From Lytechinus pictus (taxonomy: Eukaryota), in contig NC_087250.1 of assembly GCF_037042905.1 (NCBI RefSeq), positions 22,694,001 through 22,758,000 of the forward strand: 64,000 nucleotides of DNA, in the 5' to 3' direction. Shown here piece after piece: positions 1 to 64,000 of the stretch (positions are counted from its first letter, which is position 1; every line of letters begins with the position of its first letter). The translations under genes and the position numbers were made by a program. The notes under the pieces were generated by a model that saw only the letters and a list, made by a program, of their open reading frames with translations, made no database searches and was not told the origin of the DNA.

Positions 1-1319
1 CAAGCGTTTGTTTAATGATTGCCGGACCATGCCGTCATTTTCATGCTAGTACATTCATTCTGCTTTAATAGTGTAGTTATGAATAAAAGAAAATTGAGGG
101 TAACTTTGCTCAAAGTTTTATTTTGAATTAATCTTATAAACACATCATTCTCATGGCACTGCGCAGAGAGTTCATGCGATTTGATTAACCATGTGGGGTA
201 GATCATTAATTCCATCATGACTTTGCATTAATTGCTACTTGTCTTCTCAAGTGTTTGTTTATTACTCTGGGTCTGGGAGGGGCCTTGTGAAGTGGTTTTT
301 AGGGTTGATTTGCCCTGCATGCTACATTTTAAAGCAAAATTCTGTTCTGGGATTAGGTTTGCAGTGTTGATATGCCTGGAAAGAGGGAAATCAATAAGAT
401 TTTAATCTTCTTTTCCCTTTCATTTTTAAAAGTTGTCTTGAAGATTCAATTTTTTTCTGAAATCAAAGAAGCTTCTTCATGATTAAGAGGATTTTATTCA
501 CGTGCAGTTCGGCATAAGATTAAGTTTTTCTGCTCATAATTGGCATTTAAGCATTGTGAAACTTATTGATACAATATTGCACTGTGTATCATTGATGAGC
601 AAATCAGGGTTTTAGAGGTTTGCTGTGTTTGAGATTTTTATTTTTATTTTTTGTTTGGTGTAAAAGAGGGAAAACCAACTTTTTTGATTCTGCAAAATGA
701 TACGGGCAAAGTATGACAGTCACTGTTCTCTTTTCCATTAATGTAACAAAGTATGGAAATTTCTGTTTCTTTATGGTTTTATTGATGTGAGGATTTATTT
801 TGTACTATCATTTCTTTTTTATTACCTTTTCTTTTCCCCACCTGCTTGCCGATCTGTGCTTCAATATTGCATTATCCTACCCTATAAAATTACCTTGTGT
901 ACATGTTTGTCCCCCCATGGCTTTTTCCTCTCCCTATAAAATCCCATTAAACCATTACCATAAACCACATCTCCTATGACTTTTCTTCCCTCCCTATACA
1001 ATTTCATTATACCATTACCTTGTATGTATGTCCCCCATATGACTTTTCCCCCTCTCCTTATACGATCCCATCATGCACCTCATTTAATATCTCTTCCTTT
1101 TGCACTGAATAACTTAAAACCCCATCCCTTATATAATCATGTTATCGTACTTCCTTACATCACTTATTTCTCTTATGTAATTCCTGTCCTTGTCTTTGCC
1201 CCATGCATTTTGTCCCATGCATTTCTTAATAACCCTACTGATCGTATTACTCCTCCTGATACAAACCCATTACACTCCCATTATTTCCTCATCATTCTGA
1301 TGAATTAAAATATACTCTC

Positions 1320-1560
1320 TCTTTTACCACTCCTTATACCACTCCTACCACTTTTTATACCACCCCTTATACCACTCCTTATACCAATGCTTGTACCACT
1401 CCTTGCACCAATCCTTCACCACTCCTTATACCAATCCTTATAATGTACTCCCCTTTTACCATATCTTATACCTATCCTCATACCATCCTTTATCCTTACA
1501 CCAATCCTTTTACTAATCCATATACTACCTCTTATACTAATCCTTATACCATCCCTCATA
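1320..1560. repeat. Degenerate 12-bp tandem repeat (ATACCACTCCTT)n
   Basis: Repeated taccactcctta / taccaatcctta units. Confidence 0.85.
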
Positions 1561-1712
1561 TTTCTGTTATATCACATGGTGTCTTGTACTACATTATTTC
1601 ACTTCCAAAACCCATTTTTATACATAATTTTCCATCATACTTTCAATTTCCCATGACCAATACCAAACCCTTATGCAAACCCAATGTCTTATACCCCTTC
1701 CCCGGTAAGCAG

Positions 1713-1826
1713 CTCGTATGTACCACACAGCCAACTATGAATCCAGGCAGCGGCGATGGGGCTCTGAGGTGAGGCGAAAGCCTAATTTACCGTTGCCCTC
1801 GACACCACAGAGCACTGGGACAGAAG
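1713..1826 (+). CDS. Exon E1 (phase 1-1, 114 bp): RMYHTANYESRQRRWGSEVRRKPNLPLPSTPQSTGTE
   Basis: aagcag acceptor closes a ~916-nt AG-free zone; in-frame alternative starts at 1710 and 1731; donor G|gtatag; CpG-rich open frame. Confidence 0.65.
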
Positions 1827-4800
1827 GTATAGGTTTGGTTGATGAATATTTCTCTGTCTCTGTATTTGTGCATCGTTCGTACATGTACCTGTTCCTGTAT
1901 TGTGCATTGTGTTGCCTTAGTCTATCAAACCAATATACCTTATACTCTCTTAATATCTTATACTGTAAAAGTGGGACAAAGGGTTAAGCTTTCATTAATA
2001 AATATTTCTTTGTGTCTGTCGTTGTGCATCTTTTGTATTAGCATACATGTCCCTGTACCTGTATGTGCATTGTGTTGTCCGAGTCTGTGAAACTATAATA
2101 CCTTATACTCTTAAACTCTCTCAACACCTTATACTGCAAAAGTGAGCTTTTGGTTACAAGTGCAATGCGAAAATAGGTGCTTCTTTATCTGCAGCAAATT
2201 GATAAAGATATCAATTGAAAATGCAAAAAGGTGAAAAAGGATGAACAAAGGAGAAAAAATAATTGAAATTAGAAAGCTGAAATTAAAGCAATAGAAAAAG
2301 TAAATGAAGTTGAAGTTGAATCACTTATCAAATCACTAATAATGTGAAGTGTTTTCTGATCTTTGCATGAAATATATAAACGTTATGGGACTTTGAAATC
2401 AAACATTGCCTTGATTGAATCACTTTTATCGTATATTTGGGGAATATCTGTTGTCTTCCTTCATAGAACTTTTATTCCATAATTATCCTCGGTGAATGGA
2501 AAGAATTAATAGATGCTGTAGAAATTATGGCTTTGTATGTAATCTATAGAATATACCCTTATGGGTATTATTTCTGTCTTTCTGTATTCTGTCTGTCTGT
2601 CTCCTTCTGTCTTATATCTTATTCTCTTCATGTGGGCCTAAATATTTTTAGATTCTGAGGCCCGTATTCTGATAGCAGGTTTAACTTAAACTCAGTTTTA
2701 AAGTTGTGGTTTAAGTATGGGAAGCCAAAAGTATCAAAATTTTTATTAAGTTGTATGTTTCTTATGTTCACTGTGCTCTTTCCTGATTCATCGATGGTGA
2801 AGACAATCGTCTATTTATACTTCCTAGACAAATATGAATGATTTGAGAGCCAAATGAGCTGAAGTATGATATCTCTACTGTTAGTGATTTATTTAACAAT
2901 TGGCCATCCATACTTAAACCACAACTTTAAACCCGAGTTTAAGTTAAACCTGCTATCAGAATATGGGCCTGTATCTCAACTTTCACTCTTGAATTCCTGT
3001 CAGGGAGGAATCCTCTTTTTGTTTGAGTCTTAATTTAGTTTTTAACCAATTCCTACCAAAATATATCTTTATGATCATTATTTCACCAAGTCAAAGCTCT
3101 AAACTATGAATAGATAAATAATACTGCTGTTTGCCCAGAGAAAAGAAGGAAATAAATATTTGTCTATATCCTTTCTCAACCATTGATTTTATTAGGTTAT
3201 ATACATTAACTTATTCACATCCATGTATATTCACCATTCAAAAAGTTCATTTACAATTTCTTCCATTGTTTTTTTTTGTTTTTTTTGTTAATTTCTTCCA
3301 TTGTTGAATGAATAACCTTCAAATTTGTACATCGAGAGACCTATTGTTAAAGATCTGTTTTGGCAGTGGGATTATGTAGTCTAATTCTTTGTTATGTCAC
3401 CGTTATTTGGTCATATCTAAAACCTATGTGAAGCATGCACCACTGTCTTGTATGAAAGCATAATGTGTCTATTATTCACCATCTCAAAGCCATTATTACG
3501 CAGTGGTACTTGTAATGTATATTACATGGTGACACGACCTTTGCTCCTTCCACAATTGCTCCGGTCCCAATGTCTCAGAAGGCATAGGATTAGAGTTGGG
3601 ATTGCTATTTTTTTTGGTTTAGAATATTGTAAAGATTACGATTTGGGTTTATTTCGTTTTTGAGGTTAGGTTTTATGTTTCACTTAATGTGTAGATTTTC
3701 CATCTGAGCAATTGTCGCCAGAGCAAATGTCATGTAACCATATTACATGTCTATGTGCCTGACATATTTGAATTTCATGCCCCCCTTTTTTTTTTGGGGG
3801 GGGAGGGGGTGCATTGGAAGGAGCCAGTCATATGTAAGCATTAACTAGAGAAAAGGGCTACCCATGTGGACATGATTTACATAATTATAGATCCGCGCGA
3901 TTTTGCATTGAAGTTTTGTAATATTTATTTGAATAGATAAAATATGGAAAAAAAATCACATTAATCATTCTAATAATGCTTCAGTATTGCTCCATATTGT
4001 TCATATAGCTTATCCTTAGATTGCCTATTTCGTTTACCTTAGAACTTCATACAACTTCACTGAAAGTATTCAAATCAAAACCGAAATTTTATACAAACCA
4101 AAACCGCATGCAGATGTTATTGGCAATACCGTTTTGTTGGTGACCAGTCAATTTCATAGAAACTTTTGATTTTGGTAATTGTAACATTGTGGTTACTATC
4201 ATAGAAAACTTGATCTACTTTGGCTCCTGAACCCGGTTGTTGTAGTTTAACTAGTTTCCCTAATCGTAAGGCCTATATCTAATAGGCTTTATTTGCACAG
4301 GATAAGCTCAAGTTAATCTCAGTGGTTGGTGTGGTTAAAAACATACATTCCTATTAGCTGCATACCTTGGCAATGTGCTCATAGCTTAATTTTGGTATCG
4401 TGCACATCTTTCTCTATTTTTTTATACACTGTGTACTATTAACTAATTATAAGCAGTAGCTTATGCGCTCATAAAGTAGGGTATCAATAACATCATGTCT
4501 TCATCATTTTTTTTATTCACTGTGTACTTATTAGATGCCCTACTCCAGGGGTTCTCAAACTTTTTCTTTGAAGGGCCAGATGAGACTCCAAGTAAACCTG
4601 AAAGGGCCAGGGTGAAGTGGATACTTAGACAAAAATGTGCGCGAAGCGCAAAGACCCTTGCGGTCGGGGTCCTAGATGCTCTATAATCTGGCCCTTATTT
4701 TGGGAGCTTTTATTCCAACAAATTTATAACAGTTTCATACAGAACGCAGGCAAAATTAGAAAAGATTTCAAAATACAGCGAGAGTCAATATTAATGATAA

Positions 4801-7800
4801 CAAAATTGCAGCACTTTGTTAGAAGGAATCTAGATTTTACCTATACATAACTGGTATTGGGGAGACAGATTATGTCTTGAAGTATCAATATTTTTGCAGT
4901 CAAAGTAGAATGAATAATAGAGTACGTCTGTTGTAGACTCTAACAAGGATGTCAGTCTTCTAGTCACTTTCAATATGGGAAAAGTGACAGTCCAAGTGAC
5001 CTTGGCACAAAAGGTGTAATTACCAGACGAAGGCACTGGTGCAAATGTTCACTGGTCAAGCAGGGGCCGCGGAAGCGGGGGGGGGGGGGGGGGGGCTTCA
5101 GCCCCCCACTTTTTTCCAAAACCATTTATATAAACGTAAAAATGACCATACGATTGTGATTTTTTGCATGGCCAGCGCCCCCCCCCCCCACTTTGAAAAC
5201 CGTTCCGCGGCCCCTGTCAAGTTACTTCGGTATGAGTTAGTTCTTTAAAATGTTCATTGTGGAAAATGCACTTTCACACCTGTATGTAGATCCAAACATG
5301 GTGAGAACAGCGCTGGTCATCTAATAAGTAGATCGAACAGACAGAAAAGACTCCACTAAACTTTGTTTAAATGTCAAATTAATTTGACTGCCATTACTTT
5401 TATTACGGTTAGGTCTACATGGATTATCTGTGGATACACAATGTAATCATATTGAGCTTTGTTTCATATTGTGACTTTAGTGATTAAAAAAAAACCCAGC
5501 AGAGTCTCGCGGGCCGGATAGAGAAGCTCTGCGGGCCGGATCCGGCCCGCGGGCCGTAGTTTGAGAACCCCTGCCCTACTCAATGCAACATGCTCATTCA
5601 GAATTTCATTCACATATTTTTTTTTTAGTCACCGTGTACAGTTCATAATGGTGGAGATATACTGTAAGAGGGATGTAGGGTGTAATCGTACATTCATATC
5701 ACATCTTCATTATTTCTTGATCCACCTTGTACGGTTCATGATGGCTTCCATTTCTGCTTTGAGTGACGTTGGTGTAGTGCATGTTATATCCTCAATATTT
5801 CTTGATCCACTGTGTACTATTTATTCAAGATAGTGTGTTATAATGAATTCATACAGATTTCCTCCTCCATATGCCATTAAACTGCCTTTGAATTTACATG
5901 TACTATATATATATTATAATACTAGTCTGAACTATTTGACAAATCATATATTTGCAATTAACATTTTAAGCTTACATGTCCATGGAATTAAGTATGTGTA
6001 TGTTGAAATGTACATGCTCACAGAGCTGTATAATTATTATGTTGTAGAGTAAATGTAGCTATACATGTAATTCACATTTTTGCCATGGCTATCTAAAGTT
6101 TCGCTTAAATGCTGTTATTACTAACATTTCTGTACTAAATCAAATTCTCTTTGTTCTCTTGCCTATTCATTTTCTCTACTCTCTTTTCTTTTCTCATTCC
6201 TCTCTCTTCTGTTCTGATTCCCCTGATAATTTCTTTTATTATGTTTTCCTTTCTTTAACTTTCTTTCAATCCATTTCTTGCACCTCTTCATTTTTCTCTG
6301 GCATTTATTTCCTTTCTCATTCCTCTTCTCATTTTCTTCTTTCCCTTTTCCATTTCATTTTTCTTCATTCTATACTCTTGTTTCTCTTCCTTTGTTTTTC
6401 TTTCCCTCCATATGTTCCTCTTACTCTTTTTTTATCTGTAACTTTATTCTCTTCTCTCACTTTTCTCTCCTTTTTTCCCCACTTTACCTTCCTTCTTCTT
6501 TTCCTTTTCCATTCTTTTATTTCCATCCATTCTATACCCTTTATCCCTTCATTTGTTTTTCTTTCCCTTTATCTGTTCCTCTTCCTTTTTTTTTATTCTG
6601 TAACTTGATTTCTCCTTTCTTTCCTCTTTCACTTTTCTCTCCTTTTTTCCCCACTTTACCTTCCCTTTATCCTCTGCTCTGCCCTTTGCACCACGCTTCA
6701 CCCGCAACCATCTGAAACAAAATAAATAAAAACTGCCACCAATAGCACATTATACTCAAGTTGAGAGGAGAGGTTCCGAACCAGTGCGACCGACGGTAGC
6801 GTTGACGGCCCGTTCGCATCAAGGTTGGTCCACGTGCATGCTTGCTGAATTTGCTTCATCCGATGGTCATTGACTGTTCTGTGATCTATTGTTGTGACTG
6901 TTTTGTGTTCCCATTCGCTGTGTCACCAGGGTCCTGTCTCACAAAGAGTTGTGATTGATCCAAGCAATCTTAAAGGACAAGTCCACCCCAACAAAAACTT
7001 GATTTGAATAAAAAGAGAAAAATTCAACGAGCATAACACTGAAAATTTCATCAAAATCGGATGTAAAATAAGAAAGTTATGACATTTAAAAGTTTCTCTT
7101 CATTTCACAAAACAGTTATATGCGCATCCCGGTCGGTATGCAAATGAGGGAACCGATGACATCACTCACTCACTATTTCTTTTGTATTTTATTATATGAA
7201 ATATGAAATATTTTGATTTCCTCGTCATTGTCATGTGAAATGAAGTATCATTCCTCCCTGAACACGTAGAATTCCATTAATTTAACATTTTGTGGTTCAG
7301 GCAATGAGGTCCTAATCGTCAAATTCGTAAAAAATGAAATATTGTATAATTCAAACAATAAAAAACAAAAGAAATAGTGAGTGAGTGACATCATCGACTC
7401 TCTAATTTGGATGTAACTGGCTCGTTCATATAACTATTTTGTTTAAAATAAGCGAAACTTTGAAATGTCATAACTTTCTTATTTTACATCCGATTTTGAT
7501 GAAATTTTTAGCATTGGGCTTGTCTGATTTTTCTCTATTGATTCAAATCAACATTTTTCTGAGGTGGACTTGTCCTTTAACTATGGAAAGCCATCAGTAC
7601 CATAATCCTTAATGGATATTTATACAATGTGCCTTTGAAAACAAAGAGGAGTGCACTAATTTATCAAGACAGTGATGCAGAGCCCAAGTATACTTTGTGT
7701 CTCAAACCTTTTGAATGCACAAATCATGGCTGGGCTGTTAAAACCTTGTATCTCACAATTTTAAAATGTTGAAGGTAGCTTAGAAAAATCTGTATTTTAG

Positions 7801-10800
7801 AAGTATAGCAATGGTGAAAATCTCATATTGTCTGAAAACAGTCTCCTGATACCTGTGAAGAACTCTTGTCAAGGCAAATGAAGGTTTGCTACCCATGTTA
7901 TACCTCTGAAATTTAGCTTATTCTGAGTTGTCATAAAAATATTTAATTTTGAAATACAAGGTATTAACAGCCCAGAGACGAAAGGCATCTTCAGTATTTG
8001 GTTTGCTGGCTTTACATAGTTGTGATTTATAGGAACAATTGTAACTGTTTGTAAGACGGCCCCAATGCCCCCCCCCCCCATCATATAAGTTTTCTTTCTT
8101 AATTTCATGATGTTTATTCATTGTACTTACAACAGAATCGAAGTGATTTGATTTTGCTTTCATTTGCTTTATTCATTCATTCTAGTTGTAGTTATTATTA
8201 TTATTTTGCCATAAAATCTATTCCAGCCAAAGATCGTGGAGGGAGGGGGGGGGGGGGCATTTTTGAGAACTTTCATTTTGTTTGCCGGAAAAAAATTAAC
8301 AGGAAAATTATTCTTATGAGTGTTGATAACCTCAATAGGGGGCTTGTCCATGATTTTTTTCCTACAAAGTGCTGTGCCGTCTGGAAAAATCCTGGATTTG
8401 CTCCTTCCCCTACACTTTTTGCTGTTGATTAATTTCTTTACTAAAACTTACTAATTTCAAGAGTGTTAGTGATTTGAATAAATTGTTTCACATTTTGTGT
8501 ATGTCATGGCATTGACTGGGGGGGGGGGTTCTAATTCCCTTTATTGCTGAATTATAGCGACTTGAACATTTTTCTTCATTTGCCCATTTTCATGAAAGAT
8601 TTGCTTGATTTATTATTTCATTCATCTATTATCATCTTGAATCAAACTTGTTCTATAGTTTTCATCATTTTTTTTTAAAGTATCATAATTTTGTTTTGCT
8701 TTCAATTACAATTGATCCATGCCATCAAGTACCCTTTTTATATTCATTTTCTTTTTGTTTTGTTTTCTTGTTTACAGTGTATTTCTACTATTTCTGCTAT
8801 TATATCTTATTTTTATAGATGGAAATAATCATAATTCATCCTGTCCAATCATTCAATTTTTTTCTCTCAGTTTTGGTTCCAATTTAATGTCTTCTGCTGA
8901 ATTGTGACTATAGCCTCATTCATCATTGTGCAGTTGATATCCCCTATGCGCTTTTTAAGGACATTTTCACAGCCATACAAAAACGCATATATACATTTTC
9001 AGTTGTTTTTATGTTTGTTGTCTGTATTATGACTATATTGACTTATGGCGTACTGATTGAACGAGATTGATTTCTGGATCATTATCCCCTTACATAGATT
9101 TTTTTTTTTTTAGCATCTAACATATATGCTAATAGTTGCTGTATTTCTTTCTGATTAATGGCTATTCTTGTAAATAACCACTTGGAAGGGAGCAAGGTAT
9201 CTGAAATGCTATCTCAGAATGTTATACTGTACAATCATAAGAATTGCGAACTTTTTTTTCTATTCTTTAATTCTAATTCTTTATCTTTTCTGTTTCTTTA
9301 ATGAATCCTTCACAGTCTCATTATATATATATTTATATACATAAAAAGTTTTTACCTTTTTGATGAAAAGATAAATTAACCATTCCCTAATTTCATCTCA
9401 CTGTTTTATAAATCTTTCAAAAAGACATGAGATATTGAATAAATGTTTGTACTCTTGGTGGAAATTTAGTTTACCGTAACATTGCTTTCATGATATTCCT
9501 CTGCTTTAGAATCCAATAACGAGAACTGAGTGTATAAAACTTGTACTTTAGGGTGAGAAGTTTCCTTAATAATTCTTTCCTGTTATTTCTCCGAAACGCT
9601 CCGACAAGACTCCTTCCATCCGCCGAGTCCTACTAAACCCAAAGTTAAACCCAAACCGCCGGTTAGGAGCAGCAGTAGAAAGCAAGAGTATTCGCCAGGT
9701 TTGTTTGTGGTTGCCTTTTCAATACTGCCGTGGGCCCATCATTTCTCTGCAAAAGAAAATAATTGTGTTTGTGTTAACAGATTCGTTCTATTCATTTCTA
9801 TTTGTGCCATCTTGCTCCAAGTAAATGAAAAAAAAAGAAAGAAAAGAAGGAAAACGTATAGGTGCTAGCACCACATGGCATTGCCTTGTTTTTATATCAA
9901 CATGGCATTTATACAGTGAAAAGTCAATCTCGGTGTTACTTGGGGCAATATGGGTTTGTCGTTTATTGTGCTCGTGTAAATTCAGGCTTTCTTTTTTGTT
10001 CATTGCTGCTGGTGCTAACTGGAGCTGCTATCAATGTAAGGTTTTGGTGTTTATGGCTACATTGTTAATGCTTGAATCCAGACACCATAGTCATTCATTA
10101 TCAGCAGTGCTTGAGAAGGGTGCTTATAACTGTTTTTTTATGGCATTGTTGCTAGGCAGCTGATATGCGTCATAAAAACCACACGTTTCAGTGAAACTGA
10201 TATGATTTTCTCACAGATTTTGATGGATTTGGGGTATTTTGAAGAGCATACCCAAGCATACCCAATTTTAATTAATTCTCACCAGGTATTGAATATGACC
10301 ATAATCCCATATGGAATCTTGCCCCCCCCAAAAAAATCTTGATAATTAAAACAAATAAAAAATAAACAAAGTGAAATTTCAAGCATTATCATGTTTAAGA
10401 ATTTGAAATCACCAAAATGATGATACAGCTACTTCATGTACAGTAAATGATGTACTATTGAATATTAAGATAAAAAGTTGGCAGTTGTAATACACAATTC
10501 AAATATCGCCAAAACTGAAAGAATTGTTTGAACATGTGTGCGCAAATTTCCTTTGGAACCATGCTTGGAAGGAATTGATTAGCTTAAAGAAAAAACCCTG
10601 CTAAAATGAGATGTGCGGTTGGTTTGATTCTCCTTTAACAGCTCCATTCTATTATTTTCGTCACAAACAGTGTGCTGTGTTCTGAGGCTTTCCCTTTCTT
10701 CTTGAATCAATGTTTTAATCTTCTGATTACTTTAATTTCTTCTGTTGAAGCTGTTTTATTTCCAAAGTTTGTGGAACAATGCAAATTTTTTGTGTGGATT

Positions 10801-13800
10801 CTTTTCAAGTTTAGTTTGCACTTTTGTTTCCTTAATTTTCTTGCACTTACAGTAAGGGATTAATGTTGAAGCCTTTTGCGTTGATCAGATAAGAATTAAG
10901 GGGTTGTGCAGATATAATTTCAAACTTTAATATTTGATTTACGCTTTTCTTATTTAAAATTCTTTTCAAGTTGAGTTTGCACTTTTGTTCCCCAATTTTC
11001 CTGCACTTACAGTAATGGATTAATATTAAAGCTTTTTCCGTTGATGAAATGGGAAGGGAATGGGATTGCAGATATAATTTGAAACTTTAATATTTGATTT
11101 ACAGTTTTCTTAAAATATTTACTTAATTATTTTGTCAGTGTGCCTTCTTTTGTGTCTTTGTCAAATATCTACTTCTATCTAATCAACTTGCACAATTCAT
11201 CAGTTATCTAAAGTTTTGAATTTAGTGTACAATATACTTTTGTGTGTTACCAGCAAGTATGCCCTTTGTTTTATAAGAAAATATCAAAGTGATTCAGGTT
11301 TTTATTTTGTCTTTGTTGTTGTCTTGTGAGACCTCCATTGTGAAGCATTTCTGTTCAGTGTCTTTCACTTCCTTATTTCATACATGTACTTGGAAAAGTT
11401 ACCTGAACAGTTGAAAAAAATCTTAATTTGTTTTAAAGATAATCATACACACAATGAAAAGTGTGTAAAATTCTGCTGTGTAACGTCAGTTACCGTGAAA
11501 ATGCCCAAATAAAGAACAGATTTGATGTAATGCGTACATGTATGTGCATCATGATTTTTGTAAAAAAAAACTTCTCTGTGTGCAGAAGTCTTTCGGTGGC
11601 AGAATGTGAGTTTTTTTCTGTAGGAAGTTTATGTAAGTGTATTTCTATGCTGTTGGATATTGATGAGGGAAAGCTACATGTAACTTGATCTAGGAACTGC
11701 CCTAGATAAAGTGAACCATTCCATTTTGCTAAAAATACCTTGCTATCTATGTCTTTGGTGCTGGAGGTCATATCAAACACATTGCAAGCTGTCTTGGAAA
11801 AAATGTTGTGCTTCAGGTCTACATGTGGAGTACCACAAGGCTCTGTTAATGGGCCCATCTTATTCTCTGAATATCTAATAGATATTAAATATATATCAAT
11901 ATAGGCTCATGCAGATGTTTCATCAAGGATGTGTTCTTGGTGCATTTTCTCATTCTATGTACCTTGCGGAATAGCTGGAGGTCGAATTCTTTCATTGCTC
12001 TTTCATTTTCACCTGAGATTTTTGGTGATGATAGTTCCGGTACTCTGCCAGCTTTGGTATTAGCCAAATACATATATGTTCACGTTGGTCCATGTATCCA
12101 TCTGTTCGCCATTTATGTATGATTGTACAGATAAAGCTTAGAAGGGGTTTTGAATGGTAGTTTTTTTTTTTGCAAAACCTACAAAATAATTAACATGTTA
12201 AGCTCATGTTTCACTGAAAGTGTGATGATATTTTATCACACTTATGGTATATTTCTATTGATACTAATACTGCAGACTCAATTCCATGCCTACTTGCCTC
12301 TATGATAGCTGTTTTCTTGTTAGATATATTGCCATTTGCTTTAGGCTCTAGTATAACTGTCCATGTGATTATGCAGCATTTAAAGCGAAGCTTTCATGAT
12401 AATTTACTTACACATCGCAAGGTATAGTTTGTCAACTGCCATGCATCATTGTGTCATATTAAATACATCATGGGAATTCTTTTTCTTCTAATGCTTACAT
12501 AGAAAGTGTTCTTTTTTTAAAAACACAATTAAAATATGTGTAACTCGACCTATGCTCCTGCAAGATTTGTGTCTGTCTTCATATCTCAGAGGTCATTTGT
12601 ATTTATTTAGACAACTAAAACATACAAAGTAAAACATGTCAAGGGATACAAAAAAAGGTTTGAAAAACCCGTACGAGTTTGAATCCCAATGAAATAAAGT
12701 AGCATCAAGATAAAAACATAAGTTTAACATGTTAAAGTTAGGATTGTAAAAGAGTTTTTGGGTCAGAATAATAGCAAAGATAAGGATTAGGGTTTATTAG
12801 ATTTTTGAGGTTGGGTTTTGTGTTTGGCTGAACGTTCAGATTTTCCATCAGAGCAAATGTCATGGAACTCAAATATGACCTCAATACATTAAATTAAAGC
12901 TCTCTGGACCTTCTCTGTAACCATCTTTATTTCTTACATCTATTGATTTGGGATTTGGTATCAAAGATCACATATGAAGTTAGTCATTTATGCATTTTAG
13001 GAATAAAACATTACAAGGGCTTGAATTAAGAATTTAAAGGGGCATTAGCCATTTTTAAAAGGGCAGTTTTAGCTTGTGGCAAAGTGGCCTTGGATACCCC
13101 AAACTTTCAAGGGCCATCAGGGCCATTCTAAAGGGCATTTACTCTGGACCTTCTCAGTAATAATCTTTGCAGTTTTTATTTCTTACATCTAGTGATTTGG
13201 TATTTGGTATAAGAGCTCACATATGGAAGTAGTCATTAATGCATGTTAGAAATATGACATCACACAAAACTAACACATTATAAAACGCCTTCATGTCTGA
13301 GGTTACAGAATAATTCATGTCGCTTCGCTGTGTATAAAAACATCAACATTCTTGTATAAAAAGAAGGAAGAATATAATCAAATTGAATATGGTAATGTAA
13401 ACTAATCATTGATCATGATCTCTTTTATCAACATTCATTTTCATTGAGCTGCAGCTTTCACTATACTTACGGATAATTCATTGCTGTAAAGTGCTAGAAT
13501 AGAGACTCAACATGAATTTCATATACAGATTTCGATCAAAATTGGCATTTTTGATTTTTTTTCAGTAATTTCTTTTATGAGAATCGCATTGTTCTCCTTA
13601 TACAGGTGATAATGAATCTGCATTCCCTTCACAGGAACAAGAGGGTTTGTTCATACTTATTATATTATTTAGAAATTAATAAAGATGTACAATTGAAGAA
13701 AAATATAAACCTCAGCCCTGAGTATCATGAAAAATACATAAAGATGAAGGAGTGGAACATTTCGATACACACGAATGAGAGCTTTACTCTATTTTTGTTC

Positions 13801-16800
13801 TTTAAGGAGTGTTTTAAAGATCAATTATCACTGAATATATGAATTTTCAAACAATTATTGAAACATATTGACCAATGTTATCCATATGAATCTGCAATTT
13901 CTACTTCTGAGTACCGACAGAATATGAATTTGTTTTCATTTGTAGTACACTGACCCTTATGAGAAAAAAAATTGCAGCAAAAAAAAAGTATAGAATTTGC
14001 CAATTTGTGGAATAAGAGCTAATAAAAAAAGGCTTTGATTAATTCCTAATTCTGAATAAATTTATAATTGAGGGATAAAGATGAATTCATGACACACCTC
14101 TACTCTGAGATTTCTTTGTAATTATTATTATTTCTAAGATTTAAATCATTGTTGTAGTGGTGTGTGGAAATGGGGACGGTAAAAACAACTATTCAAATAT
14201 TGAGAAAATGTGAAATATGTTTTACTAGCAGGATATTTTTAATTGTTTTCAAAGTTGTTATTCGTTCGTTGTATGCCCTTTCTGGTTTGTTTTATTTGCA
14301 TGTATTACTGGACACAGAAATAATGGCTTATGGGGAATTTAGACCACGGACAGCTCGTGTCGAAGCTGAGGGTAGGTCCATGAATGATTATAATCAGCTA
14401 TCATTTTCCTTTCCCAAATGAGAAAGCAAGCACGACTAGGTTTAATTTGTATTTTATTACTTAGGAAAAAACAACATGTCTTATCAGGAAATTCAAATAA
14501 ATTTTTAATACATGGCCCATTTCAGAAAGATTTGCAATTATGGTTACTTTCATATTATGGTAACTACCATGGAAATCTTGATTGTGATTGGATAATGAGC
14601 CCAGTTACCATGGTAGTCAAAATTACCATAATGGTAACTTGTTAAGTAGTTGGTAACCATCACGGATATACAGGCCATTGCATGAATTTATATACATGTA
14701 TAACTTTTAAAAATAAATTTTGCATATTGTGTTAAACCTCAATAAATCCCTTCAAAGAAAACACCATTTGACATTAAAAAAAAGTTATTGACAAAGTGTG
14801 TTCAATCTTGCAATGTCTCTTGAAATAAATAATAATAGTGCCCGTTGGAATAGATTATTTCTAGATAGATGGCATTATATGATTACCTAGTATTATTTTT
14901 GCCAGTATTGTCATCATTATTAGTATTATTTATAAGTAGTAGTATTGTAAGTAATTGTTATATTTCACTATGAATTAAAGGAATGTCTTTCAAATAATAA
15001 GGACACCTTAATTGATTTTATTGGCAACAGAAATAGCAGCATATGGAGAATACCGCCAACAAGCACCTAAACAAACTGAGGGTATGTCCACATTAATTCA
15101 TCTAAAATGCATTAGTCTTGTGAACTTACAAAAGTATATTGTCATCAGCTATTTATTCTTTTGGTAAATTTAAATTTTTATTTCTTAGATATCTGGCAGC
15201 CTCATTCACTAATTTTGAAATCTTTCATTAAAAAGGGCCTTTGGAACATGTATCTTCGTTCAAAATTTAGTGAATGGATAACAAAGCTACAGGCAACAGA
15301 TAATATCCCAAAATTTTTAGCAGACAATGCTTTAGAAGTTCTTTGATATTAAAACAAAAACGAAGAAACAAAAAGTGTGTTATGCACCCCATGAAAATAC
15401 GTTTTTATGTTCAATTTCGTAATTTATCTAGTTGAATACATATTTAGTTCATGCCCTTTATATCATAGTTGTTAACAGGGCATATACATGAACATTCATA
15501 TATTTAAATAGATAATTGGAGGCGTGCACCTATAGTGGATACATCAAAACTTATAATAGGCTTCAAATAAAGTTTACTTAATAACTTTGCCTTAAATGAA
15601 ATCCTCTGTCTTCTCTGCATTTCAAAGTCATATTTGAAAAAGATTTGAGTTCAACAACAAATTTGCATGCATTATATAAAAAACATTCATCATGAACATA
15701 AAGAGATTATTATAAGAGTTTTTACTGCTTTATCGTCATATTACTTTGGAAACACAAATACATAATAAGGTATCACTTTTTCATAAGAAAATATTTTGTC
15801 TACTGATCATCTAATCTTATAATTCATAACGTATGAACGGTTACACAAATCAAGAGTATTTCAAATATAATTCTTATTGCAGAAAATCCTGTGTATGGAG
15901 TTGTTGATAGGTCTGCTAAAAAAGCTGCAGCCAAACCTGCTCAATCTGATGGTATGTGTGTCTATGTCCATGGGGTTTTTCCACAGTTTAATAAGACTAT
16001 TGAAATTGATCTTAACTAAATTTAATGAGCAATAGAAAATCAATAAAATGAGATATATTGACTAGCAATAGGATACCCCTTGCCCCCCCCCCCCCCAGGA
16101 ACAGAGAAAAAAAGTCTCACATTTATATAAGAAAAACAGATTGAAGTAGTATTGTCTCCCAATTAAAAATGAATGATGAAAAATACCAAGTTAATCATTC
16201 TCAATAGATATATGTAAAATGAGTATACTTTTATTTAGCAGGAAAAAAATATTGCCCCTGATTTACAATGTAGAACTTACAGGTTGACACATTATGGATC
16301 ATATACATTCAATTGCGCTTAAAAAAACAAAAAGGAATACAAAGTAAATCATTCTCAAATAGATATATATATAAAATGAATTTATTTTTATTTACCAGGA
16401 AAAAAAAAAAATATTGCCCCTGATGTAGAACTTACAGGTTGACACATTATGGATCATATACATTGAATTGCGCTTAGATATATTAATTTTGTTCTACAGA
16501 AATTCCTGAATATGGAGTGATCGATAGATCTAGGAAAAAACCTGCTGCTGAACCAGCTCCTTCTGATGGTAATGTGTGTTTCATTGTCTCGGGGGAGGTT
16601 TCACAAAGCCAAATATTGACCAGAATTGAACTCAACTATACAGGGCCTGATAAGGCTGGTTAAAATGAAGATATGATTCAGTGTATATAGTGAGGCAACA
16701 CACCATTTGTTCCTGTGACAAGTGCTCCGGGCTTAATTTTGTCTAAGATGTAGGGTTAGGGTTGCAATCGGGTTTTATATTAGGTTTAGGGTAGGGTTTA

Positions 16801-19800
16801 GTGTTAAATCCAGGGTTGAAGTTGGGTCTTTCGATTAGTGTGTGGAATTTAGAGTGGAGCAAATGTCATGGAACCATTAGTGATTCTCTGTTCTGTTTCT
16901 TTCTTCCTATTTTTCCCCATGTCACATGGGCGCCTTGAGCATTGACCTGATCGGGCCTTCTCATCCCAAGAGCTGTTTTGCCTGAAATCATTTAAGTTTG
17001 GCCACATATGTTTTGCCTCTTATATGACTCTGAGCTAGATCATTCTTATATCACCACAGAGTGGACATGATGAAACCTTATGAATATTCTGTTGACGGAC
17101 GGTGAATGCTGAATATCTTTGTACAAAAATTGTGTACAATCCATATGAATACAGGATAGGACTTGTTTTCAAGTGCAATCCTTTGCTAGATTATTGTAGA
17201 CATAAGAATCTGGGCCCCTTTGCATAAAAAGTTTCCATTATGGTAACTTTGCCATCCAATGGTAACTACCATGGTAACAATGATCAACAGCCAATCAGAA
17301 TCAAGGATTCCATGCAAGTTACCATTGTATGGCATAGTTACCATAATGGTAATTTTTTAGCAACAGGGCTCAGAATTGATTGAATAGATAGAGAATGATC
17401 AAATTGGTAGAACAGCTGAGAACATAACCCCTATACGTGTACATGCGCACAATGGGTTAAATGCAATTATGTAAACCTTATGTAATGGCATGTGTGTTTG
17501 ACGATGTTTTAATTCAATTCAATGATGAGATGAGTCGGGTGACTTCTTGTGTATGCAAACAAATTGCAGAGTTTTCTTGTGTAGGGTCTCTGCTTACGCA
17601 GTGGCTATTGACTTTGGATTATTATGATGCAAACGCTCATTTATTGTTCAATGGTATGCAATATAATAAGGATGATTACATATGTTCATTACATCATATG
17701 AAGATGATAACTTATCCTATGCATAGGAAGGGGGTACTGCCTTACTCCAAGTTTGGATGCTAGTTGGGATGCTAATTGCTGCTAATTGCTTTCAGGGATT
17801 AAAATTCATTCATAAGAAATTAGAAGAAAATTCCTTGTATGTTGTATTCTTATACAATGTTGGAAACCTATGTATGTAATGGGTCTTAATTGCATGCATA
17901 GGAAATAAGGGGAAAAACCTCATGCATTTATGTATATACATTGTTGAATACATATGCGAGCAATGGGTTAACATTTAACAATGGCTTATTTACAGACCAA
18001 CCGCTATATGGAGTAGTGGATAGAGGAACTAAAAAGCCGTCAGTTCCAGCACCAGTTGAAGAGGGTAGGTCTCTTCGAATTATTGGAATAATAAAACACC
18101 ACATCTATCATAGCAAACATTTTGGCACTCGGTAGTTAATGTAGTTTGCCTCAGTAGATGGCAGATGTATTCTTTGCAGCATTTGAAAGGGTAGATTGTA
18201 TATACCACTCAAGAAATCTAGCTTTAGGATGATGCATAGCAGTGCATGCCACCACATAAGTGTTGTTTGTATAAGAACTTGTGTGGAATATTAGCTCCTA
18301 TACATAATGTGCATTGTATTGAACAAGACATCTATGTAAGCATGTTTAGGGGTGTGAGAGTTTAGATTTTTATCTGATTTCAGATTTTTTTTTCCAGCTT
18401 AATTTCAGCTTATTTTTGGCCTTCCTCTGTACAAAAAGTATGGGAGCTCTTTCTATTTCAGACTTTTTCAACACTATTCAGCTTTTTTCAGATCTTTTTA
18501 TTTGTGACCACTCACACCCCTGCATGTAAGGCATGGTTTACTCTTTCTCATGCCTACATGTATATGTGGATGCTGATGTTTCATTTTCATCATTTGAGTG
18601 AATTTTTAAAGTGACACTAAAAAAAATACTTGAATTGAGTAAAAATTAAGACTGACTTATCTACTCTGAATGTTCATTTGAAATATTTTTTGTGTGGGTG
18701 TCTGTGTGTGTGTTAGCCCTTATTAATTAGTATTTGTGTTCAATGTTGCATATCTTTCCTTTCTCTTCATTTATTCTGATATCTATGAACAATTTATTGT
18801 AAATAATTTGATTAATAACACTTACATGTATATCTTACCAATTTTGAATATGTTTACCTATTACTACACAGTGTTGCAGAATTTCATCTCATAAGTAGAG
18901 TGAGACAATGTGATTGCAGATCTAAATAGAAAGATACTAACTTAATTTTCCGGTTCTATATAATAAACCAGTAAGGAACCCTTTTATTACAAATGTGAAC
19001 TAACTCTTCAATTTCCTTTTCAGGATTGTATGGAGTTGTGAATAAACCAGCTAAGAGCCCTAAGCCGAAGGTTTTGCCGAAACCTGATGGTGCGTTCGTA
19101 TTCACTATATTCTTCTCCTTTCCATCTTTGTAGCTAGAGGGCGACATACAGTTAACTGATCTATTCATTCTTCTTGTATTACTTAAGTGGAAACCAAGTA
19201 TCATTACAAGTCATTTTGGACGATATTTGTGCCAACAATAATATATCTGATGATCATGTATAGTCTGAAAAGAATCAGGCAAATCACTTTTTTATACAAT
19301 GGAAACTGAATGTTTTGTTGAACGATTGTGTGACTCTACTGTTCATACGATGAGTAATTATGTAATCTAGTCAGCATTCCAAATGTCAAATAATTGCCTT
19401 ACTCGAAACATTACAGAGCTGGTGGGTGTTTCGTAAAGCTGTTCATAAAGTTACGAACGAGTTTACGCATGACTGGAACATGTTCTTAGGTCATAACTCA
19501 ATTACATAGGGATATCACATAGCGCAAGAAAGGATCACCAGTCGTGCGTAAAGTCATTTGTATCTTACGAACAGCTTCATGAAACACCCACCAGAATATG
19601 AAAACCATGACTTATTTACATCGTCTCCGTTCAATCTTGCTTTAGTCGAACAGATGTCTGTAGTCCCAAGGTATTGGATGTACGCAGGGTAACCATTCAG
19701 GGTTCCCAGCCCATCAGGGAAATCAGGAAAAAATACCTCAAATGAGGGAAAAATCAGGGAATTTTGATCAGCCCAAAAGTCGAAAGCACGGTAGTCAGTC

Positions 19801-22800
19801 AGACTCTGTTATGTTCTGTTGCTTATCAAAACAACATCCATTGATTGACTGGTTATGGTGGTACTAATTAGTTTCACATTGTTTTATACTGAAAATACAT
19901 GTAATTCACTGTGACAATTTAGAACAAATGCGAAACTGGGAATGGTTTTACTATTTATCAGGGAAAAATCAGGGAATTTTGTTTTCTTGAAAAGCTTTAT
20001 TTGTGTATGGAAATGAATGGAAGGCCAAGTGTTAGTTAACATTTTGTTCAAGATGTTTTCATATGTGTTTATGTGTGTGTATGCTTGCCAAATAATACTC
20101 ACTTCTTTTAACCCATATATAAGTGTTAATTATTGAAACGTAAATTGTAACCTCATTTTCCCCATGTGTACAACAGCGGTATATGGCGTCGTCAACAAGC
20201 CGAAAAAATCTCCAAAACCTTCACTGTCAACGACTGGATCTGAACTTGAGGGTTTGTCAAATATTTGTTACTTCGACTCTATCATACAACCCACAATGCA
20301 TTGCAAGGCAAACCATATATTCATGCTGTCAGTCGTATTGTGATCATGTGTCGAAATGACAGGCAGACTCATTTTTTGTACACAAATATTCCAATATTTA
20401 AGAATGGAAGAACATCTGGGCCCCCCCCCCCCCCCGTTTTACATTGTACAAAGAGTTACGATTGATCCAATCAATCGTAACTCTGGAAATCCATCAGTGT
20501 CATAATTTTTTCTACAGGAAATTTGCAAAATGTCCTTTGTAAACAAAGGAGATCACACCAAATTGTCAAGAAATCAATGAATTTATGGATATACACTCAT
20601 ATCCAGAATTAAAAAAAAATAAAAAAATTTATAAGTTGACTTTTCTGGCTTTCCACAGTTACGATTAATTGGATCAATCGCAACTCTTTGTAAGACGGGG
20701 CCTGTACTCCAACGATGTTGCAGGGCAAAGCCTGTTCATCGATCAAAATAGAGATGTTTATTGCTGCTCTCCTTTAGTCAAAATGACACAGATGCGCTAC
20801 TTACATGTATTGGCAGTTGTTCACTGTGGTACATGTATTTTACAATGGATCGGTTGTTTTATTCTGACAGTGCATGCATTATCTTTGAAGATGAGGCAAA
20901 ATTAATCCCCCCCATTAGACATTACCACACACACTGAGAAAAGTTGTGCATGATGGACCATATTCGCTGTTCTGTGCCCATTTTGTTTCCTGATATCCGT
21001 TGAGAAATCTAAAGGGACAAATTTTACCGTTTTCTAACAGCTCAAAAGGGCTAAAAAGGAGAGAAAATAGCTGGTTGCTCTCTGTGATAATTTCTATTGA
21101 AACCTAAAAATCATATTCTATTGGAAAGAAGAAAGGAGAAAAATGCAATTTCTTTTACCACATGCTATCTTGCAATGCATTGCTATGTAATTAAATATCA
21201 CCTTTATCTCATTTCTCATTGGTTTTTTTTCCATTCTATCTTTACACGTGTGTATTCTTCACCTTCCTTTGTTATTTGGCATTGGACTGTTACAAGTTTG
21301 ATCATCACACATCGTCATATTTTTCATAAATAAATTTCAAATGCAATTCTGTCAAATTAAATTTAAAAGATTTCTTTCTATCAAGCAACCTTTTTATTAT
21401 AAGGGATGTTGCAAGAAAATATTTACAAAGAACTGCATATTTCTATTGGCGATTTTGTGATTTTTATTAGCTGTAGCAAATCAGTTCACATTCATAGAAG
21501 CAGGTTCGCATTTCATAAAACTTGGTTTACAAAAAATCTGATAACAGAAAAGATGATAAGAAATTTGCAACTACAGCTTGAAGCTACTAAAATGATTAAT
21601 TTTGATTGGTTGATTATAAACTTTAATAGAAATATTACATTTATTATGATGCCTAGTTTTCATGAGACTGGACCGACATCATTAATTAATTGCAAAACAT
21701 ATGATTGATTTTAAGCCTCAATTTGCAGTTGATTGTAAAGTTCTTGCAACGCTCCTTTAGAGATATATTTCCCATTGCATTTAATTGAATCATATGTATC
21801 ACATGCATGGAAAATGAGACCAGGGGGGTGTTTCACAAAGATTTAAGTCTGACTTAAATTGCAGTTAAATGTGATGCGTATCTCAAATGCAACAGCCAAT
21901 CTAATTGATCAATACGCAGTAGTGCGTGTCCTCTTGGCATGATCTGGGGGGTGTTTCACAAAGATTTAAGTATGACTTACTGTAGAGTCGCACTTAAATA
22001 CCGAGCTGCGTACGGTATGAAAGGCTTGACTGCATTGGTCAGATCGTGTCGTGAGGACGCGCATTATTGCGTATCTATCAATAAGATCGCGCGTTGCATA
22101 TTTAAGTGCGACTTAAGTCACGCTTAAGTCTTTGTGAAACACTCCCCTGACCAATCAAGGTCGTCATGCTTTTTATACCATATGCAACTAATCATTTAAC
22201 TGCGAATCTAAGGGGGTGTTGCAAGAAAATATTTGCAATCAATCGCAAATATTCTGTTACAATTTTACAGTTGATTGATCACTTTTAACTTAAGCAAATT
22301 GGATTACACTCCTTGTTTCATGGAGCAGATTAGCAATCAATCGCAAATTTGCAATTTATTGCCGGCATATGCTTGATTTTGGGAACTAAAATAGACTTGC
22401 AATTAATCGCAAGTTTCTTGCAACGCCCCATAAGTCATACTTTAATCTTTTTGAAACATCCCCCCAGGAATGTCATGAGCTCCTTTTTCATTCCCAATGC
22501 TTTTGCTTTGACATATGCTATTAAGTGTGAATGTGAAGCTTACATGAAGCGTGTGTGGAGTGTGAAGAAACGTACATTGTTAAACATGTGAACGTAGCTC
22601 TGGCTTTTGCTTCTACACAGGTATTACAGGTACGGCAGGAATGTGGAAGAAAGCAGACAAGAACCTAGGGAACGATGGTGTGTTCACATTTACTTTTGTT
22701 GCTTCTGCTCTTTTTGCTATTCTCTCTGCACATCTCTTCAAAATTGAATAATGATAAATCAAATATTAGATACAGCACTGAAAAGGTTTATCAAGGGCCT

Positions 22801-25800
22801 GCTTCATAAAACTTGTAACTAATTGGCAATAACACAACAGTTTAAAGCTGCTGACATCCCTCGATTTGATTGGTGGAGAGAAAACTTGTCATAGAAATTG
22901 TTCATTTATTAAAAACAAGTCTTTATGAAACTGGGACCTGATAGCTGTTTTGACATGAGAGAGGGTTCTGTTTTCATAATCATGATATTTTACCTTTTCA
23001 ACATACGTTCTCATTCTTACACGTTGCACTAACAGGGTTCCCAGCCCATCAGGGTAAACTATTTTACTTTTTTCAAGTCAGGGAAAAATCAGGGAATTAG
23101 ATAGGAAATACCTCTAATCAGGGAAAATGCCTCAAATGAGGGAAAAATCAGGGAATTTTGATTGGCCCAAAAGTCGAAAGTACGGTAGTCAGTCATACTC
23201 TGTTATATTTTGTTGCATATCGAAACAACATCAATTGAATGACTGGTTATGGTGGTAATCATTAGTTTTACATTATTGTTTTTATACTGAAAATCCATGT
23301 AATTCACTGCAACAACTTAGAAAACTTGTGAAACTGGGAATGGGTTTAAATAATTATTAGGGAATTTTTAATCTTCATCAGGGAATTTTGTTTTCTTGAA
23401 AAGCTGGGAACCCTGACTAAGATCAAATTGCTACACCTTGTGTAATTGATCTTTGGCTAATCTTTCTTTTCTTCACTTTCAAAGTAGAATAGCTTTATTA
23501 TTTCTCAAGATTTTTGCTTTTGGTTGGTGAGGTTTTTGAAATAATTTTCCACATGTTTGTCGTGCACTTAATCATTCTTCATTTGCAGTCATGGGAGTAT
23601 GCATCATTTGAATAAAGAGTTTTTGAAAGCACATCGAAAGAACAGGAGGATTCTAGGTTCATAAACATGTGTATCTGCACAAAGCCTTTTGTACCAATCC
23701 AAAGCTCTGAAAGTTGGGACATAAGCATACATTTATGAACTGGCAAGATTTGGCTGGTGCCACCATCGCTTTTCTTTCTCTAGTGATTTCAATAGCTCTC
23801 AAATAATGATTTCTGTTCTAAAATATTTTATTTTAGAGCTCTTTTCAGAAGACATCTCCATTTGCATCTATCATTAATTTTACATTGTATTGCAGTTATT
23901 GATCTTTTATGATTAGTATTTTCATCATTCATGAAGTTTGGAAGTTGATGTTCGAGTGTGAAACGATTTATCACCAACTCTGATCGTACAACATGTCTCT
24001 TTCTCCACTTTATCATGCATTATTTTCTAAGCATTATAATTGCTATTAATCATCAATAATAAGGTTTCTTTTTTTCTTGCTGTTTCATGTTCTTCTAATT
24101 TTTTGTATCTCTAACCGTTTACAAACATCGATTCTGTTGAAAATTTATTTTGTTTCCTCTTGAAACTTGACTTGCACTTGTATTTCTATACTTTATCTTA
24201 GTTTCATCTTTAGCTTGAGTATATGAGAATGTTCAGTGGTGCCTTGGTGTGGTGGCATATCATTAACTTTTCCCTTATTTCTTATATTCTCTTGTCTTCT
24301 TCGAAAAATTGATGAGTCTGAACAAAGCTGTTTATTGAAAGCTACACAGGTTATGCATATCATTTTAAATCTACTAGTATTCTTGATCTTGGCTGCCTTC
24401 ATTAAGACAGGTGTTGTTTCATTAACTTTCTTCTTTATTTAAAAAAAGTTTCTCTCCTTTTTTTTGGTAAAATATCTTTCTGAACGAAGCTGTGTAGTCA
24501 AAACCACAAAGGCTGCGCATGTTATTTTTCAATCTATTCTTGATCTTGGCTGCCTCCATGAAGACTGGTGTTTTTCATTAACTTTTCTCTTTATTTTTGT
24601 TTCAAAATTCTCTCATTTCTTTTTCATGAAATAATATTCTAAAAGAAGCTAGATATTCAAATCTGCAGAGTTTGTGTTGCTTATTTTCCATTAATTCTTG
24701 ATCTTGGAATGACTCTTCTACAAAGAATTTGATGAATAATCATCTCATTCTATCAAATAGACTTAAAAAAAAAGAACATGCACTGTCAATTGCCTAGATC
24801 TAAAAAAAGTATAGATCTATTCATTCTCATCTTATCCCCTTTTGATATAAACAAGAAGTTGATATGTGTATATTTTCATGTCATACATGTATTTCTTTGA
24901 TACATTTCTCAATGACAGTATGATTATTCTCTACATATGATACATGTACTTGTACTTTTGTTAGTTGGGGGAAAAAACCCCAACCAATGGTTTGCTGCAT
25001 GTGCTTGTTTTGTTTATATCTTGAAAAATGAAAGGTTGGCCAGTAGAAGCAGAATTATATTATATTCTATTTAATTCAATATTACCTGTGAAATTTTTAC
25101 ATGTCTTCAAGCATTAACAAAAACACAATTGAATCATATATTTATTTTTTTATTTTGAAATGATAATATGATATTGGTATCGAGATTAGCAATAGTTATA
25201 CCTTTCAGCATTTGCATGAATCAAAGAAAGCAACAAGTTTTTTTAATGATGATATAGATATATGTAATGGAGACATGGTGTAGTGTGTCAGACTCTAGGC
25301 CCTGTTGCATAAAAGTTACTATTATGGTAACTTCGCCATCCAATGGTAGCTACCATGGTAACGATGCTGAATAATAATAATAGGCATTTATATAGCGCCA
25401 TCTATCTAGAAATATTCTATTCTGAGGCGCGTTCTTATTATTACCCCGGCTTTAGCTCGAGCTGCCTTTCAGCGCTCATGCATTCAAGGAATTAATCCTG
25501 CCGGGTACCCATTGACCTCACCTGGGTTGAGTGAAGCACAGTGTGGATAAATTTCTTGCTGAAGGGAATTACACCATGGCTGGGATTGGCTGTAGCACCA
25601 ATCAACATCAAGGATTTCAGACAAGTTACCATTGGATGGCAAAGTGACCATAATAGTAACTTATATGCAACAGGGCTTAGTAGCTTTTATGCAACGGGGT
25701 TCTGGACTCTTTAATCAGAGGGTCTTGGGTCAAATACTTCTTCAGATATCGATTTCCTTTAATGAGAAATTTATCCATATTGTACTGATCTCCTAGGTCT

Positions 25801-28800
25801 AGGGTAACTGCGCTTCATTGTTGTAGAATGCTTCACAGATTTATGAGAAAGAAAATGATGAAGACTATTGTCAAGTATAATTGAGATTAAATTACATGCA
25901 TAGGGTAATTCTGATGGAGGAAGTGAAAAGCTAGATTAAAGCAAGTATAATTTTTATTGAAAAGTAATTATGTGCCATATAATTTTCAAGTGTTTCTAAG
26001 TGGTAAGTAATTAAGGGCTTTGACTCGCATCCAATTAATTGCACGTTTAGAGAGACAGGAAAGAAAGATGAAAAACTATAAGAAAGAAACATTAAAACAA
26101 AGATCCCCTGCTGACTTTTGTCGTTTGGAAGGTCGACTTAAATTCACGCTTGACCTTTAACCTGTGACCTTTTAACCTTTGAGCTGAAGAAACTTTGAAT
26201 TTATTTCCTTGTACTAGATATTCACGCCGTTGTAGACAAACCTGGTAAGACTGGAGAAGAGCAGAAATTAACTGAAGATACGCCTGAGCCTGAGGGTGCG
26301 TTGTATATAAGGCATCATTTCAAGTTTTGCTCATACATTATATATATATACATGTATATACACACAAATTGGGAATGCATGATGCTTTAAACTTATTTGC
26401 AGGTTTATATATTGATCATAAAATTATATTCATCATGTACATGTACGTGGATATATACAAAATCAGAATGCATGATGCTTTAAAATTGCAGGTTTATATA
26501 TACATAGATCATGAAATTATATATACAGTTTACATGTCCGGAATAGGAAAGCGCAATAGATCATAAATTAATGCTTGAATTAATCATGCAATTGCCCCCC
26601 CCTCCCCCCAAAAGAGCTGTGTTTTTTTGTATTAATTCTACATTCATGTATATTGGAAAGGGAATGCATGATTTGGATAAGTCATGAAATTTTGTGGAAA
26701 ATTGAACCGCATGGTGCTTCTGGGGTTCCATAAAATTGCTCCGGCAACAATTGCTCCAATGGAAATTTTGCACGTCAAAAGCCAAACATAAACCTAACGT
26801 CCAAAACTAAATAAACCCTACTCCTCTAAATATCTTTACATTATTCTGAACAAAAAACATCTATTACAATCCTAATGCTAACCCTATGCCCTCTGAGGTT
26901 TTAAGACTGGATCAATTGTCGCAGGAGCAAATGTCGTGACACCGCTTTGGGATGGCAGGTTTATATATAGGTCATGAAATTATATAGAACAATTTTATAT
27001 AGTTATGGAAATGGGTGCTTTGGAATATCTGGTTTATTATTCATAAAAGTAATATTTTTTGTACAATGTTTATATGGGAAATAGAAATGCATGCTTTAGA
27101 AATAGCAGGTTTATGAATAAATGAAGAAATAGTATATGGGCCACTAAGGATATAAAAAATGAAAAGGAAATGTGCTTTAGAACAGCATATTTATAAATCA
27201 TAGGGTAATACAAGTATATATGGGCAATTCCATAAAACAATCAACCTTTTTGTACGTCCGACCCCATTTTTCTCAAGTTTATCTTCACTTCATAAACTGA
27301 CCAAGTCATGGTCATTTGAGAGCATTACAGACTGTTCAAAAACAAGAAATCAGAGACAGAAAATTTCATGAAGATCCCACTTACATGGGGTCGGAGGTAC
27401 ATATTTTATGGAATTGCCCAAATAGGAAATGATCTTGCATGGTTTAGAATATTAGATATATTAATATTGATAATACCTACATGTAGGACACTGACAATAT
27501 ACGAAATACGAATTCATAATGCTTTAGAATAGCAGGTCTATAAATGAAAAAATTGGTACATGTATGTAACATATACAGGTGAGTTTACCTACCCTTTTAA
27601 AGTCAAATATTCATCCAAATCAAAGCAATTTTTTTTGCACAAGATTATGTGTTTTATAACTCAAGTCAAATTTATCCTAACTTTTTGAAATTTCTGTGGG
27701 CCCAAAAAATTTTGACTTGGGCAAAGAAACCTGTATATACTACAGATTATAAAATAACAATTTTACAAAGGAAATCAGTATGCATGCTCTGAAAAATCAT
27801 AAACTAATATGGGACACAAACTTTATTTACTTTAAATTATAAAAAAATTAAGTGCATGATGCTTTAAGAATTGCAGGTTTATCAATCAACTAAGTTGAGA
27901 AAGGAATGCAAAATAGTCCATAATTGCAGGTCGATTGATATATATGGAACAAAGTGTGCTTAAAATTCATGCTATCAAAAATAACCAAAAGTTCCCGGAT
28001 GATGTTACTTGTGTGACCCTGCAAATTTCTGGAAAGTTGTTTGAGTCACACATCGCTGAATAAGAAGTAGAATTTCTAGTTCCGCGCACAAAGTAAATGG
28101 CAAATTCACAAGGAACTTCTGGTGATTGGTCATATAAGAATTGCAGGTTTTAGAACTAACCTTTACTGACTTTCAACTTGTTCTCTTGCTGTTGCCATTC
28201 TCTTCATTACCTAGACTCTTTCTGGTTTGATGAATATTGGTGCTAGTGTTTAATTACCTCTTAAACATCCTACTTCTTTAACAAGGGGGTGTTTCACAAA
28301 GATTTAAGTGTGACTTAGAGTAGTACTTAAATGCCTAGTTGTGTGCGGCATTAAAGACAACACCTCATTGGTCAGATCATGCCAAGATAACACACACTAC
28401 TGTGTATTGATCAATAAGACTGGGCGTTTCGTATCATGTACATGTCAAAATTCATGTGCAACTCTAAGTCATATTTATACTGTATATTTGTGAAACAACC
28501 CCAGGGGCCCGTTGCATAAAACTTTTGCCATAAAAAATCTCTGGCAAACAAAATTATGCCATTGAAAATTACACATTAGAAAACTCTGGCAAAAAATTTG
28601 CCAGAGTTTTCATGGCAAAAGTTTTATGCTATGGGGCCCAGGAGTGTGATTTTTCAACTTTTTAACTCTTTAACATGTCAATTTTTTTTCTTGCCTTGAA
28701 AAGAGACTCTTCTGTATGAAATGTCTCATCCTTACCAGTATATTATTTTCCTCATCACATATTTCAAATTCTTTCCATATTTTACTAATGCATGAATTTA

Positions 28801-31800
28801 TAGAAATATATAAAAATTATTTGCAATTGTTATTTGACTTTTATTTATCCCATGCATGTTAACAAAGTTTTAATAAATTTAAGAGTTGACATATATTCGC
28901 AATTACTTCACATTTTTTTCTTTGCTATCAAGCCATTGATTTCAGTTATACATGTAGATTCTAATGACAAATATGTGCTTCGTGCTCTTATAAAAGGGCC
29001 AACTTATAAAAGTACATTATGCCCTGTAAATTGGCAAGGCATGTGGACATTGAAATCACTATCAAAAAGTGCAAATTGGCAACACTTTAGTGAAATGTTG
29101 TGATATTCATCAATTTAAAGTTATATAATATCCATATTTAATTTTTTTTCTTCAAGCTATGTCCATGTCAGACGGTAAAGATAATAGTATGCAGTGCTTA
29201 GAAACATTTGTATTAAGCGCTTTTAAATCTTGGGTATTATTAAAGATTAGTTTGTAATTATAAAAGATTTAAAAAGAATTATTGTATGTCTATTTTATCT
29301 TTTATGATTATAAAAATCATTGCCACTTTGCGGAATAAATGATTAATTTAAATCTGAGAATGGGTTAAAAGCAGTTCTTTGAATTGTCATTGAGCAGGTA
29401 ATACAATGTCAGTTCATTTGTTCCTTATTATAGATGTGTATGCTACGGTTGATAAGCAACGCAAGCCGACGGAGCAAAATCCCTCCCCGGACGACCCTCC
29501 TTCCGACGGTCTGTTTAGATCTTTATTTAAATTTAACTATAATAGATTTATTAATCTCATAGTTCTTTCTATCTTTCTGTGATATCACTCTAATTCCCTT
29601 TTCTCATAATCGGTTTCCTAATGACTCCCATGGCTTCTTCATCTCATCATACTACAGTGGCGGATTCAGGCAGGGACGCAAATGGTGCACGCCCCTTCCT
29701 CTATATATTAAGAACTGACCATTGAACATACCTATTAATGTAGCTAAATCTAGTTTCAAGTTTCAAAATTTTTTGATCGAAATCCACACATATTGGATCA
29801 TTCTCAATTTTACAAACACTTATACGGACAATTACAGTGAGACACAAAGTTACAAATCACATATATAAATAAATGTAAATACAAAATACAGATTATTATG
29901 GTTAGCAATTTTCATGTTGAGCCCTGAAGTATATGCGATAACATATTCAAATCAATAATTGACCTCTTATAGCATAGGTAAAATTTTATATTTTTCTTTT
30001 ATGAAATCTATGAAGAAAACCATCATCTGTGCCACTACCCCCCTTTGTAAACCCCTCCTGTATTCCAAAAAAGAGGGGAATCCAGGCAGGGAGACAAGGG
30101 GGTGCATGCCTCCTCTAATTTGGAGGATTGCCAATGAAACATACCTACTAATGTAGCTTAATCTCTCAGAAAATTGTCACCTGCACCTCCTATATTTCCA
30201 AATTTGCTTTTTATGCCCCCTCCCTCCTCCCTCCTCTATTCCAAGCTAGAGGGGGATCTTGAGAGGGTTGCAAGGGGTGCACCCCCCTTCTTTAGTTTGA
30301 AAATTACCCATTAGTGTATCTAAATGTTATAAAAGTGCAGTCCGTGCCCCCCTCTATTTCCATATTTGCTGATTGCGCCCCCCCTCTATTCCAAAATCCT
30401 GTATCCGCCACTGTCATGCTAACTTTCTTGAAGTATCTCGCTCGTCTTCATTTGAAATCAAATTTAATGTGTAATAACTTTATCTTAGATAGATGTTGAT
30501 CTCTCACCCTATAGAATAGCTGAGTGAAACATCCTTTTAAAGTATATATCCATTCAAAACAAATTGTAGTGTGTCATGCATTTATCAAGAATAGATGTTG
30601 ATCTCTCACCATATTATAGAACAGCTGGTTGAGAGCATTTTGATAGAATAGATTTTGTGATTACACTGTACCTGCCTAATTTTTACACTACATGAATATA
30701 CGATGACCTGCCACCGCTTGAACTGGTTTCAACTGGTTTCCTCAAGTTTGATCCAGCTCAAAGTGGTTTCTCCATGCCACATTCATTTCTCATTAAAGCC
30801 ATTCATGTGCATTGGCATGTTTCATTAGGCATGTGTATACATGTAGATATAAACATAAACATTCCATTATATGATGGCCTCCCACTGCTTACACTGGTTT
30901 CAACTGGCTCCCACTGGTTGGATCCAGCTGGAACTGGTTTCTGCTACCCCATTTTTCTCTGCGCAGCCATCTTGTACAGTAATCGGCATGAACCTGTCTT
31001 CTTTGTATCCAATCTAATGTAAAAGCACGAAGTGTAATAGAATAATATAGTTCTTACAAGTTGTATCATGAAACTCATAAAGTCATGCATGACTGTATGA
31101 ATCCATTACGTACTGGAGCCTAATGATCCCTTTACAAAATCTGGTTATTACAGAGTCTTGTACAAAAAAGAATGTGTATTATCGGTAAAAAGTGGAAAAA
31201 AACATGAACATGTGTGCAAATACAGACCTTGCTTCTTGCACATTTCAATTTCACATTTCAATTCAAATTAGTTAACTGAGTACAGCCATGCTGGATAGAT
31301 AAGTCTCTAAGAGCTTCTATATTCATGGCATAGGCTAAGCCCAATCCATGGCTTCAAATAAGCAGTTGTCGTATTTTGATAAAATGTCACCCAAAACTCT
31401 AGAGCATCCCACTTCTGCATTTTATACTCAAGTAATTCCTTCTTTGTAATCTTATGAATTGCTTCATTCTTACGTCTGTTCATTCTCACACATTGAACAT
31501 CTTAATAAAATACACTTCTACGGATCTTATGTATGAATTTTTCAATAATGCATATCATGTTTTTACTCTTGCGAATGAAGGCGGGGATCCCATTTACGGG
31601 GTCGTCGACAGGCAACGTGATAGAAAGCCGTCAAACAGAGATCTGGGTGGTCGTATTTTGGGCAGTCCGACTGAGGTTGGCGACGATTCCAGCTTTGGGG
31701 GTAATTTAGTTTGATTTGAATAAAAACAAGCAAACAAACAAGCAAGCAAGCAACAAATATAATGATAAAGGAATAAATGGTTAAAAAATACTCATGCAGC

Positions 31801-34800
31801 TTTCTCCAAGTTTTCTTTAAAAATTGTATTTCGATGCATCCTATCGCGTCTTTGGATAAACGCTTCTTGTGTGTTTTTGAACGAAAATGGAACTCCTTAG
31901 AGAAATGAAATATGAATGTGATAAGCTAATGACATCAGTGTGTTTTGGTCAGATGCAAAAGATGATGTGTTATTCAGTGGTGTTTTGTTTTTATTTTCAG
32001 CTTCATTTAAGCTTATTTTTGGCTTTCCTCTGTACAAAAAGTATGGGAGCTCTTTCTATTTCAGACTTTTTCAACACTCTTCAGCATTTTTCAGATCTTC
32101 TTATTTGTGACCACTCACACCACTGGTTATTATATACATGTACCTGAAATTATCTCATTTTCACAATAACTAAAGAACTGTTTGAGGGATCAACTGCAAA
32201 CTTGGACCATATTTGAATATGGGGATGGCTATGATCACAGAGTTTATTCTCATGAGAGATAATAGAATCATAAAAGAATTGCCCAAGTATGAAATTATGC
32301 TTTTCAACAAATATATATGCTTAGTTCATCAATATATAATGATTCTTGTAAGCGTTTAGAAGTTACGATTGAGCTGTATCATCAAAGTTTTTTGAAAATT
32401 CAAGAAGCTAATTTTGTAATATATTTTGGCTCTTGCTATTTAATGGCATACAGTACATCTAGCCATGGTATTATACGTTTCTTCTTTGGCTTTCTGTTAA
32501 AACTGGCTATCAATTTTATTCCTTTGACTGCTAAATATAACTTTTTTTGTGCACATGAATACAAATTTAATTTCATTTTATAAGCTAAGATAATGAAAGT
32601 TTGTAAAGATAAGGGCAATAGATGAGAGAGAGAGAGAGAGAGATGGGGGGGGGGTGTGGGATCAGAGAAAGAATGAAAAGGGGGTATTGAGGCTGAGTTA
32701 TGAGATTTTCTGTCTTTTCATTCTTTACATACATGGATGTTTCTACTGTTTTTTGCTTTGCCGGGTATAACTTTTCCACTCTTGTGCAAGAGATGCAAAA
32801 GTTATTTTCTCTAACATCCACTTCGAAAGTTACTTTGTAAATAATGTATGCTGTGATAGTTATTTTTACATGTACATAAAAAATATGTTGTAATAAGGCA
32901 CAGCGATTCTTTTCGAGTATACCATATTAAACTGATAAGATAACTTTGTTAAGAATATACTCTGCTCGCATAACCTGAGCTATGTCAGTCATAAGCCTTT
33001 GGAGTGCATGAGGGAATTCTTAAATTTGTTGCATGGAATTTGATCATAAATGCAAGGAAACTATGATATTTTGGTTGTGGAACTGAGGACTTTGCATTTT
33101 GATCAGTTCCTATTTTGGTTTTTATATAATTGTGAAGAAAGAAATGGGGTGATGAAAAAAATTACTAAAAAGATAATTTAGTTGGTAGTGTTTGATGCAT
33201 CATTCGTTGTCTGCTGAGGTGTGTACGCCAAGACTAAAGATTCCCTCTTAAATTCCCTTCTTTGTGCAGTATGTTATGTAACACCATTTCATTTTTCAGA
33301 TCATGCACATGAAATGCATGCTACTGAATGTTAATCAATGATATTCCGCATTGAATATCATGTGTATTGGCAGAAAACCTCACTTTTGGCCCGGTCATAT
33401 CGTTCCGTGCAAGCCTTGCGTGCGACTTGCAGGTGACTAGTTGTGCTACCCGTAGGCTGCCTACAGGCTACCTGCATTGACAGTATCTTGCACGTATTAC
33501 ACTCGGATGCCCGCACAAGCGCACGCAAGTCTGATTTGCGCAAAACTTTGTTGCAGGTGAGTTGTGGATGATTGCCAGCAACTTTCCCGTAAGGCTTGCA
33601 TGGAACGATGTGACAGGGCCTTTAGATTTAAACTTAAATCTTAGTGTGAAGCACGTACTGGTATTTAAACAATGCTAAGAAAGCGATGTCTTCTCTTTCT
33701 ATCTCTCTCTTCCTCACACCCTTGCCTTCTTTCTTTGTACATGTATGTCTGTCTTTTTGTATCTCTCTGTTTTGAAGAATGTTTATATATTTCTTTGTCC
33801 CAACAGGCATATTCAACTATTCCTCTTGGTAAAACAGTGTATCTGCCATATCTTTTTTTTCTGTTGCATTTCTCTTGAAAGTGTGCTATTAATCATTTAT
33901 CAATTTTGCACTGATGTGTTTTTGTGTACCCGTATGTGAAGTTCTCTCATTTTCATTCTAACAGACTTACAGTTACATGTATAAGTATAATGCGTGTTAT
34001 ATAAATGATACATATGTATATCTAAATGTATCAATGATATCCCCATTAATGTTTTGGTAAGTATACACTTGATACCCTTACAGAATAATAATCATTCTTT
34101 TTCAATCATCTCTTTCAATTGACCCTCATGACTTGAAAATAAACTTTAAAACTTCAGAGCGTGATTATGGTAGATGGGCCCCAATCTCCCAGCCAAGCAG
34201 CAGTGTCCATACCTCAAATTGTCTTGAATTTGCTTCTGATCAAATCAACAGATCTGCCGACATTCTCGGTCATGCTGCATAACAGACAATGGTTCATATA
34301 TGAACAAAGGCCGGTAGATTAAGGTGAAGTAATTGTTATGAACTTTGAAGTTTCTGTCTTTTGTTTGTAAACAGCTCTGTATTCAGAGGTCAACAAGGGT
34401 TTCAAAACATCCACGCCAGATACGAATCGTTCATTGGAGGGCTCAGGTCAGTACCCTATTCATTCACATACATTTATATGTCGCTGCAATCTGGGGAAGT
34501 ATTTCATGAACCTAATAGTGGCTTTCACTGACCAATCTCTTCTGAGCCAATCGGATGCAAGTATTTCAGGAGCTTATATCAGTTGTCAGTGAAAATTAAT
34601 CACTGGTTGTTTCATGAAAGGCTCCTCAGATTTTTTAAAGTTCTATTTCCTATTCCCCCTCTCCTTGCTATTGCTCATTTCTCTTTTCCATATTACTATG
34701 TTTTATCCCTCTTGCTCTTCATTTATCTGGGTTCTTTTCCTTCTTTTTTTATCTTGCTTTCTGTTGCTTTCTCTCTGTCTCTCATATCTCTTCTTCCATT

Positions 34801-37800
34801 TCTTCTGCTTCATCAGTCAGTTAGGCTCTCTCTCTCTCTTTGTCTTGCATTTTCTTTCAATTTCTTTTTTATGCTGTGTTATTCATTCATTTATTTATTT
34901 ATTTATTTATCCATTCATTCATCCATCCATCCTTCATTCATCCATCCATCCATCCATCCATCCATTCTTTCATTTATTCGTTTGTTTGTTTGTTTGTTTC
35001 TGCATGTCATGACAATATACACAATGTGACCACAAAAGTAAATGTAATAAATTTTACATGAAAAGATATAAATGATCATTTACATAAATTATTATATGTA
35101 AGAGGCAGACATGCAGCAGTATGACAATATTAGCAAATGCTTTAAATGTTGTCACGCTTTTACTTGCTTAATAATTGATATATATTTTTCTTTTCTTATA
35201 TCTTTGTCTCTATCGCTATCTATTTAAGTTTATTGTTAATGCTACTTCCCATGTACTATAATTTAATCAATCATTTGTTTTATTTCATGTTTTCTTATTT
35301 CTCTCTACATGTACCTCTTTGTCTTCTATCTTTCTTGTTTAGCTCCCTTGCTCCAATTTGTATATAATTGGTTGTCATTTTATGTTTTACCTATCCTCTT
35401 GCTCTACTTTCTGTTTTCCGTATATGTGCAATCCCAGGCCCCATCTTACAAAGAGTTGTGATTAATCCGTTCAACCACAACTATGGAAAGCCAGCAGCAT
35501 CAATATCGAAAACGCATGTTTGTTCAAAATATTTTCAAGATATGATGTATATTCATACATTCAAAGTTTCTTCACAATTCAGCATGCCTCTCTTTGTTTT
35601 CAAAAGACATAGTGCAAATTTCCTTAAGGAAAAATGATGACATTGATGGACTTCCGTATATTTGAGGTTGATCGGATCAATTGTAACTCTTTGTAAGACG
35701 GGACCGTGGTGGGTGTTTCATAAACTGTAAAGTTACACATGATTGTATGCATGACTGGAAAATGTTCTTATGTGCTAAGCCAGCTACACAGGGATATATC
35801 ATGTAGCACAAGAAAGGATCACCAGCCATGACTGGAACATGTTCTTATGTGCTAAGCCAGCTACACAGGGATATATCATGTAGCACAAGAAAGGATCACC
35901 AGTTGTGCATAAAGTCACATGTAACTTCTGAACATCTTTATGAAACACCCACCTCCTCTCTCATTCTCTCTCTTGCATAGCTTTTGACCTTGTTGTGTAG
36001 TCTTGATTTCTAGCCATGTTTCAGTCAGAGTTTGTTTTATTTGCTTCTTTGCTTTACGATTTCCAGTTTTGTAATCGTTTGTTAAATGTTCTACTCTATG
36101 AGTTCTGATGTTTGCAAACTGATTATTAGGAGTCTAATTATAAAACGATAGGAAAGAAAAGAATCTCCAAATAAGGACTATATAATCGCTAGAGGGTATT
36201 CATTTGTCTCGCAATCTACTATGGTCAACAAGGAAATTCGTGATCACTCTCGCAAAACGTGTTCACTAGCTTTCTAGGAAATTCGTGATCACTCTCGCAA
36301 AAAGTGTTCACTAGCTTACAAGTTCACGAGCTTTCGAGTGCCGCTGCAACTCTTTATCAAGTGACGAAAGTGACTATATAGTTGATTGCTGGTTTCCTAG
36401 AAAATAAGTTCAATATCTTTAATCCTGGAGCTGCATCTCACAAAGTGTCATTATAAATTTGAGTTTTATTTGAATCTATTCTTTGTAATAAGGGGGCCTG
36501 GAGTGCATAAATTTTCTGAAGCAGTTTGTCACTAAACAAAGGCCCAGACGCATTGTTCCATGCAAGTCTTGTGTGTTACTTTCGGGCAACTTTTCTTGTT
36601 ACGTTGCCTGCAGGTGGTCCGCTTTCACAGAATCTTACACTTATCTTGCTCACAGTTATATGCCCGCAGGAATGCACGCATTCTGATATGCCCGTTTTGA
36701 ACAAGCACAAAACTTGCTGCATGAAGTTTGCAAGTGTTTGCGTGCAACTCACTTGCAAGGCTTATAATACGGAACCCTCATTAAATGCTGTCAACTTCTG
36801 AAACCTTTCCAGTTGGGTTGAGTGAACTGATTTCATCATGAAAGCCATAGACCAGAGTACCGTTACACAAAGGTTAGCGATTAATCGTACACTTGATTTT
36901 ACGATTGATTGTACATGTACATTGTAGTCTATGGAATCAATCGTAGAAAAATGTTCTACGATCATTGCTAATCTTTGTGTTACGGGCCCCTGATGGCGTT
37001 GTTTAAATCAAAAGTAGAGTCAGGAAAAAAAAATTGAAAAAGATGGATACACAGATAAAAATGTTTATCATTCGTCATAAAATCACATTTTTATGTTGTT
37101 CATTTAAAAATGAAATGAAATGAAGTAATTCTAAACACTTTGCCCATGTGAAGATCTCAAAGCTTTTCTACTCCTGGGTATCGTACCCTGGCATCAAAGA
37201 ACCTATGTGTATGTGCTCTCATAAAGTAAAGGCACCACAATAGTACGCATTCTATGATCTGACTTGCATTTCTGGCAATTATCAGTCTGAACTGCTATAC
37301 ATGTATGTGACCTACCAACCCAAAGCCACCAATAAGTCGCCAGGTAAGGTTCTCTGTCAATAGCCAAAATAGTAATCTAGTCTCTAAAATCCAGAAATGA
37401 AAAAAAAAAAGCTTATCTGAAAGAGCAATTCTTCTTCTTCAAACTGAAAATTTGACGTCGTTAAGTTGAGTAAAAGAAAAGATACAAGGGTTTCTTGGAC
37501 ACTACTTTTTCAGACTGCTTTGAAGTTTCACTGAGATTACACAGTATGCACATCTCATGCTTGAGTGAACCCGAAACTTCAAACCTTGTTTTCTCCTTAT
37601 CTTTAAGCTCTTGCTGAATTTCCTCTGCATTCAATCAAGCACTTGTAATGGTTATTGTTGGTCAATTTTAACATGTTATTTATCATTGTAAAGCTTAGGA
37701 AATGAATTTTCAAACTCAATAAAAATCTCAGTATTCATTTCGGTTGACTTATTGTTGGTTTTGGGGTGGCAGGTCACATATTGATCAGCTGCTTCTCCAG

Positions 37801-40800
37801 ACTATCAGCCCTGTTTCTTTCTTTTATTCACCAGCTCACCTTAAAACCTTCATATTTCATTATATATTCATCTTACACAAGCAGAAAGACAACAATTTAC
37901 GATCATCCATTACACACAAAAATGAAAAGATTTCCCCTTAATTTTGTTTGGTTTTGATGAAAAAATGTAGTCAGCATGATAAAGTCCACACCAAATGACA
38001 GCAGGCAATAAAAGAGTATGGCTTTGACATATATATGCCCATTATTTAAAAAAAAAACAACCTTATTCGGGATTTCACTTATTTCTTCCACCCCCACATA
38101 TATAATTGGGGGAAAACTTACTTAATATGATTGTAAAGACTTCAGGAATCACTATAAATGTATGCCTCATGAGAGCATTGGCTTTATTTTTTGCCTTTTT
38201 TCAAACTACTTAGACTTTGTTTTTTTATTACTTGAAAACATTCGCATGTCATAACTGCAATTTTTTTAAACACAAATACATGCACAGCACTGAAATGTGC
38301 CAATTTTGAAATTATTTGCAATTTTATTTGGTGTTCAAGTGTGGCACGATTACTGTCACAAGCATGGTGCAATGACTCACAAGTGTGGCACAATGACTGA
38401 CACAAGTGTGGCACAATGACTGTCACATGTGTAGCACAATGACTCACAAGTGTGGCACAATGGCTGTCACAAGTGTGGCACAATGACTGTCACAAGTGTG
38501 GCACAATGACTGTCAAAAGTGTGGCACAATGACTGTCACAAGTGTGGCACAATGACTGACACAAGTGTGGCACAATGGCTCACAAGCGTGGCACAATGAC
38601 TGACACAAGTGTGGCACAATGGCTGTCACAAGTGTGGCACAATTACTGTCACATGTGTGGCACAATGACTCACAAGTGTGGCACAATGACTGTCACAAGT
38701 GTGGCACAATGACTGACACAAGTGTGGCACAATGACTCAAGCGTGGCACAATGACTGACACAAGTGTGGCACAATGACTGTCACAAGTGTGGCACAATTA
38801 CTGTCACATGTGTAGCACAATGACTCACAAGCGTGGCACAATGACTGACACAAGTGTGGCACAATGACTGTCACAAGTGTGGAACAATGGCTGTCACAAT
38901 TGTGGGATAAATACTGTCACAAGTGTGGCAAAATGACTGTCACAAGTACATTTGCATTGGATATTTATAATCTCACATATTTGACATCATTAGAGTCAAG
39001 TTTTAGTTGAATTGACACACCAAACAGCTGCTCCCTCGTTTGCTTCCAGCCCACTACTCTTACTTTACTTTCTGTTACCCATACTGCCAATGACACACAA
39101 CTGCATTTATACATGTTTTATTCAGAAATCTGCATCAAAATTTATTTGGATGAATCAAACAATATCACCACATCATAAATGGATTTAAAATCATGCAACC
39201 ATGCAATATAATTTCCACGAAATAAACTTAATAAAAATGATGCTTTATAACTTCTTGGCACACTTTTCAATAAGACCACCATATCTCACCAGCTTAGCAC
39301 AAGTCAAGGGGGAATAAATTTACTCAAATTTGACTGGCAGTTTTGATGAGTGTGAAAATACCTTTACCAAACTTGTGTACCATCCTATGTAAAAATCTGC
39401 TTCACATAAATGTTCACTGTCATATACATGTATGAAAAATACATTGGAAATTGCAATGGATACCTGGGTCCCATTGTATAAAAGTTACTATTCTAATTGC
39501 CATCTGATGGTAACTACCATGGTAACAGTGATCAAGAACCAATCAAAATCAACTATTCCATGAAAGAAACCATTAAACGGCAAAGATACGATAGTAGCTT
39601 TTATGCAAGAGGGCCCAGGAAAACTGACACCGAAATGAGATTGATCAAGTGCAATAAGTACAAGCAATCTCCTGACACATTATTGCTCTTAAAAACCAAT
39701 TGCTCTGTATCTGAACTATATATACGCTCTCAAGAATTATGATCGATCGATGCCTTTGAGGCAAACATTGGACCAAAGCAATTTTTTATTCCAACGATGT
39801 GATAATGAATCTGGTGTGGATTAGGTCCATTGCTGAGCCTCTGAAAAAGTATAAGATTTATTAACTTGACAGATGTGTTTGACCGAGAAGAAAAATGGAA
39901 ATTACCTGGCCTTGCTTCAGATGGTATCAAAGAAAACAACATTTCTATACCAGAGGAAGAGGCAGAGACTGAGGGTTTGTATAAGAAATGCACTATACTA
40001 TGCATAAGTTTATGCATAAGTTTTAATTAAAATATGCATAAGTTCAATGGCATAAGTAAACAAAATTGTTAAAGGTAGAATTACCTGTGGTAAATTTTTG
40101 TTTTATGGTATTATTGGACAAAGATGTGGCCTAAGTTTAATTGGCACTGGCAAAAAAAAATTGTAAGTCCACATTTCTTACTTATATTTGAATAAGTTTA
40201 TGGTGACAAATGTATGAGGCAAAATTGCATGACGAAAAATTGCATAAGGTAAATGTGCATAATTTCTTTTCATACGAATAAATGAAATTGTAAGTAAGGC
40301 GCAAATTAGCATCTTGTAGATTTGCTGAAGTTTTATGGTGTAAGTAAACAAAATTGTAATTGCAAAATTGTATAAGGTAAATCCATATACATGTAAGTAA
40401 ATGACCGTTTAAGTCACATATTACAAAATATTGTTGTTTAGTAAGAGATACCACAAAATTTACTAATCCATAGAAACAAACAAATAAGTGAACTATTTAA
40501 ATAATGCAGAAGCCTAAAATAATATGAATAAATATGCTAATAATTGTCTAATGTAACCTATTTACATACAAATCTCAACATTTTAACACATCTCAAAATT
40601 ATAACATATCTCAGCGTTATAACACAAATAATCCCCAACTCCTTTATACAAGCAAGTTTGAATAATAAGTCTTTTTTGTTATATAATTTGTAGAGACGGT
40701 AAACTTCCCCTTTTTGCCGTAAGTAATGTAATATGCATTTATGCATAGGGATTGCATAATATATATGTATAATTATTATTATGAAGAGCAGTTTAACGGT

Positions 40801-43800
40801 CAGTATTGTTCCGATGGCATCTGATAAGGGGCCTGTTTCCTAAAACTTGTTAAAATAACAATTTTGCGTTTACAGTTAAAATCTACATAAATCATTCAAT
40901 CTGATTGACTGATAGAAAACTTGCTATAGAAATTGTGCATTTGTTACTGCAGCAAGTCTTTATGAAATGGGCTTCAGGGCCCTGTCTTACAAAGAGTTAC
41001 GATTGATCCGATCAAGCGTAACTATGGAAAGCCAGCAACATCAGCATCTTATGAATGCATGATTGTTCAAAAAATATTTTCTAGATATAATGTACATGTA
41101 TATTCATAAATTCATAGTTTTCTTGACAATTTGGAGTTTTCTCCTTTGTTTACTAAGGACTTTTTGCAAATTTCCTGTGGAAAAAATGATGACACTGATG
41201 GATTTCCATAGAGTTATGATTGATTGGATCAATCGTTACTCTTTTTAAGATGGGGCCCAGGTCTTGACTACCGAGCATTCACATACAATTTGAGCTGCCG
41301 GATTAAGATTTATGGAAAAGGGAAAATTTAGCATAGCAGATGGATGCATTCAATTAGAGTATGTTTTAAACGATTAAGTTGGTATTTTTTGTAATTCACA
41401 TACAATTTGAGCTGCCGTATTAGGATTTAGGAAAAAGGGAAAATATAGCAAAGCAGATGGATGCATTCAATTAGAGTATGTTTTAAATGATTAAGTTGGT
41501 ATTTTTTGTAATTTGATCATTTCGATATAAATATATCCTTGTCTATTTTCCACCATTTTTCCTCTTCTCATTTTAATATTACTTGTGCGATGTTAGAGTA
41601 GCTGTTATTTTACTTGATATGTGGTGTTTCATTGTTAAGCTGTTGTTGGGACAGAAATTCTCTCTTATCTGCTTTTACCTTTTCTACACTAACTAGTTAA
41701 CCTTTTTCTTTCACCACTGTTGCCTCCCTCTCTCTCTCTCTTGCCCTCCTCTCGTATTTTCTTGCTATGTGTCACAAGGGAAGAATGAAACAAGCCCATA
41801 TTGTGCTACTGGTTTTGTCATTCGTTCTTTGTTTTATGGGGCACGAAATCTAGCATATGCCGTGCAATTAATTGCAAATTTGCTAATCTGCTCCAGGAAA
41901 CAAGGAGTGTAATCTGATATGCTATAGTTAAAAGTGAACAATCAATTGTAAAATTGCAACAGAATATTTGCGATTTGATCGCAAATATTTTCTTGCAACA
42001 CCCCCTTAGTCTTGTTCAAATATGACATCATCATCTCTTCACTGTCTTTACTTTCTTGATATCCTTATATTTTGATTTGCTGAAAAACAGCGATGTCTGA
42101 CCAATACCATGGTAACTTGTTAAAAAAACAAATCTGCTGAAAAGGACAGAAGAATAACGTGTTAGTGCCAACAAGCTGCATGAAATCCTTCCTTTAACTG
42201 CTTTTGATTATTAATTATGTTCTTTGTTCAACTGTTTATATACAGGTATGGTAGACAATGTTCTTTATGAATCCTACACGAGTCAGAAGTCACCGGCTCC
42301 ATCAGGTAAAATCATTATTGACTTATTCATACATAAGTAATTACCGATGCAAGGCCAGCCATGCATCCAGTAAATTTGCTATGCATCGGGTAATTCCTTG
42401 TGCATGGCAAATTTACCAGATGCATGCCCAGCCATGTGTCTGTAATTACATATGCATGGTTGTAATTTAGCCAAAAATTCCACCATTCTATAAAACAAAT
42501 GATGCACAGTAATGTCTGTGCATTGACAGGACTAGTGAGCGCGAGGTAACAATGAAAACTAGTCTATAATGGAAAATATGCAATAGCAGTTAAAAGCTAT
42601 TGAAATCAGTTGATTTGATTGGCTGATAGTAAATTTGTTATTATTACAAGTCTTTATGAATTAGGACCTTGATCTAAAGATTAGGATGATTGCCAGTAAT
42701 CCATTTACATGATTGACTTCATGTATTTGAGGTACATTTGTTAAATTTCAAATGAATTCTTGCATTGAAAACAAAAATTCATCATAAGTAATGAATAATA
42801 TCTTTAAGGTAAAAGAAAGTAATTGCAGCAAACAATTATTTTATGAGAAACTCTTTTAAATCGAATCTTAATTGTCACCATATTATCATATCATCTTTGT
42901 GAAAGCATGTAATCTTGGCTCTAACCGATAATTCTGATGATCACTAACACAGACAAGCATATGTGGGACAGTGTATTATTAATGCTTGGAAAAATACCTG
43001 ACATTTGATGGAATTCCGTGCTTATTTTGCTAATTTCTCAGCAATCACACATTTTCTTCCAGAGCCATTCGGCACATATTTCATATTTAAACATGCAAAC
43101 ACCTGGGTGGTAATTTTATTGGACTCTGTTCGAACTCATTTTGAGATCGTTACCACAACTGGCATTTATCTTTAAAGGACAAGTCCACCCCAACAAAAAC
43201 TTTATTTGAATAAAAAGCGAAAAATTCAACAAGCATAACACTGAAAATTTCATCAAAATCGGATGTAAAATAAGAAAGTTATGACATTTTAAAATTTCGC
43301 TTCATTTCACAAAACAGTTATGCACATCTCGGTCAGTATGCAAATGAGGGAACTGATGACATCACTCACTCACTATTTCTTTTGTATTTTATTATATGAA
43401 ATATGAAATATTTTGATTTTCTCATCATTGTCATGTGAAATGAAGTTTCGTTCCTCCCTGAACATGTGGAATTTCATTATTTTAACATTTTGTGCTTCAG
43501 GCAAGGAGGTCCTAATCATCAAATTCGTAAAAATTGAAATATTATATAATTCAAACAATAAAAAACAAAAGAAATAGTGAGTGAGTGACATCATCGACTC
43601 TCTCATTTGGATGTAACTGGCTCGTTCATATAACTATTTTGTTGAAAATAAGCGAAACTTTGAAATGTCATAACTTTCTTATTTTACATCCGATTTTGAT
43701 GAAATTGTCAGCATTGTGCCTGTCTGATTTTTCTCTATTGATTGAAATCAACAGTTTTCTGAGGTGGACTTGACCTTTAATGACGGGTAAACCTAATGAC

Positions 43801-46800
43801 ATTCCTTGATGTGATTTGTTCCTATGTAGGTATGGTAGATAATGTACTCTATGCATCCTATTCCAGTCAGATGTCACCTGCTTCACAAACAGGTAAGTAT
43901 AGTAAAGCAATATTGACTGGCCTCGGGGCGATACGACATATATCGCCCAAACTAGATTTATATCGCCCGAGTCGTAGACGAGGGTGATATTAATTTAGTG
44001 AGGGCGATATATGTCCTTTCGCCCCCAGGCCAGTCAATATTGCTATTATTAACCAAATCAGACATCTAGAGCAAAAATTGTTAAAATTTAGATATTTCAA
44101 ATTTTTAGAAGGAGAATCTCGTTTCTCATGTTGAGCAGATTAGGCTTCTGAACTTTACTATTGTGACGTAATTGAAATGACGCGTTCTTGGCCTAGGGAC
44201 GCAGTATCCAGCTTTGTCTCAACTTGATTACCATTATGACGTATAGCACTGCGCGGTTCAAGGACGCGTACAAAAACGCGCAGAATACCCGGATGTTAGC
44301 GCTCCTTTTATTGCCCGCTACATTTCCACGCATTTTCTCATTGACTTTCCTGAGCGGGCAATAAATTGGGCCCGTGAATAAACAATTGGAATGTTATTGA
44401 CCGGCCATTTGATCCCAGTCTTAAGTAGGCAACAACGTTTCAATGTTGCCCTGCTCAGATGTCTGATACGGTTAATAATAAGAAATATTGACTGCTCATG
44501 CGGGTAACTGTGTAAATTATCTTTCCCCGAGGTGCTTTTTATACCGTACCTTTTTATCACCCCTCGGCTAATGAAGGGAGCGATGATATCCACCATCAAC
44601 AGATACGGAGAACAGTCCGTATTTGTTTTATATAACTCATTTCTTCCTTTTCCAATCAAATGTCACTTGCTGGCTTCTTAAATGGGTTAGTAAAGTATTT
44701 ACTACTCATGATCAGATGCGAACTCTGATTAAATTGGTCGGCAAAATTGAACTTTGCACTTTTATATCATGTGGAAGAGCAGATCCAATGTGTTATTGAG
44801 CTTCTCAAAAGTGATCAACCTGACACATTACTACCATTAATTGGAAGACATTAAAAAAGGGAAAGATGAAATGAAATGTTCAGAATCACTGTTTTGGCAA
44901 CGTGTGAACTTGTAAACATTTTTATAAAAGGAAAATAAGATATGAAATCCTTAGATTATTAATGTGAGGTGTTAAAACCACGTTTTTCCTCAAAGTATGT
45001 AGATTGCCAACATAACTTTGTAAGCATCTTCCTCCAATCTCATAGGTGATTCCAATGTGATACATGTATGTTTTAAAACCACATTTTACCCCAAGTAGGT
45101 AAATTTGCAACATGTGATTTTGTAAGCATCTACCTTCAATTTCCTAGGTGATTAAAAACCGCATTTTCCCCAAAGTATGTACATGTAATTGGCAACGTTT
45201 GAAATTTGTATGCATCTGCCTTCAATTTGCTAGGTGATTCCATGACCTATGCATCAGTGCAGGACCACAGAGCTTCAGAGGACCCTAATGGTGGGATGCT
45301 GGACAACATCCTGTATGCCCCTTACACCCCTCCTGCAGAGTCTAGATCTAGACAGCCACCTCCACCCACAGCTCCTAAACCAGGGGTAAGTGTCCTGATC
45401 TAAGAGGTCTTTGGACCATGTCTTGAAGCGAAACCACATTTCAGAATACAGGTCAAACTCTGTTGGCTCTCCAGCAATCTTACTTATATTGCATATGTGT
45501 GGAGCTTTTCTGTGGTTGGTCTTATATTTCATATGTGGGGAGCCTCTCATGATGCAATTTCTTTTCTGATTTTGGCAAGGTGTTAATCTACATTTGCCAC
45601 ACTCTTCTTAGATGAGGTAAATGGGTACCAAGTTTGAGTTTATTCCTTGAATTCCTTGAAGTGCCTTATTGGCAGGTATGCAAAAGCGGGGGTTATTAAA
45701 TGCGGTGCTTAGCAACATTTGTATTAAGTGTTATGTAAATGTTGCATATTGTTAGTAGTGTTATTTTCAGTGCCAATGTATACTGAAATGCTCAGTGTAA
45801 ATTACAGACAAGGTCCTTTGTGAAGTATTACCGTGATCATTATGAAAAATAACTTTTATGGTTTTTATTTGTTCCAGTTAAGTAAATTACCCACTGACCT
45901 TTTACCTCCCTTTGACATTTAAAGGGATGGTCCGGGCTGAAAATATTTATATCTAAATACATAGAGTAGAATTCACTGAGCAAAATGCTGAAAATTTCAT
46001 CAAAATCGGATAACAAATAATAAAGTTATTGAAGTTTAAAGTTAAGCAATATTTTGTGAAAACAGTCGTCATTAATATTCATTAGTTGGGCTGATGATGT
46101 CACATCTCCACATGTCTCCCTTATAATGAAATAAGTTGCAGCAATAAATATCTAATGCGCTAAATCAGTTGTCAATCCAATTTTTTTAGTTCTTGGAGGA
46201 AAAAATTTGAATAAACCTAATTTCATATAATAAAATACAAAAGAACAAGTGGAGATGTGACATCATCAGCCCACCTAATGAATATTCATGACGACTGTTT
46301 TCACAAAATATTGCTAAACTTTAAAATTCAATAACTTTGTTATATGTTATCCAATTTCGATGAAATTTTCGGCATTTTGCTCAGTGAATTCTACTATATT
46401 TATTAAGCTATACAAACTTTCAGCCCGGACCATCCCTTTAATCATAAATTAATTTTATTGCTGCTTATGAGGTGAAAGGGCTATTCATATTTTTCTCTGT
46501 TGCTAAAAAGTTGAGTTAAGACTGGTGCTTTTTTCTTGGTAATTTGATTTGTATATTTATTTAAGATCTAAAGCATGCTCTGTTTTTCCTCATTTATTTT
46601 TTTCCCCTGGGAATGAAGGACAGTTAACATTACTATGTTGTATTTTATTTTTCCCCCTTTAATTGTTTCCTTTCCGAAATTCCTTGCTTGCTTCGTTGAC
46701 TTCATGTTTCATTCATCAATAAAAAAAAACAATAAAATAACAAAATGCTTCTTTCAATTCTCAAATCCAATTTTGATTTTCAAATCAAATTTCAATTATT

Positions 46801-47726
46801 TTGTTATCGTTTACAATTATGGTTTTACATCATTCATGATTTGCTTTCACTCATGGTCAAATAAATAAAACTGTCTTGCTTTGATAAATGAATTGCTTGG
46901 GTAATATCTCGCTTTCGGTAAAATCATGATGCCCAAAAAATTCAACTGAAAAATTATCTATCCTTCTAAACCTGAAAATAAATTCTCAATACACATGCAT
47001 GAATACCACAACTTTACATTTTTTTTAAAAATCACATCTGCCAACACACTTCCTAAACCTATGTGTGTGTGTGTATATATGCATATGCACTACCTTTACC
47101 TCACCTGCTACACCCATGCTATCCCGACCTACCCTCCTCAGAAATTAGACCTTAGCAAATTCCCAGTTCGTATGGAGGGGTTGATACGCCCCATGGGGAG
47201 CGTGAACCGCCCCAACGACCTTCCTGTCTGGCACCACCGCCGCACCCCTGCCCAAAATAACCACCCGCCCCCCTTTGCTAGCCCTGAGAGCGACGAAGGG
47301 GCCGGCTACGCCAGTCCGGCCGACGCCCTCCCCTATGATCAAGTCCGAAAGGTAATCGGAAGCAGCTTTAGGACCGGGAGTAGCGGAGGAGGGGGTCCCC
47401 AGTCGGGAATTTACTCGCAGCCCCACGATCACCTGCCTCGCGGCACTGTAAGTTGGCTCTGTTTTGCACTGCTTGTGGTGTGCATCCTGTTCATCAATCA
47501 ATCCATACATTAATTGAGAGAAAGACGGGGAGAGACAGATAATGAGAGACAAAGGCAAGCATAGACACACAGACAGACAGGCAGACAAAGAGAGATAGAG
47601 AGAGAAAGAAAAATATACTGATAGACACAGCATACACAGACAGATATACCCACACTGACAGATACACACACAGAGATACAGACATAGACAGATAAGAGAG
47701 AGAGAGACCCACAGACATGGACAGAC

Positions 47727-47757
<31 letters not shown>

Positions 47758-50700
47758 CATTGGAAGACAGAGACACAGACATGGATACACAGACACAGAG
47801 AGAGAGATAAACAGACATGGACAGACATATACATGTATTTATATATAGAGAGAGAGACATGCAGACAGAGAGACTGAGAAATATATACAAATGGAAAGAT
47901 TGCAAGAAAGTAGAGATAAAGATTGAGAAAAGAGAGCGAGAGAAGGAGCATGTGCTTTGATTTTCTTGCCAGTTTCTGTGTGTAGTGAGCTATCCTGTGT
48001 TTCAGCAGCATCTTTGTGTGTCCTCTATTAGAGTGCTTAATCTTATATCTAGGTCCACAACCCACATGTAGCACCTTACACCTTGTATCTGCCATTAAGT
48101 TTTTACCACATAGGTTTAGATGATGATAATATCAGATCATCTCCTATATATAATAGAACCATTGAATATGGGCTGTCTCAGCACAATACCCTGTAGGTGT
48201 GTGACCTCTCTTATACTTTATCTTATACATGTATCTAGGTCCACAACCCCCATGTAGGACCTTACACCTTACATCTGCCATTATTTTTTTACCACATACG
48301 TTTAGATGATGATAATATCAGATCATCTCATATATGTAATAGCACCATTGATTGTAGGTTTTCTCAGCACATTATGCATATGTCCCATGTTACCGTGCTT
48401 AATCATATATCTAAGCCCACAACCCTCATTGAGCTCCTTACACCTTATATCTGCCATTAGGTTTTTACCAAATAGGTTTAGATGATGTCAATATCAAGTC
48501 ATCTCCTATATGTACATATGTGTGTGTGTCCTCTGTTAACCCTAAATAGACTGGGCTGTTTCGACGCTGATTCAGCCCCCCTTATGATCTCGGCCATCGA
48601 TAGCGCGATCACAAAAAAAATTGGCACACGCTACCCATTGCATTGTCTACAAAGCTTTAATATCAAATTCTGCGAAAAATCTCTTTGCTCATTAATTATG
48701 CTAATTTATGCGTAAAATCATAAGTGTGCTCTGATTAATGAAATACATGTAATGCCCCTAAAATTAATTTATTTCAATCAGTAAAAGGAAAACTAATGAT
48801 ACATTTATGAATTTTGGCTAAAACACTATTTGCATTGGATTTGTTCACAAATTCATGTTTTTAAGCAATTTTGGGTCTGCATTAGTTACAATGTAATTAG
48901 AGCAAACTTTTGATTTTATGCATAAATTAGCATAATTAATTTGCAATGAGATTTTTCGCAGAATTCAATATAGTTTTGTAGATTATGCCATGGGTAATGC
49001 GCATGCCAATTTCATCGCGATCGCGCTATTGACAGCCGAGATCAGCCCTCCTTGTGATTTCGGCTGTGAAGACGATCTCGTCTTCTTACTCTTCATAGCT
49101 CTCCATAAACTTGCCATTGGATTTTTATCACATGAGTTTAGATGGCATCATGTACCAAGCACCATTGAATAGGGGATTTCTCATCAACATATACATCCTG
49201 TATTAGGGTGTCCATCTAGGTGCATAATTTCCACCTAACACCATACACTTGCCATTGGGTTTTATCACACTGTTTTTGACGATGTCATTGTCAAATCATA
49301 CCCTACCTAGCGCCTTTGAATACGGACAATCTTGTGAAATATTTGGTTCTACCTTGACCATATTAATAAAAGGTTTGCAATGCCCATTAAACACCATACA
49401 CTTGGCATATTAATAGAATAAGTTCTCTTATGATATAGGCTATTAAAGCTAATTGCTATGTCACATTGCACCTACTTTAGCACCAAACACATGTCTATGA
49501 TCCACAAGGGCTCAAATAGTCACACATTGAGGGACTCTTGAGTTATACTGTACATTAAGGGACCAGAAGGGGTTAAGAGGAGTAGCGGTCTATGATTATC
49601 ATGGCTTATTTTAATAGTAAGCCTTGATTACCCTTGTAGCTATGGAGGACATCGCTCTATGTTGCAATTAGACTTTTAGCACTGTTATCACAGGGTCTTA
49701 AACACTCATTTAGCACCAAACACCTAATGCCATCTATCAGGTTTCTTCACTCATATTCTCAATGTCTTGTTTATCATGCTAACACATTCTTAATATCATA
49801 TTAAAGGAAGTTTAACTCTGTTCATTTTAGAGTGCTGCGCGTTCACCTCAATCAAGAAAGTTTGCAGTCAAATCAAATTTTCAAATCTCTTCAATAGTAG
49901 CCCTATTTTCTAATTGCTCCACACACTCATTACATTGTTAGATCTACAATATTGGCTTTTAGAATTTTACATCAATATTATGTTCAGGGCCCTGTCTTAC
50001 AAAGAGTTGCGATTGATCCGATCAATCGCAACTATGGACGGCCAGCAACATCAACATTTATTATTCATGTCTGTTCAAAATATTTTCTAACTATGATGTA
50101 TATTCATGCATTCATTGTTTTCTTGAAAATTCACTGTGCTCCTCTTTGCATACAAAGGACATTGTGTCAATTTTTCGGAGAAAAAATTATGACATTGATG
50201 GATTTCCATAGAGTTACAATTGATCGGATCAATCGTAACTCTTTGTAAGACGGGGCCCTGGTGTGGACATATCAAGTAATTTAACTCGTTGGAGACTGAG
50301 CATGCATGTATGCAGGCTGGAGTCTATAGAAAACATGTGTTATAGCAAAATAAGTCAGTCTTTAATTGGTTAAGGCATTGCAAAGGGGTCATGCTCTTGC
50401 ACTCTGTGAATACAGAGGACACAAAGATCTGTAGTCTGTAAAGAAGAAGAGAAAATAAAAACTAGTGATGGCTTTTATTAGCATTTTTTTTTTAAAAGAA
50501 CCATCCCAGAACCAACAGTGAAATTGACAAATTATATAGAACTCGAAAGCTTATGAACTACAAAAACAGCTATAATGCTATTACTAAGCAAGAGACTCAG
50601 CTAACAAGCAGTGATATTGCTGTATTTTATATTTGATTGGTACCTGGTATGTGATTTGTTAATTTAACTTTTGGGTCTGGTCTGAGTCTTTAAAGATAAA

Positions 50701-53700
50701 TGTCTTTCCAGAACCATTTTGCAGTGTATATTGGTCATACTCTTTCATGATACTAACACGCCATTTACTTTTGTTTTTACTAATTCCTTTTTCACATTGA
50801 GTAAATGTGATTCAGTTTTGTTTGGTTGACTTTTATTGTGTAACTTTGCTTCAAGGGTGCTTTTCAGTTTGGTGCTAACACTCTGTGTAAAAGCTTTGAG
50901 GGTGCTTTACAGTTTGGTGCTAACACTCTGTGTAAAGGCTTCAAGGGTGCTTTACAGTTTGGTGATAAGGCTTTGAGGGTGCTAACACTCTTATACACCC
51001 GATTGAAGCCCATATGACTTCATACAGTAGTTAATTTTTATGTCCTAACATTTGTTCATTCACTCTGTCCATTGTTTGTGCATTTTTTATGTGTGGAGTA
51101 TACAAAGTTATTGTTTGAATTTGAACATTGATGATCTCTAGACATGTCAAATCTTAGAGAATACAAATAAAGGAAAGTGCAAGTATGAATAAATCAGTAA
51201 ACATGTTAAAAGAAAAGAATATTGATTTAATCTGTCAAGTGAAATTCGTGAGTGTTACCGTATGTAAGTGAAATGGAATCAGTAAATTCAGTTCCCAAGT
51301 GACTGAATAATTGGATTTATACATCCATATTTTAATCTTTAGTATGTGAGATTAGAATTTGTATTTTGTACCGTACTAAATGCTACTCATAGCAGAAGCT
51401 ATTTGCATGATGAATCCTTGGATATTCTTGTAGCTTTCTCCAATGGCTCATGATCCATATGAACAACCAAATGAAACATTATATGATCCAAACAAACTCA
51501 TGCCTGCAAAAAATGTGCTTTTAACTTTAGAATGTGCCTCTTGCATATTTTTCTGTCAGTTGTCATCTTGTTTCAATTTGAATATGTTTCAACTGAAAAT
51601 GTTATATTGTATTTTTGTTTTCATCAGAGCAGCCTTCATACCTGTCAACTATCCCTCTTGATAGGAACAGACAAGATTTTTTTTTGGAAAAAAATAAGAG
51701 AAACATTTCAATCATGGTGTCACTATTTTTCCATCTTCAGATTTGTTCCATTTTTTGGGGGGGAATTTCTGGGTTGGCAGGTACTGTTCACTTTTAATTT
51801 ACCTTCTTCTTTAACCCACTACACCAGGTTCAGAAGATCTCGTATGGCAAGCCGATGGTTGCCTTTCCGCCCCGTCCAAGTGGGCTACCTTTTGGCAATG
51901 ACAGCACTCCGGAGGCCTTGTCTGCAGACATCAGTCGGTCAAGAGAGACACCAAGGCAGACCCCGGTCAAGAGACCACTTGGGACGGTGGACGCCAGGAA
52001 CAAGAAGCGAGAAGATTTCCTCAAGGGTTTGAACAAACTTATAGAAGGTATGTCCAACATTTGAGTGTCTTTGGGGATCCTGAGTTTTATCAATCCTTGA
52101 AAGTATGTTGGGAAAAATTGCCTTTCAATGATCTAGAAAGTACAAAGTGATTCAATAATCTTGAGGATAGATTAGGTCCAACTTTAGAGTATCTTAAAGG
52201 TCCTTTGGGTTGTATCCTGATAGAATTAAACCTTGAAAATATGTAAGGGATATCCGAGCCTTCCGATGATCTAGGAACTAGGTGTCGGATGTCCTAAGTG
52301 ATTTAACAAATTTATGGAAAGTACTGAAGGTCCAAATTGATAGTGTCTTCTGGGATCCTTGGGTTGTATGAAAACATATCTTGAAATGTGTTAGTGGAAG
52401 TGGAGCCTTTGGATGATCTAGGAATTAGGTATCAGGTGTCCTAAGTGATTTAAGAAATTTATGGATGGTAGGTCTAACTTGATAGTGTCTTTTGTGATCC
52501 TTGGGTTGTATGAAACCAAACCTTGAAAATGTGTTGAAAAGTGGAGCCTTTCGATGATCTAGGAACTACTTTAGGTGTCGGATTTCCTAAGTGATTTAAT
52601 AAATTTATGGAGGGTAGGTCTAACTTGATAGTGTCTTCTTGGATCATTGGGTTGTATGAAACCAAATCTTGAAAATGTGTTTGTGGAAGTGGAGCCTTTC
52701 GATGATCTAGGAACTAGGTATCGGGTGTCCAAAGTAATTCAATAAACTTATTTAGGGTAGATCAGTCCAACTTGGGAGTGTCTTTTGAATCTTGATAGAA
52801 CAAAACCTTGAAATTAGTGAAGATGTCAGGAGATTGAAAAGGATTCAGCCATCTAAACAATGGTAGGTGCAACTTCAGAATGTCTTTTGGGTTCCTAGAT
52901 TCTAGGAACTAGGTATTCAAAAGTACAAGGGGGTCCAGATCTATATGAAAGGGATCCTGATATTTTTCTTGATGAAGCATTGGTAGGCACAACTTCAGAA
53001 TGCCCTGAGTTTTGGGTTACAAATATCTTGTTAGATCATCCGTAAACTCTCCCTCCACTTTGCACGATTCAGTGCATCCTTCATCAACCAAACCCTCCCA
53101 ACTCCTACTGTCTCCTTTGTCAGTCAGAATACCTTTCAGAGTTAGCACAAATATATTCATGTACTCCTGTATGACTGTGAATGCTGAAAAATTATGTGTT
53201 CATACTTGTGTTGTCTTTACGTTATCACAAACGTGTAGTTCCCATGTATGACCCCAAAATACATGACGAGCAGCCCAGCCAGGGTGAGTGAGAATGAGAT
53301 TAAGAATGGCATGCGATGCGAACGGGTTGTTGCACCTTAGGAGCATTTCATGAATCAACTAAACCAGGATTTTCACCAACTTATTGTTTTAAGCTACTGA
53401 AATCCTTGCTTCTGATTGGCTCAGAGCAAATTTGTCAGTGAAAATTACCAACTAGTTGCTTTATGAAATACTCCCCACAGCTTTATATGATTGATGGCAT
53501 GCAAATACGTTTATGCACTTTTATTGTTCTTGTTAGATGTTGTTGAAAAAGCAGAAATTAAAATGATTTCTCCATTGAATGCTACATCCTTTTTTTTTGG
53601 GGGGGGGGGCATGGAGATCAAATACAATTTTTGCATGCATTAATTTTTAGGGTTTCTTTTGTTAGCGTGTATTTCTCTTTTCTCTTTAAAAAAAAAAAGT

Positions 53701-56700
53701 TCAGTGAGAATTTTTGCTTCAATGTTGATATGATTGCACAGAATGTGGTCTTGAATGATAGCATGCATGATCATACAAGTACTGGAGATGTAACCAACAT
53801 AGTGTAGATTAACATGTGAACAATCACAAGTTCAGAAGTGTGATTTCTGTGCATGAAAATTAATGAGACAATTTTAATGAAACTTTACATATTTTGGGCA
53901 CTCATGAGTGCGGTGTTGCGATGTTAATACCTCAGTTACATTTCCCCTATGGCAGTTGTACAGCGAGTCGAAAACAGCCGTTTCAGCATTTTTTGTACCA
54001 GCAGCATACAGGTGGTTTGAATGAACATTAAAGGAGAATGAGACTCTTGGAGCAAGTTAGCTTTTGTGAAAGCAGAAAAATCAAAGAATAAGATCAACAA
54101 AAGTTTGAGTAAAATAGGACTAGCAATAGAAGAGTTATGAGCATTTGAATGTCGAGATCACTAATGCTATGGAGATCCTCCCATTGGCAACGCAACCGAG
54201 ATCTATGATATCACAGATGAACAACTCTCCCCTTTTGGACACTGAAAATATACCCCAAAACATCTCTTTTTGCTCTTTCTAATAATATGACAAACGATTC
54301 ATCAATGATATAATGTTGTGAAACCTCTGTACTTGTCCTCTCATAAAGAGATCACACCTCACCTTGTGATAGATTCTATAAAAGTGAGAATATAAGTGAA
54401 ATAAGTACTAAAGCAATGAGGGAGTTGTACGTGTGTGACATCACATATCTTGGTCGCATTGCAAATGGGAGGATCTACATGGTATTAGTGATCTCAATAT
54501 TCAAATGCTCATAACTTTCTTATTATTCATTCAATCTTCCTCAAACTTCCAACAATATGTTTCTTTGATTTTTCTCTTTGATATGGATTCAGCTGGTTTC
54601 AAGGGTTTCATTCTCCTTTAATAAAACGGCCACGGTAGGAGTAATGTGACTGAGGTATAAATGTAGTTTTATTGTAAATTCATTCCTACTGTACCTAACA
54701 CCATGACTCTCTTGATGGTGACATTTGCTCCTGTCTTAATTTCGTCTGAGATGTAGGGTTAGAGAAAGGGTGGCAGTAGGGTTTTATGTTAGGTTTAGGG
54801 TAGGGTATAGTGTCAAAATCCAGGGCTGAAGTTATCAGATTAGTGTATGGAACTTAAAAAGGAGCAATTGTCAGGGGAGCAAATGTCATGGAACCCTTTT
54901 AATGTACAGTTGAGGCCAGAAGTTAACATACACCTAGGAAATTCAAAGAAAAGTTGACACTTGCCAAACATCATAGAATTTACTGTATCTTATGACATAT
55001 TTGTGCTATCATGACAAATTTGATATCAAACAAATGAGTGTGTCATGCCCCTTCGTCATATTAATAATAATAATAATCCGCCTTTTTTATATAGCGCCTA
55101 ATACATCGGAACGACGTGTCTAAGCGCTTTACAGATATATTATTACCCCGGTCGTCGGATTCAATCAGTCATTCCCGCACACAATGTGTGCACATCCTCC
55201 ACTCCCTGGGGAGTATTCCAGTCAGTCGCCGGTGAGGCGCACACAGTACTGCTTTGTCATCAGGAGCTGAAAAATATTTAGGTGTCATTTTTTCCGCCCA
55301 ATTCTTCATATTTTAGACAAATTAAAGTAAAAACTTGACAAAAACATTTCATATTTGTTCTACATGTAGTTACTTCTCAACACAAACATTTCAGATTACC
55401 TTTTTTTGTTCAGTGGTGACATATCATGATAGAAAATGTAATACATGTATAAATCATAGATTTGACATTTATATATGTCTATGAAATGATTTTTGAAAAT
55501 ATAATACCAAACAGTACAATACATTTGGCATGATTATTACTTTTTTTTATTAAAAGAAAATTCCACCTGAAATTTACTTTAATCCCAGCGGCATCCCAAT
55601 CATGTGAAAGAACTTAGTACGCTCTTTCATTTGATACCAAATTTGTCATGGTAGTATTTATATTTAGTATATACAGTAGTAAATTTTATGATGTTTGGCA
55701 AGCGAACAAATTTCACTGAATTCCATGGGTGTATGAAAACTTTCGGCCTCAACTGTACATGTTGATGCCACTACTGATTAGCATCAAAGCGGAATGAAAC
55801 CCATGAAACAGGTTAAAGAGATCGTTTAACTTTGTGAGCAGCTGATTAAAAAAATTCTCAAACAGAGTTGAAACGTGCGTATGAGTGCCTGTATTTGTCC
55901 TAAAAAACCCTGAAACAGACCACAAAATAGTATGAAAAACTCTAATTTAGATACAAGTAGCAATTTATTAGCCTGATTTTGAGAATTGTCTAGTAGACGG
56001 GTTCAGCTTATGACCAGTTTTCTCCAATTCAAAAAGTCCGTTGGCTATTTTGACTGCCTTCTGTTGTGTGTATCTCCTATACACACACTATTAGCTGCAC
56101 TGTACATTCAGTGTATACCTTGTACACACTGTATGTAGGTCATGCTGTGTTCATCTAGAATTAATGTGTTGTGGTGCACAGATTCCCTGTATACACATAG
56201 TCATTGAAACCAACTCCCAATTATTTCAAACTTTGGTTTACATCTCCAAGGTTTTAAAATTGATCCTGTAAATATAATACTTTGAAACTTTGGGGATGGT
56301 ATTTTTACACTATAAGCCTAATGTTTAGCCCATTTTCAGGAACCAAAAGGAGAATTTTTTAAATCAGAACAAAGTGAAATGATCACTTTAACTTGTGTGA
56401 AAGCAGAGAAATCAAAGAATAAGGTCAACAAAAGTTTGAGTCAGATCAGATATATAATAATAAGGAAGTTATAAACAGTTGAATATTGAGATCACTAATG
56501 CTGTGGAGATCCTCCCATTGGCAATGTGCACAAGGTCTGCTATGTCACATATATCGAACTCTCTATTCGTGTTTTTTTTTGGGGGGGGAGGGGGGATGGC
56601 AAGAAATTTATCAATATTGTGAGGTGAGTAGAAAACAGGTGAGGGTTTCATAAAACTGTTCGTAAAGAGCGATAAAAAGCGTTGCTAAATAATCACCAAT

Positions 56701-59700
56701 GAACCACAAGAAAGGATCACCAGTCGTCTTTAAAGTCACTCTTAACTTACGAATGGCTTTGTGAAAAAGCCCCCCGGTAGGAATCATTCTTTGAATACCC
56801 TTAGTGCCTACATGTACATTGCAGCTCAGCTACAGTGGGGGTAATGATTCAAGGGTAGTATATATATAATCTTTTTATTTTTCTCTTCATGTAGATTCCA
56901 TGGACAGTTCCGTCCAAGATGAGCCAGTAAGTTCTTATAAATCTTCGTTAAATCTTTGCTCAGAATTGTTTAAAGATAAATGAAAACACTTATTTTGTGA
57001 TGAAATCCTCAAAGCAAGGTTCATTGCCACTATATCTTCATGGGTCTTGATCTGGTTACATAAGCTGAACTTTATGAAATCATAAAATATGAAGTGAAAA
57101 AAAATATCACACTGAAGATTGTCAACACAGATTAGCACATGTGTGTATTATTATTGTTTGGTAAAAAAAACATTGTGCTTGAATTTCATGTTTATCGTGC
57201 TAATTTCTCGGTAGTAGTACACAATTTCCTCTAGGAACCTTTGGCACAATTTTTTTGTTTATGCATACAGACACCTGGGCCCCATCTTACAAAAGAGTTA
57301 TGATTGATCCAATCAACCACAACTATGGACGGCCAGCAACATCAACATCTAAAATGCAAATCTGTTCAAAATATTTTCTAGATATGATGTATATTCATAC
57401 ATTCATTGTTCTCTTGAAGATTCAGTGTGATTCTCTTTGTTTACTAAACAGATTGTGCAAATTTCTTGTAGAAAAAAATTATGGTGTGGATGGATTTCCA
57501 TACAGTTGAGATTGATTGGATCAATCATAACTCGACAGGGCACTGGGTGGTAATTTGATCGGATTCTGTACAAACTCATTTTGAAATGGTTTTCACATCC
57601 GGCATTTACATTTAATCGTTCAGTCAGAGCCTGTTATATATTACCTTCAGGGTCCCGTAACACAAAGGTTTGCAATTAATTGTACGCTTGATTTTACGAT
57701 TGATTATACATTGTAGCCAATGGAATCAATCGTCAAAAAATGTTCTACGATCAATCGCTAACCTTTGTGTTACGGGCCCCGGACACAGTCTGAGAAAGAA
57801 CTTTTTGTCATTAACTATCTTGGGCTGGTTTATTGACATGTCTTGTGTGGATAGATGTCTAAGAAGCGATTCCATATCATTGTTCTTGGGCCAATTTATA
57901 GATATATCGAGAAGCTGACAAATTGTGCCGTGGTTTCCAACTTTGGACTAGTTCAATTTGAATTTGTAGCCAGTCATTTTGTTAACTTCCATTTCCAATG
58001 ATAACAATATAATGTTTTGCTTCATTGATCTTGATATAAGCAATATCGTAGGGGTGTTGTGGCTCAGTTGATAAGTCTCCGGACTTTGAACCACAAAGTC
58101 CGGGGTTCCAATCCCACCGTAGCACTCGCGTCCTTTGGCAAGGCATTTATCTACATTTGCCACTCTCCACCCAGGTGTAGTAAACGGGTACCCGGTAGGA
58201 AGGAATTCCTTGAATGCTTGAGTGCCCGATCAGGATAGCCATGCTAAAGCAGGGGTAATAGTATGCAGCGCTTAGAGACAAATGTAATTTGTATTAAGTG
58301 CTATTTAAAGGTTTCATATTGTTAATATAATTATGAACGTGGTTAATTTTTACATACAAAATGTAATCAAGACTATCATACAAACTGGTTAGCAGTGGAG
58401 GAGGTAGTTTGTAGAGCACAGCATCCTATTAAGCACAGTCTGGTAATAGAAATAAATAGGCATGTGAATGTCATCATAAGAACTAAGTATATCACAGTGA
58501 CTTCAATGATTTTCTCTCAGAATGAATAGCACTTATTGTAATCTTTCATTTATTATATTTTTCTTTTCTTTTCCCTTTAGAATACACCTCGGGATAATAA
58601 GCCTAAGCCCAAGAAACCAAAGGTGGTAAGTTTTGTCCTGCCTTGCTTGCTCAATCAATCACCACATTGGCTTGATAACAGTTACGTACCTTGTCAAAAG
58701 TCAAGATTCACTTTTTGGCACGTGAATCTTGCAAGTGGCCTTTCGTTACCAATTCTCATATTTCATCAAAGACAAGAAAATTGGGAATGTAGGAAAGTCA
58801 TTCTGAAAAGACAAATAAGTGGGAATCCTGCCCAAAGGCATGGTACATACTTTCAACAAGGTACCTTAAGGCCACCGCACACCTTACAATTGGTCTGCGA
58901 CCTGATATTTGAGTAAAACATAGTAGACTTTGATGCTAATATTGAGACATGGAATATTTTACTCTGTAATGACCTAAATTATTGTTTGAACACCTATATA
59001 CAAATCTGTCACTATGCTATAATCCTTATTAGCATAAAAGCGAATTTGATATCTAGTCGTAATGACGTCATAGCAATCGTACAAATTGCTATGATTTTAA
59101 TCTGTTATTGCAAATTTGTTATCCCTGGTGTCAGAGCTGTAGGTTAGGCATCCTAATTCACAACACTAACACCAAACTTGACATTTGTGGTTTTATTTAA
59201 CAGAAAGGGAAGAAGAAAGGTCAACCGTTAGTACCTAAGAAGCCAGTGAAACCGGCCCTTGAAATGCTAATGGTGACCGAGAATGGTGTCCCGTCTTTCA
59301 TTGAACAGTGTGTGGAGAAAATAGAGGAGGAAGGTAAGGATTTAACAATTTCTCTTTTGTTTGGGGGGGGGGAAGAGGGGAGGGGTAATGATGATAGAAA
59401 ATGATGATGATGATGTTGTTGGTATTTATGATGGTGATGATGATGGTGATAATGATGATTGACTAGGGGAGAGGAATAAAAGAATATGATGATGATCATC
59501 ATTATGGTAGTTGTTGATTATGGTGGTGATGGTGATGATAATTGGGGGGGGGGGGGTAATGATGATAGATAATGGTGACTGTGGGGGGGGGGGTCATTAA
59601 TGACGCTAGACGATGATGATCTTTATGGTGAAGTTGTTGTTGATTATGGTGGTGATGGTGATGATAATGGGGGGGGGGGTAATGATGATAGATAAGGTGA

Positions 59701-62303
59701 CTGTGGGGGGGGGGGTAATTAATGACGCTAGATGATGATGATCTTTATGGTGAAGTTGTTGTTGATTATGGTGGCGATGGTGATGATAATGGGGGGGGGG
59801 TAATGATGATAAATAATGGTGACTGTGGGGGGGGGGGGGGGTAATTAATGACGCTAGATGATGATCTTTATGGTAAAGTTGTTGGTGATTATAATGGTGG
59901 AGCCAAGTATGATTGTGGTGGTGAAGAAGAGGAAAGAGGAGGATGAGGATAAGATGAAGAAGATAATGATGAGTTGGCAGTGATAGTGAAGATGATGGTG
60001 ACAGTGGTGATTTACATGCTGCAATATGCAGTCCCACATGTAGGCTTTCATGTAGGCAGAAGGAGTGTAACATCAACTGAAAACGATCTTTCAGAGTCAA
60101 GAAAAAAACGGAATTCGAAACTATGTCAAGGAAATATCGAAAACAGGTAGCCATTTAATGGATGTAAAGATGCGAAATGTGAAATTTCATCAACTTTTTT
60201 GGAAGGGTCACCCCCCCACCTCATGCAGTCAAACAGTTGTCAAAATAGGGAAACATTTGTGCTCTTTGCAGTCATTTAAATTGCATTTAGACATTTTGAA
60301 TCAGCCCTAGTTTTTGTCTCCATCATTCTTATTATTTCTTACCAGGCCTTACTCAAGAAGGTATATACAGGGTCTCTGGGAAAGCAGCTGATATTGAAAC
60401 CATCATCAAGATGTTTGACGAGGACCAGAACGCCGATCTGGTCTCGTTGGAGAACCTCAGTTCCAACACCATCGCCTCTGCCTTGAAACAGTTCTTCAAG
60501 AATCTTCCAGAGCCCATTATACCGTACAGTACACAAGATAGGATGATTGCAGATTACAAAGGTATGCAAATCATGATGGTGATGATAATGTAATAATAAT
60601 ATAGGATATATATATATGTAGTGCACACATCCAAGACACTCCAATGGGTGATTTCAAGTTCAGTGTTGACCTTTTGGTGTTGGTGCTAGGTCAATTATTA
60701 CACGATTATAACGCCAAACATAAAATGAAGATGGTCCCGAAAAGTCACTCACTAGTTTTTGAGATATCAATAATGTGATTTGGATCAGTTTTACAAATGA
60801 TGAATAAGTTTTGGAGCAAGGGGAAACAATCAAAATTTCAACACCAACACCGAACTTGAAATCACCCATTGTTACCCTGGCTAAAGGCCGGGTTACACCA
60901 AAACAGAATTCTCCCGAATAAATTTGTACTGATTCTGCCCGAATACGGCCTGATTCGGATGGATGCGATGGATTTGAATGTTCCCGAATTTTCTCGCATT
61001 TGTAGAGGGAGAACAGAATACTCCCGAAACCACCCGAATACGTGTATTTGGATGTATTCGGTTGCAATGAAAACCAGGCTTACGCTAGTCTACCGATTCC
61101 AATGCTCAATGCAAATTACTCCCTACCAGTAGTGATGATGATATAATAATAGCAATGATAATAATAATAATGATATAATGATAATAGTAATGATAATAAT
61201 GATAATAATATTGATGATGATGATGATGATAATAGTAATAAAAATGATAATGGTAATAATTTTGAAATAACAATAATACAGGATATTTATATAGTGCACA
61301 TATCTACCTTGTTAGGTGCACAAGATGGCCCTCTGTTACCCCGGCTAAGTTTAGCTACTGATTCCGGTGCTGACAGTGAATTACTTCCAGCCAGTAATGA
61401 TGATGATTATGATGATGATATTAATGATAATTATGATAAGGATGATAATAATACTGATGATGTTGATGATAATGATATTGGTAATAATGATAATGATGGT
61501 GATAATGATAATAATAACAACAATAATAATAATGATGATAATGATAAAAATTATAATTATAATTATAATGATAATAATGATAAAAATGATAAAGATAACA
61601 ATAATAATGATGATAATAATAATTTTAACAGCAGTCCCCTTCCCTTCCCTCCATGAATTTGTATTGTTCCAAAACACAACCTCCACATGGTCAGAAATTT
61701 ACATTATGATTTAGAATTTTGTTAAGGTTTGAACAACCTCCACTGGATTATAAATTGAGGAAGTTAATTGATCATGATTTGTTTTGATATGATTTTGTTG
61801 CAAGGATTAAAAACGTGAATGGTAAGCATTATTTTGTTACTGGGGCCCCGTCTTACAAAGAGTTATGATTGATCCAATCAACCTCAAGTATATGAAAATC
61901 CATCAATGTCATAATTTTTTCTTTAGGAAATTTGCACAATGCCCTTTGGAAATAAATAGAAGCATACTAAATTGACAAGAAAACAGTGAATGTATGAATA
62001 TACAATGTACATCATATCTAGAAAATATTTTGAAGAAACGTGTATTTTAGATATTGACGTTGCAGGCTTTCCATAGTTGTGATTGATTGGATCAGTCGTA
62101 AGTTTTTGGAAGACAGGGCCTTGGTGATGTAATGATATAACACTACAACCCGTACACATCTTCTATTCTTTGTCCACATTTATTCTTAATTGAACAGAAG
62201 TCAATAACGAGGACCTCTTTGTTGAACGATTACCGGAATATTTAGTTGGGCTATCGCAAGTAAAAAAGACTGTTCTTACTTATATGATGAAACATATGAA
62301 GAG
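1713..62303 (+). CDS. ARHGAP5/ARHGAP35-like: Partial multi-exon gene (5' and 3' ends outside window): p190RhoGAP-like Rho GTPase-activating protein with a long tyrosine-motif-rich disordered region
   Basis: About 28 AG/GT-bounded exons join in compatible phases into one stop-free frame. It ends in a RhoGAP domain (VPSFIEQCVEKIEEEGLTQEGIYRVSG...NTIASALKQFFKNLPEPIIPY). YASPADAL and IYSQPHD resemble p190A Y1087 (YAEPMDAV) and Y1105 (IYSVPHD). Orthology versus paralogy cannot be settled here. Confidence 0.8.
2658..2970. mobile_element. ~310-bp MITE with long TIRs (PIF/Harbinger-like ends), copy 1
   Basis: ggcccgtattctgatagcaggtttaacttaaactc ... gagtttaagttaaacctgctatcagaatatgggcc; near-identical copy at 63248. 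Confidence 0.88.
4546..5573. mobile_element. Non-autonomous hAT (Charlie-like) element
   Basis: TIR caggggttctcaaac / gtttgagaacccctg; perfect 8-bp TSD ccctactc (4538-4545, 5574-5581); gcgggccg subterminal repeats. Confidence 0.92.
5061..5216. mobile_element. Small MITE nested in the hAT element
   Basis: TIR caggggccgcggaa / ttccgcggcccctg; 5-bp TSD tcaag. Confidence 0.85.
6746..6823 (+). CDS. Exon E2 (phase 1-1, 78 bp): AHYTQVERRGSEPVRPTVALTARSHQ
   Basis: First AG after a ~645-nt pyrimidine-rich AG-free zone that starts with TACTAAC; donor G|gttggt; YTQV motif. Confidence 0.7.
6974..7576. mobile_element. ~600-bp TTAA-targeting non-autonomous element (Kolobok-like), copy 1, inserted into a family-A MITE starting at 6929
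   Basis: TIR aggacaagtccacc / ggtggacttgtcct; TTAA on both sides; host MITE resumes at ctatggaaagcca. Confidence 0.88.
9609..9698 (+). CDS. Exon E3 (phase 1-1, 90 bp): DSFHPPSPTKPKVKPKPPVRSSSRKQEYSP
   Basis: Pyrimidine tract then aag acceptor; donor CAG|gtttgt; Pro/Lys-rich open frame. Confidence 0.7.
11656..11880 (+). pseudogene. Degenerate LINE (CR1/L2-type) reverse transcriptase fragment
   Basis: Reads DIDEGK...LDLGTALDKVNHSILLK...TCGVPQGSVNGPILF across frameshifts, matching RT motifs LDLSKAFDTVNHSILL and GVPQGSVLGPLLF. Confidence 0.85.
13606..13644 (+). CDS. Exon E4 (phase 1-1, 39 bp): GDNESAFPSQEQE
   Basis: ttctccttatacag acceptor; donor GAGG|gtttgt, the same ending as sister exons. 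Confidence 0.6.
14318..14371 (+). CDS. Exon E5 (phase 1-1, 54 bp): EIMAYGEFRPRTARVEAE
   Basis: cag acceptor; donor G|gtaggt; paralogous to E6. Confidence 0.8.
15031..15081 (+). CDS. Exon E6 (phase 1-1, 51 bp): EIAAYGEYRQQAPKQTE
   Basis: cag acceptor; donor G|gtatgt; paralogous to E5. Confidence 0.8.
15883..15951 (+). CDS. Exon E7 (phase 1-1, 69 bp): ENPVYGVVDRSAKKAAAKPAQSD
   Basis: ttcttattgcag acceptor; donor G|gtatgt; YGVVD repeat family. Confidence 0.88.
16500..16568 (+). CDS. Exon E8 (phase 1-1, 69 bp): EIPEYGVIDRSRKKPAAEPAPSD
   Basis: ttttgttctacag acceptor; donor G|gtaatg; same length as and similar to E7 and E9. Confidence 0.88.
17212..17370. mobile_element. Family-B MITE; relatives at ~14514-14680, 25298-25678 and 39466-39616
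   Basis: Imperfect TIRs ending ...ttgcataaaa / ...gcaacaggg; shared atggtaactaccatggtaac core. Confidence 0.75.
17996..18064 (+). CDS. Exon E9 (phase 1-1, 69 bp): DQPLYGVVDRGTKKPSVPAPVEE
   Basis: tttacag acceptor; donor G|gtaggt; lies within track ORF 17941..18135. Confidence 0.88.
19024..19089 (+). CDS. Exon E10 (phase 1-1, 66 bp): GLYGVVNKPAKSPKPKVLPKPD
   Basis: tttccttttcag acceptor; donor G|gtgcgt; paralogous to E11. Confidence 0.88.
20177..20251 (+). CDS. Exon E11 (phase 1-1, 75 bp): AVYGVVNKPKKSPKPSLSTTGSELE
   Basis: aacag acceptor; donor G|gtttgt; peptide close to E10 with synonymous divergence (GGA GTT GTG AAT vs GGC GTC GTC AAC). Confidence 0.88.
20418..20702 (-). mobile_element. 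Family-A MITE (~275 bp), reverse orientation
   Basis: TIR tacaaagagttacgattgatcc / ggatcaatcgcaactctttgtaagacggggcc. Confidence 0.85.
21823..22465. mobile_element. Nested MITE cluster: outer gggggtgtttcacaaagatttaag element containing a same-family copy (~21946-22148) and a gggggtgttgcaagaaa element (~22212-22429)
   Basis: Three TIR pairs; the outer sequence resumes after each insert; a related copy lies at ~28284-28502. Confidence 0.75.
22621..22677 (+). CDS. Exon E12 (phase 1-1, 57 bp): GITGTAGMWKKADKNLGND
   Basis: ttttgcttctacacag acceptor; purine-rich open frame; donor GATG|gtgtgt; no Tyr motif. Confidence 0.55.
23033..23415. mobile_element. Non-autonomous DNA element with CAGGG termini and 5-bp TSD; partial relative at ~19698-19997
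   Basis: cagggttcccagc / gctgggaaccctg; actaa on both sides; internal aaatcaggga repeats. Confidence 0.85.
25270..25800. mobile_element. Three-level nest: tRNA-derived SINE head interrupted by a family-B MITE (25298-25678), itself interrupted by an antisense SINE 3' fragment (~25371-25590)
   Basis: ggagacatggtgtagtg...gactct | MITE | ggactctttaatcagagggtc; inner (aat)n tail and gggtacccatt-acctc-cctgggt core. Confidence 0.65.
26218..26295 (+). CDS. Exon E13 (phase 1-1, 78 bp): DIHAVVDKPGKTGEEQKLTEDTPEPE
   Basis: tttccttgtactag acceptor; donor G|gtgcgt; His at the Tyr position of the motif. Confidence 0.8.
29434..29508 (+). CDS. Exon E14 (phase 1-1, 75 bp): DVYATVDKQRKPTEQNPSPDDPPSD
   Basis: ttccttattatag acceptor; donor G|gtctgt; YATVDK motif. 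Confidence 0.85.
29654..30413. mobile_element. Non-autonomous DNA element with CAGTGGCGGAT TIR
   Basis: cagtggcggattcagg / cctgtatccgccactg; internal G/C-run subrepeats. Confidence 0.75.
31581..31700 (+). CDS. Exon E15 (phase 1-1, 120 bp): GGDPIYGVVDRQRDRKPSNRDLGGRILGSPTEVGDDSSFG
   Basis: aag acceptor after a ~146-nt AG-free zone; donor G|gtaatt; DPIYGVVDR motif. Confidence 0.85.
34375..34446 (+). CDS. Exon E16 (phase 1-1, 72 bp): ALYSEVNKGFKTSTPDTNRSLEGS
   Basis: ttttgtttgtaaacag acceptor; donor CAG|gtcagt; YSEVNK motif. Confidence 0.85.
35437..35705 (+). mobile_element. Family-A MITE
   Basis: Same TIR and interior as the 40977 and 49987 copies. Confidence 0.85.
38340..38948. repeat. Minisatellite, 23-bp unit (CACAAGTGTGGCACAATGACTGT) with 21-bp variants
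   Basis: Roughly 26 head-to-tail units with no unique spacers. Confidence 0.95.
39873..39974 (+). CDS. Exon E17 (phase 1-1, 102 bp): DVFDREEKWKLPGLASDGIKENNISIPEEEAETE
   Basis: ttgacag acceptor, with an in-frame alternative start at 39921; donor GAGG|gtttgt as in E4 and E11. Confidence 0.65.
40977..41258 (+). mobile_element. Family-A MITE
   Basis: gggccctgtcttacaaagagttacgattgatcc ... ggatcaatcgttactctttttaagatggggccc. Confidence 0.87.
41779..41811 (+). CDS. Candidate microexon (phase 1-1, 33 bp): GKNETSPYCAT
   Basis: CTAAC plus an ~80-nt AG-free pyrimidine tract with TGC; aag acceptor; weak donor G|gttttg. Confidence 0.3.
42091..42111 (+). CDS. Candidate microexon (phase 1-1, 21 bp): AMSDQYH
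   Basis: ~79-nt AG-free pyrimidine tract with TGC about 10 nt before the cag; donor G|gtaact; frame-preserving. Confidence 0.4.
42246..42305 (+). CDS. Exon E18 (phase 1-1, 60 bp): GMVDNVLYESYTSQKSPAPS
   Basis: tacag acceptor; donor CAG|gtaaaa; duplicate of E19. Confidence 0.88.
43176..43776. mobile_element. ~600-bp Kolobok-like element, copy 2
   Basis: Near-identical to 6974-7576; TTAA flanks. Confidence 0.88.
43830..43892 (+). CDS. Exon E19 (phase 1-1, 63 bp): GMVDNVLYASYSSQMSPASQT
   Basis: tag acceptor; consensus donor CAG|gtaagt; duplicate of E18. Confidence 0.9.
45234..45385 (+). CDS. Exon E20 (phase 1-0, 152 bp): GDSMTYASVQDHRASEDPNGGMLDNILYAPYTPPAESRSRQPPPPTAPKPG
   Basis: ttgctag acceptor; donor GGG|gtaagt; third copy of GMxDNxLY; PxxP motif. 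Confidence 0.9.
45923..46437. mobile_element. TTAA-flanked, largely palindromic Kolobok-like MITE
   Basis: TIR agggatggtccgggctgaaa / ttcagcccggaccatccct; TTAA on both sides. Confidence 0.9.
47142..47447 (+). CDS. Exon E21 (phase 0-0, 306 bp): KLDLSKFPVRMEG...GAGYASPADALPYDQVRK...SGIYSQPHDHLPRGT
   Basis: GC-rich open frame; cag acceptor after a ~516-nt AG-free zone; donor gtaagt; paired YxxPxD motifs. Confidence 0.9.
47515..47945. repeat. (GA)/(GACA)-type microsatellite region
   Basis: Direct inspection. Confidence 0.9.
48030..48530. repeat. ~185-bp tandem triplication
   Basis: atctaggtccacaaccc...ccttacacctt...tctgccatt...taggtttagatgatg occurs three times. Confidence 0.8.
49987..50258 (+). 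mobile_element. Family-A MITE
   Basis: gggccctgtcttacaaagagttgcgattgatccgatcaat ... gtaactctttgtaagacggggccc. Confidence 0.87.
51828..52047 (+). CDS. Exon E22 (phase 0-1, 220 bp): VQKISYGKPMVAFPPRPSG...NKKREDFLKGLNKLIE
   Basis: Pyrimidine tract and ccag acceptor; donor AAG|gtatgt; phases fit both neighbours. Confidence 0.85.
52010..53010. repeat. ~145-bp degenerate tandem repeat whose first unit overlaps the E22 3' end and donor
   Basis: gatgatctaggaac recurs at ~140-150 bp spacing. Confidence 0.8.
53239..53283 (+). CDS. Probable exon E23 (phase 1-1, 45 bp): VPMYDPKIHDEQPSQ
   Basis: ~90-nt AG-free zone then tag; strong donor G|gtgagt; frame-preserving. Confidence 0.55.
53928..54657. mobile_element. 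PIF/Harbinger-like MITE (TAA TSD) carrying a nested TTAA Kolobok-like element (54032-54617)
   Basis: Outer tacctcagttacat / atgtgactgaggta with taa flanks; inner aggagaatga / tcattctcct with ttaa flanks. Confidence 0.85.
54907..55755. mobile_element. Non-autonomous Tc1/mariner element with an internal antisense retro-element tail (~55063-55250)
   Basis: TA|cagttgaggccagaagttaacatacacc ... ggtgtatgaaaactttcggcctcaactg|TA; resembles Tc1-family ends such as Sleeping Beauty (cagttgaagtcggaagtttacatacac). Confidence 0.88.
55817..56387. mobile_element. TTAA-flanked element inserted into a truncated copy of the 54032 family
   Basis: agagatcgtttaactttgt / acaaagtgaaatgatcact; host resumes at cttgtgtgaaagcagagaaatcaaagaataag. 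Confidence 0.75.
56895..56926 (+). CDS. Exon E24 (phase 1-0, 32 bp): DSMDSSVQDEP
   Basis: Long T/C tract then gtag; donor gtaagt; supplies the 1-to-0 phase change needed before E25. Confidence 0.75.
57277..57543 (+). mobile_element. Family-A MITE (right TIR eroded)
   Basis: Interior matches the other copies. Confidence 0.8.
57649..57780. mobile_element. ~130-bp MITE; second copy at ~36859-36990
   Basis: gggtcccgtaacacaaagg / cctttgtgttacgggcccc. Confidence 0.85.
58051..58325 (+). mobile_element. tRNA-derived SINE (head, conserved core, AT-rich tail); truncated relative at ~45570-45760
   Basis: A box tggctcagttg; B-box-like ggttccaatccc; core ggcaaggcatttatctacatttgccactctccacccaggtgt...gggtacc. 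Confidence 0.85.
58581..58625 (+). CDS. Exon E25 (phase 0-0, 45 bp): NTPRDNKPKPKKPKV (polybasic linker)
   Basis: ttttctttttccctttag-type pyrimidine acceptor; donor GTG|gtaagt. Confidence 0.85.
59204..59333 (+). CDS. Exon E26 (phase 0-1, 130 bp): KGKKKGQPLVPKKPVKPALEMLMVTENGVPSFIEQCVEKIEEE (start of RhoGAP domain)
   Basis: aacag acceptor; donor AAG|gtaagg; VPxFIExCVxxIE RhoGAP N-terminal helix. Confidence 0.93.
59385..60010. repeat. (GAT/GGT) low-complexity tract with a ~120-bp higher-order repeat and poly-G runs
   Basis: ggtgactgtggggggg...taatgacgctaga occurs three times. Confidence 0.85.
60346..60561 (+). CDS. Exon E27 (phase 1-1, 216 bp): RhoGAP core GLTQEGIYRVSGKAADIETIIKMFDEDQNADLVSLENLSSNTIASALKQFFKNLPEPIIPYSTQDRMIADYK
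   Basis: GIYRVSG arginine finger (Arg codon 60369-60371) and ALKxFFxxLPEP box; canonical splice sites. Confidence 0.96.
61130..61625. repeat. (AAT/GAT)n trinucleotide tracts
   Basis: Direct inspection; interrupted by a short SINE-tail-like piece at ~61270-61370. Confidence 0.9.
61842..62120 (-). mobile_element. Family-A MITE, reverse orientation
   Basis: ggggccccgtcttacaaagagtt ... ggaagacagggcc. Confidence 0.83.
62198..62303 (+). CDS. Exon E28 (phase 1-2, 106 bp): EVNNEDLFVERLPEYLVGLSQVKKTVLTYMMKHMKR (RhoGAP continues beyond window)
   Basis: cagaag NAGNAG acceptor; donor AG|gtacgt; fits the RhoGAP helix pattern (VLxYLxxHLxR). Confidence 0.9.
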
Positions 62304-62399
62304 GTACGTATCTTAGCTTAAAGCGTTCACACTTAACATGCTATTGCCCTGGCTGCATTCACACTTTTCATCCATAAATCAGTAACATAATTCATTTGC

Positions 62400-62912
62400 T
62401 GCACTCACACTTGTTTCCCTGTCACGTAATGTATTCAGAAACTGTGTCCAAACTTGTTTTCCCATTACATAACAAATTGAGTAGCTGTGTCTACACTTGT
62501 TTTCCTATTACATAACATATACAGTAGGTTTTCCCATTACATAACATATTCAGTAGCTATATCCATACATAATTCTGTATTACAAAAACATATTCAGTAG
62601 TTGTGTTTACACTTGTTTTCCTCTTACATGACATATTCAGAAACTGTGTCCACACTTGTTTCACTATGACATAACATATTCCGAAGTAGTGTCCACACAT
62701 GTTTTCCTATCACATAACATATTCAGTATTATGTCTACACATATTTTCCCATTACATTACATATTTAGTAGATATGTCCACACTTGTTTCCCTATTAATA
62801 TATTTAGAAGCTGTGTCCACACTAGTTTCCCTATTACATAACAGATTCAGTAGTTGTGTCCACACTTGTTTTTTATTACATGACATATTCAGAAACTGTG
62901 TCCACACTTCCC
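62400..62912. repeat. ~42-bp degenerate tandem repeat (tgtgtccacacttgttttcccattacataacatattcagtag)
   Basis: About 12 imperfect units downstream of E28. Confidence 0.88.
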
Positions 62913-63247
62913 TTTTTATAATAATATGAAACATCTGTCAGATTCACACATGGTGAAATTTACCACACAAACATTGATGATTTGCACAAGCTCAGTTACA
63001 TTTCTATAGGGTAAGCCCAGCAAATGATTTCTTCCCCCAAGATTGTGGAGATCAAATATGTGATTTTCGGCCCCATTCGATAAAATTTACTATTATGGAA
63101 CATTATTCAATCAATTACCATTGATGAAATGAGTTATAGAGGTAAGTTTTAAGCTTAGCATCCTCAATGATGAACACTATAGTTATTTTTTTTTTTAAAT
63201 AGAAAATGGGACTGAGATGACTAATTTGCTATTTGATTGTATAGATT

Positions 63248-63558
63248 GGCCCGTATTCTGAAGTCGGGTTTAAGTTAAACTCAGGTTTAAAGTTGTGGTT
63301 TAAGTATGGGAAGCCAAAAGTATCAAATTTGTTATTAAGTTGTATGTTTCTTATGTTAACTGTGCTCTGTCCTAATTCATCGATGGTGAAGCCAATAATC
63401 TTTTTATACTTCCTAGACAATTATGAATGATTTGAGAGCCAAATGAGCTGAAGTATGATATCTCTACTGTTAGTGATTTATGTAACAATTGGCTCGCCAT
63501 ACTTAAACCACAACTTTAAACCTGAGTTTAAGTTAAACCCGACTTCAGAATACGGGCC
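63248..63558. mobile_element. ~310-bp MITE, copy 2 of the 2658 family
   Basis: ggcccgtattctgaagtcgggttta ... acccgacttcagaatacgggcc; interior matches copy 1. Confidence 0.88.
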
Positions 63559-64000
63559 ATAGAATTCAGAAGAAAGAAATAAAGCACCGCTTGCAGCTGA
63601 AAGATAGTTTCACAATCCGCCCTAATGCTTACAAGTATTTTGATTCACGTAATAGAAATGTAGGCTGTGCACAACCTGACCATTAATTGTGGGCGTTTTG
63701 ATGTGTTGCACTGAAAGACTTACAAGGATGGCACTGTAGAAATTCATCAAATTATCCAATTTATTTCCCCTCTGTTTGAATGCCTTGCCCTACATGTATG
63801 TAAAATGGACCAGCCCACCTACCATGCATGCTTGTGCACTATAAAGACACCCACCACCTTCCCCAGTCTATATTTATTGTGTGATCTGCTGTAGGATTTT
63901 ACACGTATGCACCTGCCGTTTCCTTTTATTTTTACCTGAAATACCTGCTTGGCAAATGATTTGTGTCCTTATAAGGAAAATTAGTGATGTAACTAAGCAA

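What the first reader, a model, noticed from the sequence alone, without database searches (positions are those of the whole stretch)
1713..43892. Array of 19+ frame-preserving mini-exons, most with one phosphotyrosine motif, fused to a p190-like RhoGAP
Seen: 19 consecutive exons of 39-120 bp, all multiples of 3, all phase 1-1 and all ending in G, across 42 kb. Most carry one Tyr motif at the exon start followed by a K/P-rich spacer (YTQV, YGEF, YGEY, YGVVD x3, YGVID, YGVVN x2, YATVD, YSEVN, DNVLY x2). Many donors are non-consensus (gtttgt, gtgcgt, gtctgt, gttggt, gtgtgt), while the downstream E19-E27 donors are near consensus. Known: vertebrate ARHGAP35/ARHGAP5 encode the region before the GAP domain mostly in one very large exon, and I know of no such repeat array in them. 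Inference: any subset of cassettes can be skipped in frame, so splicing could set the number and type of SH2/PTB docking sites on a Rho-inactivating enzyme.
Basis: partly seen in the sequence, partly recalled or inferred. Interest (0 to 1): 0.92.

Follow-up and report, generated by a model that had tools for sequence, protein, structure and literature searches.

The report
Spliced tyrosine-motif mini-exon array in p190RhoGAP
In a sea urchin's p190RhoGAP gene, the stretch before the catalytic domain is split into 19 tiny, freely combinable exons, most carrying one tyrosine signalling motif, so alternative splicing can probably set how many docking sites this Rho-inactivating enzyme has.

Summary
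The window is the Lytechinus pictus p190RhoGAP (ARHGAP35/5-like) gene on the + strand. Eighteen mini-exons (1713-43892) map letter for letter onto 15 RefSeq isoforms. A nineteenth (39873-39974) matches an exon used in L. variegatus. All 19 are 39-120 nt, multiples of 3, phase 1-1 and end in G.

The RefSeq models skip E1, E2, E3, block E4-E8, E9, E13, E15 and E20. Similar skips recur in L. variegatus and S. purpuratus models. Stranded RNA reads confirm three array junctions; I saw no skipping junction myself.

Eight exons carry Y[GAS]x[VI] preceded by Pro or an aliphatic residue. This resembles the EPIYA/EPxYAxV class of Src/Abl-phosphorylated, SH2-binding motifs. Shuffles give a mean of 0.45 copies. 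Echinoids have 9-10 copies, a sea star 6, other invertebrates 1-4, and three vertebrate p190 proteins 0-1.

The equivalents of the vertebrate RasGAP-docking tyrosines (Y1087/Y1105) lie in E20, not in the array. E20 is itself a cassette in several phyla.

Phosphorylation and SH2 docking are inferred, not shown. The exons are already annotated, but my paper searches found no description of the array. I rate it a new variant of a known kind, of moderate interest.

The parts
1713..1826 (+). E1, 114 nt, phase 1-1 (ARMYHTANYES...STGTE). Skipped in X5 and X10. NAGNAG alternative acceptor at 1710 in X2.
   Evidence: The E1->E2 junction is seen in 14 and 16 stranded RNA reads and in 2 contigs.
6746..6823 (+). 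E2, 78 nt (AHYTQVERRG...), donor gttggt. Skipped in X6 and X11-X15. A long form to 6865 (donor gtcatt, +14 aa) is used in L. variegatus X1.
9609..9698 (+). E3, 90 nt, Pro/Lys-rich (PPSPTKPKVKPKPPVR...QEYSP). Skipped in X4 and X7.
13606..13644 (+). E4, 39 nt, acidic linker with no Tyr. First exon of the block E4-E8, which is skipped in X8-X11, X13 and X15.
14318..14371 (+). E5, 54 nt (EIMAYGEFRPR...). YGEF matches the +1 Gly and +3 Phe preference of c-Src kinase.
   Evidence: papers
15031..15081 (+). E6, 51 nt (EIAAYGEYRQQ...), a paralogue of E5 with 65% nt identity.
15883..15951 (+). E7, 69 nt (ENPVYGVVDRSAKK...), an EPIYA-like module.
16500..16568 (+). E8, 69 nt (EIPEYGVIDRSRKK...), a paralogue of E7 with 75% nt identity.
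17996..18064 (+). E9, 69 nt (DQPLYGVVDRGTKK...). Skipped in X11, X13 and X15.
   Evidence: The E9->E10 junction is seen in 7 and 13 reads.
19024..19089 (+). E10, 66 nt (GLYGVVNKPAKSPKPK...), donor gtgcgt.
   Evidence: The E10->E11 junction is seen in 7 and 10 reads.
20177..20251 (+). E11, 75 nt (AVYGVVNKPKKSPKP...), donor gtttgt.
22621..22677 (+). E12, 57 nt (GITGTAGMWKKAD...), no Tyr. S. purpuratus has Tyr where this exon has Trp.
26218..26295 (+). E13, 78 nt (DIHAVVDKPGK...). His stands where L. variegatus and S. purpuratus have Tyr. Skipped in X12, X14 and X15.
29434..29508 (+). E14, 75 nt (DVYATVDKQRKP...), donor gtctgt.
31581..31700 (+). E15, 120 nt (GGDPIYGVVDRQRDRKP...). Skipped in L. 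pictus X15, and the homologous 40-aa cassette is skipped in L. variegatus and S. purpuratus models.
34375..34446 (+). E16, 72 nt (ALYSEVNKGFK...).
39873..39974 (+). E16b, 102 nt, phase 1-1, acidic, no Tyr. It is a candidate nineteenth exon: absent from all 15 L. pictus models and homologous to a cassette of L. variegatus X1.
42246..42305 (+). E17, 60 nt (GMVDNVLYESY...), a copy of the ancient bilaterian G[WM][VI]DNxxY motif.
43830..43892 (+). E18, 63 nt (GMVDNVLYASY...), a paralogue of E17 with 78% nt identity. S. purpuratus has a single copy.
45234..45385 (+). E19, 152 nt, which ends the symmetric series. It holds a third DNILY motif and PPPPTAPKP, which aligns with vertebrate PPPVKPKP.
47142..47447 (+). 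E20, 306 nt, phase 0-0, skipped in X12 and X14. It holds GYASPADAL and GIYSQPHD (both YxxP), the likely equivalents of vertebrate p190A Y1087 and Y1105.
   Evidence: (BLASTP E=0.26 only)
51828..59333 (+). E21 (51828-52047), E22 (56895-56926), E23 (58581-58625) and E24 (59204-59333): linker, Lys/Pro-rich polybasic stretch and start of the RhoGAP domain.
60346..62303 (+). E25 (60346-60561, RhoGAP core with the arginine finger in GIYRVSG) and E26 (62198-62303). The gene continues beyond the window.

Best explanation
The region is the disordered pre-GAP 'middle' part of the L. pictus p190RhoGAP gene.

Origin. Old tandem exon duplications expanded it into 19 symmetric (phase 1-1, last base G) mini-exons. 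Each is a self-contained module. About a dozen hold one tyrosine motif near the exon start, followed by a Lys/Pro-rich spacer.

Splicing. Because the exons are symmetric and mostly have weak donors, they behave as cassettes. Splicing yields proteins with different numbers and kinds of modules.

Inferred mechanism:
- The [ED/x]-P/x-[ILV]-Y-[GAS]-x-[VI]-[DN] modules and the YGEF/YGEY modules are substrates of Src/Abl-type tyrosine kinases.
- Once phosphorylated, they act as multivalent ligands for SH2 domains of the EPIYA-binding type, such as Csk, SHP2, RasGAP or Src-family SH2.
- The spliced-in number of modules would then set how strongly p190 is recruited to, or scaffolds, tyrosine-kinase signalling sites, and so where Rho is switched off.

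Shown: gene identity, exon anatomy, in-frame modularity, annotated skipping in three echinoids, three junctions in RNA, motif enrichment and conservation of the tyrosines.

Inferred: phosphorylation, the SH2 partners, and regulation of inclusion.
For: Gene identity and anatomy:
- The GAP exon is 100% identical to L. pictus ARHGAP35/5-like isoforms.
- Isoform X1 carries Ras, FF, pG1/pG2 and RhoGAP Pfam domains and no domain between residues 962 and 1722.
- 18 exons map exactly, and all 19 are symmetric.

Skipping:
- The 15 L. pictus isoforms show 9 distinct array patterns.
- Homologous cassettes (E1, E2, E3, the E4-E8 block, E12/13, E15) are skipped in separately annotated L. variegatus and S. 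purpuratus models.
- Motif-bearing cassettes are skipped in sea star, sea cucumber, crinoid and hemichordate models.

RNA: stranded reads give GT..AG junctions E1->E2, E9->E10 and E10->E11, all with the first mate on the - strand, so the RNA is +.

Motif:
- Enrichment is 8 copies against 0.45 expected, with 0 of 20000 shuffles reaching 8.
- 19 of 20 aligned L. pictus tyrosines are Tyr in S. purpuratus (one is Phe), against 66% overall identity.
- Seven of the 8 Y[GAS]x[VI] copies have I/L/V at -1.
- Published specificities fit. c-Src and c-Abl kinases prefer I/L/V at -1; c-Src prefers Gly at +1 and Phe at +3; SHP2 C-SH2 and Src SH2 prefer an aliphatic +3 (PMC10065799, passages).
- VYGAVVD-type peptides are good Src substrates (PMC3082566, passages).
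- EPIYA-related motifs (EPIYG, EPVYA, EPLYA, EGLYA) are phosphorylated by Src-family or Abl kinases, bind Csk and other SH2 proteins, sit in disordered repeats and vary in copy number (PMC3593179 passages; PMC3561454 abstract).

Splice sites: donors in the array are weak.
Against: - There are no data on phosphorylation or binding.
- In my read lay, the three array splice junctions among the 15 joints displayed of 130 were inclusion junctions; 115 joints were not shown. So I did not see skipping myself.
- RefSeq isoforms are computed models, and their exon combinations may not exist as full-length mRNAs.
- Residues from -2 to +4 around the motif tyrosines are no better conserved between L. pictus and S. 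purpuratus than the rest (0.667 over 63 columns against 0.656 over 393).
- Only 4 of the 8 copies have Pro at -2, and none is an exact EPIYA.
- Four of 19 exons have no Tyr, and L. pictus E13 has His where relatives have Tyr, so not every module depends on tyrosine.
- The difference in +3 pyrimidines is not significant alone (p=0.13).
Confidence: 0.6

Rival explanations
1. The array is a variable-length disordered tether between the pseudo-GTPase domains and the GAP domain, or it carries motifs that do not need phosphorylation. Candidates are YxxPhi adaptor-binding or NPxY/NxxY PTB-type motifs, or Lys/Pro stretches that bind SH3 domains or acidic lipids. Splicing would then tune length or charge rather than phosphotyrosine valency.
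For: - Composition is Pro 52, Ser 45, Glu 42 and Lys 38 of 467 residues, with no Pfam domain.
- Four exons lack Tyr.
- Flanking motif residues are not conserved above background.
- E7 reads NPVY and E17-E19 read DNxLY. Relatives read NPLY, NPIY and NPVY at the homologous place, which is the PTB-ligand form.
- The spacers are rich in KPxKxPKP.
Against: - Tyrosines are kept in 19 of 20 aligned positions, while the spacers drift.
- The Tyr context (aliphatic -1, small +1, aliphatic +3) fits kinase and SH2 preferences.
- p190 proteins are known Src/Abl substrates at nearby tyrosines (PMC6523970, passages).
Confidence: 0.2
2. The exons are essentially constitutive. The many annotated isoforms reflect low-level splicing noise at weak donors of very short exons, with no regulatory meaning.
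For: - Weak donors and tiny exons.
- Only inclusion junctions appeared among the joints displayed.
- Gnomon-type models can be built from rare junction reads (my recollection of the pipeline, not tested).
Against: - The same cassettes are skipped in models of three echinoids annotated separately. Homologous modules are cassettes in sea star, sea cucumber, crinoid and hemichordate models.
- All 19 exons preserve symmetry and a final G, which is what selection for harmless skipping would give.
- Rough per-exon RNA depth is lower for E4-E6 than for E1, E2 and E9 in run X16. Short exons are hard to align, so this is weak.
Confidence: 0.15
3. The mini-exons are a separate gene or untranscribed look-alikes, not part of the RhoGAP transcript.
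For: None found.
Against: - All 15 RefSeq proteins join them to the GAP exons.
- Spliced RNA reads on the + strand cover three junctions.
- Orthologous proteins in two other urchins keep the same order.
Confidence: 0.01

Closest known systems
Vertebrate p190RhoGAP-A/B (ARHGAP35/ARHGAP5) middle region with Tyr1087/Tyr1105 docking of p120RasGAP
   Same: Same protein family and domain order. There is a disordered pre-GAP region with Src/Abl-phosphorylated tyrosines that recruit an SH2 protein (PMC6523970, passages). The likely equivalents of these two tyrosines (YASP, IYSQPHD), the PPPxxPKP stretch and the polybasic stretch are present in E19-E24.
   Different: Vertebrate proteins are about 1500 aa, listed without isoform labels, and have 0 or 1 Y[GAS]x[VI] copies in this region in the 3 examined. 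Here a further 467 aa in 19 mini-exons lies upstream of the conserved tyrosines. The conserved tyrosine module (E20) is itself a cassette.
EPIYA-type tyrosine motifs: bacterial EPIYA effectors, mammalian Pragmin, p140Cap EPLYA/EGLYA
   Same: A short [E/D/N]-P-x-Y-[A/G] core, often followed by x-V, lies in disordered, tandemly repeated segments whose number varies. These motifs are phosphorylated by Src-family or Abl kinases and bind Csk, SHP2 and other SH2 proteins (PMC3593179 passages; PMC3561454 abstract). The window has NPVYG, QPLYG, DPIYG and EGLYG followed by V-V; relatives have EPVYG, EPTYG and EPIYA.
   Different: This is an endogenous animal protein, and copy number would be set by splicing rather than by recombination between strains. 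None of the window's copies is an exact EPIYA. Phosphorylation and binding are untested. The review reports EPxYAxV as depleted in mammalian proteomes, whereas echinoids carry 9-10 related copies in one protein.
Arrays of symmetric cassette exons that each encode one repeat (titin PEVK exons, CD44 variable exons); recalled, not looked up here
   Same: One module per exon, all exons in the same phase, so any combination stays in frame and splicing sets the number of modules.
   Different: Those modules are elastic or extracellular segments, not intracellular tyrosine motifs on a GTPase-activating protein.
Multi-tyrosine scaffold regions (Cas substrate domain; Gab, IRS and Dok tails)
   Same: A disordered region with many similar tyrosine motifs acts as a multivalent SH2 platform. 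These families are named as scaffolds with disordered tails in PMC3593179 (conclusion passage).
   Different: As far as I recall, those arrays are not split one motif per cassette exon. Here the platform is fused to an enzyme that inactivates Rho.
Repeated ..VYG.VVD.. sites in the tail of the choanoflagellate receptor kinase RTKB2
   Same: The local sequence is nearly the same as E7, E9 and E15. Such peptides are efficiently phosphorylated by Src-type kinases (PMC3082566, passages).
   Different: It is an unrelated protein and organism. I saw nothing on its exon structure or splicing.

Membership tests
p190RhoGAP (ARHGAP35/ARHGAP5/RhoGAPp190) | C-terminal RhoGAP domain with a catalytic arginine finger | tested here: met
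   PF00620 at residues 1723-1871 of isoform X1, E=1e-39. GIYRVSG is encoded at 60346-60561.
p190RhoGAP (ARHGAP35/ARHGAP5/RhoGAPp190) | N-terminal GTPase-like domain, FF domains and pG1/pG2 pseudo-GTPase domains | tested here: met
   PF00071, PF16512, PF23083 and PF19518 all score above their cut-offs in isoform X1. These parts lie upstream of the window. The link rests on the RefSeq protein, whose C-terminal 26 exons map exactly onto the window.
p190RhoGAP (ARHGAP35/ARHGAP5/RhoGAPp190) | Pre-GAP tyrosines equivalent to Tyr1087/Tyr1105 (YxxP) that dock p120RasGAP | tested here: inconclusive
   E20 has YASP and YSQP. The best BLASTP match of E20 to a bird p190A is GIYSQPHD against NIYSVPHD at residues 1103-1112, but E=0.26. 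A 12-species alignment places both pairs in the same columns. Binding was not tested.
EPIYA-type phosphorylation motif | Core E-P-I-Y-A or an accepted relative (EPIYG, EPVYA, EPLYA, NPLYE and others), as in the EPxYAxV pattern | tested here: inconclusive
   Four of the 8 Y[GAS]x[VI] copies have Pro at -2 (NPVYGVV, IPEYGVI, QPLYGVV, DPIYGVV). The others read GLYGVV, AVYGVV, DVYATV and ALYSEV. There is no exact EPIYA in the window. Accepted variants are listed in PMC3593179.
EPIYA-type phosphorylation motif | Motifs lie in a disordered region as tandem repeat segments of variable number | tested here: met
   The composition is rich in Pro, Ser, Glu and Lys, with no Pfam domain. Repeat modules are paralogous. 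Copy number differs between urchin species and between isoforms. Disorder was judged from composition only; no predictor was run.
EPIYA-type phosphorylation motif | Tyrosine phosphorylated by Src-family or Abl kinases, then bound by SH2 proteins | not testable with these tools
   Only the sequence context fits published preferences.
Symmetric cassette-exon repeat array | All exons are in the same phase and multiples of 3, so any subset splices in frame | tested here: met
   19 of 19 are phase 1-1, multiples of 3 and end in G.
Symmetric cassette-exon repeat array | Exons are alternatively included in mRNA | tested here: inconclusive
   Skipping of 10 of the 18 modelled array exons (E1, E2, E3, E4-E8, E9, E13, E15), plus E20, appears in RefSeq models and recurs in two other urchins. 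My read lay displayed only 3 inclusion junctions; 115 joints were not shown.

The most novel reading that the evidence does not exclude
Ambulacrarian p190RhoGAP is an endogenous 'EPIYA-type' multivalent SH2 platform whose valency is written by combinatorial splicing. Tissue- or stage-specific choice among about 19 interchangeable mini-exons would set from none to about a dozen docking tyrosines of at least three kinds: YGEF/Y, PxYGVV[DN] and DNxLY. The choice also covers the ancestral RasGAP-docking module in E20. Valency would then set the threshold at which tyrosine-kinase activity recruits a Rho-inactivating enzyme. This would be a natural host counterpart of the promiscuous motif class that bacterial effectors evolved independently and that mammals are reported to have purged.
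Probability: 0.3. Interest if true: 0.75.

Novelty: new variant of a known kind. Interest (0 to 1): 0.5.

Why it matters
p190RhoGAP is the main switch-off enzyme for RhoA. In vertebrates it is steered by two phosphotyrosines. Sea urchins, and to a lesser degree other echinoderms and hemichordates, may steer it through a splice-selectable array of up to about a dozen tyrosine modules. If so, this is a clear natural case in which alternative splicing sets the valency of a signalling scaffold fused to an enzyme.

L. pictus and S. purpuratus are tractable embryos for testing this in cytokinesis, ingression and gastrulation.

The finding also gives an animal context for EPxY[AG]xV-type motifs, so far discussed mostly as bacterial mimicry. 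It further shows that the conserved RasGAP-docking module of p190 is an optional exon in RefSeq models of several invertebrate phyla.

None of this changes the gene annotation, which already exists. The value lies in the reading of it.

Tried and rejected
- Sequencing runs: no RNA holder was listed for 13500-20300. I laid two likely-RNA contig sets and two raw RNA runs of the same species label instead.
- Read lay: only 15 of 130 joints were printed, most of them repeat artefacts. Per-exon depth suggests lower coverage of E4-E6, but exons of 39-54 nt are hard to align, so I do not count it.
- Array region against the protein collection: of 13 proteins found, all were camarodont urchins. Word-based search cannot reach more diverged arrays, so this is no evidence of absence. 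Relatives were found through the conserved N-terminus instead.
- Conservation of motif flanks: no excess over the rest of the array.
- E20 against bird p190A by BLASTP: the top hit is the right site, but E=0.26.
- Rbfox-type TGCATG: 8 sites within 300 nt downstream of the 19 array exons against about 4.3 expected. The word is enriched on both strands (48 and 39 against 28.6 and 25.5 expected), so this is not a strand-specific signal.
- Rfam over the whole window: 0 families.
- Pfam on 7 of the 36 long ORFs, chosen in introns and on the - strand: 0 families. No nested gene was found.
- Earlier findings of this scan: none.
- Papers: 8 papers hold both p190RhoGAP and sea urchin, and by title and abstract none concerns this gene's structure. 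The 4 papers on RhoGAPp190 and splicing were irrelevant. EPxYAxV occurs only in the review. No sea urchin phosphotyrosine proteome appeared among the 10 listed of 102. Nothing was found on the size of the vertebrate first coding exon.
- A structure prediction of the array was not run, because no admissible sequence under 1200 aa covers it (P0046 does not).

Full report
What the window is.

The window is AT-rich DNA (31-38% G+C) without long ORFs. An exon at 60348-60560 encodes the core of a RhoGAP domain. It is 100% identical to a set of NCBI RefSeq proteins named rho GTPase-activating protein 35-like/5-like of the sea urchin Lytechinus pictus. It is 96% identical to L. variegatus and 87% to Strongylocentrotus purpuratus. 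Cluster look-ups gave all 15 L. pictus isoforms, X1-X15.

Isoform X1 (1903 aa) has the full p190RhoGAP architecture: Ras-like domain, FF domains, pG1/pG2 pseudo-GTPase domains and a C-terminal RhoGAP domain. No Pfam domain lies between residues 962 and 1722.

Checking the observation.

I mapped all 15 proteins onto the window with an exact, splice-aware script. The window holds 26 exons of this gene on the + strand. Eighteen lie between 1713 and 43892: E1 1713-1826, E2 6746-6823, E3 9609-9698, E4 13606-13644, E5 14318-14371, E6 15031-15081, E7 15883-15951, E8 16500-16568, E9 17996-18064, E10 19024-19089, E11 20177-20251, E12 22621-22677, E13 26218-26295, E14 29434-29508, E15 31581-31700, E16 34375-34446, E17 42246-42305, E18 43830-43892.

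The missing one is 39873-39974 (E16b). It is absent from every L. pictus model. It matches a 34-aa cassette of L. variegatus X1, has an intact cag acceptor and gtttgt donor, and is open in phase 1.

All 19 exons are 39-120 nt, multiples of three, phase 1-1, and end in G. The next exon, E19 (152 nt), breaks the series. Because every exon ends in G, the split codon is G plus the first two bases of whichever exon follows. The junction residue therefore depends only on the downstream exon, and the modules are fully interchangeable.

The donors he quoted are there (gttggt, gtttgt three times, gtgcgt twice, gtgtgt, gtctgt). On average the array donors match the U1 consensus less well than the seven downstream donors: 5.9 against 6.7 of 9 positions, one-sided p=0.0125. 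A pyrimidine at +3 occurs in 7 of 19 against 0 of 7, which alone is not significant (p=0.13).

Is it transcribed and spliced?

No run was indexed as an RNA holder. I laid two contig sets that hold about the exon share of the words, and two raw, stranded RNA runs with the same species label, on 1600-21500.

GT..AG junctions E1->E2 (14 and 16 reads, plus contigs), E9->E10 (7 and 13 reads) and E10->E11 (7 and 10 reads) are present. All have the first mate on the - strand, which means + strand RNA. Only 15 of 130 joints were printed, most of them from intronic repeats. The lay therefore neither shows nor excludes skipping.

Evidence for skipping comes from annotation. The 15 L. pictus models skip E1 (X5, X10), E2 (X6, X11-X15), E3 (X4, X7), block E4-E8 (X8-X11, X13, X15), E9 (X11, X13, X15), E13 (X12, X14, X15), E15 (X15) and E20 (X12, X14). 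This gives 9 distinct array patterns.

Comparison of 12 L. variegatus and 13 S. purpuratus isoforms shows skips of the homologous cassettes. These include the 40-aa E15 module in all three species, and large blocks of up to 325 aa in S. purpuratus. These annotations rest on each species' own data, so recurrence argues against pure noise. They remain computed models, and I could not audit their read support.

What the modules are.

Translated in phase, the array is 467 aa rich in Pro, Ser, Glu and Lys. The modules fall into groups:
- E5/E6 read EI.AYGE[FY].
- E7-E9 and E15 read x-P-x-Y-G-V-[VI]-D-R followed by a basic, Pro-rich spacer.
- E10/E11 read [LV]YGVVNKP.KSPKP.
- E14 and E16 read VYATVDK and LYSEVNK.
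- E17/E18, and part of E19, read GM[VL]DN[VI]LY.
- E3 is a Pro/Lys stretch.
- E4 and E16b are acidic and lack Tyr.

In the repeat modules E5-E11 and E14-E18, the tyrosine is residue 3-8 of the exon peptide.

Y[GAS]x[VI] occurs 8 times against 0.45 expected by shuffling, and 0 of 20000 shuffles reach 8. Paralogous exons are 64-78% identical in DNA (E5/E6, E7/E8, E7/E9, E17/E18), against a background of 48 +/- 5%. Their flanking introns are at or near background, so the duplications are old.

Copy numbers differ between urchins. S. purpuratus has three E5/E6-type units, two E7-E9-type units and one E17/E18-type unit. Nineteen of 20 aligned L. pictus tyrosines are Tyr in S. purpuratus and one is Phe, against 66% identity overall. 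The residues around the motif tyrosines are not better conserved than the rest (0.667 against 0.656).

L. pictus E13 has His where both relatives have Tyr. E12 has Trp where S. purpuratus has Tyr.

Relation to the rest of the family.

A search with the whole protein found 823 relatives, of which the best 120 were listed. Invertebrate p190 proteins are listed with many RefSeq isoforms: Patiria up to X23, Antedon X20, Apostichopus X11, Ptychodera X12, Branchiostoma X12, Parasteatoda X38 and Limulus X15. The vertebrate ARHGAP35/5 entries listed are about 1500 aa and carry no isoform labels.

Isoform differences place most of these cassettes in the same pre-GAP region. In echinoderms and a hemichordate, several cassettes carry the same kind of motif: DPAYGEVKKPKP, EPVYGVINKK and EPTYGVVNKS in Patiria, EPVYGTVQKPK in Asterias, PSPIYAQINKPRR in Apostichopus, and ENIYATVTKPKK in Antedon.

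Counting Y[GAS]x[VI] between pG2 and the arginine finger gives 9-10 copies in three urchins and 6 in Patiria. It gives 1-4 in eleven other invertebrates, and 0, 0 and 1 in three vertebrate proteins. The urchin array is therefore a lineage-specific amplification of a motif that is older than echinoids.

The G[WM][VI]DNxxY motif of E17-E19 is present, usually in two or three copies, in hemichordates, amphioxus, molluscs, a nemertean, a brachiopod and chelicerates.

A 12-species alignment of the region before the GAP domain gives three correspondences:
- E19 PPPPTAPKP aligns with vertebrate PPPVKPKP.
- E20 GYASPADAL aligns with vertebrate DYAEPMDAV (Tyr1087).
- E20 GIYSQPHD aligns with vertebrate NIYSVPHD (Tyr1105).

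The pairwise BLASTP hit for the last pair is the top hit but weak (E=0.26). The known RasGAP-docking tyrosines thus correspond to E20, not to the mini-exon array. E20 or its equivalent is a cassette in models of L. pictus, Patiria, Asterias, Ptychodera, Branchiostoma, Parasteatoda and Limulus.

How it most likely works.

From here the argument is inference from sequence context and literature. In vertebrate p190A, Tyr1105 is a Src, Brk and Abl2 site needed for binding p120RasGAP and for membrane recruitment, and Tyr1087 stabilises the complex (PMC6523970, passages).

The array tyrosines have an aliphatic residue at -1 in 7 of the 8 Y[GAS]x[VI] copies, a small residue at +1 and Val or Ile at +3. 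E5 reads YGEF. Published profiling gives these preferences (PMC10065799, passages):
- I/L/V at -1 for c-Src and c-Abl kinases.
- Gly at +1 and Phe at +3 for c-Src.
- A small residue at +1 and an aliphatic residue at +3 for SHP2 C-SH2.
- I/V/L/M at +3 for the Src SH2 domain.

The standard c-Src test peptide contains EEIYGEF. Peptides reading ..VYGAVVD.. from a choanoflagellate receptor kinase are even better Src substrates (PMC3082566, passages).

The form [E/D/N]-P-x-Y-[G/A]-x-V is that of the EPIYA class. The review PMC3593179 (passages) lists EPIYG, EPVYA, EPLYA and NPLYE as accepted variants. It describes them as sitting in disordered, tandemly duplicated segments of variable number. They are phosphorylated by Src-family kinases and bind many SH2 proteins promiscuously. 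The review also reports EPxYAxV as under-represented in mammalian proteomes. In mammals, Pragmin (EPIYA) and p140Cap (EPLYA, EGLYA) use such motifs to bind Csk (PMC3561454 abstract).

I therefore read the array as a splice-adjustable, multivalent phosphotyrosine platform on a Rho-inactivating enzyme. Weak donors and small exon size make the modules skippable.

Rivals.

1. The array may be a length- or charge-adjustable tether, or may use motifs that need no phosphorylation, such as PTB-type NPxY/NxxY, YxxPhi or SH3/lipid-binding Lys-Pro runs. In favour are the four Tyr-less exons, the unremarkable conservation of flanks and the NPxY form of the E17-type motif in relatives.
2. The isoforms may be splicing noise. 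Against this stand the recurrence across species and the perfect symmetry.
3. A separate gene is excluded.

Surroundings.

The introns hold dispersed repeats with very high RNA or contig depth (for example 2264-2927, 6912-7575, 20192-20855) and several tandem repeats. I found no Rfam family. There was no Pfam domain in the 7 of 36 long ORFs that I tested. I found no nested gene.

Novelty and verdict.

The exons and isoforms are already in RefSeq, so the anatomy is annotated. My searches of the paper library found no description of the array, its motif class or its splicing. Absence from this library is not proof that it is unpublished.

It is a new variant of known kinds: p190 tyrosine docking, EPIYA-type motifs, and symmetric cassette-exon repeat arrays. 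The splicing part is well supported by annotation but not by my own reads. The docking part is a well-motivated inference.

Interest is moderate, 0.5. It would be higher if long reads and phosphoproteomics bear out valency coding.

Noticed in passing
beyond window end (protein level: L. pictus X2; L. variegatus, S. purpuratus and Antedon isoforms): There are two alternative versions of the C-terminal third of the RhoGAP domain...ITQCSEENLMTAENLSICWWP... against ...VTGHHDGNKMKAEN.AICWCP... They look like mutually exclusive exons or alternative 3' ends and are conserved from urchins to a crinoid. They could change GAP properties.
   Followed up: partly
window 1710/1713: E1 has a NAGNAG acceptor (aag|cag). 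Isoform X2 uses 1710 and gains one Ala.
   Followed up: yes
window 6823/6865: E2 has two donors, both after a G and both in frame. L. pictus models use the short form. The long form (+14 aa, GWSTCMLAEFASSD) is used in L. variegatus X1 and is identical at the protein level in L. pictus.
   Followed up: partly
upstream of window (protein residues 611-624 and about 985 of X1): Two further cassettes lie outside the window. One is a 14-aa segment in the pG1 region, absent from 7 of 14 compared isoforms. The other is a 44-aa exon (..HDPLVKPSEIRNRMRLQQQ..) present in an older L. pictus model (P0040) and in L. variegatus and S. purpuratus. Its HLVKPS motif is conserved, and also a cassette, in sea stars, a sea cucumber and a hemichordate.
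   Followed up: partly
window 26218-26295 (E13) and 22621-22677 (E12): L. pictus E13 reads IHAVVD where L. variegatus reads IYAVVD and S. purpuratus LYGTVD. E12 has Trp where S. purpuratus has Tyr. These are apparent lineage-specific losses of docking tyrosines. I did not check whether the His is polymorphic.
   Followed up: no
window 42401, 42421, 42453 and 26376, 26469: There are clusters of TGCATG just downstream of E17 (3 sites within 150 nt) and E13 (2 sites). Overall the word is enriched on both strands, so this is only a weak lead to Rbfox-type control.
   Followed up: partly
window 2264-2927, 6912-7575, 18200-18863, 20192-20855: Intronic stretches show very high depth in contigs and RNA reads on both strands, with many loose ends. 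They are presumably dispersed repeats or transposon fragments expressed elsewhere in the genome.
   Followed up: no
window 38336-38947: A 23-nt minisatellite with about 27 copies lies in the intron between E16 and E16b. Other tandem repeats lie at 48033-48514, 52256-52760, 59510-60001 and 62406-62909.
   Followed up: no
window 1792 and 13634: There are RNA/assembly differences inside exons. G>A at 1792 (E1) is seen in 7 of 24 and 9 of 20 reads. G>A at 13634 (E4) is seen in 8 of 8 and 3 of 3 reads. These are probably alleles of the sequenced animals. An older model also differs by a one-codon indel in E4.
   Followed up: no

What the first reader, a model, noticed from the sequence alone, without database searches (positions are those of the whole stretch)
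15883..34446. The repeated motif is an EPIYA/Cbp-like Y-x-x-V-[DN]-[KR] site, suggesting multivalent Csk or SHP2 docking
Seen: NPVYGVVDR, PEYGVIDR, QPLYGVVDR, GLYGVVNK, AVYGVVNK, DVYATVDK, DPIYGVVDR, ALYSEVNK. Known: PAG/Cbp binds Csk SH2 through AMYSSVNK; Helicobacter CagA EPIYA-A (EPIYAKVNKK) binds Csk and EPIYA-C (EPIYATIDD) binds SHP2; PECAM-1 has TVYSEV. Inference: eight tandem Src/Abl substrate sites could couple Src feedback inhibition to Rho inactivation on one chain. This parallels CagA repeat-number variation but is built from exons.
Basis: partly seen in the sequence, partly recalled or inferred. Interest (0 to 1): 0.8.

Follow-up and report, generated by a model that had tools for sequence, protein, structure and literature searches.

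The report
Splice-tunable tyrosine-motif array in p190RhoGAP
A sea urchin version of the Rho-inactivating protein p190RhoGAP carries eight conserved copies of a short tyrosine motif, each on its own tiny skippable exon, that look like phosphorylation-dependent docking sites, but their phosphorylation and binding partner remain untested.

Summary
All eight peptides are present on the + strand. The finding's coordinates 15883-34446 are exactly the first base of the first motif exon and the last base of the last.

The window is the Lytechinus pictus p190RhoGAP (ARHGAP35/5-like) gene, residues ~995-1830 of isoform X3, matched letter for letter. Each motif lies in its own GT-AG mini-exon of 66-120 nt. 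All are multiples of three and phase 1-1, within the low-hydrophobicity middle domain. They lie upstream of the conserved RasGAP-docking tyrosines (exon 47142-47447) and the RhoGAP domain.

The 15 annotated isoforms carry 8, 6, 5 or 4 copies. The array is copy-for-copy conserved in L. variegatus (9) and S. purpuratus (8). Looser copies occur in sea stars, sea cucumber, crinoid and acorn worms.

The extended motif is aliphatic-Y-[GAS]-x-[VI]-[DN]-[KR]-x-x-K. It resembles the Cbp/PAG Csk site (ISAMpYSSVNK), CagA EPIYA-A (EPIYAKVNKKK) and p140Cap EGLYA/EPLYA. Phosphorylation and Csk or SHP2 binding are untested. It does not fit ITIM or YxxP rules, and six of eight copies have Gly at +1.

Verdict: a real, conserved, probably phosphotyrosine-docking array whose partner is open.

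The parts
14318..14371 (+). Mini-exon (54 nt, phase 1-1) encoding EIMAYGEFRPRTARVEAE. It is an upstream degenerate copy whose YGEF resembles the Src optimal substrate peptide.
   Evidence: Exact match to P0004 1102-1119. Unique GT-AG junctions. Src peptide AEEEEIYGEFEAKKKKG read in PMC5876402.
15031..15081 (+). Mini-exon (51 nt) encoding EIAAYGEYRQQAPKQTE, a second upstream degenerate copy. S. purpuratus has three such copies.
15883..15951 (+). Motif mini-exon 1 (69 nt): ENPVYGVVDRSAKKAAAKPAQSD.
16500..16568 (+). Motif mini-exon 2 (69 nt): EIPEYGVIDRSRKKPAAEPAPSD.
   Evidence: A contig of run X1 covers exactly this exon with other sequence on both sides (record 1).
17996..18064 (+). Motif mini-exon 3 (69 nt): DQPLYGVVDRGTKKPSVPAPVEE.
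19024..19089 (+). Motif mini-exon 4 (66 nt): GLYGVVNKPAKSPKPKVLPKPD. Present in all 15 isoform models.
   Evidence: A contig of run X5 joins it directly to exon 20177-20251 (record 26).
20177..20251 (+). Motif mini-exon 5 (75 nt): AVYGVVNKPKKSPKPSLSTTGSELE. Present in all 15 isoform models.
   Evidence: records 2, 21, 26.
22621..22677 (+). Mini-exon (57 nt) without the motif: ITGTAGMWKKADKNLGN. S. purpuratus has a Tyr here (GMYKEAD).
26218..26295 (+). Degenerate motif mini-exon (78 nt): DIHAVVDKPGK... with His (CAC) where L. variegatus (DIYAVVDK) and S. purpuratus (DLYGTVDK) have Tyr. Skipped in models X12, X14 and X15.
   Evidence: The RNA-type contig of run X1 carries the same letters (record 6, 0 other letters).
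29434..29508 (+). Motif mini-exon 6 (75 nt): DVYATVDKQRKPTEQNPSPDDPPSD.
   Evidence: record 7.
31581..31700 (+). Motif mini-exon 7 (120 nt): GGDPIYGVVDRQRDRKPSNRDLGGRILGSPTEVGDDSSF. Skipped in model X15.
34375..34446 (+). Motif mini-exon 8 (72 nt): ALYSEVNKGFKTSTPDTNRSLEGS.
   Evidence: records 8, 24, 31.
42246..42305 (+). Mini-exon (60 nt): MVDNVLYESYTSQKSPAPS. It carries a different Tyr motif ([WMF]-x-[DN]-N-x-aliphatic-Y, NPxY-like) that is conserved across bilaterian p190 proteins.
43830..43892 (+). Mini-exon (63 nt): MVDNVLYASYSSQMSPASQT. It is a duplicate of the previous exon found in Lytechinus; S. purpuratus isoform X2 has one copy.
   Evidence: 80% nt identity over 69 nt to exon 42246.
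45234..45385 (+). Exon (152 nt) with MTYASVQDH and MLDNILYAPY.
47142..47447 (+). Exon (306 nt) with GYASPADAL and GIYSQPHDHL. These are the counterparts of vertebrate p190A Tyr-1087 and Tyr-1105, the p120RasGAP SH2 docking sites. Skipped in models X12 and X14.
   Evidence: The pTyr-1105 peptide EEENIpYSVPHDST was read in PMC6938330.
60346..60561 (+). RhoGAP-domain exon containing the GIYRVSG arginine-finger stretch.
   Evidence: Pfam PF00620, E=1.1e-16..

Best explanation
The region is the middle domain of the Lytechinus pictus p190RhoGAP gene. The domain is low in hydrophobic residues and presumably disordered. It is built from about 17 symmetric (phase 1-1, multiple-of-three) mini-exons that arose by old tandem exon duplication.

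Eight of these exons each encode one copy of an extended short linear motif: aliphatic-Y-[GAS]-x-[VI]-[DN]-[KR]-x-x-K, followed by a Lys/Pro-rich tail. A ninth copy has His in place of Tyr in this species.

Most likely the tyrosines are phosphorylated by Src-family or Abl-type kinases and then act as a multivalent docking array for an SH2 protein. The number of sites would be set by cassette-exon inclusion (4 to 8 in the annotated isoforms). The best candidate partner is Csk, because the motif matches the Cbp/PAG and CagA EPIYA-A pattern Y-x-x-V-N-K.

Shown here: gene identity, exon anatomy, splicing of several of these exons in RNA-type contigs, conservation, and the motif likeness. Inferred: phosphorylation, SH2 docking, and the partner's identity.
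For: Gene identity:
- 26 exon blocks match P0004 (L. pictus ARHGAP35-like isoform X3) letter for letter.
- The RhoGAP Pfam hit has E=1.1e-16.
- The precomputed p190 domain set is listed for P0004.

Anatomy:
- 25 of 25 junctions resolved uniquely as GT-AG.
- All 17 exons from 6746 to 43892 are multiples of three.

Tunability:
- In L. pictus, 15 models carry 8 (9 models), 6 (3), 5 (2) or 4 (1) copies.
- L. variegatus models carry 6-9, S. purpuratus 1-8 and Patiria 0-2.

Expression and splicing: contigs of runs X1, X2 and X5 stop at or bridge exact exon borders. One joins 19024-19089 directly to 20177-20251 (table 8).

Selection:
- Only 2 pairs among 13 exons plus flanks are still alignable at DNA level. 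Apart from one short direct repeat (71 nt, 86%) within the intron between exons 15883 and 16500, no intron sequence aligns between different exons' flanks.
- Synonymous codons differ between copies.
- One-to-one copies are kept in three species.
- Columns that were not used to pick the copies are also constrained: -1 is L/V/I in 21/25, +1 is G/A/S in 25/25, +8 is K in 21/25.
- Core positions are class-conserved in 31/32 cells against 125/171 spacer cells, p=0.002.

Kinase fit: aliphatic -1 and Gly +1, as in the Src peptide AEEEEIYGEFEAKKKKG. The two upstream exons read EEI-x-A-YGE[FY].

Partner fit:
- The Csk SH2 domain binds ISAMpYSSVNK with Kd 0.5-1 uM (PMC5071372).
- YSSV is the Csk site of Cbp (PMC3492796).
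- CagA EPIYA-A is EPIYAKVNKKK (PMC2768901), and EPIYA-A/B bind Csk (PMC3593179).
- p140Cap EGLYA and EPLYA bind the Csk SH2 domain (PMC3561454). The urchin copies read EGLYG and QPLYG.

Independent occurrence: a HMMER scan of 1.84 billion proteins with the array found only 4 hits. Three are unrelated, unnamed proteins with arrays of Y-[SDGA]-V-V-[DN]-K-x-x-K-K. Two of these have a hydrophobic membrane-span-like stretch (my reading of the sequences). A relative (P0140) reads DIYSVVNKPAKPAPP, against the urchin GLYGVVNKPAKSPKP.
Against: - No phosphorylation or binding data exist for these sites.
- By plain identity the motif is not more conserved than the spacers between orthologues (37/56 against 101/171, p=0.43). 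The spacers are themselves 59% identical, so this test has little power.
- The core columns of the logo were fixed by the search pattern, so their invariance is by construction.
- 6 of 8 copies have Gly at +1. The verified Csk ligands have Ser or Ala there.
- 0 of 8 copies are EPIYA or EPxYAxV.
- One copy has lost its Tyr in L. pictus.
- The isoforms are automatic gene models. The read laying showed splicing but no exon-skipping joint among the rows displayed.
- The language-model likeness of P0134 to PAG/LIME scored 0.81, which is below the tool's 0.9 line. The urchin array itself gave no usable hit.
Confidence: 0.55

Rival explanations
1. The array docks the tandem SH2 domains of the SHP2/Corkscrew-type phosphatase, in the manner of EPIYA-C/D or paired ITIMs. 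Neighbouring phosphotyrosines would be read two at a time.
For: - The tyrosines of the first five copies are 23, 23, 21 and 22 residues apart. That spacing could span two linked SH2 domains; the 23-residue spacing of the PECAM-1 ITIMs is recalled, not checked.
- CagA EPIYA-C/D (EPIYATIDD/F) binds SHP2 despite Pro at -2 (PMC3593179).
- DVYATVDK resembles YATID.
Against: - 0 of 8 copies have S/I/V/L at -2, so the ITIM rule is not met.
- +1 is Gly in 6 of 8 copies, whereas SHP2 ligands have a beta-branched or small aliphatic residue there (recalled).
- The +4/+5 pattern [DN][KR] and the basic tail match EPIYA-A and Cbp, not EPIYA-C/D.
Confidence: 0.12
2. The copies are extra docking or priming sites for the partners p190 already has, namely p120RasGAP SH2 domains or the SH2 (and SH3) domains of Src-family kinases. 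Together they would form a p130Cas-like substrate domain that supports processive phosphorylation, with no link to Csk.
For: - In protostome and amphioxus p190 orthologues the counterparts of the Tyr-1087/1105 pair read Y-A-x-V-x-D-A (for example DYAQVKDA, DYASVQDAL, EYASVRDA). A Val at +3 is therefore native to p190 docking sites.
- The array lies directly upstream of those sites.
- The motif fits Src-type substrate preferences.
- The tails are Pro/Lys-rich and could be SH3 ligands.
Against: - The solved RasGAP N-SH2 complex places Pro-1108 in the +3 pocket (PMC6938330). The urchin keeps two YxxP sites in exon 47142-47447 for that role.
- 0 of 8 array copies have Pro at +3.
- None has the acidic +1/+2 of the Src SH2 motif YEEI/V.
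Confidence: 0.15
3. The motif works without phosphorylation. Either it is a Yxx-hydrophobic or other peptide ligand read in its unphosphorylated state, or the Lys/Pro-rich tails are the real functional units (SH3, lipid or actin binding) and the Tyr block is a structural part of that ligand.
For: - Constraint extends beyond the Tyr to +4, +5 and +8 (D/N, K/R, K in 21/25).
- The L. pictus copy with His for Tyr keeps VVDK and is still included in 12 of 15 models.
- The unrelated proteins share the basic tail as well.
Against: - Tyr is kept in 25 of 26 orthologous copies across three species. The His is a single-species change.
- The closest verified look-alikes all act through phosphotyrosine.
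- p190 is a cytosolic protein, so it is not a usual client of adaptor-complex sorting signals (general knowledge).
Confidence: 0.12
4. The repeats are a neutral by-product of exon duplication in a tolerant disordered linker and have no specific function.
For: - Disordered segments tolerate duplication (argued in PMC3593179).
- Copy number differs between species.
- Plain identity of motif and spacers is similar.
Against: - The introns no longer align, and only 2 exon pairs align at DNA level, yet the amino-acid pattern persists in 8-9 paralogues in each of three species.
- D/N and K/R swap within class only (31/32 cells).
- Similar motifs occur in sea stars, sea cucumber, crinoid and hemichordates.
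Confidence: 0.06

Closest known systems
Vertebrate p190RhoGAP-A (ARHGAP35) middle-domain sites Tyr-1087 and Tyr-1105, which dock the p120RasGAP SH2 domains
   Same: Same gene family and same flexible region between the pseudoGTPase domains and the RhoGAP domain. Both are Src/Abl-type tyrosine sites. The urchin keeps the counterparts GYASPADAL and GIYSQPHDHL in exon 47142-47447.
   Different: The array is additional to that pair. It has Val/Ile rather than Pro at +3, is present in 8-9 copies, and each copy lies on its own skippable exon. The two vertebrate orthologues examined show no such copies.
Cbp/PAG1 Csk-binding site (ISAMpYSSVNK)
   Same: Y, a small residue at +1, Val at +3 and Asn-Lys at +4/+5. 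Three of the eight urchin copies read V-N-K, and all eight read [VI]-[DN]-[KR].
   Different: Cbp is a palmitoylated transmembrane adaptor with one such site. Here the sites are on a cytosolic RhoGAP, in 8 copies, mostly with Gly at +1. Binding is untested.
Helicobacter pylori CagA EPIYA segments (A: EPIYAKVNKKK; B: EPIYAQVAKKV; C: EPIYATIDDLGGP)
   Same: Tandemly duplicated tyrosine segments in a disordered region, with a variable repeat number. EPIYA-A shares Y-x-x-V-N-K plus a basic tail.
   Different: CagA is a bacterial effector whose repeats expand by recombination within one reading frame. Here the protein is an animal's own, each repeat is an exon, and the number is set by splicing. 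0 of 8 copies are strict EPIYA or EPxYAxV.
p140Cap (SRCIN1) EPLYA and EGLYA motifs, and the Pragmin EPIYA motif
   Same: These are endogenous animal EPIYA-like sites that bind the Csk SH2 domain after phosphorylation. The urchin copies read QPLYG and EGLYG.
   Different: p140Cap has Ala at +1 and no V-[DN]-[KR] after the Tyr (EPLYAAFPG, EGLYADPYG). There are two sites or a single site, not an exon array.
Unnamed proteins P0134/P0140 (adaptor-like) and P0135/P0136 (with a hydrophobic membrane-span-like stretch), found with the array as query
   Same: Arrays of Y-[SDGA]-V-V-[DN]-K-x-x-K-K. P0140 reads DIYSVVNKPAKPAPP against the urchin GLYGVVNKPAKSPKP.
   Different: They have no RhoGAP or other Pfam domain above cut-off. 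Their organisms are unknown. The PAG/LIME likeness is only a weak language-model lead (0.81). Whether this reflects common descent or convergence is open.
p130Cas substrate domain (about 15 YxxP sites; recalled, not checked here)
   Same: Many repeated Src-substrate tyrosines in a disordered scaffold region.
   Different: The Cas motifs are YxxP for Crk/Nck-type SH2 domains and are not, to my recollection, one-per-exon cassettes.

Membership tests
p190RhoGAP (ARHGAP35/ARHGAP5/RhoGAP190) family | N-terminal GTPase domain, FF region, two pseudoGTPase domains and a C-terminal RhoGAP domain on one chain | tested here: met
   Precomputed Pfam set PF00071, PF16512, PF19518, PF23083 and PF00620 for P0004. 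The window exons equal P0004 residues 995-1830. The RhoGAP exon has E=1.1e-16.
p190RhoGAP (ARHGAP35/ARHGAP5/RhoGAP190) family | A pair of docking tyrosines (Tyr-1087/Tyr-1105 type, Y-[AS]-x-P-x-D) in the flexible region before the RhoGAP domain | tested here: met
   GYASPADAL and GIYSQPHDHL lie in exon 47142-47447. They align by eye with the vertebrate dYaepidtl and iYsvphdst contexts.
EPIYA / EPIYA-related motif class | Glu-Pro-Ile-Tyr-Ala, or the wider EPxYAxV | tested here: not met
   0 of 8 L. pictus copies. The -3 to +1 residues read NPVYG, IPEYG, QPLYG, EGLYG, DAVYG, EDVYA, DPIYG and GALYS. Only variants accepted in the literature as 'related' (EPIYG, EGLYA) come close. The crinoid orthologue has one exact EPVYAVV.
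EPIYA / EPIYA-related motif class | Segment duplicated in tandem within an intrinsically disordered region | tested here: met
   8-9 copies are spaced 21-44 residues apart. 79% of residues 1102-1387 are P, G, K, E, D, S, Q, R, N, T or A. Disorder is inferred from composition only.
EPIYA / EPIYA-related motif class | Tyrosine phosphorylation by Src-family or Abl kinases, followed by SH2 binding | not testable with these tools
   There are no phosphorylation data. A sea-star oocyte phosphoproteome supplement holds the p190 orthologue as a protein but none of the four motif strings searched. The files were cut when stored.
Csk SH2 docking site of the Cbp/PAG type | pTyr, a small residue at +1, Val/Ile/Met at +3 (YSSV), followed by Asn-Lys in Cbp | tested here: inconclusive
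   8 of 8 copies have G/A/S at +1, V/I at +3, D/N at +4 and K/R at +5. However, 6 of 8 have Gly at +1, which is not seen in the verified ligands.
Csk SH2 docking site of the Cbp/PAG type | Phosphorylation-dependent binding to the Csk SH2 domain | not testable with these tools
   No sea urchin Csk sequence could be obtained, and the complex predictor does not model phosphotyrosine.
ITIM (as in PECAM-1 TVYSEV) | [S/I/V/L] at -2 together with Y-x-x-[I/V/L] | tested here: not met
   The -2 residues are P, P, P, G, A, D, P and A, so 0 of 8 meet the rule. The consensus itself is recalled.
RasGAP/Crk-type YxxP docking site | Pro at +3 | tested here: not met
   0 of 8 copies have it; +3 is Val in 7 and Ile in 1. 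Pro-1108 fills the +3 pocket in the solved complex.

The most novel reading that the evidence does not exclude
Sea urchin p190RhoGAP is both a RhoGAP and a Cbp/PAG-like Csk-recruiting scaffold. Src-family kinases would phosphorylate a splice-tunable array of up to eight Y-x-x-V-[DN]-[KR] sites (nine in L. variegatus). Csk would dock on them and shut Src down exactly where Rho is being switched off. The strength of this feedback would be set by how many mini-exons are included. On this reading, the Y-x-x-V-N-K-basic code shared with Cbp/PAG, with unnamed adaptor-like proteins and with CagA EPIYA-A is an old animal docking code that bacterial effectors copy. It would be an exception to the reported scarcity of such promiscuous motifs in (mammalian) host proteomes.
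Probability: 0.25. Interest if true: 0.65.

Novelty: new variant of a known kind. Interest (0 to 1): 0.45.

Why it matters
p190RhoGAP is the main route from Src and Abl kinases to Rho inactivation. In vertebrates this coupling runs through two tyrosines.

Here the same protein carries, in addition, a conserved array of eight or nine further tyrosine sites, and the number of sites can be changed by exon skipping. If these sites are phosphorylated docking sites, this would be a clear natural case of signalling valency tuned by alternative splicing of duplicated motif exons. It would also place an endogenous animal counterpart beside the bacterial EPIYA repeat effectors.

The hypothesis is cheap to test: phosphopeptide pull-downs and anti-phosphotyrosine proteomics in an organism where eggs and embryos are available in bulk.

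If the sites are not phosphorylated, the finding reduces to a lineage-specific repeat in a disordered linker of an already annotated gene.

Tried and rejected
- **RNA runs.** No RNA holder was listed; the runs are only guessed to be RNA.
- **Read laying.** The displayed joint table is dominated by intronic high-copy repeats. No exon-skipping joint was among the rows shown (86 joints and 14,461 pieces were not shown), so alternative splicing rests on gene models only.
- **Raw motif counts.** They are not above chance in six frames or genome-wide. I therefore dropped count-based significance and used context instead.
- **Extra YGVVDR word 37.7 kb beyond the window end (G000:C6:22795690).** I fetched it. 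It lies in a 27-codon open stretch without exon context and was treated as chance.
- **P0134 against the window's own genome.** No match with this query.
- **HMMER scan with the array.** Only 4 weak hits, best E=3.6e-06. The urchin family's representative is a short isoform lacking most repeats.
- **Word-based search for short fragments.** It returned one S. purpuratus fragment and P0140. No further echinoid species were gained.
- **Protein Atlas with the array.** No usable hit.
- **Pfam on P0134-P0137.** Nothing above cut-off.
- **Paper searches.**
  - 'p190RhoGAP' + 'Csk': 75 papers, 15 listed. None of the listed titles or abstracts reports Csk docking on p190.
  - 'sea urchin' + 'p190RhoGAP': 8 papers, none on this array.
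  - 'pYxxV' + 'Csk': 2 papers, irrelevant.
  - 'sea urchin' + 'phosphoproteom' + 'phosphotyrosine': 21 papers, 12 listed, none usable.
  - 'sea urchin' + 'kinome' + 'Csk': listing only, not read.
- **Sea-star oocyte proteome and phosphoproteome supplements (PMC8370769).** 0 occurrences of 7 motif strings. The p190 orthologue is present as a protein. The files were cut when stored.
- **Considered and rejected on the sequence.**
  - ITIM/ITSM: the -2 rule fails in 8 of 8 copies.
  - Nck-type YDxV: 0 of 8 copies.
  - YxxP: 0 of 8 copies.
  - YxN and YxxM: 0 of 8 copies.
  - These consensus rules are recalled, except YxxP and YEEI/YSSV.
- **Complex prediction with Csk or SHP2.** Not attempted. No sea urchin SH2 protein could be obtained as one unaltered sequence, and phosphotyrosine is not modelled.

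Full report
**1. The observation**

A six-frame scan for Y..[VI][DN][KR] gives 10 matches in the window.

The count alone is not significant. Block shuffles of the window give 8.8 +/- 2.6 matches. In the whole 812-Mb assembly the DNA word for YGVV[DN][KR] occurs 21 times, against 50 for the reversed control.

What is far from chance is the arrangement:
- All eight lie in 299 residues of one protein. Residue shuffling expects 0.019 matches, with at most 2 in 20,000 shuffles.
- 5 of the 21 genome-wide words lie in this one 15.7-kb stretch.
- Every motif starts 6-14 nt after an AG acceptor and is followed by a GT donor.

**2. What the locus is**

The open frame at 60300-60590 is a RhoGAP domain (PF00620, E=1.1e-16). 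Its best database matches are 100% identical 'rho GTPase-activating protein 35-like / 5-like' isoforms of Lytechinus pictus.

Twenty-six blocks of the window match residues 995-1830 of isoform X3 (P0004, 1889 aa) letter for letter. The contig length recorded for that protein equals that of the window's contig.

The protein carries the full p190RhoGAP domain set. The gene is therefore the sea urchin p190RhoGAP, a protein known in vertebrates as a Src/Abl substrate. Its flexible middle region holds Tyr-1087 and Tyr-1105, the docking sites for the SH2 domains of p120RasGAP (PMC6938330, abstract and passages).

**3. Anatomy**

All 25 junctions between the 26 blocks resolve uniquely with GT-AG. The 17 exons from 6746 to 43892 measure 78, 90, 39, 54, 51, 69, 69, 69, 66, 75, 57, 78, 75, 120, 72, 60 and 63 nt. 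All are multiples of three, and all begin and end in phase 1, so any of them can be skipped without breaking the frame.

Of the 12 mini-exons between 14318 and 34446:
- Eight carry the strict motif.
- One (26218-26295) carries the motif with His for Tyr (DIHAVVDK). L. variegatus has DIYAVVDK and S. purpuratus DLYGTVDK.
- Two (14318-14371, 15031-15081) read EEI-x-A-YGE[FY].
- One (22621-22677) has no Tyr.

Downstream follow three exons with a different motif ([M]-x-D-N-x-L-Y). Next comes exon 47142-47447 with GYASPADAL and GIYSQPHDHL. By their contexts these are the counterparts of vertebrate Tyr-1087 and Tyr-1105. The RhoGAP exons come last.

The finding's coordinates are exactly the first base of motif exon 1 and the last base of motif exon 8.

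**4. Copy number is variable**

The 15 annotated L. pictus isoforms contain:
- 8 strict copies (X1-X7, X12, X14),
- 6 copies (X8-X10),
- 5 copies (X11, X13), or
- 4 copies (X15).

Exons 13606-16568 are dropped as a block. Exons 17996, 26218 and 31581 are dropped singly.

Models of L. variegatus carry 6-9 copies, S. purpuratus 1-8 and the sea star Patiria 0-2. These are automatic gene models.

The one read-laying run showed contigs of three runs (X1, X2, X5) that stop at or bridge exact exon borders (table 8):
- Exons 16500, 20177, 26218, 29434 and 34375 each appear with other sequence attached.
- One contig joins 19024-19089 directly to 20177-20251.

These exons are therefore spliced as modelled. 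However, no skipping joint was among the rows displayed, and the runs are only guessed to be RNA.

**5. Is the motif under selection?**

Evidence that the duplications are old:
- A comparison of 13 exons with 300-nt flanks finds only two exon pairs still alignable. These are 15883/16500 (78% over 83 nt) and 42246/43830 (80% over 69 nt). Between different exons' flanks no intron sequence aligns, apart from one short direct repeat (71 nt, 86%) within the intron between exons 15883 and 16500.
- The motif codons differ synonymously between copies: GTT/GTG/GTA/GTC, GAT/GAC, AGG/AGA/AAA/AAG.
- The copies are one-to-one between Lytechinus and Strongylocentrotus.

Across 25 copies from three urchins, several columns that were not used to select the copies are also constrained:
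- -1 is L/V/I in 21 of 25.
- +1 is G/A/S in 25 of 25.
- +2 is V in 17 of 25.
- +8 is K in 21 of 25.

The invariance of Y, +3, +4 and +5 in that table is by construction.

In the orthologue comparison (L. pictus against S. purpuratus), plain identity of the motif block is 37/56, against 101/171 for the spacers. This is not different (p=0.43). The four core positions keep their residue class in 31/32 cells, against 125/171 for the spacers (p=0.002). The single exception is the L. pictus His.

The orthologue test has little power at this distance, because the spacers are themselves 59% identical.

**6. Wider distribution**

Looser copies ([DE]-P-x-Y-[GA]-x-[VI]-x-K-[PK]) occur in the p190 middle domain of several other groups:
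- Patiria: edpaYgevkkp, kdpvYgevkkp, kepvYgvinkk, eeptYgvvnks.
- Asterias: tepvYgtvqkp.
- Apostichopus: pspiYaqinkp.
- Antedon: peniYatvtkp, cepvYavvep.
- The acorn worms Glandiceps (addvYagvnkp, drqvYadvrkp) and Ptychodera (dndvYesvdrk).

The two vertebrate orthologues and the amphioxus orthologue examined show none.

The motif type therefore looks ambulacrarian and is expanded in camarodont sea urchins. Orthology of individual copies outside the urchins was not established.

**7. What the motif resembles**

All comparators below were verified in papers.
- The Csk SH2 domain binds the human Cbp peptide ISAMpYSSVNK with Kd 0.5-1 uM (PMC5071372, passages).
- YSSV is the single Csk site of Cbp/PAG, and YEEI/V are its Src SH2 motifs (PMC3492796, passages).
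- CagA EPIYA-A is EPIYAKVNKKK, B is EPIYAQVAKKV and C is EPIYATIDDLGGP (PMC2768901, tables).
- EPIYA-A/B bind Csk and EPIYA-C/D bind SHP2. EPIYA segments are duplicated in disordered regions. EPxYAxV is reported as under-represented in mammalian proteomes (PMC3593179, abstract and passages).
- p140Cap EGLYA and EPLYA are needed for Csk SH2 binding and are Abl substrates (PMC3561454, abstract and passages).
- The standard Src substrate peptide is AEEEEIYGEFEAKKKKG (PMC5876402, passages).

The urchin copies share Y, +3 V, +4 N/D and +5 K/R plus a basic tail with Cbp and EPIYA-A. They share EGLY and QPLY with p140Cap. They share an aliphatic -1 and Gly +1 with the Src peptide. The two upstream exons read almost like that peptide (EEI-x-A-YGEF).

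Against a simple membership:
- 0 of 8 copies are EPIYA or EPxYAxV.
- 6 of 8 copies have Gly at +1.
- 0 of 8 copies satisfy the ITIM -2 rule.
- 0 of 8 copies have Pro at +3.

**8. An independent hint**

A HMMER scan of 1.84 billion representative proteins with the 286-residue array gave only four hits, with E between 3.6e-06 and 3.9e-04. One is the S. purpuratus orthologue. Three are unrelated, unnamed proteins:
- P0134 has ten or so copies of [ED]-[DEL]-[ILM]-Y-S-[VI]-V-[ND]-K-[PT].
- P0135 has seven or eight copies of S-M-Y-[DAG]-V-V-D-[KRE]-T-K-[KE]-S in front of a hydrophobic stretch.
- P0136 starts with a hydrophobic stretch followed by YATVDKYKKK and three copies of MYSVVDKGAKKKK.

That the hydrophobic stretches are membrane spans is my reading of the sequences, not a tool result.

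A relative of P0134, P0140, reads DIYSVVNKPAKPAPP, close to the urchin GLYGVVNKPAKSPKP. The language-model atlas places P0134 nearest to PAG/LIME1 clusters at 0.81. This is below the tool's reliability line, so it is only a lead. None has a Pfam domain above cut-off.

The same extended motif is thus used in arrays on adaptor-like proteins elsewhere. That fits a docking code rather than a quirk of one gene.

**9. Most likely mechanism**

The steps, and how far each is supported:
- Shown: the array is a set of conserved, spliced, individually skippable motif exons in the Src-regulated region of p190RhoGAP.
- Inferred (about 0.55): Src-family or Abl kinases phosphorylate the tyrosines, which then dock an SH2 protein multivalently, with valency set by exon inclusion.
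- Inferred, weaker (about 0.25-0.3): the partner is Csk. This would give local negative feedback on Src at sites of Rho inactivation.

Rivals are SHP2-type tandem SH2 docking, extra docking for RasGAP or Src-family SH2/SH3 domains, a phosphorylation-independent ligand, and a neutral repeat. Their evidence is set out in the Rival explanations section.

**10. Novelty and score**

The gene is annotated and its family is well known.

The array itself, its exon-per-motif build and its conservation were not found in print in the searches made:
- Searches turned up nothing on it (listings only).
- One search found no sea urchin phosphotyrosine dataset.
- A sea-star oocyte dataset holds the orthologue as a protein but none of the motif strings, in files that were cut when stored.

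I rate it a new variant of a known kind, with interest 0.45. It is a clean, testable case of splice-tunable motif valency with a suggestive parallel to bacterial EPIYA effectors, but its function is unproven.

Noticed in passing
window 47142-47447: The 306-nt exon that carries the two RasGAP-docking-type tyrosines (GYASPADAL, GIYSQPHDHL) is itself skipped in isoform models X12 and X14. Both models keep all eight array copies. That would give a p190 form with the array but without the classical RasGAP sites.
   Followed up: partly
orthologues P0050, P0051, P0083, P0120, P0116, P0041: In brachiopod, nemertean, spider, horseshoe crab and abalone p190 both counterparts of the Tyr-1087/1105 pair read Y-x-x-V-x-[DN]-[AT], for example dYaqvldav, dYasvqdal, eYaqvkdav and, in spider and horseshoe crab, Yavvhnal. 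In amphioxus one of the two does (eYasvrdai), while the other has Pro at +3 (qYacphdal). In vertebrates, urchin, sea cucumber and crinoid both have Pro at +3. The +3 residue of the conserved pair thus seems to differ between protostomes and most deuterostomes.
   Followed up: no
window 42246-42305, 43830-43892, 45234-45385; orthologues: A second Tyr motif, [WMF]-[VI]-[DN]-N-x-[LIV]-Y, is conserved in p190 middle domains across bilaterians. In sea stars and Ptychodera it reads as a full hydrophobic-x-N-P-x-Y, for example wvdndvYes, widnrlYdr, fvnnplYsa and mvrnpiYds. It looks like a PTB-domain type NPxY site. Motif exon 1 also reads NPVY.
   Followed up: no
window 47142-47447 (residue 1543 of P0004): Lytechinus has LPYDQV, a YDxV context of the Nck-SH2 type (recalled), between the two RasGAP-type sites. 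S. purpuratus has LPFDHV there, so this Tyr is not conserved.
   Followed up: no
window 8007-8039(-), 20646-20678(-), 35461-35493(+), 50012-50044(+), 57303-57335(+), and further copies seen: An interspersed repeat family in the introns, on both strands, keeps an open-frame-like stretch GPVLQRVAIDPINRNYG[KR]PA...SKYFLDMMYIHTF. Intron bins around 19.3-22.6 kb and 25.3-25.9 kb reach summed contig depths in the thousands to tens of thousands.
   Followed up: partly
S. purpuratus P0018 residues about 1137-1190 against window 14318-15951: S. purpuratus has three near-identical EEI-x-AYGEYSGPTTKA-x-PE units where Lytechinus has two diverged ones followed by the NPVYGVVDR exon. This shows recent lineage-specific turnover at the 5' end of the array.
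   Followed up: no
L001 (G000:C6:22790700-22800699), position 4991: A lone YGVVDR-coding word lies 37.7 kb beyond the window end on the same strand, in a 27-codon open stretch without clear exon context. It is probably chance.
   Followed up: yes
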